Below are positions 1 through 64,000 of a DNA stretch of 64,000 nt, piece after piece; position 1 is the stretch's first letter, and every line of letters begins with the position of its first letter. A program made the translations under genes and the position numbers. Source of the stretch: a virus; the IMG/VR virus record IMGVR_UViG_3300031539_000007, positions 1 through 64,000 of that record; one strand, 5' to 3'. The notes under the pieces are model-generated. The model was given only the letters and a program-made list of their open reading frames with translations. It was not told where the DNA came from and searched no databases.

Positions 1-1826
1 TACGGACTCAGTAACAACAACCCGTCGGCTTGCGAGAACAACGATTGTCCCGCGCTCTCGCTGATTGCCAACGTTGATAGCCACACTGTACCATCACCGT
101 AGACAATAAAACGCTTGTCGCTGCTGGAAGGCCCGGCCCACATCAGCGCGTTAGCACTGCTCGCCCCTGCATCCATCCCGATACGCTGCACGTTGCCATC
201 ATCATACATGGCGAAGTCGATATTGTGCAACTCGAAGTTTACATCGGTAAGCCTGATGTAGCTATCGCCAGCCCCTACACCATCACCAGCATACAGGCCA
301 TACTCAGTTTCGGTGGTGACGCCGTACAAATTTCCAAGCCGTGTGCGCACCGTCTTCCCCGTGGCCGGATGTGTAGCCCACGTGACAATCTGCGCGTAGG
401 GGCTGTTCTCGGCATACGCGCCGTCGATAGCGTTGACCTCGTAATAGCCGTTTCCGGTCGTGCCATAGTCCAGCACAATCGCGTCCGGGTCTACCGTGGC
501 ACTCTCTGCCATTGCCCCGGCGTTGGGAGCGGCTGATCTGGTAAACGTCCAAGATTGCTCTTTAAGGGTCAGGTTCGAGTAGGATGTGACCACGCCCCAA
601 CAGTTAGAAACGCTCAGACTACCAGCGGCACGGCTAAATCCGCGCAAGCATACAATGTCGCCAGATTCAAATACGGCCATCTCCGCAGCGGATGGCAAGT
701 CCCACACGTACAATGTAACCGCGCCCGAAGCTGCCGGTGCGGTAAACAGACGACTCAGAATAGCTACGGACTTACAGATAATCTGCCCACCGGCCAACGC
801 CTGTTCGAGGTCTGCGATGAATGATTTTACGTGCAGCTCATCAGCAAACAGGTAGCGGAAGTCAGCGCCACCCGCGTAGGAGATACCCCATCCAGTAGTC
901 TGCGATGCGTAGTCGTTAGATTGTAGTCTGGCTTCGTTCGTAGGGCCGATGCGTACCTGATCGCCAACTGGATCGAGAACGAGGTCGCCTGTCGGTAGAA
1001 TGGTTAGGTCTCCACCAGACCTGTCGCCAATAGTGTCAGTGTTCAAACGCACAAGCGTCAAGTATCCAGCGGCGCTTGACGCGAGGATTGAAGCTGCCGC
1101 GCCGGGACTTGCCGACGTGGTAATTGCGTGAGTATGCGTTGAGCGGGCGAAGTTGCTTCCCGCACCCTCGGTGTTCGTGGATGCCACTGTTAATGTCACC
1201 CCAGCCGCCGCCGCAATTGCGTGCTGATGATCGCTGCGTGCGGGATTCGTGGTCGAGCCAGCGCTCGCCGCATCGTCTGGTTCGATTGTCCCAATCGTCG
1301 GTGTGCCCCAGTTCAAGTCAATGTTATTCGACGACTCGGTAAGCCCGCTCCCAAGGATGTCGGTAACATCCACGGCAATCGTGTTTGTTAAAACGTCGAT
1401 GCCATCGCCTGCGCCAACTAGCAACGCTCCAGTAGAGAAATTTAGTCCAGATGTCGCCGCCAAACTCACGCGAATATTGTTACTGCTCTCGGTCAACCCG
1501 TAGCTCGTGTCGATGATGTCAGTAACATCTACTGCGATTGCTTGCCCAGTAACGTCGATGCCGTCACCCGCAGTCGCGGCGGCGTGCATCAGCGCGTCTA
1601 TCTGTGCCAGCGCGCCCTGGACATCGGTACTCGAAATATTAGATAACGCGCCTGTATCAACCGTTGCGGCGGCAGCAGGGTGCGCGCCAGCAGCGTCTCT
1701 ACCCGTCAGATTGTTGTGTACGCTCGTAGATGACGTGACATTGCGCGTGGTAGCACCCTTTATATAGGGGCGTAGCGCATCCAGCCCTAAACGCGGATTT
1801 CTTGATATTCCTGGAATGTTTGGCAT
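1..1826 (-). CDS. Tail fibre / tail tip protein, partial (runs off the left edge, >600 aa)
   Basis: Not in the ORF track. ATG at 1826 directly follows the TAG of the upstream gene. Open reading MPNIPGISRNPRLGLDALRPYIKG... with repeated AGDGIDV..IAVDVTDI..GLTESSNNI units and two HxH motifs; last gene of the tail module. Confidence 0.75.
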   Translation of the reverse strand, partial: MPNIPGISRNPRLGLDALRPYIKGATTRNVTSSTSVHNNLTGRDAAGAHPAAAATVDTGALSNISSTDVQGALAQIDALMHAAATAGDGIDVTGQAIAVDVTDIIDTSYGLTESSNNIRVSLAATSGLNFSTGALLVGAGDGIDVLTNTIAVDVTDILGSGLTESSNNIDLNWGTPTIGTIEPDDAASAGSTTNPARSDHQHAIAAAAGVTLTVASTNTEGAGSNFARSTHTHAITTSASPGAAASILASSAAGYLTLVRLNTDTIGDRSGGDLTILPTGDLVLDPVGDQVRIGPTNEARLQSNDYASQTTGWGISYAGGADFRYLFADELHVKSFIADLEQALAGGQIICKSVAILSRLFTAPAASGAVTLYVWDLPSAAEMAVFESGDIVCLRGFSRAAGSLSVSNCWGVVTSYSNLTLKEQSWTFTRSAAPNAGAMAESATVDPDAIVLDYGTTGNGYYEVNAIDGAYAENSPYAQIVTWATHPATGKTVRTRLGNLYGVTTETEYGLYAGDGVGAGDSYIRLTDVNFELHNIDFAMYDDGNVQRIGMDAGASSANALMWAGPSSSDKRFIVYGDGTVWLSTLAISESAGQSLFSQADGLLLLSP

Positions 1827-3275
1827 CTATCTAAAGGCGTCCATTCGCGCCACGAGCGCATCAAGTTCGTTGGATTCGGTGTCTAGGAACACCCGCAACT
1901 CGTTGCTCTTTGAGGAGTATTCCATCTGTACTGCCTGCCCCGCCGTCTTCCTGTTCCAGCTTTCGTCTATGATTGCGGCGTCAGGGAAAACGTCGGTGAG
2001 CTTGAAGTACGATTTGCTGTGCTTTATTGGAAACCACAACGGCCATCTGCTGCCGCTTGAGTCCAAGATATATGGAGACGTGAGGGCTATCGGCTTTCCA
2101 AGCAATGCCCCCTTGTATTTGTCCAGATACAGAGCACGATACAGTTCTGCAATATCAACGTATGAATCTCCGGCACTGACTATTGCTTCGCGTTGCCAAT
2201 AGTCGGCTATGCTCGTTGAGTCAGAGCCAACAGATGTTAATTTAAGAGTCCCTTCGTCGTCCATGTCTCGGTATATAACCCTGACGTGATTGCGCAATTC
2301 TTGAATGTTGCGTGTGGCTAGGTCGCCACCGCTTTTGAGCATCCACTTACGAATATCCCAATCAAATGTGCCGTCGTTGAGTTGTGCCTCAAAATATGGG
2401 ATAGGCTTTTGTGGGGTTGTGCCATCAAAGGCCACATTCTTGCACCAATATCCCCATTGCGCGTTTGCAGAATCACTGAGCGACGCCATCTTCTCAATGA
2501 TCTCGCCAGGATATGCGCCGCCTTCTTCACCGGGTGGTTCCCAAGGCCCAATCACCGTGTTCGTTTCGTCTATGTTCGTTTGGTCACTGCCCATTGACGG
2601 CACTTCGGTAAGCGCGTCAATGACAACCTCACTGCTAGTCCAGTAGTCGTAGCACAGCATCACCGTATACGACGATGCTGTTTTGTCAGTTGGGGTTTCA
2701 CCGTTCCACCCCGCCGATGATAACTCGTAGTCTTGATATACATATATGGAGTCGTTGGCGTTGTCTGTCGTAAACGCTGCGCCTGGGTAGCCCCAAGAAA
2801 TTGTATTGTCGTCGTTAGTAACTTCCAGCTCGTATAGCGCCGGGCTTACCCCGCTTTCCCAATCCGAGAAATCCTGCCCGTCATCCTGAAACGAATTGGC
2901 TACTGGATTATATACCAATGCGCCCTGGTTGCTATCTTGGGCAGTGGTATCAAAGTTGTACAGTTGATCGTAGTGCCGCCACCAGAAGCCATTACAAAGA
3001 ATATTCGCGCCGGTAGCGCCAATTGAAATATCGGTGATGAATCCATCCGCAACGGGCATGTCGCAGAATTGATCGTAGATAATAACGCGATAGCCATCAT
3101 AGCGCTGGTAGAAGTCGTATGCCTCTACGCTGCCGCCAGCCCAGCGCAACTGTATCGACACAATCCCGCCATGCAGCGCCCACGATAGCTGAATGTTACT
3201 AATGCGCGACGACAAGCTCATCGTGTGAATTGGCGATGTGAGATTGCTATCAAACAATGCTGCGTAAAGTGGCAT
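1827..3275 (-). CDS. Minor tail protein (baseplate hub / Tal-like)
   Basis: 482 aa, two genes after the tape measure; IQELRNHVRVIY...SIADYWQREAIV segment typical of hub proteins. Confidence 0.6.
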   Translation of the reverse strand: MPLYAALFDSNLTSPIHTMSLSSRISNIQLSWALHGGIVSIQLRWAGGSVEAYDFYQRYDGYRVIIYDQFCDMPVADGFITDISIGATGANILCNGFWWRHYDQLYNFDTTAQDSNQGALVYNPVANSFQDDGQDFSDWESGVSPALYELEVTNDDNTISWGYPGAAFTTDNANDSIYVYQDYELSSAGWNGETPTDKTASSYTVMLCYDYWTSSEVVIDALTEVPSMGSDQTNIDETNTVIGPWEPPGEEGGAYPGEIIEKMASLSDSANAQWGYWCKNVAFDGTTPQKPIPYFEAQLNDGTFDWDIRKWMLKSGGDLATRNIQELRNHVRVIYRDMDDEGTLKLTSVGSDSTSIADYWQREAIVSAGDSYVDIAELYRALYLDKYKGALLGKPIALTSPYILDSSGSRWPLWFPIKHSKSYFKLTDVFPDAAIIDESWNRKTAGQAVQMEYSSKSNELRVFLDTESNELDALVARMDAFR

Positions 3276-5170
3276 TAGGTTGTTCCCAGCAAGAACTCTG
3301 TGCTTGGGTGATAAGTTATACTCATTGATATATTCCCGTCAGCAAGCGTATGCCTTCTGGCGTTTGCCACAAGCTCTGCGCCACAGTTCATAAACACAAG
3401 GCGATGCTCTTTCGTGGCTAGGCGAATCGCGCCTCCGAGATATGTTGTGGTTGTTTCTAATACCCGGTTATTAGATAGCGTATATGAATACAGGTCTATG
3501 CTATTATTGTCCCCATTCTTTAGAATGATGCCCTGTAATGCCCCGGCTTCATTTCTAAGACTAATAATACCATACGCCTCATCAACCGGAATCAACTGAA
3601 TAAAATCTATATGCGCGTTTTCTGTGCCAGAATCGCGCATCATCTGCGGCATTATTCTTGAAGTGACAGTTCTGTCTGGCCTTCTCTCTATGTGAATTGG
3701 GGCAGATGTAACAAGAGTCCATCCAGTTGTCAACGGAATGCGCGAAATGTTTGAATACGCTGGGTCTATAGCCGAACTGTCTTTAATCTCAATCCTTATA
3801 CTTGCAGTTATTGCGTCTGTGTTCTTTATCGCCATCATAACTACATATCGTCCGTATACGACATTGCCGTCAACGGAGAATACAACCGGAGCTGTTAAGT
3901 CTGTCCACGATGTTGACACAGAGATTGTCTCGTAGGCATTCTCGGTTCTATCGCCATCACCAACGCCGACGCGATCATTCCAATACTCAAAATCAGTAGC
4001 GTTGTTCGACTTGCTCCATCTGCCAATATATATGTAGTTTACATATACAGATATTGATGTTACGTTTATATCTGCCAGTGGCTCTGTGTCACCAGGAACA
4101 TCTGTTATATCAATGTACGGAATTGCCCCCTCTGTTACAGATTCGTAGTGATTTTTTATGTTTGCGCAACTAGACCATGCGTTAGGAGCCGTACTTACCC
4201 CAAATTGTAAATAGCACTTGTCAGCATAGTATGTCGTTGCCTCGGACGCATCCCCCGTCAGCCGCTCCACTCTTACGACGAGTGTTGTGTCACTCCCGCC
4301 AACCGTGCTGCTTACTTCAAGTTTCTTGAAAGTATACACGCCATCTTTGCCAGTAGCCGTTACTGTGGCGGTGCTGTAAATATCTGTCCCTAAACTTCCA
4401 GACACACTCCCAACAACATCAAGTGTAATCTCATCGCCACTGGCGGTGTATACCCAGGCATACGCTATAAATGTTTGGCCCTGGAATGCTGTACAAGCAA
4501 TGGTATCACTGTATACCCCATCTGTGCCAGCAGTGTCGGTAACAACTTTCTGTGATTGCGACCCAACCATGTATGCCACACTCGACAGCGTGGTTGTGGG
4601 CGTGCCAGACTCGTTCCATTGATCGGCAAGCCCGTCAGAGTTGCCGTCTTCTTCAAAGTGCGGAGTGCCTATCTCGTTGCGCAGAACTTCCTCGGCCCCG
4701 TATCCCGTTGGCTTTGTGGAAACCTTCATTTTAAGTCCGCTGTCAAATACCAATTCTTTAGAGCGCAGGTTGTACCAGTTAAAGAATGCGGCGCTATCAT
4801 ACTCAACATCAACAACATCGTAGCGCGTCCAGTTCGTAGCCCCGTCGAGTTGGATTTGCAGATACACCTTGTCGCCTATCCCGTCGGTGTGGTATTGTCT
4901 AGCCTGTCGCACGAGCCTGTTGAACGCAATCAGTATGTTCGCAGTAGCGTCGTTAGTCCCACCAATAGCAGCCAAGGCCATCGGCCATTCGCGATTGCCA
5001 AGCCGGTGGCGTACCAGCATTTCTCCGTCGGCGTAATCGCTGACGTGATATAGATTCTCGTGCTTTGCCAAGCCGAATTCATTGCTGTCCGCCAGCATCT
5101 CAAAACCATCGGCGTCATAGTACAAGTCTATTGAGGTGGTGCCATCACTGATTACAATTGAGTTAGCCAT
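3275..5170 (-). CDS. Distal tail (Dit-like) protein with an inserted carbohydrate-binding-like domain
   Basis: 631 aa directly after the tape measure; internal PHFEEDGNSDGLADQW segment resembles the start of a CBM4/9-type beta-sandwich. Confidence 0.6.
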   Translation of the reverse strand: MANSIVISDGTTSIDLYYDADGFEMLADSNEFGLAKHENLYHVSDYADGEMLVRHRLGNREWPMALAAIGGTNDATANILIAFNRLVRQARQYHTDGIGDKVYLQIQLDGATNWTRYDVVDVEYDSAAFFNWYNLRSKELVFDSGLKMKVSTKPTGYGAEEVLRNEIGTPHFEEDGNSDGLADQWNESGTPTTTLSSVAYMVGSQSQKVVTDTAGTDGVYSDTIACTAFQGQTFIAYAWVYTASGDEITLDVVGSVSGSLGTDIYSTATVTATGKDGVYTFKKLEVSSTVGGSDTTLVVRVERLTGDASEATTYYADKCYLQFGVSTAPNAWSSCANIKNHYESVTEGAIPYIDITDVPGDTEPLADINVTSISVYVNYIYIGRWSKSNNATDFEYWNDRVGVGDGDRTENAYETISVSTSWTDLTAPVVFSVDGNVVYGRYVVMMAIKNTDAITASIRIEIKDSSAIDPAYSNISRIPLTTGWTLVTSAPIHIERRPDRTVTSRIMPQMMRDSGTENAHIDFIQLIPVDEAYGIISLRNEAGALQGIILKNGDNNSIDLYSYTLSNNRVLETTTTYLGGAIRLATKEHRLVFMNCGAELVANARRHTLADGNISMSITYHPSTEFLLGTT

Positions 5171-8100
5171 CTATGCTGGTGTCCTTTGTGCCATTGCCAT
5201 TCTCCCGATGTCCTGTGAAATCTGCCGGGACACTTCTCTGCCTGTGCGCATATCCGGGACAACCATATTCTCTACGATTGGCCCGTACAGGTTCACATTC
5301 ACAGCGCCGCCTCCCGCCGCAGATGGCGCTCCGCGTACCGGCGAACCATCCAACACACTTTGCGGAAGTATGTTTGCCATCCCGCTTACGCCTTGCGCCA
5401 GTCCAGCCGTCATATTCTCGCCGACCTCGGCGAACGCTTTTGATGGGGAGTCAATGCCGTAGGAGGTATTGATCTGCTTGATGGTGCGCCTTGCAACCTC
5501 GCGGATGTAGGCCAACAAGTATCCCATCCGCTGCTCAATACCAAACACCATACTTTCGGCAATGATGTTCCCGACTTTCACGAACCCGTATACTGGGTTC
5601 TCCGCCACCTCAATCATTACGTTCGCCATGCTAATCATTATCGTTTCGCCGAGCACGCGGAAACGCTCTTCGTATGGCGCAGCCGCAGCGAGAACGTTGT
5701 CGAGCGCTTGCTTAATGGCTGTAACGATTAGCTGCTTGTTTGCGGTAATGCCTCTTGCTAATCCGTCGTCGATGCTCTTGCCGAACTCTGCGTATACCGT
5801 GGACGGAGAGTTTGAGCCAAGCTTGTCGGCGGCGGAACTCCTTAGCGCGTCCAGCATCATTCCGAGCGAGCTAATCAGATCGTCTTGTGTGTCCTCTATC
5901 CCAGTGATCATGCCTTCGGGTATGCTTTTCCCCAGTATTTCGAGTGCCGATTCCAGCTTGGGGGTTGCAAGCTCAATGCCTTTGCCAATGTCTGTGGGCA
6001 GCATCTCGCCGAATTCTTTGTACCCCGTATCGAGGATATTGAAATCAAGAGACTCCTTAATCAAGTCCAGCGATGATTGCAGTCCGGGCAACCCGTTGTC
6101 GATGCCGCCAGCAATATTTCTTGGAATACTCTCGCCGAACATATCCATCGAAGACTCGAAATCCACAGAGCCAATGTCTATGCCTTCACCCACACTACTA
6201 GGAATACCAACGCCAAAGTCTTGCCATGTGCTGTAGTTAAACAGGTCTGCCGGGGCTGTGCCGATAAGTTTCAGAGAAGACTGCACCAACGGCATCCCCT
6301 CTTCAATACCGATCGACAGGGAGCTGCCTATGGATTGCCCGAACATAGAATACGCACTCAGGTCTGTGGTCTGCATTGCGCCAGAGAACAGGGTTTGCAT
6401 TGAGCTTTGTACTTGCGTTTGTGCCTGTGATGCGCTGGTGCTGGCCTGCATTCCCATAGATTTGAAAATCATGTCCATTTCCGCATCTAGTGTTGGGGCA
6501 ATCTTATCTATCTGTGGGGCGGCTTCTGTAACACCCGCCATTATGTTGTCAACTATTGATTTCCCGGCGGCCCTGAATGTATCTGTGTCAAAATCTAAAC
6601 GCTCTGGGAATATTTTGCCGAGCACCTTACCCAAAGGCCACTTGTCAACAAAGTCGCGGAACCCAGCAATGAAATTGGTGAATGCGAGTATTACGGTTGC
6701 CGCGAATGCGTGGATATTCCACAGCCACACTCGCTTTGTCTCTTCCCATGTAGTTCCCGCAGCGGCAGAGATTGTATCACCAAGCCCCTCGATAATACCG
6801 CGCACGCCGCCCACTATTATTTGAAACGCGCCCCCGATAATCAACCCTAGTCCGTTAAATATGTTCCCTGTGAAGATGGTCACAACGCCTCGAATTATTT
6901 GAAGAGCACCAGCAAGCATATATCCTAGCCCCTTGACAATCCCAGACCCGATACCGGCAATGACTTTGACTACGGATTCTCCTAAAGTGGGGCCACTAGC
7001 GCTTTCAAATCTCCCTATTTCTTCTGCGACGACTGCGAATGCTTCTTGCACAGACTTTTTGAATAGCTCAATATCAACCGAGAACGTTTCGTTAAACGCT
7101 TTCTTGAACGCTTCCAGTCTCTCCTGTATCTTTGGGGCGCTCTCTAAGATAGTGTCTTTGAAATTGCTAAAGGATAGTGTTACAGTTCCGTTCTCGCCAA
7201 ACGCATTTGCCCAAGCTGTTTTAACTTTGTCGAGCGGAGCTGATAGTATCTCCTCAAGCCTGTCGCGGATACCTTTCACTCGCGCTTCCAAGTCTGCGGT
7301 GCCAGCCAGAGGCATTGCAATCGGGAATTCAATGCCTAAATCAGTGTCGTCTGCCCCCGCACCGCCAGCCTTCTTCGCCGCCGCCGCTCTCTTTAGAGCC
7401 GCTGTTTGTGCATCCAGCGCGCGCTCTAGCAATCTAAACAGTTTGAGTTGGTCTTCAAGCAAGTCTTTGCGCAGTTCAAGTTGTTTGATCTCGCCAGCAC
7501 TCGCCTTCAACGCTTTCTTGGTCTGCTTAACCTGCCCGATCTTGGCGCGAATTGCAGCGGGGTCTTTGTTCAGCACCTGCAACTTGAATAGCTCGTTGGT
7601 CTGGCCCTTGTACGACTTGGTTAGCTCTTCGTTGACGCGCTTGGCAGCATCCAGCGCAGACTCAATGCCGCGTTGTAAGAACTCAAGGTCAATCGTTGCC
7701 AGCCCTTTCGCCCACTCTGCAATTGAGTCTACCCCGTACTGGAACAGCGCGTCGTCCACCGGGCCTTTGAGCGTGGCGGCCAGTTTTGATTTGATGTCTG
7801 GCATTAGGGTCTTGTCAACAGGGTAGGATAGCATTCCATCAACCCATTCACCCATTGTCGCCATACCCCAAGCGTCAATGTTTGGTGCGACACGTGGCGG
7901 TGATCCTGGGGACAACCAATTAGCCAGCGTATTAGATATGAAGTTCATCGCGATGGTAATCATCTGCGCGAAGCCAGTGATGATGCCAGATACAAATGTA
8001 CTGCCAACGTTTGCGCCCCACGTCAATGCGTTCGTGGCCCAATCAGAGGCCCGCGCACCCATCTCGTTCTGCGCTGTGGTCATCGTATCCGCCGCTTTCC

Positions 8101-9835
8101 TGGCTATGTCTTCAGGTAGCATATTCACATCGCGAAGCTTGGCGAAGTTCTCCTCAAAGACAGAGGGCATCCTGGCAAAGGCGCGCACGAAGCTGTCGCC
8201 CCACTGTTCTATTTTGGGGGTTGTGTCTGCCAGGAATGTGTTCACGTATCCGAGCAATACCGTAACGAATGGGGAGAACGCAGCGATGGCACTGTCGCGA
8301 ATGTTTCTCATGTTCGCTGATAATGCCGACATCTGCGTAGAGACAAAGACCGACATGTTGCCAGTCTTAGCCAGAATCTTCTCACCCTCTTTCATCGTGG
8401 CGTTGAGCAGAGCTTGTGTGCGCTCTACTGTAGTGAGTTGCCCAGATGTTTTTCCGAGCGTCGCGGCATAGTCCTTGGTAACTTGGCTGAGGTTTATTGA
8501 GATGCCCAGGTTGTCAATCCAGCGCGTCGAGAGCCTACCGACACCTTTCACCAGGGACTCAAACATATACGTCAAGTCCTGCCCTGTTGACAGGCTGGCC
8601 GCCTGTGCGACCGCCATCATCTTGGGCAAATCTTTACCAACGTTATCGCCAATCAGCGAGAAGGCAATGTTGGCATTCTTGAGCATCGTGGTGGTATCGA
8701 GTGCGCCACCAGTCATGTCGCGCATGTCTTTGATGATCTGCTGTAGCCCGCTAGAGAAGCCCGGTACGTTCTGTGTGGCTTGCTGTAAGAAGTTGGCGAA
8801 CTGTACCCGCACAGATTCCATCGGGCCAGCTTCTTTTACTAGGTTGCGAATGTCTCTGGCAATTGAGCGGAGGCCGGTAAACCCAGCCATAGCCAGCATC
8901 ATCTTCCCGACATCACCCAGTCCTCTGGAGAGTGCTCGTAAAGGTGATGTTGCTACCTTGCCGACGGTAGACAAAACGCCGCTAAATCCCCTCAGTACCG
9001 TTGTCGCGGCTTTAATATTCGCGGTCATCGCCTGCCAGAACGCCGATCCCAGCGGCAATATCACGTTTTTGACTGCGCCCATTTGCCCTATGGCTTTAAC
9101 AATTCCGTAAATCCCAGCGGCTATTTTTGTTGGTATTGAGCCAACGCTTTTCCCGAACTGCGTTATCCCTGTCGCAACGGACATGATTGCAGCGGTAGCC
9201 TTCGCCGCGCCTTGCGCAATTGCGCCTCCCAATGTGCCAGAGAATGCCACCACGGAATTCACAGCCACTCCGAGGGCGCTCTTAGTAGTAATGCCAATAT
9301 TAGAAAGGCTCGCGCGTACTCTACTACCAAAAGACTCGACTTTCCCAGATGCTGCCGGGAGCACGTTTGTCCAAGCGGTAAAGTCAGAGGCTTTTACTAT
9401 GGCTGTAGATGTGGATGTACCGAGAGCCATCATCCGCTCGGAAATTCTCGCTATTGTCTCAGCCGCAGACGTAGAGCCAATAACATTCATTATTTCGGAC
9501 ACTCTTGCTATCTGCCCAGCCGCTTGGCTGGACGCCATCGGTAGCGCGGTGAGTAAATCGGTAAACCTTGATATGGGTGCCGCCGCAGCGTCGAATTTAT
9601 CAGCCACGCTGGGCATGGCGTTTACTCTAGCGGCAACCCCGGCAATAGACGCGGCGATCTCATCTATGCCGACCTTCACCAGTGGGTCTATTACCGGCTG
9701 AACCTTTACTTTCGTGGCCGCCTGTGCTTTGCTGAGTGCCGCGTTGATAGACGTAGCAATGTTTTTGACTTCTTTTGCCACGCCCTTCGCATCTACATTG
9801 AATTTGATATGTATGGTTGCTACACGGTCGGCCAT
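5171..9835 (-). CDS. Tail tape measure protein
   Basis: 1554 aa, Ala/Gly-rich helical; GRLSTRWIDNLGI core; repeated GSNSPS/GIDSPS motifs; follows the chaperone pair. Confidence 0.92.
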   Translation of the reverse strand: MADRVATIHIKFNVDAKGVAKEVKNIATSINAALSKAQAATKVKVQPVIDPLVKVGIDEIAASIAGVAARVNAMPSVADKFDAAAAPISRFTDLLTALPMASSQAAGQIARVSEIMNVIGSTSAAETIARISERMMALGTSTSTAIVKASDFTAWTNVLPAASGKVESFGSRVRASLSNIGITTKSALGVAVNSVVAFSGTLGGAIAQGAAKATAAIMSVATGITQFGKSVGSIPTKIAAGIYGIVKAIGQMGAVKNVILPLGSAFWQAMTANIKAATTVLRGFSGVLSTVGKVATSPLRALSRGLGDVGKMMLAMAGFTGLRSIARDIRNLVKEAGPMESVRVQFANFLQQATQNVPGFSSGLQQIIKDMRDMTGGALDTTTMLKNANIAFSLIGDNVGKDLPKMMAVAQAASLSTGQDLTYMFESLVKGVGRLSTRWIDNLGISINLSQVTKDYAATLGKTSGQLTTVERTQALLNATMKEGEKILAKTGNMSVFVSTQMSALSANMRNIRDSAIAAFSPFVTVLLGYVNTFLADTTPKIEQWGDSFVRAFARMPSVFEENFAKLRDVNMLPEDIARKAADTMTTAQNEMGARASDWATNALTWGANVGSTFVSGIITGFAQMITIAMNFISNTLANWLSPGSPPRVAPNIDAWGMATMGEWVDGMLSYPVDKTLMPDIKSKLAATLKGPVDDALFQYGVDSIAEWAKGLATIDLEFLQRGIESALDAAKRVNEELTKSYKGQTNELFKLQVLNKDPAAIRAKIGQVKQTKKALKASAGEIKQLELRKDLLEDQLKLFRLLERALDAQTAALKRAAAAKKAGGAGADDTDLGIEFPIAMPLAGTADLEARVKGIRDRLEEILSAPLDKVKTAWANAFGENGTVTLSFSNFKDTILESAPKIQERLEAFKKAFNETFSVDIELFKKSVQEAFAVVAEEIGRFESASGPTLGESVVKVIAGIGSGIVKGLGYMLAGALQIIRGVVTIFTGNIFNGLGLIIGGAFQIIVGGVRGIIEGLGDTISAAAGTTWEETKRVWLWNIHAFAATVILAFTNFIAGFRDFVDKWPLGKVLGKIFPERLDFDTDTFRAAGKSIVDNIMAGVTEAAPQIDKIAPTLDAEMDMIFKSMGMQASTSASQAQTQVQSSMQTLFSGAMQTTDLSAYSMFGQSIGSSLSIGIEEGMPLVQSSLKLIGTAPADLFNYSTWQDFGVGIPSSVGEGIDIGSVDFESSMDMFGESIPRNIAGGIDNGLPGLQSSLDLIKESLDFNILDTGYKEFGEMLPTDIGKGIELATPKLESALEILGKSIPEGMITGIEDTQDDLISSLGMMLDALRSSAADKLGSNSPSTVYAEFGKSIDDGLARGITANKQLIVTAIKQALDNVLAAAAPYEERFRVLGETIMISMANVMIEVAENPVYGFVKVGNIIAESMVFGIEQRMGYLLAYIREVARRTIKQINTSYGIDSPSKAFAEVGENMTAGLAQGVSGMANILPQSVLDGSPVRGAPSAAGGGAVNVNLYGPIVENMVVPDMRTGREVSRQISQDIGRMAMAQRTPA

Positions 9836-9836
9836 T

Positions 9837-10244
9837 TTACATCGTCCTCGGAGGTTTCAGTTCTTTGTTGAGCTTCTGTGCTTCCGCGCCACTCTCGCGT
9901 TTCTTAGCCTTTCCCAATTCCCACCAGCCCGGTTCTGGTTGTGCCGTTTCTAGCGCCTTCGCTACATCGTCAATGTCTGCGCTCAATGCGTTCTTCACCC
10001 CACGGCTTAACGCAATCATTCGGAACTTGTCATCGCCGCTTGTCATTTGCGTCTTGGGGTCTGAGTCGTAGTAGCTGGCAGCGTCGCGCCAGTGCTTGAC
10101 ATCGAGTAACCGTAGCAAAAGTAGGCCATCTTCGGTGTCTAGTTCCGATGGCCTACAGTGAAGTAGCTCACAAAAGTTTAGGATTAGTGCCTCGCGGGGT
10201 ACGCCCCCACGCCCCGTAAGTATATGTCTTACGAGGCTGGCTGA
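9837..10244 (-). CDS. Tail assembly chaperone, C-terminal (gpT-like) part reached by -1 frameshift
   Basis: Frame open from the slippery site at 10244 to the stop at 9837 (SASLVRHILTGRGG...FCELLHCRPSELD...LRLLDVKHW); no good RBS or start of its own. Confidence 0.8.
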   Translation of the reverse strand, partial: SASLVRHILTGRGGVPREALILNFCELLHCRPSELDTEDGLLLLRLLDVKHWRDAASYYDSDPKTQMTSGDDKFRMIALSRGVKNALSADIDDVAKALETAQPEPGWWELGKAKKRESGAEAQKLNKELKPPRTM

Positions 10245-10630
10245 GGGTTTTCCTCTTCTGGCTGCGTCTCTTCAAAGAAGGCGTTTACCAGATAGACGAT
10301 CTCGCGTGGGTGTAGTGGCGATATGTCATCGGCACCGGGCTTGCAACGCTCGCCGTTGCCAATTGCCATGCCCATCGTCTCTCCGGTAAGTGGATGTGTC
10401 CAGTTCCAGGAATCAATTACCTTCACTAGAACTGGACACACATCGTCTACTAACACAGAGAGCGTGTCTTCGTTTTCTGCGTTCGACAGTTCTATCAACG
10501 CCAGCATGTCCGGCGTGGACAGATACGGTATGAACCACACATTCTCGCCCTCGTGCGGATTGTACGACCCGCCATGATACTCAATTTCTAGGTCGTTGCA
10601 TTCGTGTACCAAAATCGGAATGTTCTTCAT
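10229..10630 (-). CDS. Tail assembly chaperone (gpG-like)
   Basis: 133 aa acidic protein between tail tube and tape measure; ends ...EEENPQPAS with heptamer A-AAC-CCT. Confidence 0.82.
   Translation of the reverse strand: MKNIPILVHECNDLEIEYHGGSYNPHEGENVWFIPYLSTPDMLALIELSNAENEDTLSVLVDDVCPVLVKVIDSWNWTHPLTGETMGMAIGNGERCKPGADDISPLHPREIVYLVNAFFEETQPEEENPQPAS
10244..10250 (-). promoter_or_regulatory. -1 programmed ribosomal frameshift heptamer AAACCCT
   Basis: X-XXY-YYZ pattern in phase with codons AAC CCT; the -1 frame is open to 9837. Confidence 0.8.
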
Positions 10631-10687
10631 TTCCTCGCTCCTTTAATTTGATAGAGGCGGTGCTATTAAACTAAACTAGATTGTTGC

Positions 10688-11086
10688 TTATGCCGCGAAT
10701 CCCACTGCGTAGATCAGCCCCGTGAATAACCCGCTGAAATCTATCGCCCAGAAATCCCCTGGAGCGCCGCTCGCATTCCACGAGCCAAACTGCGCGTCCC
10801 CATACCAGTAGTCAGTCATGTCCGTGCGGTCTGGATAGATGGCGACGTTGCTGGTCGTGGTCGCAACGGCGTATATCAGGTCGAATATCGCGTTGCTCGC
10901 GGTGTCTACCAACGCCGAACCACTGAATGTAGCGCCGTATGCGCCTACGCGCTGGATTTTCGCCTCAGTACCCATCACGGATTCCTCGGCGGTGTCACGG
11001 TCAACGGATAGTTCGAGCGACGTGATGAAGTTCAGTAGAACGCCATCGACATAAAGTGCGCCCTGTAAGCCGGTTAATTGAGCCAT
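10688..11086 (-). CDS. Major tail tube protein
   Basis: 132 aa, strong AAAGGAG RBS, upstream of the chaperone; beta-rich tube-like sequence (LELSVDRDTAEES...FSGSAL...YWYGDA). Confidence 0.8.
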   Translation of the reverse strand: MAQLTGLQGALYVDGVLLNFITSLELSVDRDTAEESVMGTEAKIQRVGAYGATFSGSALVDTASNAIFDLIYAVATTTSNVAIYPDRTDMTDYWYGDAQFGSWNASGAPGDFWAIDFSGLFTGLIYAVGFAA

Positions 11087-11218
11087 ATATCTCCTTTATT
11101 ATCCTGTTAGGCTTTGATTCCCACAAAGCCCGTTTGAACATAATTATCAAATGCCTTCAGCCATGTCTGATACTTCCTATCCAGATATGTCTCGGCATAT
11201 TATGCGTCTAGCCTCTAC

Positions 11219-11254
11219 ATTCTACGCCAAAAGCAAGACAAGTAGCAACCTTAA
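11219..11254 (-). promoter_or_regulatory. Putative late promoter for the tail operon
   Basis: TTAAGGTTGCTACTTGTCTT-N10-TAGAAT; the 20-mer is identical to 34334-34353. Confidence 0.7.
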
Positions 11255-11270
11255 TCGCATACCACACAGC

Positions 11271-11310
11271 AAAAGACGCCCCGGATTCAACGCGGGGCGT
11301 CTTTGTTTTT
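11271..11310. terminator. Intrinsic terminator (probably bidirectional)
   Basis: AAAGACGCCCCG-loop-CGGGGCGTCTTT hairpin flanked by A and T runs. Confidence 0.8.
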
Positions 11311-11339
11311 CCTTCTACACGTGGTAGACGAGCTAGGTT

Positions 11340-11534
11340 TTAACTAATAGTGATTGTTTCCATCGGCAGTGGCGTGCCTGTGCCGGGCGGCGCTATGTTC
11401 CACGGCGGAGATAGTGGGATTTTTGCCACCGAGATGTCTGAGTAGCGCGCCCTTTCGTGGAAATGCACAAGCGCTTCTAGCTTCTCGACACGTCTCTCTA
11501 ACTGCTTTATCCTCTTCTTCGCTTTCATCGCCAC
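11340..11534 (-). CDS. Small hypothetical protein (N-terminal coiled coil)
   Basis: GAGGA RBS then GTG; KRIKQLERRVEKLE. Confidence 0.55.
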   Translation of the reverse strand: MAMKAKKRIKQLERRVEKLEALVHFHERARYSDISVAKIPLSPPWNIAPPGTGTPLPMETITIS

Positions 11535-11541
11535 ATCCTCT

Positions 11542-12360
11542 TCACCTCTCCTCGCATGGCTCAAACCCTAACATGTCGATTGCCTTCTGCGGACTGATAA
11601 GCGAGTCTGCGTCTGACACAACCCTCAGTGGAACGCCATGATATTCTTGCGCACGGAACTCGTAGACGTTGACGCCATTAGGAACATACTTATCTATAAT
11701 ATTGAACGGCTCGTACCAGAACTCGCGCTCTGACTCAACGGCCAACCTGATGGCTTGTGCGCAATACTCAGGGTTGCAGTTCGCCCAGAAGCAGCCTCGG
11801 CGATAGTCTGAGTGCGGCACGCTTCTCCAGTCGAAGTCGCCTGGGTATTGTTGCCGCTTGTAGTTCGCCGGGGCAAGACGTAGCGCAACGGTTTGCATCA
11901 TTTTGTTTGTCCCGTAGTATGCGAGTATCTGTTCTGCCATTACCTTAGAGAACGGGTAATGCTTGATGCCACCACGGGAACGCCCCTGCGCCATATTGGG
12001 GTGCTTCTCGTCAATGGGTAGGTAGTCGGGGAACAACATCCCGTCAATGTCGCATCCGTAATATGCCGTGGAACTAGAATATACCATGCGCTTGACGCCC
12101 GCATTGTATGCGGCTTCTGCAACATTGAGTGTGCCCAGCACATTGACATCAAAGAAGTCTCTGAACGGCCTGGCGTTTGGGTGCGGTATGGCGGCGAGAT
12201 GCACTGCCACATCAACGCTACTCATCTTTGAGTAGAGCTTGTCTGTGTCAAGAATGTCGTCGCCGTTTGTGATGTCGTAGTTTATAATCTCGTGTTCTGC
12301 AAGCTCTGCAACTGCCAGCCTGCCAATTTTCCCGCTACCGCCAGTTACTAAGATTCGCAT
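11542..12360 (-). CDS. NAD-dependent nucleotide-sugar epimerase/dehydratase (extended SDR)
   Basis: ILVTGGSGKIG, VHLAA, NVLGTLNV, YSSS and YPFSK (YxxxK) motifs. Confidence 0.92.
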   Translation of the reverse strand: MRILVTGGSGKIGRLAVAELAEHEIINYDITNGDDILDTDKLYSKMSSVDVAVHLAAIPHPNARPFRDFFDVNVLGTLNVAEAAYNAGVKRMVYSSSTAYYGCDIDGMLFPDYLPIDEKHPNMAQGRSRGGIKHYPFSKVMAEQILAYYGTNKMMQTVALRLAPANYKRQQYPGDFDWRSVPHSDYRRGCFWANCNPEYCAQAIRLAVESEREFWYEPFNIIDKYVPNGVNVYEFRAQEYHGVPLRVVSDADSLISPQKAIDMLGFEPCEER

Positions 12361-13382
12361 TGTTTCATAACCTTTTTCGCTCGCTCAATATACGAATGCG
12401 GTTTAACCATCTCCCGCAGCGTATCGCAGTAATCGGCGCGCCGTTCTGGTTTGTCAACCCAGTAGCGTAGCAACTCGGTTAGCTCTTCTGGCGATGTGAA
12501 TGTCGGCACCAAGTCGCCAAACATTTCCTCGATCTCTTCGCGGTATTCAGAGATCAGGAACCCGCCACACGCTAACGCTTCATAGACTCGTGGCGATGCG
12601 CTTTCGGACTCAGGGATGCGCATCGCGCCCTCGTAGTCAATGGATGTACGGTTCAGATTCAAGCATATCTTCGCGCCGTTGTATAATAGCGCAGCTTGGG
12701 AGTTGGCGATACTGGTGTCTTTGTAATACTTCGCCAGAACATGATCGTGGTCGATGGGGTAATGTCCGTACATCACGAAGTCGAGGTCGCCCCAGTCAAC
12801 CTGCTCTAGCATCTCTACGCGCTCAGGGAACCCGCTGCCAATGAACACAACGTCGTGGCGCATATTCTGTGGCACGAATACAGGGAAGTGTGTCTCGGTA
12901 CTATAGGCTGTAGGGAGATATGGAAGTTCTAGCTTGCGCGCCACGGCCCGCTCGTTTGTATACACAAAATCGTTGTAATCAGTCAGGAATCCGAGCGTCC
13001 TGTCTTGGTATGGCGACTCCGTACCGATCACCACAGATTTCATGCCGGTTACGTGCAACCTTCTGATCCATTCCCATGCCTTCCTGTGGAGGGCCGTACC
13101 ATCAATTACAATGAGAATGTCAGGGTTTGATTTCATCACGTTGAGAATAACATCCATCGACGCCGATATGATTACATCTTCGTCCTCGTATGTTGCGTTA
13201 TAGTCCCCTTCGATTAGCCCCTTGAATCTGTAACTCTCGTTCCAGTAGCGGTATACTTGGTGATACGGGATTTCGTCAACCACATAGCCAAGTGTTCTGA
13301 GTGCGTAGACATATCCTTTCGCCACATCAAAATTCGAGACAGCAGTTGGGGGGAAGGCCATACAGATTTTCGGTTTTTGCAT
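12348..13382 (-). CDS. GT-B glycosyltransferase, CgeB / Glyco_trans_1_2-like
   Basis: DVVFIGS..PER, LYNGAKICLN and SPRVYEALACGGFLISE motifs. Confidence 0.88.
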   Translation of the reverse strand: MQKPKICMAFPPTAVSNFDVAKGYVYALRTLGYVVDEIPYHQVYRYWNESYRFKGLIEGDYNATYEDEDVIISASMDVILNVMKSNPDILIVIDGTALHRKAWEWIRRLHVTGMKSVVIGTESPYQDRTLGFLTDYNDFVYTNERAVARKLELPYLPTAYSTETHFPVFVPQNMRHDVVFIGSGFPERVEMLEQVDWGDLDFVMYGHYPIDHDHVLAKYYKDTSIANSQAALLYNGAKICLNLNRTSIDYEGAMRIPESESASPRVYEALACGGFLISEYREEIEEMFGDLVPTFTSPEELTELLRYWVDKPERRADYCDTLREMVKPHSYIERAKKVMKQCES

Positions 13383-13384
13383 TT

Positions 13385-14182
13385 CTATTCCTTGCTGGAT
13401 AACATGTACTGTGGCTCGTATGGTGTGCCATACTCAGGACAGAAGCCCCACTTATCCATAAACACCCAGCGGTTGTGACTGCGCTCTTTCAACCACTGCA
13501 TAAAATCTCCCTTGCTTTTTTGGCGTCTCTCGACAGCCCTGTCGCCGTGGTTTTGGTGAACTACACGAGTGTCTAGGTTGAAAACAAATTTACAGCCAGC
13601 GAGGTGGGCTTGGTATGCGAAATCACAATCCTCAAATCCCCAGCACGAATTATACCGCTCGTCGTGTCTCAGCGTTTTAGCCACACTCATCGGCAGGCTG
13701 AAGCTGTGCCCGCTCCCATATCGCCAGCGAGAATGTATTGGCAGATGGCGCGGATTCGAGATGCGCCCCCAGAACTTGTCTTCTTCATCTAGTTCGCCAC
13801 TTGTCAATGCCCCCTGCACACGGTTGAGCACGTACCACGGCCCGTCATCACGCGCGTGCCGCTGGATGTGCGACTCAATCCAGTTCGGTGGGTAGAGCAC
13901 GTCATCCTGTGTGCCGATGTAGACGCTGCCGGTAGCAGCATCCAGCCCCATATTGTTTGCCGAGGCTCTTGCGGGGTAGGCTTCGCGCAGGGGTTCTTGG
14001 ATGATAATCATCTCGAATGGGGGCGCTTGTGTTGCTAGGAAGGCACGGGTCTCATCGCCAGGATAGCCAACGACGATCAGAAATTCAAAGTCGTTGTTGG
14101 TTTGTTCTAGGAGCGTGGCGAAAGACTTCTTGAAATAAGGTAGCTTGGCGTCTACAGCGACATCAATGACGGATGGCCTCAT
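13385..14182 (-). CDS. GT-A glycosyltransferase (family 2-like)
   Basis: ASANNMGL, TQDD (DxD-like), DERYNSCWGFEDCDF and VVHQNH motifs. Confidence 0.85.
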   Translation of the reverse strand: MRPSVIDVAVDAKLPYFKKSFATLLEQTNNDFEFLIVVGYPGDETRAFLATQAPPFEMIIIQEPLREAYPARASANNMGLDAATGSVYIGTQDDVLYPPNWIESHIQRHARDDGPWYVLNRVQGALTSGELDEEDKFWGRISNPRHLPIHSRWRYGSGHSFSLPMSVAKTLRHDERYNSCWGFEDCDFAYQAHLAGCKFVFNLDTRVVHQNHGDRAVERRQKSKGDFMQWLKERSHNRWVFMDKWGFCPEYGTPYEPQYMLSSKE

Positions 14183-14412
14183 AATCCATCCGCTCCTGGT
14201 GGTTTCACAACACCTGCTATTTCTTCGACGTGTACAATCTGCCCTGTGTCACCAGTGTAATCTGACAGTAACCCATAAAGTCTTCCGCGATTGGCTATGT
14301 AATGTTCGGCACAATCGCCCGAATATGCTCTCATCACAGAAAACGCATACTTCGTTTGGTTGTTGCCGCTTAAAACAGTAACCAGTAGATTTATTCTGCT
14401 TGAGTCAAACAA
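14179..14412 (-). CDS. Hypothetical protein
   Basis: 77 aa, overlaps both neighbours in the operon. Confidence 0.55.
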   Translation of the reverse strand: MFDSSRINLLVTVLSGNNQTKYAFSVMRAYSGDCAEHYIANRGRLYGLLSDYTGDTGQIVHVEEIAGVVKPPGADGL

Positions 14413-15041
14413 TCGTAGTCCCCTTTCATCAAAGCGAGCGCAACTTTCAGCGCTTCCTTGATGTCTGTATTTCTAAGCTGGGTGCTCGCGTCAAGTACAT
14501 ACGGTACTGACGCATATTCTACCGTTCTCCCTGCTTTGATGGCAAGCCCTAGTAGTTCCATGTTTGTGGCGTGCCCATTGCTTTTAAGATACGGTAATAG
14601 CCCGATGACGCTCTTGAGATTGTAGGTGCGGTACCCATGGGTGGCGTCGCGAATCAACTCATGTGTGAGTAGAGATAGCGTCGCCGCTCCTGCAAGAGAG
14701 AGTATAGCACGAATCCCCAACTTGTCAAATTCCCTTGCTCGTACCAGGATGTCTGCGCTAAACTCAATGTCGAGATACTGCGGGTTGCATGTGCCAACGT
14801 CCATCACCGTCGCGTGGGTATAGCCAAGGCACGACGCAATATTCAGCCCTGCTTTTAGGGCATTGCCATACCCGCGTTTGTCTTTTGAGTAATCCACATG
14901 CTGTGCGAACCATTGCGCCATGCCAACGCTGCCGTCGTCGCCGTCTATCACGCAAACAATTTGCTCGCCGACAATAGAGCGCAACAGTTTTTCGAGATTG
15001 GCGCGCTCTTTGTAACTCAGAACAACTACGCACTTATTCAT
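14391..15041 (-). CDS. GT-A glycosyltransferase, polyprenol-phosphate mannose synthase (DPM1)-like
   Basis: SYKERANL, IDGDDGS, RGYGNALKAG, VMDVG and IRDATHGYR motifs. Confidence 0.8.
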   Translation of the reverse strand: MNKCVVVLSYKERANLEKLLRSIVGEQIVCVIDGDDGSVGMAQWFAQHVDYSKDKRGYGNALKAGLNIASCLGYTHATVMDVGTCNPQYLDIEFSADILVRAREFDKLGIRAILSLAGAATLSLLTHELIRDATHGYRTYNLKSVIGLLPYLKSNGHATNMELLGLAIKAGRTVEYASVPYVLDASTQLRNTDIKEALKVALALMKGDYDCLTQAE

Positions 15042-15489
15042 TGAGGGTTATCGCGTCCAGCTTCACCACCTGGTACACTAGCTCGCGCATCATAAAGTAT
15101 GGGCCTGACCCATTGGCTGTCCCGACGTATTGTGGCGCGCTTGCGGAAATCACCTTAGCGCCTTCGGCGGTGCTATTGAGACGGTGGTAGCCATCAAGTA
15201 GCTCGCGTATCTCTTTTACATCAGCGCGCAGGTTCGCTTGTGTCTCAGCGTCGTAAGTGTATTTGTGATATACTCGTACCAGGAATCCGTAGGTTGTCCT
15301 GGCTGCGTAGCCCATATAACCCGTGTCTGTAGGGCTAGATAGCTGCCCTTCTTCCAGGATTACCGCACGGGCAACACCGGCGTCTAGTGGTTTCGTGTCT
15401 ACGATTGATACATTCGTCGAGTCGTAGTTTGCCAGACCAACTACAAGAGCCGCTATTGCATCTAGTAATGCAGTCTCATCGTATGCCAT
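15034..15489 (-). CDS. Putative tail terminator / completion protein
   Basis: 151 aa, follows the gp10-like neck gene; call is from position and size. Confidence 0.55.
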   Translation of the reverse strand: MAYDETALLDAIAALVVGLANYDSTNVSIVDTKPLDAGVARAVILEEGQLSSPTDTGYMGYAARTTYGFLVRVYHKYTYDAETQANLRADVKEIRELLDGYHRLNSTAEGAKVISASAPQYVGTANGSGPYFMMRELVYQVVKLDAITLNE

Positions 15490-16031
15490 TAGTTTGCTAA
15501 CTCCTTATCTATTGCCTCAGCGATGTTCTCTGTAGCTCTGTCGAGCGTTGCGTCTGCTGCTGGACTAGACAGTGTTCTTTCAGGGAACGGGAAATCAGAT
15601 GAACCGTGAATCTTGATTTGCCAAGCAGATGTTCCGCCTGGATATTCTTGATCGGGCCATACGCCAGCAATCCGCCTTTGTAGGATATATGGGCTTCCAC
15701 CTTTCATTGCAGTCCATGCTTTCAAGCGCGCAATAGGCACCCACCTGGTTTTCGCGCCCTTCCAGACGCCCCATATCTTTCCCTCTTCGACGTTTCCGCT
15801 CGGAACATTCGGGCCGATCTCTACCCCAAGATTATCTGGGTACACCTCATAGCCCACAGAATCTTGTAGCTGCCCCTCGAACCTGAACTCGTTGATGATG
15901 CTCTTCTCAATAGCCACAAACTCTCCGCCGATATGCGTGAGCTGTTCGTGCTGTATCGCGGGAAGCTTGGCAACCGCCTTGATGATTACACCAATGATAT
16001 TGTCTAGTTCGCTAGTATCGAAAGTGAACAT
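15489..16031 (-). CDS. Neck protein, HK97 gp10-like
   Basis: 180 aa; GQLQDSV and WVPIARLKAW motifs; neck position. Confidence 0.6.
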   Translation of the reverse strand: MFTFDTSELDNIIGVIIKAVAKLPAIQHEQLTHIGGEFVAIEKSIINEFRFEGQLQDSVGYEVYPDNLGVEIGPNVPSGNVEEGKIWGVWKGAKTRWVPIARLKAWTAMKGGSPYILQRRIAGVWPDQEYPGGTSAWQIKIHGSSDFPFPERTLSSPAADATLDRATENIAEAIDKELAN

Positions 16032-16035
16032 CTAT

Positions 16036-17034
16036 TTATTTCCCCCATTCTAGGCCAAGCGGCGTCAGTGTCGTTGGTAACAGTCGTGCGTCCACCAGAA
16101 ATCCACACCACCACGTTAATCCGCCACCCCACCACGACACAAACCATGCGGCTGAGTCGTAGCCGGGATTTGCGTCGCTTTCATACCACACTTTGAAAGG
16201 AATCATCACGTTGTCACGGATAGCCACCCACCCAGCCGCGTCAAACGGTTCAAATCGCTGGCACAGTGGGCCTGCTCCGACTTCGGTTATCCAGACGGGT
16301 CGATTGCCAAGTCCAAGTCCAACGTGATAGTTTTGATACCAGTGATCTAGTGCGGCTATTAGTTCAGGCATCCCCCATTCGCTACCGCATGGGGCAGACC
16401 AACATGGGTAAGCGTGGATATGGACGCCATTAACTGTATACAGCTTGCCGGTTGCAGACAGCCTGCTTACAAAGCGCGTCCACCAGCTACGGCTGCCAGC
16501 ACTGCTCAGCCCCGCGATACCGCCGACATAAACGAAGGCTTGTGGGTCGTGACTTTTAATGAGCGTGTAAACCTCAGCGTAACGGTCGGCGGTTTGCTCT
16601 GGTGTCAGCGTGAGATAATACCCACACGAGTCGGGGGTGCCACTGAAATCAGGTTCATTCAGCACCAGCCACGTGTGTCGATCACGTAGCGTGTCAGCCT
16701 TCGCTGCCGCAATGATTAGCGGGAGATTGACGGTGAGATAAGCGTCGTTTAAGCACCATATCATACGCACAAAACGTTCGCCAACCACCGGAGCGCCGAC
16801 TGACCATCCGTAGTACCAGTCAATATCTATTGTAAACGGAGCGCCGCCAACGCCATAGTCCATCGGGGTTTTGTAGCCACGATAAATCTGTGGCAGATAT
16901 ACCACCGACGGCGCGGGCGGCTCTGGTAGCGGTGATGTTTGCTTAAATATAATACATCCGGCTAATACCAGAACCAACACAAGAAAAAGCCCAGCACGTA
17001 AACTCACATAGCCAGCACCGCGAGCAAACGACAC
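16036..17034 (-). CDS. Clan GH-A glycoside hydrolase (GH128 / Glyco_hydro_cc-like), probable lipoprotein
   Basis: Hydrophobic N-terminus with LAGC lipobox; WYYGW, VLNEPD, HIHAY and PVWITE motifs. Confidence 0.8.
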   Translation of the reverse strand: MSFARGAGYVSLRAGLFLVLVLVLAGCIIFKQTSPLPEPPAPSVVYLPQIYRGYKTPMDYGVGGAPFTIDIDWYYGWSVGAPVVGERFVRMIWCLNDAYLTVNLPLIIAAAKADTLRDRHTWLVLNEPDFSGTPDSCGYYLTLTPEQTADRYAEVYTLIKSHDPQAFVYVGGIAGLSSAGSRSWWTRFVSRLSATGKLYTVNGVHIHAYPCWSAPCGSEWGMPELIAALDHWYQNYHVGLGLGNRPVWITEVGAGPLCQRFEPFDAAGWVAIRDNVMIPFKVWYESDANPGYDSAAWFVSWWGGGLTWWCGFLVDARLLPTTLTPLGLEWGK

Positions 17035-18036
17035 CTAATGGCTCCACATCCCAGTTGAGAATATCGGCTGTACTAGGCTCGTATCGTCTTTCCGTTCATC
17101 GCGCTCAGAGCTACTGATTTGCCCTGATGTTAGCGCGCCCGCGCCGGTGGCGTCTGCCCCATCCTGCGCGCCTCTTACGGCATCTTTCAACGCCCCGGTA
17201 GTGACATCTTTTTGTAATGCGTAGCACAATGCCCTGGCTGCACCAGCGCGCGTGTCGCTTTCTTGCGCCTTGAACCCCGCTGTGCGTTGTGTCATTTCAA
17301 CGTTCATAACGACACAATAATTAGCCCCCATCTTTACCATGCTTTGTGCCGCGCTTGCCGTGAGCGGCACCGTAATACTCGCCGCCGATAGCCATCCGTC
17401 TATCATCTGTGATACGGTGTCTTCAAAGTCCATTACATCTGTAGCTGTTGGGGTTGATGTGTGAGTGTATTTTCCATTATCAGTAAGATGCCTAGTCAGG
17501 GACTCTATCTCTCTGATATTAGAATAGATCGTAGCCCGTGTACCGCTGTAAGCCTGGAACGGGAAGTCTGTCGCTGTGGCTATCGCCGTCCATGCAGCAT
17601 TGAACGTTGAGCCAGCACCATTAAGGTAGTGCGGGTTGTCTTGGTCTGCACCTATCGCGACATAGTTAGTGGAGTCGGCTGTATACCCTCCGCCAGAGCG
17701 AATGACCAGGTGATATTGTACCGATGGCAATAACTGCGGGCGGCTATCAATGTCAAAGTCGAACGCATTCATCCCTGCCGAGATTGCGCTTGCGGCTATT
17801 GTCCCGGACGTACCATTGTCAATCGCCGTTCCGCTTGGCACACTGCTTGTATCGCCCTGAATCTGTACGTACAGATAGCCACCCGGTGTTCCGGTAAGAC
17901 TCGCGTACACATAGACACGTCCGACAGAACATGCCCGTTTGACTTTGAACCCCTGGGCAAGTTGGTTGTTCGCCCCGGAAGACGCCAGCGTGATGTCTTC
18001 CCCGTAATTTGTAGAAGCATATTCGGCGAGTAACAT
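17035..18036 (-). CDS. Head-tail adaptor with an extra N-terminal beta-sandwich domain
   Basis: C-terminal half (YSNIREIE...TPTATDV...IDGWL...ITVPLT) resembles Mu gp36 / HK97 gp6-type connectors; N-terminal LAQGFKV domain is additional. Confidence 0.6.
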   Translation of the reverse strand: MLLAEYASTNYGEDITLASSGANNQLAQGFKVKRACSVGRVYVYASLTGTPGGYLYVQIQGDTSSVPSGTAIDNGTSGTIAASAISAGMNAFDFDIDSRPQLLPSVQYHLVIRSGGGYTADSTNYVAIGADQDNPHYLNGAGSTFNAAWTAIATATDFPFQAYSGTRATIYSNIREIESLTRHLTDNGKYTHTSTPTATDVMDFEDTVSQMIDGWLSAASITVPLTASAAQSMVKMGANYCVVMNVEMTQRTAGFKAQESDTRAGAARALCYALQKDVTTGALKDAVRGAQDGADATGAGALTSGQISSSERDERKDDTSLVQPIFSTGMWSH

Positions 18037-18344
18037 TAGCGTTGCCTCACTTTGATTGTAATTGTGCGTTGGTCTGTACGGCTTGCAGTTGTGACAATTT
18101 CACACACAACATCATAGTCGTTAGGCGCATAGCCTCCAGATAGCCACGCAATAACACTGGTGTTTGTGTTTGCCGCCGCGTAACTGGCGACAGTAATCCC
18201 GGCTGGCGCTGTCACTGTGCAAGAACTAATCGTCTCTCCAGTCGCAAGCCAGTCGCTCGCCCCCGTCACGTTTGTAAGTGCCTTCCAGTCCCATGTGTAG
18301 TCCAGCACTGCGCCAGGGTCTTTGTAGAACCATTTATCTGCCAT
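18036..18344 (-). CDS. Virion fibre-adaptor-like small structural protein
   Basis: 102 aa with KDPGAVLDYTWDW...WLSGG...Y.V.C.I.T...RTDQRT signature of a widespread phage family. Confidence 0.7.
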   Translation of the reverse strand: MADKWFYKDPGAVLDYTWDWKALTNVTGASDWLATGETISSCTVTAPAGITVASYAAANTNTSVIAWLSGGYAPNDYDVVCEIVTTASRTDQRTITIKVRQR

Positions 18345-20004
18345 TCAATACCTCACTAAATCGACCTTCTGTGACGCCCCACCCAGGGACGCTACCCGAT
18401 TCTGCCCATCCGCGTGTGTAACGCTGGTTGCGGAATTCTTCGGGATGCCAGCGCGTCTTCGTCAAGTTCCCGCTGTGCCGGATGTCAACGTTTGGCTGCT
18501 CGGACATCCATACCTCTGACTTGTAATCATCTACTCGTTCGGCGCGATTGTGTGTCCCTGGCTCGAACCCCATTCTACGGGTGAACCCATTCTCTTCAAC
18601 AATCGCCACTCGTTTTCTGTAATGCTCTAATAGCAGGTCTCTGTAAGCGCATAGCCCTGAAGTAGAAGAGGCGTAGTGGAAAAGCGCGTGCCCTGTTTCG
18701 GAGTCAACCTTCCAAGAGTTCTGGTTGTAATAGAACAAGTCGCTCTTCTCTGGAACGAAGTCGAAGTGCGACGGGTGATAGAGCACATCGTGCTCCGCGA
18801 AGAAAAGAATGTCTGCGCCAGACGCCTCGACGCCCGCAAGAATCTGCTTGAACATCGTCAGATAGCCGCGCTCGGCATCAATAACAATATTCCTATCGCC
18901 GAAGTCTAGCGGTTCCAGCGAGACGCTTATGATTGGCAACCCACTCTTTAGCAACTGCTTTTGGCACGCCAGCATAATACCAGCGTCTAGCCGATTGTCA
19001 GTATAATATACTATACCCTTTTTTGCACTATTTGAAACCTTAACCACGCCGCCCTCTTTCGCTTTCAAGCCAGTCAAGTCTTCGTCAGTCCACCCGCGCA
19101 CCGGCCAGAATTTCTCTACAAGCCAAGACAGTGGGTGTATTTGCTTGTCCCACTTGTCATTGAAGAATAAGTCGTGAGCTGCCTTCTTAGCGTGTGCAAC
19201 TTGGTTCCCTGAGATTGGATATGGGAATCCGAAGTCCTTGCCCTGAGTCCTGAACATGTGCGCATACCAGGTCTTGTGGTTCACCATCACCGCCCCGCCG
19301 GACAGCCAAAACTTCGTTGCGACTTCTATGCCTTGCGATCCCCAGCTCCCAAAGCTCTCGTCGCATACGTTTAGCTCAAAGTATTTATCGCGCGTCAGCA
19401 TAAAGCACGAGCCTTGCAGACTCATCGTTGGGGTGATGTCGCCCTTGCCTTCTGGCCGCTTAGAGAACTCTTTGAAATACTGGAAATGCGGCTCTGGGTC
19501 AAAGCAATACGATACGCTTTGCGGGCTTGGTTTCCCAATCCACTTCATATCGCGCCGCGCATCACCACCGCACTTAGGGCATACCGGGCGCAGAATGTCT
19601 CCGCCTGGGGTTGGCCCCTGATAGGTGCGCCACTCGCAGCTATCGCAAGCCCAATCAAATGCGTGCAGGTTGCGCATTATCGGAACCATCACCCAATCAT
19701 CGCGCATCTCTGCCAGCATCTTAACATCGAAGCCCTCGTCGAACGCGCAGTGGGCGTCACACTTCATCAAGTATTTTGATTGGGCAATGCGCGCCGCTTC
19801 GTTGGTCGCCGCTCTCTGTCCAACACTTTCTGGATGATAGATGAGACTTACTCGCGAGCTATCGTTGACTGGTGGTTCTGCCCACTCACCGTCTAGCACA
19901 GCAATAATATCGGTGTCGCCCCTGATATTCACAAGGATGTCTTCGATTGTGCGAGCCAGGAACATTTCGTTGCGCGCAGGAATCAAGATGGTTAGGTCTG
20001 GCAT
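18334..20004 (-). CDS. Two-domain glycosyltransferase: ppGalNAc-T (GT27)-like N-terminal domain plus a second GT-A-like domain
   Basis: IPARNE, KCDAHC and WGSQGIEVATKFWLSGG...WYAHMFR; C-terminal KGIVYYTDN...FFAEHDVLYHPSHF. Confidence 0.85.
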   Translation of the reverse strand: MPDLTILIPARNEMFLARTIEDILVNIRGDTDIIAVLDGEWAEPPVNDSSRVSLIYHPESVGQRAATNEAARIAQSKYLMKCDAHCAFDEGFDVKMLAEMRDDWVMVPIMRNLHAFDWACDSCEWRTYQGPTPGGDILRPVCPKCGGDARRDMKWIGKPSPQSVSYCFDPEPHFQYFKEFSKRPEGKGDITPTMSLQGSCFMLTRDKYFELNVCDESFGSWGSQGIEVATKFWLSGGAVMVNHKTWYAHMFRTQGKDFGFPYPISGNQVAHAKKAAHDLFFNDKWDKQIHPLSWLVEKFWPVRGWTDEDLTGLKAKEGGVVKVSNSAKKGIVYYTDNRLDAGIMLACQKQLLKSGLPIISVSLEPLDFGDRNIVIDAERGYLTMFKQILAGVEASGADILFFAEHDVLYHPSHFDFVPEKSDLFYYNQNSWKVDSETGHALFHYASSTSGLCAYRDLLLEHYRKRVAIVEENGFTRRMGFEPGTHNRAERVDDYKSEVWMSEQPNVDIRHSGNLTKTRWHPEEFRNQRYTRGWAESGSVPGWGVTEGRFSEVLNGR

Positions 20005-20594
20005 TAGTCCTGTTCCTCTAACGGATCAACAAAGCTAGGCGCTCTAATCCAGAACCAGGTCGGGGTTCTCTCGTCGGTCAAGAACCATTTGTTAATACCG
20101 TGTTCACGAGTGTACGTATCAACAGCGGGGACAATTCCACCTCTCCGAAAACGGTAATAGTCATGCCCTGACACAACCCCGCCATACCTGACCTTCTTTG
20201 ACCACCAAATGATGTCGGTCATCACGAAATCGAAGGTGTGGTCTCCGTCTATGTACACAAAGTCCAGGGACTCATCAGGTATATCCATCACCGCCTCGAA
20301 GCTGGTCTCGCGAATGACGGTCGCGTTGTGCGGGGCTAGTCGTCTTTGAGTAGATTGATAACGTGATTCGCCTCTGAGTTTCCAGTACCACGGGTCTACA
20401 CATAATAGATGCAAGTCTGGAATAACCTTGAACATATACTCAGAGAAACGCCCACGGTCAACTCCGATCTCTGCGCCCTTAGTCAATCCGTACTCGCCAA
20501 AATATTGTACGAGTCGCTTACGTGTCAATGTGCGAATTCGCACTGGTGATATTTGTTGGGCCTGTTCGTACCACTTGTCCAGTAGTTCTTTCAC
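20004..20594 (-). CDS. Class I SAM-dependent methyltransferase (Methyltransf_24-like), probably a glycan O-methyltransferase
   Basis: GAEIGVDRG, CVDPW, DFVYIDGDH and GGVVSGHDY motifs. Confidence 0.9.
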   Translation of the reverse strand: MKELLDKWYEQAQQISPVRIRTLTRKRLVQYFGEYGLTKGAEIGVDRGRFSEYMFKVIPDLHLLCVDPWYWKLRGESRYQSTQRRLAPHNATVIRETSFEAVMDIPDESLDFVYIDGDHTFDFVMTDIIWWSKKVRYGGVVSGHDYYRFRRGGIVPAVDTYTREHGINKWFLTDERTPTWFWIRAPSFVDPLEEQD

Positions 20595-22207
20595 AGTAGT
20601 TCCTTGTATAGCGGGGCGACGTTATCAATGTGGTAGTCCTCCGCTCTGTCAATGAGTCTTTGCGCATCGAACCCGTCGCGGAGTCTCGCGATAACATCCA
20701 CAAGCTCTGCTATTGTTCTTGTGGGCCAATAGTAGCCATCAACTTCTTGGTAAGCTATTTCTGGATAGCCAACTGTTGGGATGCCGAATGACATTGCGTT
20801 GACGATCTTGAGCGGATTCTTTAGCGGCCTGTCCTGCATCCGCCATACAATCTGCACGTCAATGTCTTTATAGAACTCAACGATCTCATCTGGATTTCTA
20901 AAATGGCGCAACCATCTAAACTCGATACCCATATCCGCCAAAGCTTTCTCTAGCTCTTCGGCATCACACTGAATCGCCCCTTGCCCACCGACAACACCAG
21001 CAACCTTTATCTCGTCGCGTGTGCGGATAATGCGTTCAAAATTACAATGGTGCTGTGGTATAAAAACTACATCGTCTCTTCCAAGCTGCTGTTTCAGGTA
21101 TTCGTATCCTGTCTGGCTTGATGCAATCACGCCGCATTCTGGGTGCTCTTTAAGCCACGGTATTCTGCGTGGTTCATCTAGTACATCGAGATAGTGCTTC
21201 CCTGGCAGGGCGATGTCGTCAGGCTGTTGTTTAACCCAAATGTGTATATCGAAATCGTAGCCCCATCCAGTCTGTGGTTTTAGTCTCGCCATAAAGCGCT
21301 CTGCCATTTGCCTGCCGCGAATCTGTCCGCTTCCACCACGGCGACGATGAAACACAAAGCGCACCGCTTCTTCGCCCCACGTTGGCACAGGCCAGAATCT
21401 ATTGATTAACCAGCGGATGTCTCTGTCTTGTTTGCCCCACAGTTTGCCGTCCATCCAGCGGTTAGAGTATTCTGCGCCTTTGTCTAATACGGAGTGCGCG
21501 AGAGGCCACCCGCGCCCGTACTTGCGCCCCTTGTGAAGATGAGCATACCACGTGTTCTTGTTCCTGACAACGCGACCGCCAGACAGCCAGCACTTCAACC
21601 CTATTTCTTGGAACTCGAAGCAGAAGTGCCCGTAGTTCACATCGTCAAGCAACTCCAGTTCGTGGAAGTAGTCTCTGTGCATAAACCAGCACGAGCCTTG
21701 CGCGCTCATCAAATCGTCTATGAGTACATCTTTAAGTGTAGGGTCGTTCTGCTTCTCGCGCCATTCTCTACCGTGCAGGCTCGGCCCGCCGAAATCGTTC
21801 TTGTCTGACGGGGAACACAGGAACATATACTCGATGGGCTTCTTTTGTTTTGGTTGCCAGTTTTCTGCGTCCAGGCTGTAGCGCGTTGGGACAGCAACCC
21901 AGTTCGATTCCAGGTCTGCGATTAGCTTTACGTCGAATCCTTCATCGAACATACAATGTGCATCGCACTTCATTATATACTTTCCTCTGGAAATTGCAAC
22001 TCCGGCGTTAATTGCGCCGCGCATTCCTCGCGGTGTCGTGAAGTGTATATAATGTACGCGCTTGTCTTCAATAATCTCGTCGGGCCAGTACCCTTCAAGA
22101 ACCACAACGACCTCGATGTCACCCCCCGCCTTGGCGAGAATGTCTTTAACCGTGGGGTTAAGGAATTGCTCGTTTCTGGCTGGGATGACTACGCTTGTAA
22201 CTGTCAT
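20591..22207 (-). CDS. Two-domain glycosyltransferase: ppGalNAc-T (GT27)-like N-terminal domain plus a GT-B (GT4-like) domain
   Basis: IPARNE, KCDAHC and [14 protein letters not shown]...WYAHLHK; C-terminal [17 protein letters not shown]. Confidence 0.85.
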
Positions 22208-25200
22208 GACGGATCGCTCCTTTCTATTGGTGCTACTCTTGTCTCTATAGCTATTGTGTATACCCTAGATTCGGAATCTATTGGTGCTACTCTTGTCTCC
22301 GCCGGTACTGAGTAAGTCCGTTCCTCTGTTGGCTCCGTTGGCACGGACGGGCTTGGAGATGCCGAAGAAGACGCAGACCCACTGGCGCTCGCGGACGCCG
22401 ACTCTGACGGGCTTGGACTGCGGCTTGGCGAAGATGACGGGCTTCTGCTAGGACTTGACGATGCGCTTGATGACGCGCTGGCACTTGGGCTTAACGAAAG
22501 GCTCTCGGAGGCCGACTCACTGGCGCTCGCGCTTGACGATGGCGATGGCGATGCTGACGCAGAAGCCGACTCAGAGCCGGAGGCCGACGCCGACTCAGAC
22601 GCCGACTTTGACGCGCTGGCACTTGCGCTTTCTGAAAATCCGGCGCTTGGCGACGGGCTGGCTGATGCGCTGGCGCTCCCTGACGCACTGGCAGACTGGC
22701 TCTCTGATGCCGAAGGGGAAAGCGACGCAGACGGCGACAGTGACGCGCTGGCACTGGAGGATGGCGAAGTGCTCGCGGATTCACTCGCGCTGGCCGACGC
22801 GCTCCTGCTGGCGCTACTTGACGCGCTCTCCGACACCGACGCGGACGACGACGGGGATGGGCTGGCCGATGCGCTGGCGCTCTCAGAAGAACTGGCAGAA
22901 CTTGATTTTGAGGCCGATGCACTGGCAGATATAGACGCCGATGCCGACGCTGACTCAGAAATAGACTCGCTGGCGCTAGAGCTTGCTGAGGGGCTTTGGC
23001 TGGCGGATGTGCTTGCTGATTCCGAAGAAGACTCCGAAGCTGATGTGGATGCGCTCGCGCTGGCGCTTCCCGAAACCCCCGCGCTTGGCGAGGGTGATGC
23101 GGACGCGCTAACTGATTCACTGGCGCTGGCCGACTGACTCTCAGACGCCGATGGCGAAATAGACGCTGACGGAGAAATGCTTGCCGACGTGCTCGCCGAC
23201 TCTGACACACTCTCCGAGGCGCTGGCGCTGGTTGAGGCGCTGGCTGACGGGGATAGCGATGCGCTTCCGCTGGCGCTCGCGCTTATAGATTCAGAAGATG
23301 ATGGCGATTGGCTGGCAGACTCGCTCGCCGATGCCGAAGCACTGGCCGAAGCTGACTCACTCGCTGATTTCGATGCTGACTCTGATACAGACTCGCTGGC
23401 ACTAGCGCTAGAAGAAGGACTCTGGCTGGCTGATTCTGATACGGACTCTGACGCCGACGCTGAAGCGCTGGTCGAGGCGCTGACTGACGCCGACTCCGAA
23501 AAGCCGACGCTCGGAGATGGCGAAGCACTGGCTGAAACAGATTCGCTGGCCGATGCACTCGCGCTCTCTGAGGCTGACGGACTCTGGCTGGCCGATCCAC
23601 TAACGCTGGCGCTCGCTGACTCCGATGCACTAAAACTTGCCGACGTGCTTGCGGATGGCGATTGGCTTGCACTCTCGCTCGCGCTGGCGCTGACACTCTC
23701 TGATGCCGATGGCGATGGTGATGCAGAGGCGCTTGCCGATTCGCTCGCTGATTCCGACCCCGACACGCTGGCGCTCGTTGACGCTGACGGAGATTGTGAG
23801 GCGGATACGCTCTCGCTAGATGATGGGCTTTGACTAGCGCTCTCTGATGCCGACGCGCTAACAGATTCGGACACTGATTCGCTACCGCTGGCACTCGCCG
23901 ATGGCGACAAACTTGCCGAGGGGCTGGCTGATTCGCTGGCACTTTTCGACGCCGATGGCGATAACGACGCACTTGCCGAGGCAGACGCACTAATGCTCTC
24001 CGAAGCGGAGGGCGACGGGGACGCTGATGCGCTGGCGCTTTCTGATACGCTCGCGCTTGACGACGGACTTATGCTCGCGCTTTTTGAGGCTGACCCACTA
24101 GCACTCTCGCTGGCCGATGAAGACACGCTCTCACTGGCTGACGGCGACAGGCTTGCAGACTCGCTGGCACTGGCGCTGGCGCTCTGAGATGCGGATGCGC
24201 TGGCGCTTTTCGATGCGCTGGAGCTCGCCGATCCCGAAGCACTCTCTGAAACTGAGGGGCTGGCCGAGGCTGAGGTTGATGGGCTTAAACTTTGACTTGG
24301 CGATAAACTGGCTGATGGCGAGAGTGAGGGAGAACTGCTCGCCGACGCCGAAATTGATTCAGACGCCGAACTACTCGCTGACCCTGAGACGCTTCCACTG
24401 GCCGATGGCGAGAGCGAGGGCGAGCCGCTTGCCGATGGAGACGGGGAAGCCGAGCCGCTTACTGAGGCGGAGAGCGATTCGCTGGCACTGCTGCTGGCTG
24501 ATGGCGAGAGTGACGCCGACGCACTCCCAATAGTGCGGACTTCTACATCATTGACGTACTGCACTTCGCCAGCGGATGGCGATGGGGAAGCCGAACTACT
24601 CGCTGAAGCCGATACGGACTCGGAAGCCGAGCTGCTGGAACTGGGCGACAAACTCGCCGATGGCGAAAGTGAGGCTGACCCGCTGGCGCTGGGGCTTAAA
24701 CTGGCCGATGGCGAAAGTGAAGACGATTCGCTGGAACTGGGTGACAAACTGGCCGATGGCGAAAGTGAAGGAGACCCGCTGGAACTGGGAGAAAGTGAAG
24801 ACGATTCGCTGGCGCTGGGGCTTAAACTTAACGATTCTGAGGCTGACCCGCTGATGGATGGGGACAATGAGGCCGAACTGCTGGCTGAGGCTGAGGCTGA
24901 CTCCGATGTGGACGCGCTGGCGCTGGGTGATAAGCTTGCCGAACTACTTGCTGAAGCTGATGCCGACTCAGACGCACTGCCGCTGACGCCCTCCGCAAAC
25001 GTAATCGTATTGGCGAACTCTACCCACGGGTTATAAGCAGCAGTATCAGTATTGTTTTCGCCAAGATCGGTTCCAGAGTCGTCACCGATGCCAATCGCTC
25101 CCCGGTGGCGCTGTGAGGACGGGCTGGGATCGCCACCATACCCGATCTCAATTACAATCCTATCGTTCGCATTGGCTTCAACAGAGGATGTGGTAACTGA

Positions 25201-25602
25201 AAACTGTCTGTTGGTCAGCGTACCTACAGTAAGTGCTGCGTCATCCCTGGCTACGGCTAGAACCACCCCCGTAACGCTAGTCCCATCATTTGAAACAACC
25301 CGCACGCCAATTGTAGAGAACAGATTTGCGCCCGTGGCGTATTCGTACATGCGCATCTGGAACTTGAGCGTCTGCGCACTAAGCGTCTGTGCCGTGATTG
25401 GGTCAGATACATACTGTGCAAAACAGATGTCTTGATCTGCGGAACTTCCATCACTGCTGTTGGTGATTTGCGTCGTCGCAGACGCTATCTTGGCGATTAC
25501 TGCCTGGTAGCGTACTAGCGCATAGGAAGCTTCCCAGTCGCCAGATACGGCAGGACTAATCGCCGCCGCGCCAGAGGATGGAAGATAAAAACGAGTCGCC
25601 AT
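22204..25602 (-). CDS. Serine-rich repeat virion protein (1132 aa)
   Basis: Likely start MATRFYLP at 25602 (TAATG overlap with the upstream stop); about 200 aa globular N-domain, then roughly 880 aa of S-X alternation, then a short C-tail with ETRVAPI twice. Confidence 0.88.
22223..22299. repeat. 23-bp direct repeat (TCTATTGGTGCTACTCTTGTCTC x2, 54-bp period) encoding ETRVAPI
   Basis: Copies at 22223-22245 and 22277-22299. Confidence 0.9.
22350..24985 (-). repeat. Low-complexity (Ser-X)n coding repeat
   Basis: [11 protein letters not shown]-type alternation; GCCGATGGCGAAAGTGA recurs at 24656, 24704 and 24752 (48-bp period). Confidence 0.95.
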
Positions 25603-27224
25603 TACAATGTGCTGGTGATTCTTATCTGAGCATAGCCAGCCGATACAAAGCTGCCAATGTAGTTTCCCCACTCCGCGACAGAGCAAGCCCCTGGCGTTGC
25701 GCCGGTGCGATAATCCAGATCAATCGTATCGCCAGCAACATAGACGTTGTATGTTATCTCAATGTTTACCGCTCCGGTTTCCACGATCTCTGAAATCATG
25801 TACTCGCTGGTTTCTAGCGCAACTCGTTCTATGTCTACCTCGCCGGGGTTTTCAATTGTCCCGGTGCCAATCCAATTCCCGCTAAAATCTCTAACGTTGG
25901 CCTCGGCGACATCTGTGTCATGGCCCCAAACGACATCGGTTGAGACTGCCGCCGACGGAGAAGCGGAGGGACTGGCGCTGGCGCTGGACGAAGGGGAAAG
26001 CGAGCTTGAACTGCTGGCTGATTCCGAAGCTGATCTGCTGGCGCTTGGGGATAATGAGGCACTGCCAGAAGCGCTCGCGCTCGCGCTCCCCGATGCTGAT
26101 GGCGATAGGCTTGCCGACCCCGAAGCTGATTGGCTGGCACTTTCCGATGCCGACGCCGACGCGCTCTCCGAGGTTGATGGAGATTGCGAGGCGCTGACGC
26201 TCTCTGACGCAGATGGCGACTGTGACGCGCTCTCGGAAATACTCTCGGATGCAGACTCGCTAATTGACTCTGATGCGCTTGAAGACGCGGATGGCGATAG
26301 GCTCCCACTGGCGCTGGCAGACTCCGATGCTGACCCGCTCGCGCTTGGTGATAACGATGCTGATTCAGAAGCGGATTGGCTGGCGCTCGCGGAGGCTGAG
26401 GGCGACTGTGATGCACTTCCTGAAGCAGACTTGCTCGCAGAACTAGACGCGCTAGGGCTTGGTGACGCAGAAGATGAAGCTGATGGAGAAAGCGACACTG
26501 ACTCGCTTGCGCTTGGGCTTGAACTCCCCGACGCGCTGGATGAACCAGCCGCGCCAGCCAGCCAAAACCCCGTCGCTGGAACTGGATACCATACCTTCGG
26601 CGGATGATCTGCCCACGTCGGTGTGTTGTAGGCCGTCATCGTGTACCCACCGAACAAATCCTGGTCAGTGCGTAGTAAGGGCAAGTAAAAAACGAGAGCA
26701 TCAGGTCTAATTTGCCATGGGGGGATACCTGTGGCTAACATTGCTACTTGTGCGTCACTCAGCGCAATATCCCAGATTGCGGCTTCTGCGATTCTCCCGG
26801 ACATGTATCCTTCGGGGGCTGTCCCACCAACACGTCCGATTTGTAGCTGTGAGATACCTGTCGGGGCAGAATTAGACGAATCGGTGCCTTTATATCCACC
26901 GTTTTTGTAGACAGCACGGCTGTCTTCAGCCGCCCATACACCGCAGGCATGATGCCATGCATCTGTCCCAAACGTTTCGGGATAGGTTGTAGCGCGGGGG
27001 TAACCAGTCGCATACGTTACTGCTTCGATGCAGCCGTCTTCGTCGCCAGCCAGCGCCAGACGGAATGAATTGGCGCTTGTTGCAGGGTTGTCTAATGTCA
27101 TCAGTGCTTGATACGAGTCTGCGCTATCCGAGTGATACCAGCATGCCATAGTGAGCGGTACAGCTATGACTGGAGCAGAACCAGATAAATATTGGCTACT
27201 GGCATTATCAAACAGCCTTGCCAT
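25602..27224 (-). CDS. LamG / ConA-like lectin domain plus Ser-rich repeat protein (540 aa)
   Basis: TMACW, WHHACGV and [21 protein letters not shown] are LamG-like motifs; about 200 aa S-X tract; about 115 aa C-domain. Confidence 0.85.
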
Positions 27225-27227
27225 AGT

Positions 27228-27734
27228 TTACGTTTCCACTCCGCCGATGGCCCATAGCTCTGCGTCGCCGGCCATCGTGTCGTTTGCGTGCGCAGCATTG
27301 CGCATCACGCGCACGATTGCAAGTTCGCCGTCTGCCCAAGAGTCCATATCCGCGCCATCAGTGAATGCAATTGTTGGATAACTCAGTTCCCCGCTGGCAC
27401 TGGCCGCCGTGTCGTCAACTTCGTTAAATACGTAGGTATGTGCGGCGTCGATGTCCTCAGCGTCATCGTTCATTCGCCTGATAGCAATCCCCCATCTGGC
27501 AACGTCTGCGGTGGCGCTTGACGCAGACCACGGCAGTGTAAATGTCAACCCGCCGCTATCGTAGCCGCGCAACTGGCATAGGTAATCCATATACTCAATA
27601 GTCGCAGCATCAAAATCGTGGACGATGACATTCTCGGCGGGTGTGCTTCCGCCTGGCCGCGCGTCCAGCGTTGCCGCTAACGTGCCCGGCGGCATCACTC
27701 TTAAAACTTGGACAACAGGATCGCCACTTGCCAT
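27228..27734 (-). CDS. Putative virion structural protein
   Basis: 168 aa beta-rich protein in the head accessory cluster, translationally coupled. Confidence 0.6.
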   Translation of the reverse strand: MASGDPVVQVLRVMPPGTLAATLDARPGGSTPAENVIVHDFDAATIEYMDYLCQLRGYDSGGLTFTLPWSASSATADVARWGIAIRRMNDDAEDIDAAHTYVFNEVDDTAASASGELSYPTIAFTDGADMDSWADGELAIVRVMRNAAHANDTMAGDAELWAIGGVET

Positions 27735-27994
27735 TACAGCACCTCCCTGCGTTTTTCAGCAACTTCTTCGAGAATGAACCGTGCCAGTGTTTGATTGACA
27801 ATTAGCCATGCCCGCGCTTCGGTAGAGACATTTGCCAGTATCGCGCTCTCTGCTGTTTCCACACCTGCGTCAAACACATCTATTCCTGTCCGTAGTTGCG
27901 TTTTGGATAGATCAATTTGAAACCACGACGCGCTGAAAAGCCGTTGTAGCTCTGCGCTCAATTCGTCCTTTTGTTCAGTTGTTAGTTGTGCCAT
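27734..27994 (-). CDS. Hypothetical protein
   Basis: 86 aa, GGAG RBS, coupled to the next gene. Confidence 0.65.
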   Translation of the reverse strand: MAQLTTEQKDELSAELQRLFSASWFQIDLSKTQLRTGIDVFDAGVETAESAILANVSTEARAWLIVNQTLARFILEEVAEKRREVL

Positions 27995-28009
27995 TATTCA
28001 TCTCCATTT

Positions 28010-28366
28010 CTATGCCTTCATGGTAATAGTGAGCACTCTCGCAGCGGCTTGTGCTGCGTCAACCGCGCCACTCTCGCTCCATATCTTCACAAAACGTGCG
28101 CCTGCGACCCCGGCTGGAGCGGCGATAGACTCGCTCGCTATCGGGGTGCCGATTTCTACTAGCACTGCTTCTGAATCATACAGCGGCGTGAACGTTCCGG
28201 CCAGAGTTGTGCTTACATAAAACCCGATGTCAGCCGCAGTCCATACCGCCGGTAGCGTAATCACCATCTCCGAGTAAAACGAGAAATCAAACGCGCCTGA
28301 TAACGCAGCGTCTTTCGCAATCGTCGCGGTAATCACGTCCGAGCGTCTAAACATTCTGTTACTCAT
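28010..28366 (-). CDS. Putative virion accessory protein, tandem paralog A
   Basis: 118 aa; 82 of 118 residues identical to 28379-28735 by manual alignment. Confidence 0.75.
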   Translation of the reverse strand: MSNRMFRRSDVITATIAKDAALSGAFDFSFYSEMVITLPAVWTAADIGFYVSTTLAGTFTPLYDSEAVLVEIGTPIASESIAAPAGVAGARFVKIWSESGAVDAAQAAARVLTITMKA

Positions 28367-28378
28367 ATTCCACCTCGC

Positions 28379-28735
28379 CTATGCCTTTACAGTAACTATC
28401 AACGTCCTCTCCGCGAGTTGGTTTACACCAGACGCGGCGCTCTCACTCCACAGCTTCACGAAGCGCGACCCCGCTACCCCCGCTGGCGCTGCGAAGGACG
28501 CGCTGATTGCCGGGCCGTCTATCTCTAGCAGTGCAGCAGCGGCGTCGTACAATGGGGTGAATGTTCCGCCAGAGGTCGTGCTTACGTGGAAGCCAACGTC
28601 GGCGGCAGTCCACTCTGCGGGGAACGTTACTATCATCGTTGAGTAAAACGAGAAATCGAATGCGTCAGACAATGCTGCCCCATTCGCAATCGTTGCTGTA
28701 ATTACGTCCGACCGCCTGAACATTCTACCGCTCAT
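28379..28735 (-). CDS. Putative virion accessory protein, tandem paralog B
   Basis: 118 aa; paralog of 28010-28366. Confidence 0.75.
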   Translation of the reverse strand: MSGRMFRRSDVITATIANGAALSDAFDFSFYSTMIVTFPAEWTAADVGFHVSTTSGGTFTPLYDAAAALLEIDGPAISASFAAPAGVAGSRFVKLWSESAASGVNQLAERTLIVTVKA

Positions 28736-29231
28736 TTTTCACCTCGCGTGTTAATATGAAATCATCGAAACCAACTGGGTCAAATTTTGGCATTTCCCCT
28801 CTCCCGTTCATAACTTGCTTGATGAGCACGCGGATGCCTGCCAGTAGATATTCTATGTATTGCTGTAGCTTGCGTGCAGTATTGGCGCGTTCTACATCTC
28901 GGAGTTCAAGTTCTGTGATGCGGGTTTCTTGAATATCCAGTCGCCTTTTCTGTGCGATGAGGCTATATTCCTGCGCCTCAATTCGTTTCTCTTGGACGGT
29001 TATCAAGGCGCACTGTTTGTCGATCATGGCGTCCTGTTTCTCGATGCGCGACCCTTGCTTTTCAAGCCACCTATTGGCGCGCTCGTCGAGCATCGCGCCC
29101 ATGTCAGACTCGATCTTTCTTGCCTCGGCTTGCTCTTTGAGCAGCGAGGATTTGTCGCGCCGCCATTGCCGGTAAACACCAAGCAGGGAGACAACAATCG
29201 CTGCCCACGGAAGAATTTCAGCGAACTGCAT
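28725..29231 (-). CDS. Membrane-anchored coiled-coil protein (possible lysis accessory)
   Basis: N-terminal hydrophobic helix then a long heptad-rich region. Confidence 0.6.
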   Translation of the reverse strand: MQFAEILPWAAIVVSLLGVYRQWRRDKSSLLKEQAEARKIESDMGAMLDERANRWLEKQGSRIEKQDAMIDKQCALITVQEKRIEAQEYSLIAQKRRLDIQETRITELELRDVERANTARKLQQYIEYLLAGIRVLIKQVMNGRGEMPKFDPVGFDDFILTREVKNER

Positions 29232-29493
29232 TTTTCACCGCCGTTTTGTAGATCGCAATGCTCAATAGCACTAACAGATTAAGAACGCCCAGCCAAGCAT
29301 TAAAGTGGTTCAGTTCCGCATTACTGAGATTACCAAAGTAACAGTACCCATAGAAAACCAGCACCAAAATTGCGTATGCAATCGGCCCGTAGGTCAGATA
29401 TACCCAGCTACGGCTTGTCCGTGCTAGTATGTAGTAGGCCACGATGACCGCCACGGATAATATGATTCGTGCATAGCGCGTAATCTCTATCAT
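29218..29493 (-). CDS. Small 3-TM membrane protein
   Basis: 91 aa, three hydrophobic segments. Confidence 0.6.
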   Translation of the reverse strand: MIEITRYARIILSVAVIVAYYILARTSRSWVYLTYGPIAYAILVLVFYGYCYFGNLSNAELNHFNAWLGVLNLLVLLSIAIYKTAVKNAVR

Positions 29494-30194
29494 TGTTTAA
29501 CTTGCCACTCGCTTACTTTCATAAAGTCCTCAGTCGTTACCATTGCGGTTTTCAAGTGCCCGATGTGTAACGCCAAATCAATTGCTGGCCGATACCCGCA
29601 GTCTTGTGCCAGCTTGCAGAAGTACGTGTCCTCGCCTAGCTCTTCCCCGTGTCCACCAAACAAGTCGTCTTGCTTGGCAAACATTGTTTCCAGTACGTCC
29701 CTACGAATCAGAGTGCAGCCAAACCCAATCACGTCGAAGTCCACTACCGTATTGCCTAGTAGGTCGTAGCAGACAGGACTATTAACAACGGGGGCATTGT
29801 GCTCGACAAGCCAATCGCGCACGAATTGTGATTTGGAGTAGGTCTGCGTGCGCTCCACGTCATTCCACGCAAAGGCTACGGCTTCAGGGGCTTCGCGGCG
29901 CTTGAAGTACAACGCCCCGACGATGGGCAACTCATGTTTGAGTAGCCGCCATACGGTTTCTTGATGCAGCACGTTGTCAGAATCTACGAACAGTAAGTGG
30001 GTTGCGTCAGACTCCACAAAGTGTTTGGCAATCCCCTGGCGTCCCTGACGCACGTAGGTTGGCGTGTCGTAAGTCTCGGCTATCTTGATCCCGCGTGCCG
30101 CCAGCACGATCTGTGATTCCTTCACGGAGTCGGTGTGTTGCCAGAAGGCGAAACGCTCGCGGCAGGTTGCGTACATCACTTTCAATTGTCCCAT
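29490..30194 (-). CDS. GT-A glycosyltransferase (family 2-like)
   Basis: Start at ATG 30194 after AAGGAG; ATHLLFVDSD, IGFGCTLIRRDVLE, GEDTYFC and IGH motifs. Confidence 0.85.
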   Translation of the reverse strand: MGQLKVMYATCRERFAFWQHTDSVKESQIVLAARGIKIAETYDTPTYVRQGRQGIAKHFVESDATHLLFVDSDNVLHQETVWRLLKHELPIVGALYFKRREAPEAVAFAWNDVERTQTYSKSQFVRDWLVEHNAPVVNSPVCYDLLGNTVVDFDVIGFGCTLIRRDVLETMFAKQDDLFGGHGEELGEDTYFCKLAQDCGYRPAIDLALHIGHLKTAMVTTEDFMKVSEWQVKQ

Positions 30195-30228
30195 TAGCAG
30201 CTCCTTTTCTAAAGGGTTGATTGTGTTT

Positions 30229-30262
30229 ATTATAGCACAAGCCAATAGTCGTGCTACCTTAA
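30229..30262 (-). promoter_or_regulatory. Putative promoter for the accessory/glycosylation operon
   Basis: TTAAGGT-N21-TATAAT with an extended -10 (TGCTATAAT). Confidence 0.7.
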
Positions 30263-30297
30263 CAAACAGGCGACTCCTGATGTCAGAAGTCGCCTGT
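30261..30297 (-). terminator. Intrinsic terminator ending the capsid operon
   Basis: ACAGGCGACT...AGTCGCCTGT stem followed by TTGTT on the minus strand. Confidence 0.75.
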
Positions 30298-30320
30298 GAT
30301 TTGTGTGTGCGTAGAGCGGA

Positions 30321-31325
30321 CTAGGTAATCATCTCTAAGAGCGAGCCGGACAGATCGACCGGTACAACGGCGGCCATATCCCCGTATAGCATGCCGCGAT
30401 CATTGGCATCCCAGGTCGTGGCCCCGATAGAACGGCAGCCGAACATCAGTAGCCGCTTGTCGTTCGGGTCAATACCAGCGGGCATAACGAAGGCCGAATC
30501 CATAGCCGTGCTCGCCAAGTTAATGAACTTGCAGTTCTCGAAAGTGGTGTAGCGGTCAATGTCGTAGATGGTCATCATCTCAACGAACGCTGCCCCTCCG
30601 TTGCCCGCCTTCATAGTGAAGCGGCAGTTCTCGAAAACGTTGCGCGTGGTGTGAAGAGAGCCTGTCCCGCCATTGAATAGCAGCCCAACCATTCCGGTCG
30701 CTGCCGCGACGGTATCAACTCCGATTGTACAGTCTACGAAGGTGTTCTCTGCGGCTGGGGCAGCCAAGTTTAAGCTCGCCCCGCCGTTGATGGCCTGGGT
30801 CGCGTTGCCCCCGCCTGCAAAGTGAACGTTTTCAAAGTAGTTGCGCAGCCCAGTGACCTTCACGTTAATCAGGTTGGTGGCGTCAGCACAGCCAGAAAAG
30901 ATGTAGAGATTTTTGAAGATACAACCATTCCCGCTGATCGTCAGCAAGGGCGAGAGGCCCGTTACCGTCGCGACTTCGTGGTGAACGCGCGCGCGCTGCG
31001 CAACGTGAGTCGGCGCACACAAACCAACATAGTGCGTATAGCTCTTTGACCAATCCAAAACCTCGGCGTCCATCGTTGCGCCAGTAGCTCCGCCGATATG
31101 ATACAAAACATCATTCTGATCGGCGGTCAATGCGGCGTAGCCAACAAGCAGCGATGCAAACGCAGTGGCGGGCGTTTTGCCGTCATTGGAGTCCGATCCA
31201 TTGGTGGGGTCAAGGAAATATTCGTCTCCCGCCCCGAAGTTGGCGCTGATACTCACGCCGCCCAACTTCATTTGAACGGCTTCTATATTAGCCGCATAAG
31301 TCTTCCCTTCCAACCAGTTAGGCAT
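30321..31325 (-). CDS. Pectin-lyase-like beta-helix virion protein (head spike candidate)
   Basis: YFLDPTNGSDSNDGKTPATAFASL entry motif; repeated N.F.NC.F rungs. Confidence 0.7.
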   Translation of the reverse strand: MPNWLEGKTYAANIEAVQMKLGGVSISANFGAGDEYFLDPTNGSDSNDGKTPATAFASLLVGYAALTADQNDVLYHIGGATGATMDAEVLDWSKSYTHYVGLCAPTHVAQRARVHHEVATVTGLSPLLTISGNGCIFKNLYIFSGCADATNLINVKVTGLRNYFENVHFAGGGNATQAINGGASLNLAAPAAENTFVDCTIGVDTVAAATGMVGLLFNGGTGSLHTTRNVFENCRFTMKAGNGGAAFVEMMTIYDIDRYTTFENCKFINLASTAMDSAFVMPAGIDPNDKRLLMFGCRSIGATTWDANDRGMLYGDMAAVVPVDLSGSLLEMIT

Positions 31326-31327
31326 TT

Positions 31328-31603
31328 TTATTTCTCCTTATGTACGTTGTTCCCGTGAACTTCTAGCAAAGCGTGATTCAGAAATGTTGCTCCACACTCT
31401 GCGCATTTTGGCAAACTGTGGGGATCGCCATCGAACGGGTCTGTGTAGCGTCCAAGTTTTGGTTTCCCGTCGATTTTCAATCCCCACAGCAAGTCGTCGT
31501 TACGCATTCCTTTAAGCTGGAATACCTCACCGATGTCACGGGGTTTACCGGCATAGCCGTACCTCTTCCGCGCAACTACCCACTTCCCGGTGTAAGCTCC
31601 CAT
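31328..31603 (-). CDS. Hypothetical protein with a C-terminal C2H2-like zinc finger
   Basis: CAECGATF...H....H. Confidence 0.6.
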   Translation of the reverse strand: MGAYTGKWVVARKRYGYAGKPRDIGEVFQLKGMRNDDLLWGLKIDGKPKLGRYTDPFDGDPHSLPKCAECGATFLNHALLEVHGNNVHKEK

Positions 31604-31608
31604 TGTTG

Positions 31609-32580
31609 TTAGTCTACGATGTCGCTGAAGAACACGCCGAGATTGGCGTTGATTTGCTTGTTGTCGTAGTACGTGTTGACTTCAATGTACTCGCCACGCT
31701 TCTCGTCGTTGCGGTACTTGCGCACTGCCTGCATCTCGTTGCCGACTCCCGCGATGCGCCACACGAATGTGTAGCCCGCCGATGTCTGCCAGATACTTGG
31801 AGACGTGGGGGTGTAGAGCAACAGAGCGTCATCGTCCCAGTTGGAAGTGTAAGCCACCGATGCTTCGGCAACACCTTCCGCCGTGGCGGTGTACAGGTTT
31901 GCTCCAACCAACAGGCTGTCAACGTCGAACAACGCCTTCAGCAAGTCTTCGGAAGCAATCCCGCGCTCCGTGTACTTAATGCGGTCAAGCACATCTGGGT
32001 GATCCATCAACCTGTCGCGGGTCATATTGCCCAGGACAAGCTTGTTGGCATAGCGCGCAACGTAGTTGAAGACCGTGCGCTTATATTTGCGGATGTCCTC
32101 AATGGGGGTGGATGTCCCATAGTCAGACCACTTGGTAACTGTCGTTCCGCCAGTCACGTCAGTAGTCCACTTGGACAGCGCCCAGAAGTTGCTGACGAAG
32201 TTGCGCTCTCGCTGAATCCTCAACGCCTGGTCAACCAACAGCGCGCCATCCCTATCAGAGTTGAACGGGTTGTCTTCGTTGACGCGCCGCTCGTCAGAGA
32301 TAAAGTGCCTGCCGTGATACAGCTTGCACAGGTATGTCATCGAGGTTGTGACCTTGTATCCGATCTCAGGGGCAACGTCGCCCTCTGCGCCGGGAGTGCT
32401 CAGGTCATTGCGGAAAAAGTGCGACTGATCGACCTGGGGGATAATGTCGGTTTGTTTATCGACAAGCACCACCGGGAAGATTTGGTCGGCAATATAGTAT
32501 TCATTTGTCGTACCCACCAGAACATTGGTGAGCATTTTGTCAACGTGGACATCACTTGCTAGGGGCATTCTCATAGCCAT
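31609..32580 (-). CDS. Major capsid protein (lambda gpE / Mu gpT-like, HK97 fold)
   Basis: 323 aa; HVDKMLTNV, YIADQIFPVVLV, KWSDYGTSTPIEDI and HPDVLDRIKY motifs; follows scaffold and decoration genes. Confidence 0.9.
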   Translation of the reverse strand: MAMRMPLASDVHVDKMLTNVLVGTTNEYYIADQIFPVVLVDKQTDIIPQVDQSHFFRNDLSTPGAEGDVAPEIGYKVTTSMTYLCKLYHGRHFISDERRVNEDNPFNSDRDGALLVDQALRIQRERNFVSNFWALSKWTTDVTGGTTVTKWSDYGTSTPIEDIRKYKRTVFNYVARYANKLVLGNMTRDRLMDHPDVLDRIKYTERGIASEDLLKALFDVDSLLVGANLYTATAEGVAEASVAYTSNWDDDALLLYTPTSPSIWQTSAGYTFVWRIAGVGNEMQAVRKYRNDEKRGEYIEVNTYYDNKQINANLGVFFSDIVD

Positions 32581-32594
32581 TTATTCATATCTCC

Positions 32595-32978
32595 TTATGC
32601 GCCTCGCCCACCGGGAGCCACACTCATCTCTCCGATCTCGTTAGTGTCCCCACCGACAATGCAAACGCCGACGAGATAGGTTGTCGTGTCTGTACCAGGT
32701 GTCTGCGTGACGGCGCGCCCGCTGGTATCAGTCGTTAAACTTGCCCCAGCCGCGACGGTATCCCCAAAAATAACCTTGGAATGTCCTGCCACCCGCACGC
32801 TAACCGCAGCGCCGGTCGTCCCGCCAACCTGGATAACGCCCAGTAGCTTTTCCGTAACCGCGTCCGCCATATCCACCGTGTTATCTGTTGAGGACGCCGT
32901 ACCAAGATACCACTGCTTGGCACTCAGGTCGTCGAGGGCCAACATCGAAATATCGAACCCTTCAAATTGTTTTGCCAT
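32595..32978 (-). CDS. Capsid decoration / cement protein
   Basis: 127 aa between scaffold and capsid; VAAGASLTTDTSGRAV motif. Confidence 0.75.
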   Translation of the reverse strand: MAKQFEGFDISMLALDDLSAKQWYLGTASSTDNTVDMADAVTEKLLGVIQVGGTTGAAVSVRVAGHSKVIFGDTVAAGASLTTDTSGRAVTQTPGTDTTTYLVGVCIVGGDTNEIGEMSVAPGGRGA

Positions 32979-32981
32979 CGT

Positions 32982-33530
32982 TTATTTCTCCTTAGAAACT
33001 TTCGCGCTGTACTCACGGTACAGATCAGCGTTTTGTTCATTGACCTTCACGAGCGCCTGCGCGTAGGGGATGCTTTTTTCCTGCGCCATCTCGCGCGCCA
33101 GTTGTTCTAGCTTGCTCGCTGGATCAGCCCGGTCTTGCCCGTCGTGACCCTTCTCAGAAAACAGTGCCGCTGTGTCAACCTGGCTCTGCAACGCCTTGAT
33201 AGTTGCAATGAACTTACCGTAGTGATCTTTGTTGTCACTGCCGTCAGCGTCATTGAGCCACATCAGTTCGTCGCCGTAATCTTCAGACAACTTCAATTCC
33301 TGCGCGGTCTCGGCAAACTGTAACTTGCGTTTCTCTAGCCGCTCTTGTGCCACGGCTTCCTCAGCCAACCGCACTTGCTCTGCGTATTGCTTCAGTTCGT
33401 CCGTGGCCTTCACTTGCGCTTCCTGGAGCGCGGCGATCTCGGCATCTTTCTGCGCAATAGCCTCGGCGTATTTTTCTGCGGCTGCGACATCTGCCAGATT
33501 GCCCATATCCTTGATTTCTTTTTCAGGCAT
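32982..33530 (-). CDS. Nested in-frame scaffold protein (182 aa)
   Basis: GGAGG 8 nt before an in-frame ATG at 33530 (MPEKEIKD...). Confidence 0.65.
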   Translation of the reverse strand: MPEKEIKDMGNLADVAAAEKYAEAIAQKDAEIAALQEAQVKATDELKQYAEQVRLAEEAVAQERLEKRKLQFAETAQELKLSEDYGDELMWLNDADGSDNKDHYGKFIATIKALQSQVDTAALFSEKGHDGQDRADPASKLEQLAREMAQEKSIPYAQALVKVNEQNADLYREYSAKVSKEK

Positions 33531-34310
33531 AGTTTTTTCCTCCACTTGTTTTGGTTCCATATCAGCGAACAACTTCTCGATTCTGGCCTTTAGTTCTGGC
33601 CTTGTCGTTGCTAGACGCACAAGTTCCTCGGTTAATTGTTGCTGACCGTCTTCCGTATCTTCGTAATTTACAATATTACCGTCTTCAAAAATAGCCGTGC
33701 CGCGTCCCAGTCGCGGGCGTGGCGTGATGGCAATTCCAAGCGCCACATTGTTATAAGTTTTGCCATCGTACACGCCAGTATAATCTTCCCAACATACTTC
33801 TGGCGATGCGTACTTATAACCTTTCTTTGCGAATTCTTCTAGCGCCCCGTCGCGGAAAGACGGCTTCCATTCAACTCGGTCTGCTTCAATTCGCAAATCG
33901 GCAATATGCCCATAAATTCCGAGTTCGTCCTTGTGTAATGTGTCGATTGGCAACTCATAGTCAGGGACGCTATTTTTGAAATTGCTAACCATTTCAATAC
34001 CATCATTGATCGTGAAGTCTTTCTTGTACCCCTGATGGTAAATCTCGCGGAACGGGAAATATAGATACCACTTGTCTTCGGCGAGATCGGCGAACGGCAC
34101 CATGAATCTTCCCTCTTCCATCTTCGCTACCCACTTGCCGTCTTTCTTCTCGTAGTCCCGCTCGACAATCCCCCAGGCAATTTTGAAAGCGGCGCTCTCG
34201 TCTTTGCCTGCTTCGAGTTGTTCGTTCACACGATGCATGAATAGCGTCTGTGCCGCTTTGGGCAGTACCTTAGTTTGTTCTGGTAGTTCAGAAATGTTTT
34301 TGTATGGCAT
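32982..34310 (-). CDS. ChaB-like domain + Mu gpI-like prohead protease + scaffold
   Basis: MPYKNISELP...AFKIAWGIV (ChaB); PIDTLH, GYKYASPE and GIAITPRP (protease); coiled-coil C-terminus. Confidence 0.82.
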   Translation of the reverse strand: MPYKNISELPEQTKVLPKAAQTLFMHRVNEQLEAGKDESAAFKIAWGIVERDYEKKDGKWVAKMEEGRFMVPFADLAEDKWYLYFPFREIYHQGYKKDFTINDGIEMVSNFKNSVPDYELPIDTLHKDELGIYGHIADLRIEADRVEWKPSFRDGALEEFAKKGYKYASPEVCWEDYTGVYDGKTYNNVALGIAITPRPRLGRGTAIFEDGNIVNYEDTEDGQQQLTEELVRLATTRPELKARIEKLFADMEPKQVEEKTMPEKEIKDMGNLADVAAAEKYAEAIAQKDAEIAALQEAQVKATDELKQYAEQVRLAEEAVAQERLEKRKLQFAETAQELKLSEDYGDELMWLNDADGSDNKDHYGKFIATIKALQSQVDTAALFSEKGHDGQDRADPASKLEQLAREMAQEKSIPYAQALVKVNEQNADLYREYSAKVSKEK

Positions 34311-34317
34311 TGTTTAT

Positions 34318-34353
34318 ATTATCCTGTATAAGAAAGACAAGTAGCAACCTTAA
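34318..34353 (-). promoter_or_regulatory. Putative late promoter for the capsid operon (leaderless)
   Basis: TTAAGGTTGCTACTTGTCTT-N10-GATAAT-N7-ATG. Confidence 0.72.
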
Positions 34354-34553
34354 ACGATTGTGATGATTTCGTTGGCGTCAGCTTCTTGTAGCATCTCTAG
34401 CACCTGCGGGGCAGAGATACGCCACATCTTCACTGGCCGTTTCCCGTGGAACTGCACCATCACAGTCTCATAACCGCTGCCCATTTCAAGATGCTCTAAC
34501 AGCGGCAGGTAACGTACTAACAAAGTGCGCACAGTTTCAGCGTCGAGTTTCAC
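34350..34553 (-). CDS. Hypothetical protein
   Basis: GGGAGG RBS; GTG overlaps the upstream stop. Confidence 0.55.
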   Translation of the reverse strand: MKLDAETVRTLLVRYLPLLEHLEMGSGYETVMVQFHGKRPVKMWRISAPQVLEMLQEADANEIITIV

Positions 34554-35050
34554 AGTAGCCTCCCTAATAGTTCCGCCCATCCAGTAACCCTAATGGCTTT
34601 TGATGCGCGGAATAGATTGTATGGCTGACTAAAAAGATATGTGGCGCAATCCAGCTTCGCTAATACGTCGGGGTTGTCGTCAACGAATATGTCTATGCCC
34701 AGCCGCCGTACCTCAACTTCTTTCGAGAGCACGGTTCTTAGCGGAGCTTGGATACCATACACCCTAAGCCACTCTGATGATGGCTGGTATAGGTACGCGG
34801 GCCTGGAAGTCACATAGACTATCTTTGTCCCCAACGCCAGCAACTTCGCAATACTCTCTGTCGCCCCTGGGATCGGCCTCATCCGCGCGTAGGTCGCTTG
34901 GTGATGAAAGAATGATGCTAGGATGTCATCGGATACGTGCGGATACATCTCCTCGAACGAGTATGCTTGCGGGCAGGCAGGCTCTCCAAACGCGCGCCTT
35001 GCCGCCCCTAGTAGATCACAGACCACGCCATCAAGGTCTAGCCCGATCAT
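34550..35050 (-). CDS. HAD-family 5'(3')-deoxyribonucleotidase (NT5C-like)
   Basis: IGLDLDGVV, YVTSRP, IFVDDNP and SQPYN motifs; start at ATG 35050. Confidence 0.85.
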   Translation of the reverse strand: MIGLDLDGVVCDLLGAARRAFGEPACPQAYSFEEMYPHVSDDILASFFHHQATYARMRPIPGATESIAKLLALGTKIVYVTSRPAYLYQPSSEWLRVYGIQAPLRTVLSKEVEVRRLGIDIFVDDNPDVLAKLDCATYLFSQPYNLFRASKAIRVTGWAELLGRLL

Positions 35051-35136
35051 CTCAAAAACAGGGCCAGTAGGATTGTGAGTGTATATGTCCCGAAGAATAG
35101 TAACACTGCTAATGTTTGTTTCTTGTCGGAGGCCAT
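35047..35136 (-). CDS. 29-aa single-TM miniprotein
   Basis: MASDKKQTLAVLLFFGTYTLTILLALFLR; start overlaps the portal stop (TGATG), stop overlaps the HAD start (ATGA). Confidence 0.6.
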   Translation of the reverse strand: MASDKKQTLAVLLFFGTYTLTILLALFLR

Positions 35137-37169
35137 CAGAACACACGCCCGCGATACTTGTATTGATAGTAGCATCTGTCGTTGTGCTTGCAGTCGCGCT
35201 CGCCAATCGGAATCATATTGCGCGATTCTGTCCACCCTAGCCCCGTTAGCGCCTCGCACGTGGGGCACACGCGGTCGTCGCGCGCGCTCACATTGCGTAC
35301 CAGTAAGTCTTCGCCAGAGAGCATCCCCTGCGCATAATCTACGGACAGCACGTTCTTGGGATACAGAGAGTCAATCATGCGCTTGGCCCTAACCGCCGTG
35401 CCATGATTAGCGAAGAGCTTGTAAATCATATTTGTATAACCAGCAGTGCGGAAACGCAGCGCCCCCACAGCGCCAAATACGGCGAGTGCAAAGAGCTTGT
35501 CTGAGAGCGTGGAGTCATGTGCTTCTCTAGCCGCCGCCAGCGCCGCTTCGCGCACAGATGGCAATAAGCTATTATCAATGTAGCCAGCATGTTCAAGCAG
35601 CATATCGCTGATGACTTTTAGAGATTCGATGTCTGGCTTGTCACCAGTGTGCTTTAGCCACGCGGCGAAGACATCATCGCTCAATTGGCTTTTTAGTGCT
35701 CTGGAGAGGCGTGACATAAACATGTCTACGATGTCTGCGTAGTCGTCCTCGTCGGCTGCATACAGTGATGCGGGCAACTCTTTCAGTTCGCGGTCATATA
35801 CTCGTATAAGTCTAAGCCCCGCTTGGTCTGCAAATTCGTCAGCGGCCTGTGCCGTTTGCGCGTCTGCGTATTCTGACGCAGCGGTTATTTGTTGACCGGC
35901 GGGCATTGTTAGTCCTTCTTCGCCCTCCGGCGTACCGAGATTCTGTGCAGGGAGGTTGGGCTTCAGGAGCATACCTGACTCTTTAGCCTGTTGCAAGCCA
36001 ACGATTTGGCGAACTTGATTCTCAAGGCCGAGTGAGTATGTTAGTCCACCGGCGTTGAGCAGGTTACTGACAAGCTCTGCAAAATCGCCAACGTCGATCT
36101 TGCTGATCTTAGAGAACAATAGCTGCGGGTAGCCAGAGCCTTCTTGGAAAGAGTTCAGATCGAACAGGCGCGGGATGGCGTGGCGGTTGAATATCTCGCC
36201 GATGCGTTTCATATACGTGTTGAGAGCGATGAGATACATGGCAGATTTATCTCTAATCATTGCCAGGCTCCCGCCCTCTGAAATCATAATGAAGTCCATC
36301 AATAGGTTGCGGGCCATATCTACGCGATGGCGGGTGATGACCGCGCTTATATCGAGCGCCGGGCCTTCGCTGGGCATTGCGTATTTGAAGTCCCAGCCGA
36401 ACGGCAACGTGATCCCCATATCGTCGCCGACCTTAATGTTACGCACGATAAGCTTCGCTTGCGTAAGCGCTTCGGAATCCTCGGTTGTGTCCATGTTCTC
36501 TGGCAGAGTAACGACGGGCGTACCGCTCATGCGCTCGCAGATTATGGCCTCAAGGATTTCTAGGTTGTTGGCATAGAACCAGGATTTGTATGCCCCCATA
36601 AAAATGCTAATACCCTCCACATTGTTCTTCCCCATGCCAGTTGTGGAGAAGTGCAGCAGTTTCTCGATAGGTATGAATACTTGTTTGCTATCGAAGTTCT
36701 GCCACATCCCTTTCAGGCCGTAATTGTCGTCCCACTCCCAATGATCGAGTGTCACCGGGTGACGAGGCGGGAGCTTCTTCCAGTGGACGCGCCCGTCCTC
36801 CTTCTTCTCGTAGACGATCTCTAAATCCATCCAGCCATACGCCAGCATGAGGATGATGTCGCTCATAATATCGGTGAACGACTTGCTCATACCGTGTAGA
36901 TTTTGTTCTAGGAAAGCTGCTTTCTCTACATCTACTGGCTCTTTACCAGCAGGGCGCACTGTAACTTCGACGTTCTGCATAAACAGGGAGGTGGTTTGCA
37001 GCATCGCCGAGCCAGTTGGGTCAACCTGGCTCATCTCGTCGTATGTCTTGACTTTGCGGTCGCTGGTGCGTAGCTCGGTAATCCAGCTAGAGACAATCGC
37101 ACCGTTCCACTCGTCTACGCCGGGTACACCCAATTCGCCGAGCGGCACTTTAACTTTAGCGTCAGCCAT
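35136..37169 (-). CDS. Portal protein (Mu gp29 / DUF935-like) fused to a MuF / SPP1 gp7-like head morphogenesis domain
   Basis: LAYGWMDLEIVY, IPIEKLLHF and FNRHAIPRLFDLN (portal); C-terminal DDRVCPTC...IPIGERDCKHNDRC (MuF). Confidence 0.85.
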   Translation of the reverse strand: MADAKVKVPLGELGVPGVDEWNGAIVSSWITELRTSDRKVKTYDEMSQVDPTGSAMLQTTSLFMQNVEVTVRPAGKEPVDVEKAAFLEQNLHGMSKSFTDIMSDIILMLAYGWMDLEIVYEKKEDGRVHWKKLPPRHPVTLDHWEWDDNYGLKGMWQNFDSKQVFIPIEKLLHFSTTGMGKNNVEGISIFMGAYKSWFYANNLEILEAIICERMSGTPVVTLPENMDTTEDSEALTQAKLIVRNIKVGDDMGITLPFGWDFKYAMPSEGPALDISAVITRHRVDMARNLLMDFIMISEGGSLAMIRDKSAMYLIALNTYMKRIGEIFNRHAIPRLFDLNSFQEGSGYPQLLFSKISKIDVGDFAELVSNLLNAGGLTYSLGLENQVRQIVGLQQAKESGMLLKPNLPAQNLGTPEGEEGLTMPAGQQITAASEYADAQTAQAADEFADQAGLRLIRVYDRELKELPASLYAADEDDYADIVDMFMSRLSRALKSQLSDDVFAAWLKHTGDKPDIESLKVISDMLLEHAGYIDNSLLPSVREAALAAAREAHDSTLSDKLFALAVFGAVGALRFRTAGYTNMIYKLFANHGTAVRAKRMIDSLYPKNVLSVDYAQGMLSGEDLLVRNVSARDDRVCPTCEALTGLGWTESRNMIPIGERDCKHNDRCYYQYKYRGRVF

Positions 37170-37171
37170 TA

Positions 37172-37450
37172 TTAACCTTTATCAAACACGTCGTGGATTA
37201 GCGATGCCCCGCCGCCAACGAACAATGCGGTGACGATTTGCCCAAGCAACCCGTCCATGTAGCCAGTGAAGATATTGATGTTGGCGAACCAGCCCATAGC
37301 AAAACCGGTGGCGAGGGACACATATACCAGCCACCACATATCAAGGGTCGGCCATTTCTTGCGCACAGGTGCAACAAGGGCGTCAATCAGGGACTTGTTC
37401 GCTACCGCCAAGAACAATGCAATACCTAAAGCCAATGCGTTCTGTTCCAC
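37172..37450 (-). CDS. Putative holin
   Basis: 92 aa, three hydrophobic segments, GGGASLIHD ending, GGAGGT RBS. Confidence 0.65.
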   Translation of the reverse strand: MEQNALALGIALFLAVANKSLIDALVAPVRKKWPTLDMWWLVYVSLATGFAMGWFANINIFTGYMDGLLGQIVTALFVGGGASLIHDVFDKG

Positions 37451-37489
37451 GTAACACCTCCGGTGATTTTCTACTCATAGTTGAGTAGG

Positions 37490-37524
37490 ATGATAGCCTA
37501 AAAAGCATAGTGACTCAACCTTAA
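37490..37524 (-). promoter_or_regulatory. Putative late promoter for the holin-portal operon
   Basis: TTAAGGT-N22-TATCAT. Confidence 0.6.
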
Positions 37525-37562
37525 ACAAGATAAGTGTCACAGAATCGGGTGTCATTTGTCAG

Positions 37563-37590
37563 TTGCGCTTTGGTGATTCTGTAGTAGAAT
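37563..37590 (+). promoter_or_regulatory. Sigma70-type promoter of the rightward accessory block
   Basis: TTGCGC-N16-TAGAAT upstream of a GAGGAGG RBS. Confidence 0.55.
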
Positions 37591-37626
37591 ATATTCAGGC
37601 TTATGAAAACGAGGAGGCTATGAGAG

Positions 37627-37905
37627 ATGAGTGCTGATAATTGGGCAATATGTCCGCGCTGTAAAACGCGGGCAGAGAAAGAGTACAACGAAAAAGCTGC
37701 CGTGGCTGGCGCGATGTACGGCAATGCGCCACCCAAAGAATACATGACGGCGATAGCGCAACTTAAACCTCCACGCATAGAAGAAACGTTGCGTGAATAC
37801 TACGAATTAGGTATCGAGAATGACGGGGTGTTCTGCGTGTCCTATCGTGCCGTTTGTGCATGTGGCTTCGAGTTCAGTTATGAGCACGAAGAGGAGGCTA
37901 CGTAA
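37627..37905 (+). CDS. Hypothetical phage protein (Cys motifs)
   Basis: MSADNWAICPRC...CACGF; GAGGAGG RBS. Confidence 0.7.
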   Translation: MSADNWAICPRCKTRAEKEYNEKAAVAGAMYGNAPPKEYMTAIAQLKPPRIEETLREYYELGIENDGVFCVSYRAVCACGFEFSYEHEEEAT

Positions 37906-38108
37906 TGGATTACATACTTGTTGCAGTAATAGCGTTGGGATTTTTGGTGCTGTTGCGCTGTAGTTATCTGGACGCAATGATTTCGTCTTTTGCCAGAGGT
38001 GGCGCGGACGCCGCTGCTATGGATTGGTTTTTTGCATGCAAATATCCGAAGGGATTGCTTGCGCGCTTTGTAAAGTTTTTGCACTATTACGGGGAGATTG
38101 CACGATGA
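37905..38108 (+). CDS. Hypothetical membrane protein
   Basis: N-terminal TM helix; coupled start. Confidence 0.6.
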   Translation: MDYILVAVIALGFLVLLRCSYLDAMISSFARGGADAAAMDWFFACKYPKGLLARFVKFLHYYGEIAR

Positions 38109-38175
38109 CATACAGATTCGATTATATCTTTGAAGTACTAGAGTCGTGGGCGAGAAACCACAACTAGGAGATTCT

Positions 38176-38466
38176 ATGAAATATAATAAGTATCGTCCAT
38201 ACGATTTCTCTGGCTTGGGAAACATTTTGGCGTTCTTCTATAGAAAGGGGTGGTACTCCCACACGCTTGACTTACTCACTATCACGATGCAGGGTGGGTT
38301 CGAGGCGTTTAGCGGGAGAGCATCAGAGACATGGGAAAACAGGTTCGTTGTGAAGAACTGCGCAATCCCAGAGCTTGGCGTGGTGGCTAACAGCGCTACC
38401 GGAGAAACACTTGGGGAAGCGTGTGACACTCTCTTGAGAATTCTCGAAGCACAGAAAACGCCGTGA
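38176..38466 (+). CDS. Hypothetical protein
   Basis: AGGAG RBS then ATG 38176. Confidence 0.6.
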   Translation: MKYNKYRPYDFSGLGNILAFFYRKGWYSHTLDLLTITMQGGFEAFSGRASETWENRFVVKNCAIPELGVVANSATGETLGEACDTLLRILEAQKTP

Positions 38467-38669
38467 AAGTAAAAGTCTCGCGAGTACAGTTAAGGGCAGA
38501 TATATACGCGCACACTATCCCTACCAAGAAAGTCGCCGACTCGTATGTTGGCGAGTTACTGGCAATCGTCCCAGTGAACGGGCGTGTGTGCTATGTGATC
38601 GCGGGGAACGGGGGCGTTGTCTCACAAGAGTATGTCTCAGACTGGACAAGGATTGAGGTGGTACAATGA
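38463..38669 (+). CDS. Hypothetical protein
   Basis: GTGA overlap with the upstream gene. Confidence 0.55.
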   Translation: MKVKVSRVQLRADIYAHTIPTKKVADSYVGELLAIVPVNGRVCYVIAGNGGVVSQEYVSDWTRIEVVQ

Positions 38670-38740
38670 GCTGGGTTTTAATAGCGTTCTTGGTACTTGT
38701 CTTTGTTGCTGCTTGTGTCACATTCGGGTGGAAACATTGA
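38666..38740 (+). CDS. 24-aa hydrophobic miniprotein
   Basis: MSWVLIAFLVLVFVAACVTFGWKH; GAGG RBS; 4-bp overlaps at both ends. Confidence 0.5.
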   Translation: MSWVLIAFLVLVFVAACVTFGWKH

Positions 38741-38952
38741 TCGGCTTACTGTGGCACGACTCATCCAAGCGCCCGCTGATAGAGATACTGCCAGCAGCGT
38801 TAGAGCATTATGCCAAGCGTGTTGGCGGCGTCCCCGCGTTCGTGGCGGTGCATGCAGATTGCTACGAAGAGAAAGAAGTCCTGGGAATGAGGATTGTTGG
38901 GGAATACAACGTGCTACAGTATCACTACTTTTTAGTGGAAGGAGAGCAATAA
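38737..38952 (+). CDS. Conserved hypothetical protein (GLLWHD...AALEHY..R.G..P type)
   Basis: 71 aa, TTG start; resembles a small family I associate with Chloroflexota (from recall, unverified). Confidence 0.55.
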   Translation: MIGLLWHDSSKRPLIEILPAALEHYAKRVGGVPAFVAVHADCYEEKEVLGMRIVGEYNVLQYHYFLVEGEQ

Positions 38953-38954
38953 CT

Positions 38955-39119
38955 ATGCGAGCCTGGCGTTTCAAAGAAGCGCAGCTCTGGTTTAGTGAGG
39001 ATTCCGAGAGCGCGACTGGGAAAGACAGCGAGTTCTATATCGTTCTGTCACTAGAGCAAACTATCGAATTCCTCAAAGGACTGTTGCCGCCCAGAGACGG
39101 GGATGAGGAGGCCGTGTGA
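38955..39119 (+). CDS. Hypothetical protein
   Basis: AAGGAG RBS, 54 aa. Confidence 0.55.
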   Translation: MRAWRFKEAQLWFSEDSESATGKDSEFYIVLSLEQTIEFLKGLLPPRDGDEEAV

Positions 39120-39382
39120 CGACCGTACAAGAACTCAGAGATGCGCTGCGCGTTGCGGCAAGGGCGCTAGAGCAAGTGTCGGATTGGGATATAACTGATG
39201 TACGGGCACATCCGCCCAAAGAGTGGGGGCTTAAAGCGTATGGTGATGGCGCATCACATGGGTGGTGTTCTATCACCCAGCTTGCTAAAAAGCTCGCTGG
39301 GTTATCCGTAGAAGACGTACCTGACGATGAGGACGAGATGCTGGATAGCGACTATGCTTCATGGGCAGAGTGCCCGTACTAG
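39116..39382 (+). CDS. Hypothetical protein
   Basis: GAGGAGG RBS, 88 aa. Confidence 0.65.
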   Translation: MTTVQELRDALRVAARALEQVSDWDITDVRAHPPKEWGLKAYGDGASHGWCSITQLAKKLAGLSVEDVPDDEDEMLDSDYASWAECPY

Positions 39383-39403
39383 AAACAGAGAGGGGGTTCG
39401 CTA

Positions 39404-39607
39404 GTGGCTGTATTTATTGGTAGTAGAGGGCAGGTGTGGTTTTGCGCGAACCCAGAGAGCGACCCACGGGTGTGGGTTTTGATGCCTGCGGATACGGTCG
39501 TAGAAACAGATCGCGAGTATCGCTATGCCTCGATTGCAGAAAACTGGAAAGTGGGAACGTTGATTATAGGAATAACATGGGATAGTGACGCTAATGGCAG
39601 AACTTAA
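39404..39607 (+). CDS. Hypothetical protein
   Basis: GAGGGGG RBS, 67 aa. Confidence 0.55.
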   Translation: MAVFIGSRGQVWFCANPESDPRVWVLMPADTVVETDREYRYASIAENWKVGTLIIGITWDSDANGRT

Positions 39608-39619
39608 GGAGATTCACTG

Positions 39620-39997
39620 ATGGATTACTGGCGTGGATATATGGACTGGCCGCTGGCCTCTGAATGGGAGTGCATTGTTTGTGGAGCGCGCGTGTTGGTG
39701 TGGGGGTTTATACATGGGATATGCAGATGCGAACACTGTCACGCAGAATATGCGATGCTCGACAGGTCGAAGCGTGTCACAGTCCCAATCTCTCTACTCA
39801 AAGATGAGTACGTTGAGCCAGCCAAGTACCTGTGGGGCAAATATCACAAGCCGCTCGATGAATACGACAATGGCGACTGGGATGAGGCTCTGCGTGTTTG
39901 CCCGAACTGTAACGGCGTTGGCATTACGCAGGGCGGGACTGAGGACTACGAGTTCGCCGATTGCCCCGCCTGTGCCGGTACAGGGAGAGGCGTTTAG
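39620..39997 (+). CDS. Cys-rich zinc-binding hypothetical protein
   Basis: Four CxxC pairs, the last two CxxCxGxG (DnaJ-type); AAGGAG RBS. Confidence 0.7.
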   Translation: MDYWRGYMDWPLASEWECIVCGARVLVWGFIHGICRCEHCHAEYAMLDRSKRVTVPISLLKDEYVEPAKYLWGKYHKPLDEYDNGDWDEALRVCPNCNGVGITQGGTEDYEFADCPACAGTGRGV

Positions 39998-40000
39998 CCA

Positions 40001-40786
40001 ATGTTCAGCATAACGAACGAGAAGGAGGTATCAGCCGTAGGGCTGGTTCAGCCTAACACATTAGTTCTAGGGGACTGCTTGGAAGTCATGAAGTACATTC
40101 CAGACGGCTCTGTGGACTTGGTGTTGACCGATATACCCTACGGAACAACCGCGTGCAAGTGGGACTCCGTTATTCCGTTTGAACCGATGTGGGCAGCCGT
40201 CAAGCACGTATTGAAGCCGCGCGGGGTATTCGTAACTACTGCGAGTCAGCCGTTTACAAGCGCGCTGATTATGTCAAATATTAGGAACTATAAACATTCT
40301 TGGGTATGGAATAAGAAGCTAGCTGGCAATGCAATATTTGCGAAAAAGCAACCATTAAAAATACACGAAGATATTGTCGTATTTTCATTCGCCGGTTGTT
40401 TGTATTATCCGCAAATGAGGACTGGAAAATTAAGGAAAAAGAATGGGATAAAGAACAAGCTAGGAACATTTGGTGATTCAGAGATCACAGAAAACGATCA
40501 GTATTATCCTACTTCTATTTTACAGTTCTCTAATGCTGGATTACGGAGAGGAAAAGTGCATCTGTCTCAAAAGCCTGTCGCCCTCTATGAGTACCTTGTC
40601 CACACCTACACCAACGACGGCGACACAGTGCTTGATTTCACGATGGGGTCTGGCACAACTGGCGTCGCCTGTGTGAACACGAATCGTAAATTCATCGGCA
40701 TTGAACTTGATAGAGGATATTTCGACATCGCCGTTGATAGAATCAACGCCGCGTTAGCAACCCCCGCGCAAGGCTCGCTATTCTAA
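40001..40786 (+). CDS. DNA amino-methyltransferase (N6A/N4C, beta class)
   Basis: GDCLEVM, DIPY, HLSQKPVAL, LDFTMGSGTTG and FIGIELD motifs; ends QGSLF. Confidence 0.93.
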   Translation: MFSITNEKEVSAVGLVQPNTLVLGDCLEVMKYIPDGSVDLVLTDIPYGTTACKWDSVIPFEPMWAAVKHVLKPRGVFVTTASQPFTSALIMSNIRNYKHSWVWNKKLAGNAIFAKKQPLKIHEDIVVFSFAGCLYYPQMRTGKLRKKNGIKNKLGTFGDSEITENDQYYPTSILQFSNAGLRRGKVHLSQKPVALYEYLVHTYTNDGDTVLDFTMGSGTTGVACVNTNRKFIGIELDRGYFDIAVDRINAALATPAQGSLF

Positions 40787-42453
40787 CCCACGCGCCATCT
40801 AGCCCCTCTGGACGCATTGAATTGCCCCATCGCCTGTCCTGATCTGCCGTACTTCCCGCCGCTTATCACTATGGCTTGGGGCAGCACCGTTGATACCCGC
40901 ATAGGCCCACCAACATAAGCATAGCGCAGCGCTGTGGGATAGTCCTCTCCATCCTTGCCCGGTGTGTCGCGGTCGTAGCTACCATCGGGCATTCGCTTGC
41001 ACTTGAACTTCTTGGCTATCGCTGTATGCAATTCAGGGCACCTCTCGGTGTCTATGAACAGACTGCGCGTGTTTGAGTTATCTCTGAAAGCATCGCGCAG
41101 CACCCCAATTCCATAAGCCACGTTCGCCACCTCTTTCGGTATGGTTCTACAGTTCAGATCACGCGGCCAATCGCCGATCAGGTCTTGTGCCGCTTTCTCT
41201 GCCCAGAACACCGAGATGTGCAAGCCGAACTCGTCAATGATGCGTGCCTTCATTTCGTGTGCCGCTTGGATGAGCTTGCTCGGCGTGTTGTTGTTGTCGT
41301 CCCACTCTGCAATTACCCAGCGCAGACGCTTGCCGTTTTCGAGTACCCCAGGAGCCTGAGCTACTACCACGATTCTACCACGACCGCGCTGGTCTACCCC
41401 AGCAAAGCACGTCCAGTTGTTGATGTCTGCGCCCTCTGGTGGGAATGGCTGCTGACAACCCATGTCGTATTGTGGATAGACAAGTCCTTGTTGTTTTCCT
41501 GTAAGCAAGAGGTTCTGTAAGGCGAATGATTCGGCGTCGGTCGTTAAGAACTTGGAGCAGACATCTTGGTAGGGATAGTGCCCCTCAGCTTTCTCGCCCC
41601 TGCCGCCACATAGTTCTTCGTAGTTGCCTGTGTACGGGTTAGTCCAGAACTGTAACGGGCAGCCACCGCAGCCAATGGGGTACGCTCTACCGCACGGCTT
41701 CATCGTGTCGAAGATGTCGAACTCATAAACGGCGATGCCCTTCTCTTCGGCAGTATCGAGGAAGCTCTGCATCGTGCCGGTGCTGTGGTACTGGCTGGAT
41801 GCCATTAGTGTAGTGGCCTGATATTGGTCGCTGCTCATTGGCATCTGCATTGCGGTTGCCAGAATGAGCGTGTCAATATGGTCTAGCTCGTCTACTGTCA
41901 GCGCGTGAGGGTGTGGGCCAGATACAGAACGCTCGCTGCCTCCAGTGCGTATTTCTAGCTTCGAGCCGTTCGTGAGGACGCACTTTGTTACCATTGGCTC
42001 TGCCGCCAGCATATCCGCAAAGAACGGCAGCTTTATCAGTCCTTCGACGCCATCCTTTTCCTTGCTGCCAGCGAAGTAGGCATAGCCGTCGCGCGCCTGT
42101 CCTTCTGAGCCAGCGATGTTGACAATTGAATAGCCTGGCTTAAAGCGCATTGAGGCGAGGTCGAAGATTGAGAACAGGCGCGTCTTGCCAGCACCACGAT
42201 TGCCACGCGCGACAAGCACCCGCTCGCGCTCGAAGAAGGCGTCGGCGATAAACTCGAATGGCGAGCGATGGCCCGCCTTGGTTACGTGGCGCGCAATGTT
42301 AAAGCCGAGTACGTAATTTACCCATTGGTGGAATTCGTCATCAGTCGTCGGGCGCTGTGAGGACATTTTGGAGCGCCGCAACATCAAGGTCGCTTGTGCG
42401 TCCGACAAAATCTGGGCTAACATCTGTTGCGATTGCGTCGATGATTGTTCCAC
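40783..42453 (-). CDS. terL: Terminase large subunit
   Basis: Walker A GNRGAGKT, Walker B LTVDELD, nuclease AGVDQ and EDYPTALRYA; the start may instead be ATG 42366. Confidence 0.85.
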   Translation of the reverse strand: MEQSSTQSQQMLAQILSDAQATLMLRRSKMSSQRPTTDDEFHQWVNYVLGFNIARHVTKAGHRSPFEFIADAFFERERVLVARGNRGAGKTRLFSIFDLASMRFKPGYSIVNIAGSEGQARDGYAYFAGSKEKDGVEGLIKLPFFADMLAAEPMVTKCVLTNGSKLEIRTGGSERSVSGPHPHALTVDELDHIDTLILATAMQMPMSSDQYQATTLMASSQYHSTGTMQSFLDTAEEKGIAVYEFDIFDTMKPCGRAYPIGCGGCPLQFWTNPYTGNYEELCGGRGEKAEGHYPYQDVCSKFLTTDAESFALQNLLLTGKQQGLVYPQYDMGCQQPFPPEGADINNWTCFAGVDQRGRGRIVVVAQAPGVLENGKRLRWVIAEWDDNNNTPSKLIQAAHEMKARIIDEFGLHISVFWAEKAAQDLIGDWPRDLNCRTIPKEVANVAYGIGVLRDAFRDNSNTRSLFIDTERCPELHTAIAKKFKCKRMPDGSYDRDTPGKDGEDYPTALRYAYVGGPMRVSTVLPQAIVISGGKYGRSGQAMGQFNASRGARWRVG

Positions 42454-42928
42454 TATCTATCGCCCCCTGAACTGTTGAGATGAGTTGCTGTAATTGGTCA
42501 AAGCTCATCCCTTCTAAGTTGAATATCTGTGGCTCGTTAAGCACGTTGTTCTGCTGGACGTTCACGTTGACCTGCATTGGGGCAACTGCCTTTCTAGCAA
42601 AGTCGAGGATTTCCAGTGGGTCGTGCATTGTAAGCGGCATCCCAAGCTCTATGTTACGTTGCATCTTGTCTTCAAACAAGACCTGCGCGTAAGCGAGCTG
42701 TCGGCGCGTCGATGCAATCGGGACGTGCGCTACTGCCTTGTCTACGTCGCCGTTTATCTCTATCCCCGCCTCGTTCTGGGCGTTGAGGAGCGCCATCACG
42801 TCCATTGGGTTCATCTGGCATACGTCGGCAATGACACGCGCCTCTGGCGGGTAGACAATTCCACGGCGGATAATCATCTCCTGGCGCACACATTTCTCTT
42901 GTTCTGTCAGCGGTTTTCGCGGTCTCAT
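42341..42928 (-). CDS. Terminase small subunit (putative)
   Basis: Directly upstream of TerL; VNVNVQQNNV...LEGMSFDQL C-terminus; likely leaderless start at ATG 42928. Confidence 0.65.
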   Translation of the reverse strand: MRPRKPLTEQEKCVRQEMIIRRGIVYPPEARVIADVCQMNPMDVMALLNAQNEAGIEINGDVDKAVAHVPIASTRRQLAYAQVLFEDKMQRNIELGMPLTMHDPLEILDFARKAVAPMQVNVNVQQNNVLNEPQIFNLEGMSFDQLQQLISTVQGAIDSGTIIDAIATDVSPDFVGRTSDLDVAALQNVLTAPDD

Positions 42929-42935
42929 GGTTAAG

Positions 42936-42970
42936 AGTATACTCGTCTTGTAAACGTTGTGCCACCTTGA
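42936..42970 (-). promoter_or_regulatory. Putative late promoter for the terminase genes (leaderless)
   Basis: TCAAGGT-N22-TATACT-N7-ATG. Confidence 0.62.
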
Positions 42971-42994
42971 CACGCCTTGGAATAGTGGTACAAT
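42967..42994 (+). promoter_or_regulatory. Sigma70-type promoter of the rightward operon
   Basis: TTGACA-N16-TACAAT with an extended -10 TG. Confidence 0.8.
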
Positions 42995-43003
42995 CCGTAG
43001 TAG

Positions 43004-43321
43004 ATGGGAATCCGCAAAACACTAATTGACCAATACGACACCTCCGAAAACCGCCAGCAAGTCTACCAACGAGACGGCGGGCGCTGTGTTGTCTGCGGGG
43101 GGAACTTCCACGACATCCACGAGATTGTGTCCAGGTCACACTGGGCCTCCACCGAGCATGATATGGCACTGTGCTTCGCGTTGAAGAACCGGGTATGTAT
43201 CTGCCGGTATCATCACGGTGAATATCAGGGGATAGCTGAAAAGATTGGCGAGTTGCTACGCCTGCTACAGCGCAGGCACGGGTACGATTACTCAGAGAGA
43301 GAGTTTGCAAATTATCTATGA
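43004..43321 (+). CDS. HNH endonuclease
   Basis: RDGGRCVVCG, HDIHEI and NRVCICRYHH motifs. Confidence 0.8.
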   Translation: MGIRKTLIDQYDTSENRQQVYQRDGGRCVVCGGNFHDIHEIVSRSHWASTEHDMALCFALKNRVCICRYHHGEYQGIAEKIGELLRLLQRRHGYDYSEREFANYL

Positions 43322-43563
43322 GAACTATCACATATCGCAGAGAACAAAACAAGAAGCGCAAGCGCAGAGCCAGGCGCATAATCTCGCGCTGGTTTCACGG
43401 ACGCGATCTAGCCGACGACGAGCGATTCGTTGGTATCATGGCAGCCACGCCTTGCAGGTGCTCTTGCCCGTACTGTGGCAACGAGCGCAGGCACTTCGGG
43501 AAACGTACACGACAAGAGATTGTGGCAGATATAATTACTAATGAGCAACTAGAGGTTATATGA
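43318..43563 (+). CDS. Hypothetical basic protein (CSCPYCGN)
   Basis: ATGA overlap; phage-type CSCxxCGN motif. Confidence 0.65.
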   Translation: MRTITYRREQNKKRKRRARRIISRWFHGRDLADDERFVGIMAATPCRCSCPYCGNERRHFGKRTRQEIVADIITNEQLEVI

Positions 43564-43847
43564 GTGAAATCGACGAACTTAAAAATAGGGTGTCGCAAAT
43601 CGAGCGATTCCTTGGTAGTAGAAAGGGATACGTGTTCGCAAAGATTGCAGACATTGAAGTGAATGGCGGGAGCAGCGGTAATGTGCGCGTTGTACATAAT
43701 TGCCCCACGATGCCGGCGGGGACAAGGGTGCTTCGCCCAATTCATAAACAGTGGTTGATTGATAATGGCTATAGCGATTATGACGCACCGGCTAGAACAA
43801 TACTTGACATAGCGTATTGTCCGTATTGTGGACAGAAACTATTTTAA
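43560..43847 (+). CDS. Hypothetical protein (C-terminal CPYCG)
   Basis: ATGA overlap, GAGG RBS. Confidence 0.6.
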   Translation: MSEIDELKNRVSQIERFLGSRKGYVFAKIADIEVNGGSSGNVRVVHNCPTMPAGTRVLRPIHKQWLIDNGYSDYDAPARTILDIAYCPYCGQKLF

Positions 43848-43909
43848 GGAAATGAAGATAGAATACAAACTAACACTTATTACCAAACTCAAGGGAGATT
43901 AGAGGTAGA

Positions 43910-44215
43910 ATGAACGATCTTGGCATAATTAAATTACAAGTAGATTACTTCAAAGACCAAGATGGAACGGTGCGCTGCGCATCGCTTGAAACTGGTAAGA
44001 GCATGGTGATCTTTATGCGTAACAAGGAGGGCAAGATTGTCACCGCCACGCTTGGTATGCCAGTGATCCCTGTAGAGACATTGCTGGAAATCGCCAAGGC
44101 GTTCGATGCGCCGAGCAATGGGTTGCATACGTACAAGTGTTCCCGTTGCGGCTATGCTTACACTGGGGACAAGCAACTTGATTGTAGTTGCGGTTGCTAC
44201 ACCGAGAAAATCTAA
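43910..44215 (+). CDS. Hypothetical protein
   Basis: GAGG RBS; C-terminal Cys motifs. Confidence 0.6.
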   Translation: MNDLGIIKLQVDYFKDQDGTVRCASLETGKSMVIFMRNKEGKIVTATLGMPVIPVETLLEIAKAFDAPSNGLHTYKCSRCGYAYTGDKQLDCSCGCYTEKI

Positions 44216-44240
44216 GAGGTCTGCATGAAAGGAGTGGTAC

Positions 44241-45221
44241 TTGACTAACTATAACTGGGGCGATGTACTTCTGGAAGCGCGTGGGGTTGCCGCTGATGGG
44301 TGCGGGGGCTGGCGGCATCTATCAAGAATGCTAAGTATTCCGAGGACTACACTCCGCAGAGAACTGCAAAAGCTAGGCGTCAAAGAATACGATGATCTGC
44401 TGTACGACACGGAACCCGATGGCATTGAATCTCCAGAGAGCAGTTTTGTTAAGCAACGCATCACCACGTCGGTTGCCCGCAATCTAAAGGTGGTATACTT
44501 CGGCGACATCCACGCTCCGTTCCAAGACGACCGCGCCATCAGCGTGACCGCGCAGATTATAGCTGATTTCAGACCAGACGAAGTTGTCTGCGGGGGCGAC
44601 TCGGTAGACTTCTACGCAGTGTCGTCGTTCGACCGCGATCCTGAGCGCGTGCTCAAGTTGCAAGAGGAGTTAGATATAGCGTTCGGGTGCCATGAAACGC
44701 TAACGTCAGCAGCCAGAAGCGCACAGTGGTATATGCTTGATGCAAACCACGAGGAGCGGTGGGTGCGCTATCTGCATAGCCATCCAGAGATTTCCAGCTT
44801 GCGCGTGCTTGAATTGTATAATTTGTTGAGGTTTAACGAGCTTGGATGGAAGGTCGGCGGGGCCGAAAGACGATATTGTAATGGTTTGTTGGCGCTAATC
44901 CACGGGGCAAGGTACAGCAAACATGCAGGCTGGGCCATTAAAGCGGAAATGCACGACAGGTTCTTTGACCACCATGTTCTGCAATTGCACAACCACAAAG
45001 TTGGCAGCTACATAAGCCACGGGCCTTTGCGCCAAATGTCTGGCTATGAGGTTGGATGCTTGTGCTCGCTAGAACCAGAATGGCACCCTCACCCAAATTG
45101 GAACCAGGGGATAATGCTTGTAGAGATTATTGAGAATGTGCCATCATTTAATAATCTTATATTCCACGCTGACGGCAACACTGTGTGGTCTGTGTTCGGC
45201 GGGAAGGTGTACAAATCATGA
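44241..45221 (+). CDS. Calcineurin-like metallophosphoesterase with an N-terminal HTH
   Basis: GDIHAP, GGDSVD, ANHE, IHG, LHNH and WNQG motifs. Confidence 0.85.
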   Translation: MTNYNWGDVLLEARGVAADGCGGWRHLSRMLSIPRTTLRRELQKLGVKEYDDLLYDTEPDGIESPESSFVKQRITTSVARNLKVVYFGDIHAPFQDDRAISVTAQIIADFRPDEVVCGGDSVDFYAVSSFDRDPERVLKLQEELDIAFGCHETLTSAARSAQWYMLDANHEERWVRYLHSHPEISSLRVLELYNLLRFNELGWKVGGAERRYCNGLLALIHGARYSKHAGWAIKAEMHDRFFDHHVLQLHNHKVGSYISHGPLRQMSGYEVGCLCSLEPEWHPHPNWNQGIMLVEIIENVPSFNNLIFHADGNTVWSVFGGKVYKS

Positions 45222-45433
45222 GCATTCTGGTTTGTCATAACTGCAAACAACCCATCTCTGCATTCGCCAAAAGATGCAACTATTGCGATGAGGCGGTGCT
45301 GTATCCAGAGCCGCTGGCAAGCACGAGCGAAGATGTTCTCCCAACGACACACGAAGAGCAGCGCGTCGTATACGTCTATCCAGACGACGAGCGCGTTGTG
45401 CGTTTCGACGAGAACTGGGAGGAAGTAGTTTGA
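45218..45433 (+). CDS. Zinc-ribbon hypothetical protein
   Basis: CHNC...CNYC; ATGA overlap. Confidence 0.6.
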   Translation: MSILVCHNCKQPISAFAKRCNYCDEAVLYPEPLASTSEDVLPTTHEEQRVVYVYPDDERVVRFDENWEEVV

Positions 45434-45443
45434 GGTTTTCTCC

Positions 45444-45953
45444 TTGAAAGAGCGTGGCGGGGTTGACGGTGAAGCGTCGGCTTCACTGAGGGCGCGGGGG
45501 TGGATAGTCAAAGTCACCCGCGATTTCCTGAAATGCCATCGTTGCGGGTCACTGATTTACCCAGATGCCGCGCCAGGGTGCTTTGACGCTAGGGTGGCGA
45601 TACCAGTGTGGGATAGAAAAGAAATTGCTTGGTACGCCATCGAAGTCAAAAGCTCCCGCACCGCATTGCCGTTCGCGTGTATCGACGACAAGAAGCGCGA
45701 GTGGTCAGCAGCTCACACAAGCGACTACTCGATGTGGATGTGGGTATGTATGGGGGACAGAATTAACAGCAAGAAATATCCACGAGTTACGTATCTGTTC
45801 CCACTAGCACTGTTTTATCAATTAGAAAATTCTAGTAACAGGAAGTCTATCGCGTATGACGACGCCGCGCTGCTAGATTACAAACTACAATGGGAAGGTT
45901 CTGGATTATGGACGATACCAGAGACACACCAGTTTCTAACGAGTTTGGCATAA
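45444..45953 (+). CDS. PD-(D/E)XK nuclease, Holliday junction resolvase-like
   Basis: E...L...GW.V, GCFD and AIEVKS motifs; near recA. Confidence 0.65.
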   Translation: MKERGGVDGEASASLRARGWIVKVTRDFLKCHRCGSLIYPDAAPGCFDARVAIPVWDRKEIAWYAIEVKSSRTALPFACIDDKKREWSAAHTSDYSMWMWVCMGDRINSKKYPRVTYLFPLALFYQLENSSNRKSIAYDDAALLDYKLQWEGSGLWTIPETHQFLTSLA

Positions 45954-46123
45954 TCACACCCTACTCATCTTTGAGTAGCGGCGTAGCTGATGGCGTTTTC
46001 GCTATCGAAATAGGCAGAGAGCAAATCGTATTCTCTTGCGAAGCGGCAAGAGCGTTCGGAGAATGGCTTGTTGAAAAGGGGAAGGAATGGCAGATATACT
46101 TGACGGAATCCTCGCCAAAGTAG
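45890..46123 (+). CDS. Hypothetical protein
   Basis: Fills the gap between resolvase and recA; start uncertain. Confidence 0.4.
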   Translation: MGRFWIMDDTRDTPVSNEFGIITPYSSLSSGVADGVFAIEIGREQIVFSCEAARAFGEWLVEKGKEWQIYLTESSPK

Positions 46124-47145
46124 AAAAGAAGTATGGAAGCGGGGTGCTTAACGGAAGAGCCAGAGATACGTTCTCAGGCGAAGCCAGACCTACCCCAATT
46201 TCTACGGGGAGTCTAAGGCTTGATTGGGCTATTGGTGGGGGAGAGGAATTTGGGGGTATCTATCGGCGCAGGATTACCACTGTGTATGGGTCAAAGAGCA
46301 CTGGAAAAACAACACTCGCTAATTCGGTAATCGCTAATGCGCAGCGCCAGGGGTGTAAAGCCATCCTTGTCGAACTTGAAGAGAAGTATGACAAGGTTTA
46401 CGCGGAGGCGTGTGGGGTTGACTTAGACGAGTTGATATTCTTGCACACTATATCCGACGATGACAAGATACAGGTTATCACGGGCGAAGAGGTACTGACA
46501 ATACTGCTACAGGTTGTAATGTCTAAGGCCGTAGACCTGGTTGTCATTGACAGCATATCGGGGCTAAGCCCCAAGCTCGAACTTAACGGGGAGATTGGGG
46601 AGTCATTCCCGGCGTTACAGGCACGGCTTGTAACGAAATTCATTCGCAAGATACCTCCGTATCTAGCCCGTAACAACGTAGCCCTGTTAATCAACAATCA
46701 GGTGCGCTCTAACTTTGGCGGGACATCGTTTGAGGCTCACTACACTATGCCAGGGGCATACGGGCTGAAGCACGGCACGGCGGTTTTAATCAAAGCGGCG
46801 CACGCCTACGTGAACAAGCAGTATAGGTTGAAGAGCGGGGATGAGTTTGTGGGAAGCAGGGCGCGGTTCTTCGTTGAAGAAAATCAAATCGCTAACCCTT
46901 ACCAGTCTGCCGACGTACCAATCATTAGCGGGAGCGGGTTCGATACGGCGATGGAAATTCTCTCGTTCGCTGGCGAGGTAGATTTCATCAGCAAGAAAGG
47001 GTCTTGGTATTATTACTTTGACGAGCACGGCGAAGAAGTAATGCTTGCGCAAGGCGAAACGGCGGCGGCGGAAGTGCTGCGTGAGAGCCCGGCGTTGCTA
47101 GAATCATTAAAAGGGCGCGTCGTAGAAAGGATGAGTGCAAAGTGA
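46087..47145 (+). CDS. recA: RecA-family recombinase
   Basis: ISTGSLRLDWAIG, GSKSTGKTT, LVVIDSI, LQARL and INNQVR motifs; KKGSWY. Confidence 0.95.
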   Translation: MADILDGILAKVEKKYGSGVLNGRARDTFSGEARPTPISTGSLRLDWAIGGGEEFGGIYRRRITTVYGSKSTGKTTLANSVIANAQRQGCKAILVELEEKYDKVYAEACGVDLDELIFLHTISDDDKIQVITGEEVLTILLQVVMSKAVDLVVIDSISGLSPKLELNGEIGESFPALQARLVTKFIRKIPPYLARNNVALLINNQVRSNFGGTSFEAHYTMPGAYGLKHGTAVLIKAAHAYVNKQYRLKSGDEFVGSRARFFVEENQIANPYQSADVPIISGSGFDTAMEILSFAGEVDFISKKGSWYYYFDEHGEEVMLAQGETAAAEVLRESPALLESLKGRVVERMSAK

Positions 47146-47360
47146 ATAGGGTGAAGATAACCACCACAGAAGGGACTGGGAACACAACCAAAGTCGTTCT
47201 TGTTTGCGAGCAGGGCGAGTTCACAATCCCGTGCAGCGAGACACACGCCCGCATTGACGGCCCAGAAGAGCTTTGGTATGCGACTATCACAATTCCATTG
47301 CCATTGCTCGATCTTGATTTAGACGCAGAACAAGTTATTCTTGATGTATTAGAAGGATAA
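47142..47360 (+). CDS. Hypothetical protein
   Basis: GTGA overlap. Confidence 0.55.
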   Translation: MNRVKITTTEGTGNTTKVVLVCEQGEFTIPCSETHARIDGPEELWYATITIPLPLLDLDLDAEQVILDVLEG

Positions 47361-47362
47361 AA

Positions 47363-47599
47363 ATGAATAATAGCTACACCCTAGAAGATATTAAGACCGC
47401 GTTTTGGGAAACGTTTCATAAACAAGGGGAACTGTTTTTTAGTTATTCTGGCATAGAAGAACGTGACAACGCCGACACCGAGTACTACTGGAATGAATTA
47501 CTAGATAGCTTGGCTGGTGTTGATGAACGAAGCCCTGTCCAAGAGAGGGCGCGGTTCTTCGTAAGGCATCCTCAAGAGGGCAAAGGGGTAACGCAATGA
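47363..47599 (+). CDS. Hypothetical protein
   Basis: AAGGA RBS. Confidence 0.6.
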   Translation: MNNSYTLEDIKTAFWETFHKQGELFFSYSGIEERDNADTEYYWNELLDSLAGVDERSPVQERARFFVRHPQEGKGVTQ

Positions 47600-47802
47600 C
47601 AGAAAAGAACTTTGATGTATCCGTAATGCTTGACGCACCAATCCCGGCAGAATCACTGATTATGGCAGGGGATAGGCTCGCGCAGGATGAAACCGTGATT
47701 GAGTTTGAGATTGTCGCTACCTATCTCGATGGGGGTAAGCGTAGATTCCGGTGGGAGAGAGCAAAACGAACAGAAGCCCTGTCCAAGAGGACAAAGGAGT
47801 AA
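47596..47802 (+). CDS. Hypothetical protein
   Basis: ATGA overlap. Confidence 0.55.
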   Translation: MTEKNFDVSVMLDAPIPAESLIMAGDRLAQDETVIEFEIVATYLDGGKRRFRWERAKRTEALSKRTKE

Positions 47803-47891
47803 CACCGTGACGATCATTTTAGAAGAACACTTTGATGTAGCCGAAGACAATCCGGCACTGCGTTTATGTAACACGCCTTATTAGAACGCAA

Positions 47892-48710
47892 ATGGCAAAA
47901 TCTCCGAATTGGTCTCAGGAAGAGATTGACTTTCTAAGAGAGTTCTATCCCAATAACGGCATACGATGGTGCGCCGAAAGATTACCATTAAGGACAGAGG
48001 GGGCTGTGAACTGCGAGGCGTGCATACTTGGGATCAAGAGAAACGACGATAGAGGATTTACTGACTATTTCAAGAACATAGACACTGAAGATAAGGCATA
48101 CTGGCTCGGTTTTTTGTTCGCGGATGGGTGCGTAGGGGACATAAAAGTATCTTTGTCTCAATCAGAAAGATACGTTGTTGACGACTTCCAAAAATCAATA
48201 GGGTGCAATTACAAAGTGCGAACTGTATACGGGAAGGAACACGCATTTAGAGATGGGAAAATATATACTTCAAAAACTCATTACTGTGTTGAAATACCGA
48301 GCGTAGATATGGCTAACGATTTGAGACGCCACGGGTGTGTAAACAAAAAGAGCCTCGTATTAGAATACCCAGATCATCTAAACGAACATCTTAGACACCA
48401 TTTTGCCAGGGGGTATTTCGATGGGGACGGGTGCATTCATGGCGGCATGTTTAACGAACACATAGTCGTAGCTGGTACGCAGAATTTTATTGAGGCGATA
48501 GCGAAGTCTTGCGAAATATTGTCGAAATATTCAATTCACAAACAGGGCAACATACACACATGCCACATTTCGAGCGTGCAAGCGATGAACTTTATGGAGT
48601 GGATGTATAGCGGGGCAACAATATTTCTAAAAAGAAAAAAAGACAAATACGATGCTCTTGTTAGCAGTAGAGAAAACTCGAAGGAGGGGAAATGGTGCAG
48701 GCACTATTAA
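47892..48710 (+). CDS. LAGLIDADG homing endonuclease (two motifs, free-standing)
   Basis: AYWLGFLFADGCV and HFARGYFDGDGCI motifs; visibly AT-richer DNA. Confidence 0.9.
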   Translation: MAKSPNWSQEEIDFLREFYPNNGIRWCAERLPLRTEGAVNCEACILGIKRNDDRGFTDYFKNIDTEDKAYWLGFLFADGCVGDIKVSLSQSERYVVDDFQKSIGCNYKVRTVYGKEHAFRDGKIYTSKTHYCVEIPSVDMANDLRRHGCVNKKSLVLEYPDHLNEHLRHHFARGYFDGDGCIHGGMFNEHIVVAGTQNFIEAIAKSCEILSKYSIHKQGNIHTCHISSVQAMNFMEWMYSGATIFLKRKKDKYDALVSSRENSKEGKWCRHY

Positions 48711-51700
48711 ATGGCAGCTTTGAAAATGGATGGAATGACATACCAGCCGGTAGCACTATCAATCAGGAGCCGGATAGCTGGGTGCTTACTTGGAAGGGGG
48801 TAGGGCAGCCCCTTGATTCTAGTGGCGCATTCGCCGGTGACGAGCTGCCCGTTTTTGAAATCGCACAAACGATCCCAGAGTGCGTACACAAACACATGGA
48901 TCAGCTTCCACCAGACGAACAGCCTGGCGGGGAACACGCACTTATCTTGGATGGTGTGTACACATATAAAGTGTTCTCGTCGGTCAACCCATTTGGCATT
49001 ACCCTCACGCAACAAGTGCCAGCTAATGGCGTCGCGACACTTACTGTCCCTGTGCAAGTTCATCATCATGGCGATGGTAGTTACGGAGCGTGCGCGGTAA
49101 AAGTAGAGCTTGTCGGAGTTGAATCTGTGAATACCGGATGGCTAACATTTCATGGTGGAATCAATGAATTTGAGTGGGTGTCCCCAACCGTCAGCACAAA
49201 TACAAACGGAAGCGCCGGTGTAGTCGTAACGCTAGAAAGCCGCGCGCTTGGTGGAATAGACTTCTTCATAGACAACCTGGTACTAACTGAAGCTGGCGAG
49301 ACAGAGCCGCCACCAGTCGTTCCGCCAACAGATTATGACGGGCCAGTTATTACTACTGGCTCTAAAATCTTCACCGCACACACTATCGGAGAGGGCGGGA
49401 CAATCGAGATGCTACAAGAAGGCCGGGCCGTGGGCGTTACATCGCCTACGGTAAAGGTGTTCTTGTCAATGGGCGCGTCGGATGACATTCACGACGCAAG
49501 CCCCGACACAATCATTGTCGGGCGTGTTGATAAGGGCTGGAACGGGGATAGTATTGAAGGGGTAAACCTGTCTGGAGACTTACTGGTCGAAGCGCAACGC
49601 ATTATGAATTTGGCGATGCCAGTATGGGCGCAGTTCCCCAACGTGCGGTACTGGGAAATCCTCAACGAAGAAGACCCTGTGGGCGTTGACGGGCATCGGC
49701 GTATGGGTATCTTCCAGTCTCATTGTATCGACATAGCCGACGCCAACGGCTACAAGCTCGCCTTGTTCTCCTACAGTTTAGGTGTGCCAGAGTGGGAAGA
49801 GTGGGAAGCGATTGTGGCGACTGGTGTATTCGCTAAAGCGAAAACGGGCGGGCACGCGCTTGCGTTGCACGAATATTCCTACCCGATGGACACCGGGTTC
49901 GGTGAAGCACTGCCAGGACAACCGGCATATCCGAATCGCGGTATACTAGCGTGTCGTTACCGCTGGTTGTACGAAGACTTCCTCAAGCCGCTGAACCAGG
50001 TTGTACCGCTATTTATCACCGAGGCACAGATAGCCCTGCCGGACTTCCCGACACTTATCACACCAGAAGCATGGCTTGATGAACTCGCGTGGTACGACGA
50101 GCGCTTGGCAGAAGATTATTACGTGGTCGGTGCGCATTTATTTACCCTGTCGTCTGTACCAGGATGGACAAACTTCAACTGGGTAGAGTGGCGCTCACAT
50201 TTAGTTGGGTACGCACTCAGCGTCAAGGATAGACGTAACGCCCTAGCGCCAATCATCGAAGAACCTGTAGACCCGCCGCTCCCACCAGGAGAGTGTACAC
50301 CTAGATTCCCGTATGCTAGGACATACATACTCATCCCGCCTCGCCACGGCAGTGAATGGGTTGGCCCATTACTTGAAAAAATCTGGAACGAGAGGCGCTT
50401 TACTATAGGATGTTCGGCTGACGATGGGGGATGGGGGCCAGGAACGGAAAGCAGGACTGTGCTGGCACTGAATCCAGATGCGTGGGATGGGGACTTGCAA
50501 GCGTTCTTCGATGAGTGGTATCCTGGCGTGCTGTATTTCCCTATCCATGCCGATACGCCAGAAGAATTTGCTCAGGCTGTATACGACTATTACAATCCGC
50601 CCACAGGCTTCCCGCCAGTGTGGGATGACGACATTACCTACGACTTACCACGGCGCACAGATTGCAGCCTATTCCCAGATGGCACGTGGCCGCAGCGCAC
50701 GCTGATACAGATTGACGGGGTGACTGCCCATCATGTCGGGTCTGATGCCACTCCTCTCCAGGTAGCCACGGCATATCTTCAGAAGGATGGATGCAGGCCA
50801 TCTATCCCCTACACTATCTGGATTGAAAAGGATGGCACGATTCTCAAGTGTAACCCGCTCGAAGATGCCGGGCTGCACGACAACACCAGTGGGTACACGA
50901 CCGTCAACACACACCTGAGCGTCGGGCTTGCGGGCGCGTTACACATTGACTATCCTACCGAGGCGCAGTACAACGCGCTGGTAAAGGTTATCTTCTGGTG
51001 TGTAGACAATCCAGAGATGAACGTCATCAGAGAGCGGGTAAAGGGGCACATGGACTACATCAGTACACAGTGCCCTGGGTGGAAGGAGGGCAGCAATACC
51101 GGCGCGGATCGCTGGAAGTGCGAGTTGTACGGCAGGCTAGGATGGGACATTGATGGTTGCGAGGTCGCCCCGCCGCCGTCTGGTGGTAACACTCGCGGGG
51201 TTCACGCGCACGCATCCACATCGCCACGGCTAACAACAAGCCAGATTATCGACCTGGTAGCACCTATGAACCTATCACACTACAAAATTCTCGATGAGGG
51301 TAGCCCCGCGAATGTCGAGCTGGCACTGGCACTGATGGCGAACGACATCGAACCAGTTGTCAGGCTGTATCAGGCCGGGCAGTTCCCTGGAAGAAATACG
51401 CGCATCCCCTACATCGGTAACATGCTTGCTACTGGCGCGACGCTAATAGAGATTGGCAACGAGCCAAACCTGCCAGTCGAGTGGGTGGACGCATACAGGC
51501 CGATGGTGGATTGGCACAACACAGAGATAGTCAATGCCGTAGCGCAGAGTTGGTTGCTTGATGCGCGCCAAGTTATTTCTATGGGCGGCAGGCCAGGACT
51601 GTACGCGCTCGCCCCCACCGACAGAGGCGGGGTTAATCCGCAGTTCTCAGATGTAATGTGGTTCGAGGGGATTACTAACTGGCTACGGGCCAACGCATTG

Positions 51701-52129
51701 TCAGAACTGCGCGGCTGGCTTAATGATTGGATAGTATGGTTGCCGGTACACAGCGGGCGCTTCGACAAACCGCTCGACTTTAATCCGTTCCAAGCCACGT
51801 ACAGGGACAGCATGTGTATGCTAGGGTACAATATTCACCAGCAGATTCTTTCTGATAAGTTTGGTGTGAGTGACGTGCTCACTATTGGCACCGAGGGGGG
51901 CTGCTACTCACCAGAATCACTGGTAAGGATGCAGTTCTCCCCTATCTACAATGAAGCTGGTTGGGGCACGGCGGTAGTAGAGATGCACAACTTCCTGAAT
52001 GCCAGGGGCGACATCGCGGCGGTGTGCTCGTGGATACTTGGAGTGAGTGATGATCCCACATGGGACGAGGATGCCTGGATCAGGCGCGATGGTAGTTGGC
52101 GCAGTCCAATGACAGCAATGAGGAGCTAA
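48692..52129 (+). CDS. Multi-domain endolysin-like protein: CBM-like + GH-A + amidase_2 + GH-A
   Basis: WEILNEE / ALHEY / FITE (GH); TAHHVG...IPYTIWI...KGHMDYISTQCPG (Zn amidase); IEIGNEPNL / GTEGG (second GH); Pro-rich linkers. Confidence 0.8.
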   Translation: MVQALLNGSFENGWNDIPAGSTINQEPDSWVLTWKGVGQPLDSSGAFAGDELPVFEIAQTIPECVHKHMDQLPPDEQPGGEHALILDGVYTYKVFSSVNPFGITLTQQVPANGVATLTVPVQVHHHGDGSYGACAVKVELVGVESVNTGWLTFHGGINEFEWVSPTVSTNTNGSAGVVVTLESRALGGIDFFIDNLVLTEAGETEPPPVVPPTDYDGPVITTGSKIFTAHTIGEGGTIEMLQEGRAVGVTSPTVKVFLSMGASDDIHDASPDTIIVGRVDKGWNGDSIEGVNLSGDLLVEAQRIMNLAMPVWAQFPNVRYWEILNEEDPVGVDGHRRMGIFQSHCIDIADANGYKLALFSYSLGVPEWEEWEAIVATGVFAKAKTGGHALALHEYSYPMDTGFGEALPGQPAYPNRGILACRYRWLYEDFLKPLNQVVPLFITEAQIALPDFPTLITPEAWLDELAWYDERLAEDYYVVGAHLFTLSSVPGWTNFNWVEWRSHLVGYALSVKDRRNALAPIIEEPVDPPLPPGECTPRFPYARTYILIPPRHGSEWVGPLLEKIWNERRFTIGCSADDGGWGPGTESRTVLALNPDAWDGDLQAFFDEWYPGVLYFPIHADTPEEFAQAVYDYYNPPTGFPPVWDDDITYDLPRRTDCSLFPDGTWPQRTLIQIDGVTAHHVGSDATPLQVATAYLQKDGCRPSIPYTIWIEKDGTILKCNPLEDAGLHDNTSGYTTVNTHLSVGLAGALHIDYPTEAQYNALVKVIFWCVDNPEMNVIRERVKGHMDYISTQCPGWKEGSNTGADRWKCELYGRLGWDIDGCEVAPPPSGGNTRGVHAHASTSPRLTTSQIIDLVAPMNLSHYKILDEGSPANVELALALMANDIEPVVRLYQAGQFPGRNTRIPYIGNMLATGATLIEIGNEPNLPVEWVDAYRPMVDWHNTEIVNAVAQSWLLDARQVISMGGRPGLYALAPTDRGGVNPQFSDVMWFEGITNWLRANALSELRGWLNDWIVWLPVHSGRFDKPLDFNPFQATYRDSMCMLGYNIHQQILSDKFGVSDVLTIGTEGGCYSPESLVRMQFSPIYNEAGWGTAVVEMHNFLNARGDIAAVCSWILGVSDDPTWDEDAWIRRDGSWRSPMTAMRS

Positions 52130-52134
52130 ATAAT

Positions 52135-52377
52135 ATGGGTGACGAAAAACCAAAGGGACGGGTAACACAAGAACTGGTAGTGGACAGGCGTATACCGGCG
52201 ATTATAGCCTCTACACTGTATCTCGCGCTATCGGCGTTCAATATGCTGTACGCTTCAGTGTTCGCAGACGGGTGGCTAGATGCCGGTAGAGCCGTCGCGT
52301 TTGCGATAATCGCATTCTTCATTGGGGTTGGGCTTCTTGGGCTGACCAGAAAGGAAAGTACGCATGTTGAGGAGTAG
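52135..52377 (+). CDS. 2-TM membrane protein (holin-like)
   Basis: AGGAG RBS, two hydrophobic helices, directly after the lysin. Confidence 0.55.
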   Translation: MGDEKPKGRVTQELVVDRRIPAIIASTLYLALSAFNMLYASVFADGWLDAGRAVAFAIIAFFIGVGLLGLTRKESTHVEE

Positions 52378-52840
52378 CCTCTGGCGCAAGCGCGTGGTTA
52401 TGGCGCGCGATTCTGGCAAGGAGTCATTTCGCTATGATGATATGGTTGAGTTGTGGGAGATTTCGAGGGCTGGAATCTCGGTTGCTTTGAAGCAACTTAG
52501 CGAGGAGTGCCCTGGCGGAGTTATCACTTCCAAGGACGGGCAGCGCACGGTGGTTGAGTTTGACTACGACTTACTCGTTGGAGATAATGACACGTTCGAC
52601 GACGACCTGCCGCTCAATATCCCTGACTGGATGGCGAGAGAAACGTATGATGCCGTAATGGAACGCGCTGATATTGACCTAGAGCAGTACGACATCTTTT
52701 TCTCTCATCGTGACGATGACTGGATGAGGCAATACCAAAGAGGCGGGGTTGTCATAAGCGTACACGAGAGCGGACAGAAAACGCGGTTGTACGAAGTGAC
52801 GTTTAGAGTTGATAATTGTGTCGTAATAGGGGGATTTTAA
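52364..52840 (+). CDS. Hypothetical protein with an N-terminal winged HTH
   Basis: YDDMVELWEISRAGISVALKQL. Confidence 0.55.
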   Translation: MLRSSLWRKRVVMARDSGKESFRYDDMVELWEISRAGISVALKQLSEECPGGVITSKDGQRTVVEFDYDLLVGDNDTFDDDLPLNIPDWMARETYDAVMERADIDLEQYDIFFSHRDDDWMRQYQRGGVVISVHESGQKTRLYEVTFRVDNCVVIGGF

Positions 52841-52842
52841 CG

Positions 52843-55053
52843 TTGGAAGTTGTAAAGCGTGACGGTCGGATTGTCCCGTTCGATGATAGCCGTATCTATC
52901 GGGCGATAGATAGATGCTTCGCTGGCCTTGGCTATGATGCCAAGGTAGGCCCACAAGAGCTAACGCGGCGCGCAGTGCTGGTCGTGTCTGGCAAATACGA
53001 GCGGCCTACTGTTGAGCAGATTCAGGACGTGGTAGAGAGTGTGCTGCTTGCCGCTGACGAGATCGAAGCGGCACGCGCCTACATCCGCTACAGATACGAG
53101 CACGAGAAGTCCAGGAGGGCAAGAGACGTGCCCAGTGGCGTCAGAGAGGCGTTTGCAGAGTCGGATGCGTACTTTGCTACCCCTATCCAGAAGTTTCAGT
53201 TCTACGACAAATACAGCCGCTTTGACTACTTCTTAGGTAGACGCGAAACGTGGGTGGAAACAGTGGATCGTGCGGTGGCTTTTCTTAGAAAGCTGTCCGA
53301 GAACAAGCTGCCAGAGAAAGACTACGCGCGCATCCGCGATGGCATCCTGAATATGAAGGTGATGCCGTCAATGAGGCTGCTGGCAATGGCTGGCCCTGCG
53401 GCAGAGAGGTCTGGTCTAACAATCTACAACTGTGCCTATCTACCAGTGGATAGCATTAGTTCATTCTATGAGGCTACCATACTGGCGATGAGTGGCTGTG
53501 GCGTTGGCTACTCTGTAGAGCGCCAGTACGTTGAGCAGTTACCCCGCGTGCAACGGCAAGGCGACGGGACTACATTTACAACGTTTGTAATACCAGACAC
53601 CGCCGAGGGCTGGGCTAACGCTATACAGTACGGATTAGAGACGTGGTTCAATGGGTGGGATGTGCGCTTCGACTACTCAGAGATACGCCCCGCCGGTGCG
53701 CCGCTGATGACTAAGGGCGGGCGTAGCTCTGGCCCAGCACCCCTGCGCAAACTGCTGACATTCGCTAGAGACAAAGTGCTCAGTAGGCAAGGTGGTTTCT
53801 TGCGTCCAATTGACGCTCACGACATTATGTGCGCCATTGGCGGGTCGGTAATTAGCGGAGGCATGCGTCGCACAGCTCTCCTTTCCCTGTTCGACTTCGA
53901 CGATGCTGAGATGAAGCACTGCAAAGATGGCGACTTCTGGCGCGACAACAGCCAGCGCTGGAACGCCAACAACTCGGCGGTCTGGCCCGATAGACCGCTA
54001 ACGCAATCAGAGGTCGCGCACCACCTGCTAGAGATGTTCGATAGCGGTAGAGGGGAACCTGGAATATTTAATCGCAGGGCGGCGCTAAATACTATCCCAG
54101 AACGTAGGAATAAAGAATATGTTTATGGAACAAATCCTTGTGGGGAGGTCTTGCTGCGCCCTAAAATGTTGTGCAACTTATCCTCTATCATTGCTCGTAG
54201 CAACGACAATCTAGTAACGCTGCTTGAAAAGGCAGAGCTGGCTACTATCATTGGCACTATTCAGTCAATGGCGACGAACTTCCCTGGGATGCCTGATGAG
54301 TGGCGCAAGAACTGCGAAGAAGAGCGCTTGCTGGGTGTAGACCTCAACGGCCAGTTGGACTCACCCGTGGCGATGCTGCCCGATGTACAAGCGCTACTCA
54401 AACAGCAAGTGCTCAGAATCAACGGGCGGTACGCGAAGCTGCTTGGTATCAATCGAGCGGCGGCCACAACATGCGTTAAGCCTTCTGGTAACTCGTCACT
54501 GCTGTTGGATTGTTCGTCGGGGTTGCACGCACGCTGGTCTAAATACTACGTGCGCAACATCAGGATTAGTGCGCTCTCGCCGTTGCTTGGAGTTATGCGC
54601 GATGCTGGTGTGCCGATGTCGCCAGAGAACGGGCAAGACCCTGATAGCTGCAATACGTGGGTGATCCACTTCCCGGTCAAATCCCCAGACAGAGCAATGA
54701 CGCGCAACGACAGGACTGCAATCCAGCAATGTAATTACTGGCTACAGAATAAGATACAGTGGACTGAGCAAAACCCGTCGGTCACTATCTCGTACAAGCC
54801 CGACGAAATCTTAGACATCATCAAGTGGGTATGGCAGAATCAAGACAACATCAACGGAATGACTTTCTTGCCTACGTTTGATGCGCTGTACGACCAGATG
54901 CCCTACGAGGAAATCACCGAGGCTGAATACAACGAGTTGGCTGCCGTGTTCCCGGAGATCGACTTCTCGAAAGTGTGGCGTTACGAGGACAAAGATTTAA
55001 CTTCTGCGGCACAAGAGCTTGCGTGTATGGCGGGTTCGTGCGAACTGGCTTGA
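52843..55053 (+). CDS. nrdJ: Class II (B12-dependent) ribonucleotide reductase with ATP cone
   Basis: VVKRDG ATP cone, PSMR, YNCAY, GTNPCGE and TCVKPSG motifs; C-terminal LACMAGSCEL; likely TTG start at 52843. Confidence 0.93.
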   Translation: MEVVKRDGRIVPFDDSRIYRAIDRCFAGLGYDAKVGPQELTRRAVLVVSGKYERPTVEQIQDVVESVLLAADEIEAARAYIRYRYEHEKSRRARDVPSGVREAFAESDAYFATPIQKFQFYDKYSRFDYFLGRRETWVETVDRAVAFLRKLSENKLPEKDYARIRDGILNMKVMPSMRLLAMAGPAAERSGLTIYNCAYLPVDSISSFYEATILAMSGCGVGYSVERQYVEQLPRVQRQGDGTTFTTFVIPDTAEGWANAIQYGLETWFNGWDVRFDYSEIRPAGAPLMTKGGRSSGPAPLRKLLTFARDKVLSRQGGFLRPIDAHDIMCAIGGSVISGGMRRTALLSLFDFDDAEMKHCKDGDFWRDNSQRWNANNSAVWPDRPLTQSEVAHHLLEMFDSGRGEPGIFNRRAALNTIPERRNKEYVYGTNPCGEVLLRPKMLCNLSSIIARSNDNLVTLLEKAELATIIGTIQSMATNFPGMPDEWRKNCEEERLLGVDLNGQLDSPVAMLPDVQALLKQQVLRINGRYAKLLGINRAAATTCVKPSGNSSLLLDCSSGLHARWSKYYVRNIRISALSPLLGVMRDAGVPMSPENGQDPDSCNTWVIHFPVKSPDRAMTRNDRTAIQQCNYWLQNKIQWTEQNPSVTISYKPDEILDIIKWVWQNQDNINGMTFLPTFDALYDQMPYEEITEAEYNELAAVFPEIDFSKVWRYEDKDLTSAAQELACMAGSCELA

Positions 55054-55054
55054 T

Positions 55055-55082
55055 TTGACTGTTACTGGCAATATGCTATACT
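55055..55082 (+). promoter_or_regulatory. Sigma70-type promoter
   Basis: TTGACT-N16-TATACT with an extended -10 TG. Confidence 0.75.
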
Positions 55083-55114
55083 AGGGGCATCAAATCAACT
55101 AAAAGGAGCAGTGT

Positions 55115-55234
55115 ATGTTTGTTTACAAGAACTGGGCGGATGGCCGCTATGCATGCCGTGGATGGTTTTTGTTTGGCTTAATCCCACTTGCTGTATGGAA
55201 AATCAACGCGGACGTGCCCACCAACGGCAATTGA
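55115..55234 (+). CDS. 39-aa small protein
   Basis: AAAGGAG RBS; MFVYKNWADGRYACRGWFLFGLIPLAVWKINADVPTNGN; not in the ORF track. Confidence 0.65.
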   Translation: MFVYKNWADGRYACRGWFLFGLIPLAVWKINADVPTNGN

Positions 55235-55254
55235 TAAATCATAAGGAGAGTGAT

Positions 55255-55728
55255 ATGACAAAGAGCGGTAATACTGTAGCTGCGGTGTGCCCGTCAAGCG
55301 GGGATTTCGTGGCGCGTGAGCCGAAGGTGTTCTTGGAAGTCAGGGACCTGTCCGAGAAGTGGACTCGGTATACGTTTAGCGAGCATGAAGAAATTGATCT
55401 GCTTGACTTTGCGGGGTTGACGGACTGTGTTACCCCGCTGGACGTTTATGCACCGGCGGTGTGCCCAATGACGGGCGAGGCTGTTACTGAAGTCCCGGTG
55501 CTGCGCATCAAGGCGAAGGGCGGAGGTGTGGAGTTTACATTCTACTTTTCAAGTGATGCGGAAACGGCGATTGCCGAAGAGTTCAATGTCAGCATACGCC
55601 AAGGGTATCGGTATCCGTGGAGAGGAACATACGGGTCTGTCGAACCCTGCGGGGTCACACTCACTATTCCAGCAGGCATGTCCATGTCCGTACCGCAATT
55701 CCTTTACCCACAACCCCCGCACACGTAG
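55255..55728 (+). CDS. Hypothetical protein with duplicated AVCPxxG modules
   Basis: TAAGGAG RBS, ATG 55255; AVCPSSGDFV and AVCPMTGEAV. Confidence 0.7.
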   Translation: MTKSGNTVAAVCPSSGDFVAREPKVFLEVRDLSEKWTRYTFSEHEEIDLLDFAGLTDCVTPLDVYAPAVCPMTGEAVTEVPVLRIKAKGGGVEFTFYFSSDAETAIAEEFNVSIRQGYRYPWRGTYGSVEPCGVTLTIPAGMSMSVPQFLYPQPPHT

Positions 55729-55743
55729 ATTGCGGCACAAAGC

Positions 55744-55778
55744 AAAAGCCCTGGTTTAATCGCCAGGGCTTTTTTGTT
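55744..55778. terminator. Bidirectional intrinsic terminator between convergent operons
   Basis: AAAAGCCCTGG-loop-CCAGGGCTTTTTT. Confidence 0.9.
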
Positions 55779-55786
55779 GCCACGAA

Positions 55787-57481
55787 TCAACTGAACAGCG
55801 AGCCTTGCACTACCTCTTCACCGTCGTCCGTGACAAACACCTCTGGTACAGCCCCTAGTCTCTGTGCTGCGTTCTTGTGCAGGTACTCGAACGAGATGTC
55901 GCATCCAATACCGTGACGACCCAGGGCACGGGCTACCTGGAGAGTAGTGCCGCTGCCTACGAACGGGTCGAAGACGATGGCTGGCACGACACAGAAATCT
56001 GTCAGCGGTTCGTCTTCCCACTGCTCTCCTTCAAAATACCACCGCGCGTCACAACTATTGCAGGGGATAAACGCGCCGCGTACCCCGCCGTGAATCCCGC
56101 TTGGTAGAAATGACATATCCCATTCGTGAGTATGATTGCTGATACAGTTACAAGTAGGACGCCAGCCGAGAGTTGAAAACTGGACGTGTTTAGTCACGCC
56201 GAGAGTAGACTGCTCAGTACCACCGTCAAGAGCGCCGCCACTGGCAAGGATGCGCCCTTGCGCCGCGCCAGGGTTGTGCTTGTTAGCAATGCGTGCCATC
56301 ACCCTCTCGAACGGCGCGCCACATTTTACACATACGCCATATTCGCTGCTCCCAGCCTTAACGCACGGTTCAACAAGCGTGCTAGGGAATACGGCGAAGT
56401 GGCTCCCCTTGTAGCCCTTCGCGTTGACGTGCAACGCCAGTGGCTCACCATTAGTATCCAGTAGCAATCCCATATTGTCGCGTAGCCCGTACAGATAGTC
56501 CAGGTGTTCTTCGGATTGTGCGATTGCGTAATCTACCGAGTCCTTCCATACATCCGACGTGCGCCGGTTGCGCCCAGGTTCAACATCTCTGCTTTTGTCG
56601 TTAGCACGGGCTTGGTTCATTGAGTGTGGGGTTTGGCCTGGAGCACCGTCGATATTCTTGTGCGTGCTGCTGTTACCGCGCTTGGCCCTGGCGATACTCC
56701 CCGCGCTCGTGGGCATCTCTACGGCCTTTGCGTCGTAGTAGTAATGCTCGGACTTGGAAAGCAGGAACAGGTACTCGTGCGCGGTTGTCATGCGGTCGGT
56801 GACACTTTCGGGCATACACGAGTCTTTTATCCACTGCGGATCGTTGCGTAGATACCAGCCATCAGCGCGAAGCGCGAGTGCTATAAGCCAAGGGATACCC
56901 ATAAGGTCTTTGTTTTTTATATCGTATTGCGATGGCGGACGCCCCTGCATATCGCGCGAGAAATTAGCACCCTTCCACCCCATGTCGCCATCTGTTTGCA
57001 TACGGGTGTACCCTTTGTGATTGTTATAACTGTCGCCAAAGTTCAAAAACACAGGCGCGTCCTGGCGCGATACTCGCCACACTTCTCTAAAGATAGCCAC
57101 AATATGCCCGACGAACATCTCTGGTGTTGGCTCTAGTCCTAGCTCGCCACGCCAAGCGCCGCATTTGAGACAGATGTTGCCACTGCTCGCAGTCTGCCCT
57201 TTACCAGCAGCGTCAGCGTCCTTCCACTTCGTTTGCTCTACCTGGCCTGGATGATGCGGTGGCAAGTCGTCGCCAAACACATGCTCGCAATCTGGATCGC
57301 CAGGAATAACGATCTCTGGCAGCCACTCGATTTGCTTGTAAGTCATACCGGGCCACACAGAGCCTTGTTCGCCTTTGTATTTTCTCTTCCCGTAATACGG
57401 CGGAGAGGTCACTACACAGTGTACGCTCTTATCCGCCAGTGGGATATGAATACCGTTAGAATTGATGAGCAGTTCCATCAC
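55787..57481 (-). CDS. DNA amino-methyltransferase (N4C/N6A, beta class) with Cys-rich insertions
   Basis: VVTSPPYYG, HEYLFLLSK, HFAVFP and FDPFVGSGTT motifs; ends QGSLFS. Confidence 0.93.
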   Translation of the reverse strand: MMELLINSNGIHIPLADKSVHCVVTSPPYYGKRKYKGEQGSVWPGMTYKQIEWLPEIVIPGDPDCEHVFGDDLPPHHPGQVEQTKWKDADAAGKGQTASSGNICLKCGAWRGELGLEPTPEMFVGHIVAIFREVWRVSRQDAPVFLNFGDSYNNHKGYTRMQTDGDMGWKGANFSRDMQGRPPSQYDIKNKDLMGIPWLIALALRADGWYLRNDPQWIKDSCMPESVTDRMTTAHEYLFLLSKSEHYYYDAKAVEMPTSAGSIARAKRGNSSTHKNIDGAPGQTPHSMNQARANDKSRDVEPGRNRRTSDVWKDSVDYAIAQSEEHLDYLYGLRDNMGLLLDTNGEPLALHVNAKGYKGSHFAVFPSTLVEPCVKAGSSEYGVCVKCGAPFERVMARIANKHNPGAAQGRILASGGALDGGTEQSTLGVTKHVQFSTLGWRPTCNCISNHTHEWDMSFLPSGIHGGVRGAFIPCNSCDARWYFEGEQWEDEPLTDFCVVPAIVFDPFVGSGTTLQVARALGRHGIGCDISFEYLHKNAAQRLGAVPEVFVTDDGEEVVQGSLFS

Positions 57482-58554
57482 TTAACGTACCGTGGGGACA
57501 GTGCATGCACGAAGGCGGAGTCGCTGCCCGTAATTATTACCGTGCTGAGAGCGCCCTTGATGTGCATCGTGATGTCACCACTGAAAGCACGTAGCGCCTC
57601 CCTCATATACTCCGCACACATTAGCAAGCATAGCTCGGCATCGCCCTCTGCCTGTACAGCTATATCGCCGCCGCCATCAGTGCCAGCAACGCTGACGACG
57701 ATGCTGCTGTTAGTGATAGCGAAGGTGATGGTGCCATCTCCCATCCCGTCAAACATAGAAGCGCGCCTGACTGCATCCAACAACGCCGACGAATCTACGG
57801 TAACTGTACAGCGACCGTCGGTGTCGAACATCCCAGTCTCTTCTACACTGGACTGAACACCGTCGCCGTTGACAAGCTGGGTAGAGAACAGGATTGCGCC
57901 AGTGTCAAATGTCATTCGCCCGTTGCCGCAGCCAACGGTAACAATATCAGTGCCAAGTATTTTCGACAGCTCGTTCGCAGAGCCAGGCGGAATCAGCGCC
58001 TCACAGACAGCCTCAGTGTCAGTTGTGTTCCTTGAGATGCGGTAGCCATCTAACCCCATGAACGCCAGCTTGCCATCAAGTGTGTACAACGCTACGCTAT
58101 TAAGCGTCGGGCGGCTTGCGTCATGGGACGCGAAAGGGGCGCAGTATTCAAGCGCCGCCTTTAGGACAGTGCCGTCAATCTCAAACGAGAAGTCGGCAGC
58201 CCCGGCAATCAGTGGGAACATATCAGCGGGCAGGCATTTGAATCTCACCTTCGTGTTACCGCTGACGAGCCTCAATACGTCATTGACCATCTCTAGCTGC
58301 ACCGTGTCGGTATTCAGCGAGGCTACCACATCCGCGAATAGCACCGGAACAACGGTAGCGAAGTCTTCGCCGCAATCAGCGTCCACGTACACCTCGACTG
58401 ACTTCTCGAAGTCGGTGGCGCACAGGCACATAATCCCATCAACAACTTTTAGCAGGATGTTCTGTGCGATAGGGATAGTCGTGCGTGCCGGGGCAATACG
58501 CTTGGCGATTGCTGTCCCACGCTTCAGTTCTTGGGTTGCTACCGTGATTTTCAT
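57478..58554 (-). CDS. dnaN: DNA polymerase III beta sliding clamp
   Basis: 358 aa; TTIPIAQNILL, ATDFE, FP, SRPTLNSV, DGYRI and LIP motifs. Confidence 0.9.
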   Translation of the reverse strand: MKITVATQELKRGTAIAKRIAPARTTIPIAQNILLKVVDGIMCLCATDFEKSVEVYVDADCGEDFATVVPVLFADVVASLNTDTVQLEMVNDVLRLVSGNTKVRFKCLPADMFPLIAGAADFSFEIDGTVLKAALEYCAPFASHDASRPTLNSVALYTLDGKLAFMGLDGYRISRNTTDTEAVCEALIPPGSANELSKILGTDIVTVGCGNGRMTFDTGAILFSTQLVNGDGVQSSVEETGMFDTDGRCTVTVDSSALLDAVRRASMFDGMGDGTITFAITNSSIVVSVAGTDGGGDIAVQAEGDAELCLLMCAEYMREALRAFSGDITMHIKGALSTVIITGSDSAFVHALSPRYVK

Positions 58555-58567
58555 TCAGTCTCCTTGC

Positions 58568-58768
58568 TTACCATCCGGGAAAATCTCCGAGATTCTGGAA
58601 TTCAAGCTCAGACATTTCGACAATTGTGAAAGTGATTGATTCTCCAGCGTCAAGCCAATCAAGCCCGGACGGGTCTAACTCCCCTGCGGCGAAGCTTGCT
58701 GCATTTTCCAGACTACAAATGTAGAATCCGCCAGCGCAATCGCTACGGGTAACTTTAATATATTTCAC
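58568..58768 (-). CDS. Hypothetical protein
   Basis: AAGGAG RBS, GTGA overlap. Confidence 0.6.
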   Translation of the reverse strand: MKYIKVTRSDCAGGFYICSLENAASFAAGELDPSGLDWLDAGESITFTIVEMSELEFQNLGDFPGW

Positions 58769-59358
58769 CTTAGAACTCCTTTCCGTAACTCCCTTGTGTT
58801 AATCGTAATCATCGCTTGTGCAATTGTTATTGGCGTGAAGTTTGTACAATCCACGCCCACATCTAATATCCGCTGGCCCGCTGGCGGCGCGTATGTGCCG
58901 TGGGAATGCCCGTGGAGGTGATACGCGCCGTGATGTTTCCTGTCCCACTCGGCTTGTGGATAGTGGCTCAATACAAACACGTCATCGTTCGATTCAAGCG
59001 CCACGATTGGCGGGACTGTTTGCACTTCGTATCGCCCGCCAGAAGAGAAGTAGGTGTTATTAAGAATCCAGCGCTTGTCGTGATGCCAGAAGTTATCAAG
59101 TATGTATATTTTGCCGTTAAGCAAACGAAAGAATTTGTCTGCTGCGTTTGTGCCACCAAGCGTGAAGTCGCCCAGATGAATAACTATATCATCCCGCCCG
59201 ACAACACCGTTCCAGTTACTCGCCATCACAGTATCCATTTCATCAGCGTCCGCGAACGGCCTGTTGGTGTACTTGATGATGTTCGCGTGAGAAAAGTGGT
59301 GGTCGGATGTGACAAAAACAGACAGCACCCTATCGCGCGGGATTGTTAATCTATTCAC
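58765..59358 (-). CDS. Calcineurin-like metallophosphoesterase
   Basis: TSDHHFSHANII, HLGDF, HHD, SHYP, HLHGHSH and DVGVD motifs. Confidence 0.92.
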   Translation of the reverse strand: MNRLTIPRDRVLSVFVTSDHHFSHANIIKYTNRPFADADEMDTVMASNWNGVVGRDDIVIHLGDFTLGGTNAADKFFRLLNGKIYILDNFWHHDKRWILNNTYFSSGGRYEVQTVPPIVALESNDDVFVLSHYPQAEWDRKHHGAYHLHGHSHGTYAPPAGQRILDVGVDCTNFTPITIAQAMITINTRELRKGVLR

Positions 59359-59617
59359 TGCGATAACCCCCTAAAATATGCTCGACTTCTTCGCCGTCTG
59401 ATTCCCACGCGATCTCATCAATCGCGCCAAACTTCATCAACGAAGCCAGAACATCAGCCAGCACTACGGACTCTTCGCAATCTGTAAAGTGTACCAGGAT
59501 GGGATTTCTATTAAAGTGGAGAGTAAGCACGTCTAGTGCCTCTTGTGCGGTTCTACACCACAGCCACTCAGGGGAAGGGGAAGGGGATTCTGTCTCGCTA
59601 ATCCAAACCCTAATCAT
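59351..59617 (-). CDS. Hypothetical protein, weakly like cyclic-phosphate-processing receiver domains
   Basis: RVWISE...P.PEWLWCRTAQEALDVL. Confidence 0.45.
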   Translation of the reverse strand: MIRVWISETESPSPSPEWLWCRTAQEALDVLTLHFNRNPILVHFTDCEESVVLADVLASLMKFGAIDEIAWESDGEEVEHILGGYRSE

Positions 59618-59795
59618 CCGCATCAAGCACGTCGGCGATGGCATACAGCACGTCACAGAGCCATTCGATGTCGGGGTACTTGTCTTCGTACTCATCTTTG
59701 AGTAGCCGTACAATGCGCCGCAACTTCATAGCGAGCACGTCCGGCTTGCTGTCTGCAACCAATACGTCGTAGATGCCTAGCAAATGCTTGGTCAT
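59610..59795 (-). CDS. Hypothetical protein
   Basis: GGAG RBS, ATG 59795. Confidence 0.55.
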   Translation of the reverse strand: MTKHLLGIYDVLVADSKPDVLAMKLRRIVRLLKDEYEDKYPDIEWLCDVLYAIADVLDADD

Positions 59796-59796
59796 G

Positions 59797-60003
59797 TTAC
59801 ACTCCATATCCGAATATGGGCGACAGCGATACGTGGTTGTAATGCCGCTGACACCAATCGTTGATAGCCGACTTCCTGCGCGGCGAGACCGGGTAGCGCC
59901 TGATTGTCTCGCCGCGCTTGACGCTGACGACATAACTGTTGATAGTCACGTCGTAGCTGATGTACACGAGCCTAAACAAGCGCCATCTCCAACTGTTCGG
60001 CAT
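59797..60003 (-). CDS. Hypothetical protein
   Basis: GAGG RBS, ATG 60003. Confidence 0.5.
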   Translation of the reverse strand: MPNSWRWRLFRLVYISYDVTINSYVVSVKRGETIRRYPVSPRRKSAINDWCQRHYNHVSLSPIFGYGV

Positions 60004-61036
60004 TAACCTCTGCGGCCTCTGGATAACGATAGCCAGACTCCTTGCGCAGAATCTCACCAGACATCCTCTCCATAGCTTCCTGGAAGGTCTCGCTGTCCTG
60101 TCGTTGCGCTACATAGGTAACAGCGTTGACGACATCCATCAGACGCGGTTCGCGTGCTCTGCCATACTCGCCAGCATTGCCAGTAGTCGCACCGACGGTT
60201 TCATCAATCACAGATTTAGACACACCATACTTCTTGGCGTAGCGCTCCAGTAATGGGCGCACTGTTTTCTGTTCGATGTGAATACTCTCGCTGGCGACAA
60301 ATAAACGGGCGGCGACCTCTGACATTTGTAGCGCGGTAGCCATTGCCGCCGCAATCATAGCCGCCATCATACTTTGGTCGTAGTAGCGATGGTTGAACAC
60401 CATTGCCTCTTTACATTCCCATCCAAATACCAGCCCGTTGGTACACACAGAGCGATATAGGCCACCGGCAATCTTCGCGCCACCATCACCAATCTCAGAG
60501 TTACGGATATAGACGCCCAAGTGCAGCCCGCCATACTTGTCCGACAGTTCAATCTCAGGGAAGAGCACGTAAGCACGTAGGTGGTCGTCAACACTCGGAC
60601 GGTGAACTACCGCGTGCGCACCGTCGATATGGTTCTCAAATAGCCCAACGAACCGGCTGTTGTCAAACACCGTGTACTCATCACTGAGTACGGCACGCAC
60701 CACATCACCCTTAGAGCGCACAAGATACTCGCGCCCTTTGCCAGCTTCCTGTTGCAGCATGCGATTAAAAACCTCTGGCTCGAAATCTGGCGGGCACTTT
60801 TTTTCAAGCCAGTGAATATCAGGCCCGCCAATGCGCCCGTTAAGTTGGCGGTACGCATAATCTGACAGATAGCCAGTTAGCGTCATCTCGCGCTGGAAGA
60901 GGGTGCTCGGAACGCGGTATCGCAGCGCCTTATCGCCTACGTACACCACATCTTTGGCGTGCGTGGTGTGGTCATAACAATCAACGGCGTACTCATCTAC
61001 GCTTTCTCGTAGTGCTTGCAGCGTGCTTGCGCTCAT
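59972..61036 (-). CDS. DUF932-like phage/plasmid protein
   Basis: RAVLSDEY..FDN, IRNSEIG and YRSVCTNGL motifs; GGAGG RBS at ATG 61036. Confidence 0.78.
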   Translation of the reverse strand: MSASTLQALRESVDEYAVDCYDHTTHAKDVVYVGDKALRYRVPSTLFQREMTLTGYLSDYAYRQLNGRIGGPDIHWLEKKCPPDFEPEVFNRMLQQEAGKGREYLVRSKGDVVRAVLSDEYTVFDNSRFVGLFENHIDGAHAVVHRPSVDDHLRAYVLFPEIELSDKYGGLHLGVYIRNSEIGDGGAKIAGGLYRSVCTNGLVFGWECKEAMVFNHRYYDQSMMAAMIAAAMATALQMSEVAARLFVASESIHIEQKTVRPLLERYAKKYGVSKSVIDETVGATTGNAGEYGRAREPRLMDVVNAVTYVAQRQDSETFQEAMERMSGEILRKESGYRYPEAAEVNAEQLEMALV

Positions 61037-61235
61037 CGTGTGCCTCCTCTCTGATTTCTGGAATGAATCTCTTCGCAAAGTCATCAACCGGCCCACCGTC
61101 AATGACAAACATCCTCAAAATTGCCATCGCGAACGACTTGAGACCTGTGTGCTCTTTCGCCAATGCAATGGCAATGTCGCGGTCGCCACCTTCAAGGGTC
61201 GCGATCCACTCAGCAATCTCCTTCACGGCGAGCAT
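60993..61235 (-). CDS. Hypothetical protein
   Basis: GGAGG RBS, 80 aa. Confidence 0.6.
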   Translation of the reverse strand: MLAVKEIAEWIATLEGGDRDIAIALAKEHTGLKSFAMAILRMFVIDGGPVDDFAKRFIPEIREEAHDERKHAASTTRKRR

Positions 61236-61450
61236 TTACCAGCCTCCGACAGTGCGAAGATTACTGGCTCTGGTGTGTACGAGACACAGAAGAACTCATT
61301 GTTCACCTTGTACCCATGCTCAAAGCCAGCGGACTCACAAACATTGTCCAATGAATTCCCTGCAAGGGCTGTGCCGACAACCAGGCCAAACACAAAGACC
61401 AACGCCACGAGCGCCATCACAAAAGCAAAAACTCCACCGTTGTCTTCCAT
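61223..61450 (-). CDS. Hypothetical membrane protein
   Basis: GGAGG RBS; N-terminal TM helix. Confidence 0.6.
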   Translation of the reverse strand: MEDNGGVFAFVMALVALVFVFGLVVGTALAGNSLDNVCESAGFEHGYKVNNEFFCVSYTPEPVIFALSEAGKCSP

Positions 61451-61521
61451 CGTTTCCCTCCTATCAAGTGATAAGCCAAGTATAGCACATACGCGCCGCC
61501 AGCATAGTGACAAACATCACG

Positions 61522-61722
61522 TTAGTCTTTGACGTATGTTACTCTGCCAGTGTCGATCCCCACATGCCGTGCTTCTGACAAGGAGCGGGTTTGAATCATA
61601 CACCGCTGCATCTTCGCGCTTACGCCAGCGCGTGTAGCACTATACCGCTTTGCTATCTCTATCTGCGACAAACCCTCTTCGTCGTATAGCCTTTTCAGCG
61701 TCGCGCAATCAGGTAGTTTCAA
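61522..61722 (-). CDS. Small HTH DNA-binding protein
   Basis: LKRLYDEEGLSQIEIAKRY...RS.SEA. Confidence 0.65.
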   Translation of the reverse strand: MKLPDCATLKRLYDEEGLSQIEIAKRYSATRAGVSAKMQRCMIQTRSLSEARHVGIDTGRVTYVKD

Positions 61723-62060
61723 AGCACATCTCCCTCGCAATCCTTGCAGTACCAATTACAACCAGAGCCACGGATAGACGACACTGGATGGCCGCATAGC
61801 ATTGTGCCTTCTGTGGCCTTTTCTGTGCCAGCCTCGATAACGGCCAGCATAAGCTCGGCTTGCAATACAGCTCTCGCTATGTCGAATTCCCACTCGGCAA
61901 TACGCTGCACAGACGGGAAGAACAACGGGCGGATGACGCAGGCCCACGCTTTACCAATAAAGCCAATGCCGTACATAGTGTCCCTGGATTGCTCGTAAGC
62001 AGACCAGCTCGGCAGGCCAGACATCTTGACGGTGATTCCTAAATTATTCAACCAGCTCAT
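61719..62060 (-). CDS. Hypothetical protein
   Basis: AAGGAG RBS, ATG 62060. Confidence 0.55.
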   Translation of the reverse strand: MSWLNNLGITVKMSGLPSWSAYEQSRDTMYGIGFIGKAWACVIRPLFFPSVQRIAEWEFDIARAVLQAELMLAVIEAGTEKATEGTMLCGHPVSSIRGSGCNWYCKDCEGDVL

Positions 62061-63426
62061 TGCCATTCTCCTTGTCATACGACGCACATTGTTCCCAAAC
62101 CTTCAGCATCTCTTCTCCGTGAGGCATGAAGCTACCCGAAATACGGGAGCTACCCATTCTACGGCCCGTCACATCAAATAGCGCTCGATTCACTTTGTCA
62201 CGCCCCCATCCATCTTGGACTGCATACAGTGCCACAACGCTTTCGGCATTGTCAAAGGGCAGCGGGGCTGGCCCCGGCTTAGTATCTAATATGTCCGCCC
62301 TGTTGAACGCGGGCCAAGATTTCATGCGTGGCTCGCCGCCCCCCAGCGCTTTGGCCTGGGCTTCTGATGTGTATGCTATCAACATCCGCGTTGTCAGTGT
62401 GTCGGTACACAAGTACGCATCGCCTGAGCCTGAGAGGAAATCTGCTCGCGGGCGCACATCGCCAACAATAGCTTCGCTCTCAAAGCGGTCGGACACATTT
62501 AAGGCCAGACGTACACCAAACTGCGCGCGTGTACCTTGTCCGCTATCGCCGAACATCTTTTGCTTGGGCGACTGCGTAGCGCATAGTAGGAAGATGCTCA
62601 CTTCGCGACCCATCTTCGATAGTAGAAATAGGAGGGAACTCACCGTGTCGTCAGCCATCGTGAACATATCAAAGTCGTCAAAGATGATGTACAGCGGCGA
62701 GAACTTCTCGGCGTCCTCGTCTGTGGCGTGGTTGCGCTCGCACATCAGACGATAGCACCATCCCAGAGCGTTGAGCACGCTTGCGCCATCTGTCGCCATC
62801 GGCCCTACCTGTCGCGGGAGTCCATTGATTACACCCAGCCCGCGGTTCCCTTTCCCGTTCAGGAGCACGAACTCGGCGTCTTCTGCAAGCACAAGCTGCC
62901 GCAGAATTGTCCAAGTGGCTACTGTCTTTCCAGAGCCGGTGCGCCCGCCGACAAGAATGTGGTGTGCTATTTGCTGGTTGAGTGTAACCACAACTGTCCC
63001 GCCACGCCCATCAATGCCGAGCGTGAAGCTGCGCCCCTTACCAGGTCGCTGCGATAGCTCTTCAAGGCCAATGTGCGTTGTTTGTAACTCTATAGGCCAT
63101 TGCGCCTCAATGTGCAGGCGTTTGCCGCTCCAATCAACGAGCGGTTCAATAGATGATACATCGTCTATCCAGGTGTCAGGGAATAGCCCGCGCGCCTTTG
63201 CGTTCTTCTGGGCGCTTAGGGCTTGGTACAAACGGTCGCCAGCGGTTCCTGGCTTAACACTGACAATCCCTGAGCGTGGCCCAGGGATGTACTTCAACTT
63301 CTCAATTGCAATTGGCGTTCCGCTATTAAAGGCGGGGTCTGAATAACACGCCGCCCACAACGCTGCGCCCAGACTGCCGAGCAGCTTCTCGCGCTCTCTG
63401 AGTAAGAACCTACGATCCTGTGGCAT
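62044..63426 (-). CDS. FtsK/SpoIIIE-family ATPase
   Basis: HILVGGRTGSGKT, IIFDDF, MGREVSIFLLCATQSP and LSGSGDA motifs. Confidence 0.85.
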   Translation of the reverse strand: MPQDRRFLLREREKLLGSLGAALWAACYSDPAFNSGTPIAIEKLKYIPGPRSGIVSVKPGTAGDRLYQALSAQKNAKARGLFPDTWIDDVSSIEPLVDWSGKRLHIEAQWPIELQTTHIGLEELSQRPGKGRSFTLGIDGRGGTVVVTLNQQIAHHILVGGRTGSGKTVATWTILRQLVLAEDAEFVLLNGKGNRGLGVINGLPRQVGPMATDGASVLNALGWCYRLMCERNHATDEDAEKFSPLYIIFDDFDMFTMADDTVSSLLFLLSKMGREVSIFLLCATQSPKQKMFGDSGQGTRAQFGVRLALNVSDRFESEAIVGDVRPRADFLSGSGDAYLCTDTLTTRMLIAYTSEAQAKALGGGEPRMKSWPAFNRADILDTKPGPAPLPFDNAESVVALYAVQDGWGRDKVNRALFDVTGRRMGSSRISGSFMPHGEEMLKVWEQCASYDKENGNELVE

Positions 63427-63796
63427 TCTCTTCCACAACAATATCTGGAACTGGAATCACTTTCGCCGTTTTGTTCTTGTCGTACACAATCACAACGAGT
63501 GCCGTCAACGTAACTACGGCGACAAAAGTTGTAATAGTAGCTACCACAATCAACAAATAGTACGACTGTGTTGCCAGTTGCGTGTCAGTGTACACTGCAT
63601 TCGCACCGGCGTTCATGAGACTCGCCTGGGCATCAAGCACGGCGCGATTCCCCTTGGCAACCTCTAGCGCCGCCTGTTGCTGGGCGCGACTCGCCGCAGC
63701 GTTATCACGAATGACACCCATGCCGCCGCCGAGGACAAGTACCAGCACAGCGACTACGACCAAGGCGATTACAATTGTTACAGGGCTGTCATTCAT
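63410..63796 (-). CDS. 2-TM membrane protein
   Basis: TAAGGAG RBS; two hydrophobic helices; directly upstream of the FtsK-like gene. Confidence 0.7.
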   Translation of the reverse strand: MNDSPVTIVIALVVVAVLVLVLGGGMGVIRDNAAASRAQQQAALEVAKGNRAVLDAQASLMNAGANAVYTDTQLATQSYYLLIVVATITTFVAVVTLTALVVIVYDKNKTAKVIPVPDIVVEENATGS

Positions 63797-63805
63797 AGTT
63801 TCTCC

Positions 63806-64000
63806 TTACTCAACTACCATAACTGGCGTTTCTTGCATTGGAATATCTTCGCGTGGCTCGCGTGGGTACGTTAGCCACCGACTGTTGATAAGCAATCCGG
63901 GCGCGGCGCGCACGCTGTCGGACAGGTTGGGGAAGCCCATCTCGCGCAGGATGCGCCAGAGGATTTCCTTCGCCGTAAACGCTTCCCCGATAGGCACACA
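63806..64000 (-). CDS. Hypothetical protein, partial (start outside the window)
   Basis: Frame open to the window edge, stop at 63806. Confidence 0.5.
   Translation of the reverse strand, partial: CVPIGEAFTAKEILWRILREMGFPNLSDSVRAAPGLLINSRWLTYPREPREDIPMQETPVMVVE

Follow-up and report, generated by a model that had tools for sequence, protein, structure and literature searches.

A candidate beta-clamp-binding tail on two phage DNA methyltransferases and on relatives in many phages

Animals link maintenance methylation to replication through the binding of DNMT1 to PCNA. In the literature, we found no counterpart of this coupling for bacteria or their viruses, and no paper in which a DNA methyltransferase of bacterial or phage origin binds the beta clamp. 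The question is raised by the DNA of an uncultured 113-kb phage that encodes two methyltransferases, very different in length and on opposite strands, which both end in the pentapeptide QGSLF and are accompanied by a gene for a sliding clamp: do these enzymes ride the clamp to newly made phage DNA, as the first-pass annotation had proposed? All positions refer to the window, the whole stretch of 64,000 nucleotides analysed (positions 1 to 64,000 of IMG/VR record IMGVR_UViG_3300031539_000007). Judged from sequence comparison, we put at roughly 0.65 the probability that the pentapeptide is a beta-clamp-binding short linear motif tethering both methyltransferases to the clamp on new DNA.

MTase1 (40001–40786, plus strand, 261 aa) is assigned to the beta-class N6_N4 DNA methyltransferases by its match to PF01555 (E 3.4e-28, 99.5 bits), and MTase2 (55787–57481, minus strand; 564 aa from a GTG start, 563 aa from the next ATG), an N6_N4 DNA methyltransferase with Cys-rich inserts, matches the same family (E 5.8e-32, 111.9 bits; curated cut-off 26.7 bits). 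PF01555 enzymes are expected to carry a catalytic (D/S)PP(Y/F) motif and an F-x-G-x-G SAM-binding motif. Both are present in MTase2 as SPPY (residues 26–29) and DPFVGSGTT (505–513), and in MTase1 as the SAM-binding DFTMGSGTT and the variant DIPY (44–47), with Ile in place of the first Pro. QGSLF forms the extreme C-terminus of MTase1 (40769–40783, plus strand; TPAQGSLF before the stop codon), on an extension past the family core, which ends in DRI. In MTase2 it is followed by a single Ser (55793–55807, minus strand; VVQGSLFS), is preceded by the acidic stretch DDGEEVV and lies in a tail (residues 542–564; 55790–55858, minus strand) that appears flexible in the AlphaFold model, where it follows the last confident helix (531–541) at a pLDDT of 41–58 and forms two short low-confidence strands. 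The tails, lengths, strands and coordinates given by the first-pass annotation were all exactly reproduced, as was the identity of the two QGSLF coding stretches at 14 of 15 nucleotides, the sole difference being the Leu codon (CTA/CTG).

The pairing of this tail with methyltransferases is specific within the complete 113-kb record. Of its 216 greedily called ORFs, two end in Q-x-x-[LM]-F, namely MTase1 and MTase2, and no further DNA methyltransferase was found in the record; the chance that two random tails would land on exactly these two ORFs is about 1 in 23,220. When the 18.5-kb region was compared by megablast with 50,697 phage records, no match was returned, and relatives of the portal protein are only about 30% identical.

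The beta-clamp-binding motif is defined as Q-phi-x-[L/M]-[F/L] (PMC11139829). Both tails have Gln at position 1 and Leu-Phe at positions 4 and 5, as this pattern demands, but Gly at position 2, where an aliphatic residue is expected. Position 2 tolerates substitutions including Gly, at lower affinity in E. coli peptides, and LF alone is able to bind subsite I of the clamp (PMC11139829). This tolerance counts for the clamp reading; the departure from the canonical residue and the lower affinity count against it. Canonical clients, which carry the Dalrymple motif QL[S/D]LF or relatives of it (Pol II with QLGLF, Pol IV with QLVLGL, Pol III alpha, delta, Hda, MutS/MutL; PMC11139829), have in common with the phage tails the Gln, the Leu-Phe and a flexible terminal location, and with MTase2 also the preceding acidic residues, while differing in their aliphatic position 2; no methyltransferase is among the clients in that review, whose text is free of the word “methyl”. 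Caulobacter crescentus MutS, which needs 849-DLPLF-853 for replisome localisation, offers a likeness in that a near-C-terminal pentapeptide is again placed on a DNA-transaction enzyme, although this enzyme is a mismatch-repair protein and not a methyltransferase, and has Asp-Leu-Pro where the phage enzymes have Gln-Gly-Ser (PMC8034640). A tail resembling the PIP box (Q-x-x-[LIM]-x-x-[FY][FY]) was found neither in MTase1 or MTase2 nor in their archaeal homologues.

Comparison with homologues places the motif in a family context. In the MTase2 family (33–50% identical), QGSLF aligns with a near-C-terminal motif xLP[LM]F, and the last 15 residues contain a clamp-motif-like peptide in 64 of 119 homologues, against 6.1 expected from shuffled tails and 1.3 from internal windows, counts that do not represent independent events since the homologues share ancestry. 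The motif follows the conserved Arg541 in 73 of 120 homologues, after a linker of 2–47 residues and with 0–22 residues behind it. Exact DLPLF occupies the QGSLF position in nine of 120 family members, and other relatives end in the canonical QLSLF, QLKLF and QLALF; that common variants are identical to experimentally supported or canonical clamp motifs supports the clamp reading. Metagenomes and phage contigs hold many homologues about 60–68% identical to MTase1, and a subset of the MTase1 homologues carries 7–16 extra residues ending in QGRLF, QMTLPL, QMKLEF, QESLL, EQITMF or KQLLF. The tail is facultative, being absent from about half of the MTase2 relatives and from most MTase1 relatives, and among archaeal homologues it is mostly missing (present in one of nine complete sequences, while bacterial sequences have it in at least 19 of 67; the numbers are small). 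Paenibacillus prophage copies, for instance, end in QQKLF or QTNLF.

The first-pass annotation had also called for an enrichment test of C-terminal QxxLF on methyltransferases of dnaN-positive phages. In phage contigs anchored on MTase2 relatives, strict QxxLF tails were found on 12 of 70 MTase2 relatives compared to nine of 1,352 other ORFs (Fisher 1.6e-11), and under a broad tail definition on 25 of 70 compared to 30 of 1,352 (2e-20); in MTase1-anchored contigs, four of 54 MTase1 relatives and eight of 849 other ORFs had strict tails (P 0.004). Ten of the 17 strict-tailed “other” ORFs are themselves DNA methyltransferases, drawn from PF00145, PF01555 and PF02086, so that the tail has been gained in no fewer than three families of methyltransferase. 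The same tail can recur within one genome, as with the two QGSLF copies of the phage studied here, QRTLF on two ORFs of different families at locus L062 and QLTLF on three ORFs at L208. Yet when the sharing of a tail by different ORFs of one phage was put to a permutation test within 10-kb flanks, the result did not reach significance, with one locus (L062) compared to 0.07 exact matches under the null, and the concordance at L062 is anecdotal. The picture in cultured dnaN-positive phages is mixed: across 23.6 kb of Paracoccus phage Psul1, no ORF carries such a tail, and Sinorhizobium phage NV1.1.1 encodes a C5 methyltransferase without a tail, together with an HNH nuclease ending in QPSLF plus further residues and a small ORF after dnaN ending in QLAMAL plus further residues. 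The facultative nature of the tail, the tail-less NV1.1.1 enzyme, the outcome of the permutation test and the shared ancestry behind the homologue counts all weigh against the clamp reading.

A short motif that is real and selected need not bind a clamp. It could instead mark the C-terminus for degradation by a host protease, so that methyltransferase amounts stay low or are timed, provide a contact site for some other protein of phage or host, or latch onto the enzyme itself. Hydrophobic C-terminal peptides can be degrons, and the two short strands in the modelled MTase2 tail, the many family variants without Gln (DLPLF, DAPLF, DAGMF) and the occurrence of similar tails on an integrase, a sigma-70 region 4 protein and an HNH nuclease could all be taken to favour such a role. 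We nevertheless consider it unlikely. The spectrum of variants fits the known classes of clamp motifs, comprising Q-x-x-L-F pentamers, hexamers such as QLILPL, QMTLPL and QMKLEF, and DLPLF; the variable linker speaks against a latch of fixed structure; and the remaining carriers, without exception, act in DNA transactions, as clamp clients should, with a clamp-dependent phage transcription factor, MuC, already known.

If a clamp is the partner, the next question is which one. The phage dnaN gene (57478–58554, minus strand, 358 aa; PF00712 and PF02767, both over cut-off) directly precedes MTase2, and its TGA stop codon and the GTG/ATG at which MTase2 begins overlap (..AAGTGATGG..). Judging by this overlap, MTase2 is translationally coupled to dnaN, as previously noted for this locus, and the coupling counts for the clamp reading. 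Further genes of the minus-strand block encode a phosphoesterase (58765–59358; phrog_547, E 1.3e-41; no Pfam match) and, beyond it, a DUF932-like protein (59972–61108; phrog_1362, E 2e-16; PF06067, E 1.4e-4, below cut-off), a candidate third clamp client with the tail EQLEMALV. Its QLEMAL (59978–59995) fits the canonical hexamer Q-phi-x-[L/M]-x-[F/L] better than its earlier rating as a weaker candidate implied, and the closest homologue (67% identical) ends in QMEMAF; more distant homologues are without the motif.

The AlphaFold model of the phage DnaN (pLDDT 94.8, pTM 0.91) superimposes on the C. difficile and E. coli clamps with Foldseek TM scores of 0.92–0.93, and the protein is by this prediction a genuine three-domain clamp. 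The binding pocket is a mixed case. Scaffold residues are kept (R148, L151, G170, Y171, R172, I173, Y316 and P354): R152, L155, G174, R176, Y323 and P363 of E. coli are conserved, L177 is replaced by Ile and H175 by Tyr, which is common in clamps at this position. Changes in the pocket comprise, in E. coli numbering, T172L, P242V, R246G, V247M, V360A, M362S, N320C, M364R and R365Y. The divergence of the C-terminus described by the first-pass annotation is real (M362S, M364R and R365Y fall within the pocket map), and the oddities of the gate and subsite II correspond to S353 (for M362), C313 (N320), V233 (P242), R355 (M364) and Y356 (R365) of the phage protein, Ser353 being unique among 79 homologues. 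The one close relative of this clamp, P0243, is 42% identical, and an IMG/VR scan with P0243 returned no relative.

These features would fit an orthogonal pair in which the QGSLF tails match the diverged clamp of the phage itself and the host clamp is left unused. Motif positions 1 and 2 bind subsite II, whose residues are unusual here together with those of the gate, and position 2 of the tails is the odd Gly; MTase2 is coupled to dnaN, and both methyltransferases carry an identical pentapeptide. We regard such exclusive pairing as quite unlikely. Among 50 phage records that contain MTase2 relatives, only one encodes a PF00712 clamp, yet many carry the tails, and the QG type is seen elsewhere too, in further phages and in bacteria (QGSLF on an integrase at L029, QGTLF, QGALF, QGRLF and QGVLL); the first four of these are present in phages of the kind that lacks dnaN. 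Moreover, no A-, B- or C-family DNA polymerase was found in the record, which has a clamp and a replicative helicase without a recognisable DNA polymerase; the phage clamp therefore presumably still accepts the motifs of host polymerases. As a general companion of the tails, a phage-encoded clamp was rejected on the same count of one in 50. The earlier reading thus stands in part: that the methyltransferases ride a clamp gains from the family-wide motif, its canonical copies, the enrichment and the spread over at least three families, while a preference for the phage's own clamp, which 49 of the 50 records do without, is not needed to account for the tails. Equally doubtful is the related proposal that the remodelled clamp (Ser353, Cys313, Arg355, Tyr356) prefers an orthogonal set of clients with QGSLF tails, perhaps including the QLEMAL of the DUF932-like protein.

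The identity at 14 of 15 nucleotides would favour a shared tail that is a functionless historical accident, such as a few bases carried over from the 3′ end of one gene to that of the other, but it is only mildly unusual given the peptide and the phage codon usage (P about 0.025) and a weak sign of recent copying. We regard such an accident as highly improbable: the likeness of the two 3′ ends stops at the motif edges, related motifs stand at the same position in hundreds of diverged homologues, and copying would account for identity but not for enrichment across a family.

The clamp reading therefore remains the preferred one. In this mechanism, QGSLF would be a variant of Q-phi-x-L-F, carried by both methyltransferases on a flexible C-terminal tail, that docks the enzyme to DnaN, in the hydrophobic cleft of a clamp that stays behind on newly replicated DNA. 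As general partner we propose the host clamp, and in the phage studied its own clamp may serve too. Docking would concentrate the enzyme on nascent, unmethylated phage DNA, which would be modified as it is made, and the benefit might be protection from restriction or the support of methylation-dependent phage functions. The inferred parts of this mechanism are the binding itself, the choice of clamp, its timing relative to the fork and what the phage gains. Because similar tags are found on relatives in many phages, phage DNA is probably methylated while it is being copied.

Several known systems share parts of this arrangement. DNMT1 with PCNA is a functional analogy, a maintenance methyltransferase brought to the replication clamp for prompt methylation of new DNA, but the clamp is PCNA, the motif a PIP box (Q-x-x-L-x-x-F-F) and the enzyme family unrelated. 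MuC of phage Mu is a phage-encoded non-polymerase protein that uses the host beta clamp via a clamp-binding motif, but acts as a late activator and transcription factor, whereas the phage methyltransferases modify DNA (bioRxiv 10.1101/2025.01.04.631326; PMC12867686). The plasmid N6-adenine methyltransferases M.EcoGIX and M.BceJIII likewise have an activity tied to replication, and the authors speculate that their link to Pol I is made by a protein of the host, for example the sliding clamp; these enzymes are single-strand-specific and Pol I-associated, and no clamp-binding motif was proposed for them (PMC7736820). The Thermus Lalka phages resemble the studied record in having a clamp and a replicative helicase without a recognisable polymerase, but no link to methyltransferase tails was described (PMC11437467).

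Should the phage clamp serve an orthogonal set of clients after all, phage modification enzymes would ride phage-specific clamps without competing against host replication and repair proteins. If, more generally, the tails bind DnaN, many phages would couple DNA modification to the replication fork via a universal clamp tag, which would explain how phage genomes that replicate faster than a diffusing enzyme could follow keep their protection against restriction. The beta-clamp interactome would gain a large new class of clients as well, and the tail would provide a simple sequence rule for spotting replication-coupled methyltransferases in metagenomes.

The IMG/VR record (113,043 bp, estimated 82% complete; the window is its first 64 kb) carries two PF01555 N6_N4 DNA methyltransferases. 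MTase1 (40001–40786, plus strand, 261 aa) has the C-terminus ALATPAQGSLF and MTase2 (55787–57481, minus strand; 564 aa from a GTG or 563 aa from the adjacent ATG) ends in DDGEEVVQGSLFS; beyond the PF01555 domain and the tail the two are very unlike, MTase1 being compact and MTase2 containing long Cys-rich inserts. The QGSLF codons (40769–40783 and 55793–55807) differ solely in the Leu codon, and the tails, lengths, strands and 14/15 nt identity described in the first-pass annotation were all borne out when the sequence was re-read. Directly upstream of MTase2 lies dnaN (57478–58554, minus strand), which encodes a 358-aa DnaN and whose TGA stop overlaps the GTG/ATG start of MTase2, making the translational coupling claimed earlier plausible. 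Between MTase2 and a convergent gene (55111–55728, plus strand), the stretch 55745–55780 contains a G+C-rich hairpin (gccctgg..ccagggc) with a T-run after it and looks like an intrinsic terminator, possibly bidirectional. MTase1 is itself convergent with a 556-aa ORF (40783–42453, minus strand; stop codons overlapping by 4 nt) that has no match in Pfam or PHROG. Elsewhere, a LAGLIDADG-like ORF (47892–48710, plus strand) overlaps the next ORF (48692–52129, plus strand) by 19 nt; the 1145-aa product of the latter contains an N-acetylmuramoyl-L-alanine amidase domain in its interior and may be a virion-associated lysin.

A clamp-motif-like peptide is present within the last 15 residues of 64 of 119 metagenomic MTase2 homologues (33–50% identical), compared with 6.1 in shuffled tails and 1.3 predicted from internal windows of the same proteins. 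In the alignment, QGSLF shares columns with the consensus x-L-P-[LM]-F, beyond a non-conserved stretch that comes after the last conserved helix. The motif follows the conserved Arg541 in 73 of 120 family sequences, as DLPLF (9), DLPMF (9), QLPLF, QLTLF, QRRLF, QLILPL or QMALPV among others, with a linker of 2–47 residues (median 19) and 0–22 residues beyond it. Such behaviour is that of a flexibly tethered short linear motif, with which the AlphaFold model weakly agrees (last helix 531–541; tail pLDDT 41–58; whole model mediocre, pLDDT 63). The core of the MTase1 family terminates at (E/D)RI, and a minority of homologues have 7–16 extra residues ending in QGRLF, QETLF, QMTLPL, QMKLEF, QESLL, QLRLPM, EQITMF or KQLLF; clamp-motif-like tails occur in 11 of 119 MTase1 homologues versus 2.3 in shuffled tails.

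Natural clamp motifs follow Q-phi-x-[L/M][F/L] or Q-phi-x-[L/M]-x-[F/L], where subsite II of the clamp pocket takes Gln and the residue at position 2, and subsite I the two final hydrophobic residues (PMC11139829, a 2024 review). By these positions QGSLF agrees at 1, 4 and 5 and departs at 2, where a Leu-to-Gly change leaves binding weakened and still present; the LF moiety is able to bind alone (PMC11139829). DLPLF, the commonest MTase2-family variant, is identical to residues 849–853 of Caulobacter crescentus MutS, replacement of which by five alanines led to loss of replisome MutS foci (PMC8034640), and hexamers of both families resemble QLSLPL of Hda and QLVLGL of Pol IV. That the tail instead serves another partner or acts as a degron seems unlikely to us.

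Enrichment on phage methyltransferases, which the first-pass annotation had suggested checking in dnaN-positive phages, was found in both samples of 80 IMG/VR loci, anchored on MTase2 or MTase1 relatives. Strict tails (Q-x-x-[LMI]-F within the final 10 residues) are carried by 12 of 70 distinct MTase2 relatives versus 9 of the 1352 other ORFs that reach 80 aa or more (Fisher 1.6e-11), and broad tails 25/70 versus 30/1352 (2e-20), with canonical QLSLF, QLKLF and QLALF among the relatives. In the MTase1-anchored loci the figures are 4/54 versus 8/849 (strict, P 0.004) and 9/54 versus 34/849 (broad, P 6e-4). Three of the nine strict-tailed other ORFs are themselves DNA methyltransferases, of PF00145 (C5), PF01555 and PF02086 (Dam-like), as are seven of the eight in the second sample (PF01555). 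The tail has thus been gained by three or more unrelated folds or families of methyltransferase, and it is rare on other proteins (about 7 in 2,200 ORFs). The nine also include a phage integrase (L029:6529–7716, plus strand) that has an FtsK-gamma domain and whose end RQGSLFDGE contains the window's pentapeptide. Another is a sigma-70 region 4 protein (L061:14444–15067, plus strand) with the C-terminus WQGTLF, reminiscent of MuC, the clamp-dependent activator of phage Mu. Different methyltransferases of one phage can share a pentapeptide: QGSLF twice in the window, QRTLF in locus L062 on a Dam-like PF02086 enzyme (16253–17410, plus strand) and an N6_N4 MTase2 homologue, with encoding DNA that differs at several codons, and QLTLF on three adjacent N6_N4 genes of locus L208 (2173–2823, 2855–3478 and 3498–4220, plus strand). 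A formal permutation test of this concordance on the MTase2-anchored sample was not significant.

Among 80 cellular-genome loci, bacterial copies are often tailed (among them Paenibacillus QQKLF and QTNLF, Mesorhizobium DAGLF, Coriobacteriia ELPLF); of nine complete archaeal (Thermoplasmata) copies one has a similar tail and none a PIP box, a split that, in small numbers, fits a bacterial-clamp partner. Archaeal MTase2-family genes from Thermoplasmata and other MAGs (L091, L095, L096, L102, L104, L108, L109, L134) mostly lack the motif and carry no PIP box. A third candidate clamp client is the DUF932-like protein (59972–61108, minus strand), encoded on the strand of dnaN, two genes upstream of it: its end EQLEMALV, singled out at first reading, contains QLEMAL, which conforms to the canonical hexamer. 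The nearest homologue, at 67% identity, has QMEMAF at its end; the motif is absent from those further removed.

The phage DnaN is a genuine clamp (pLDDT 94.8; TM 0.92–0.93 to solved clamps) isolated in sequence: its nearest relative is 42% identical and the rest are ≤32%. Mapped on the E. coli pocket, R152, L155, G174, R176, Y323 and P363 are kept, while Ile replaces L177 and Tyr, common in clamps, replaces H175. Further substitutions put Cys at N320, Val at P242, Ser at M362 (unique among 79 homologues), Arg at M364 and Tyr at R365, which bears out the diverged C-terminus noted earlier. An altered specificity is possible, and the tails might then form an orthogonal clamp–client pair with the phage DnaN. 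We consider this rather improbable, as the tails occur independently of a phage clamp: among 50 phage records that carry MTase2 relatives, one has a PF00712 match. QG-type tails also occur in other genomes, and a phage-encoded clamp as the companion of such tails fails as a general rule. The host clamp would thus be their general partner; for this phage, host and phage clamp are both candidates. Over its whole 113 kb (for example at L006:3306–4745, plus strand) the record encodes, besides the clamp, a DnaB-like helicase, RecA (46087–47145) and a class II ribonucleotide reductase with ATP-cone (52816–55053). Searching the record for A-, B- and C-family DNA polymerases gave none; with the record about 82% complete, one could lie in the missing part. 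Presumably the phage clamp serves the host polymerase, an arrangement put forward for Thermus Lalka phages. The cultured, dnaN-positive Sinorhizobium phage NV1.1.1 (L169, OP484858.1) has a 91-aa ORF right after dnaN ending QLAMALKAGAQ (13727–14002), an HNH endonuclease ending QPSLFAYAA (29616–30500) and a C5 methyltransferase (22187–23659) without a clamp-like tail.

Greedy calling gave 216 ORFs in the whole record, and a Q-x-x-[LM]-F tail is found on two of them, MTase1 and MTase2; no further DNA methyltransferase was detected there with PF01555, PF00145 or PF02086. The probability that two tails land on exactly these enzymes is about 1 in 23,000, and the shared tails are confirmed as real and beyond chance. 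An accident is most improbable; the 14/15 nt identity of the tail codons (P ~0.025, given peptide and phage codon usage) is at most a weak hint of copying.

Full-text literature searching turned up no account of a DNA methyltransferase, bacterial or phage, that binds the beta clamp. Closest in print are DNMT1–PCNA, the clamp-dependent phage Mu activator MuC, and the speculation that a clamp mediates between Pol I and the plasmid methyltransferases co-purifying with it. We infer binding, clamp choice and benefit and, with a probability of roughly 0.65, regard the tail as a clamp-binding short linear motif that would couple phage DNA methylation to replication.
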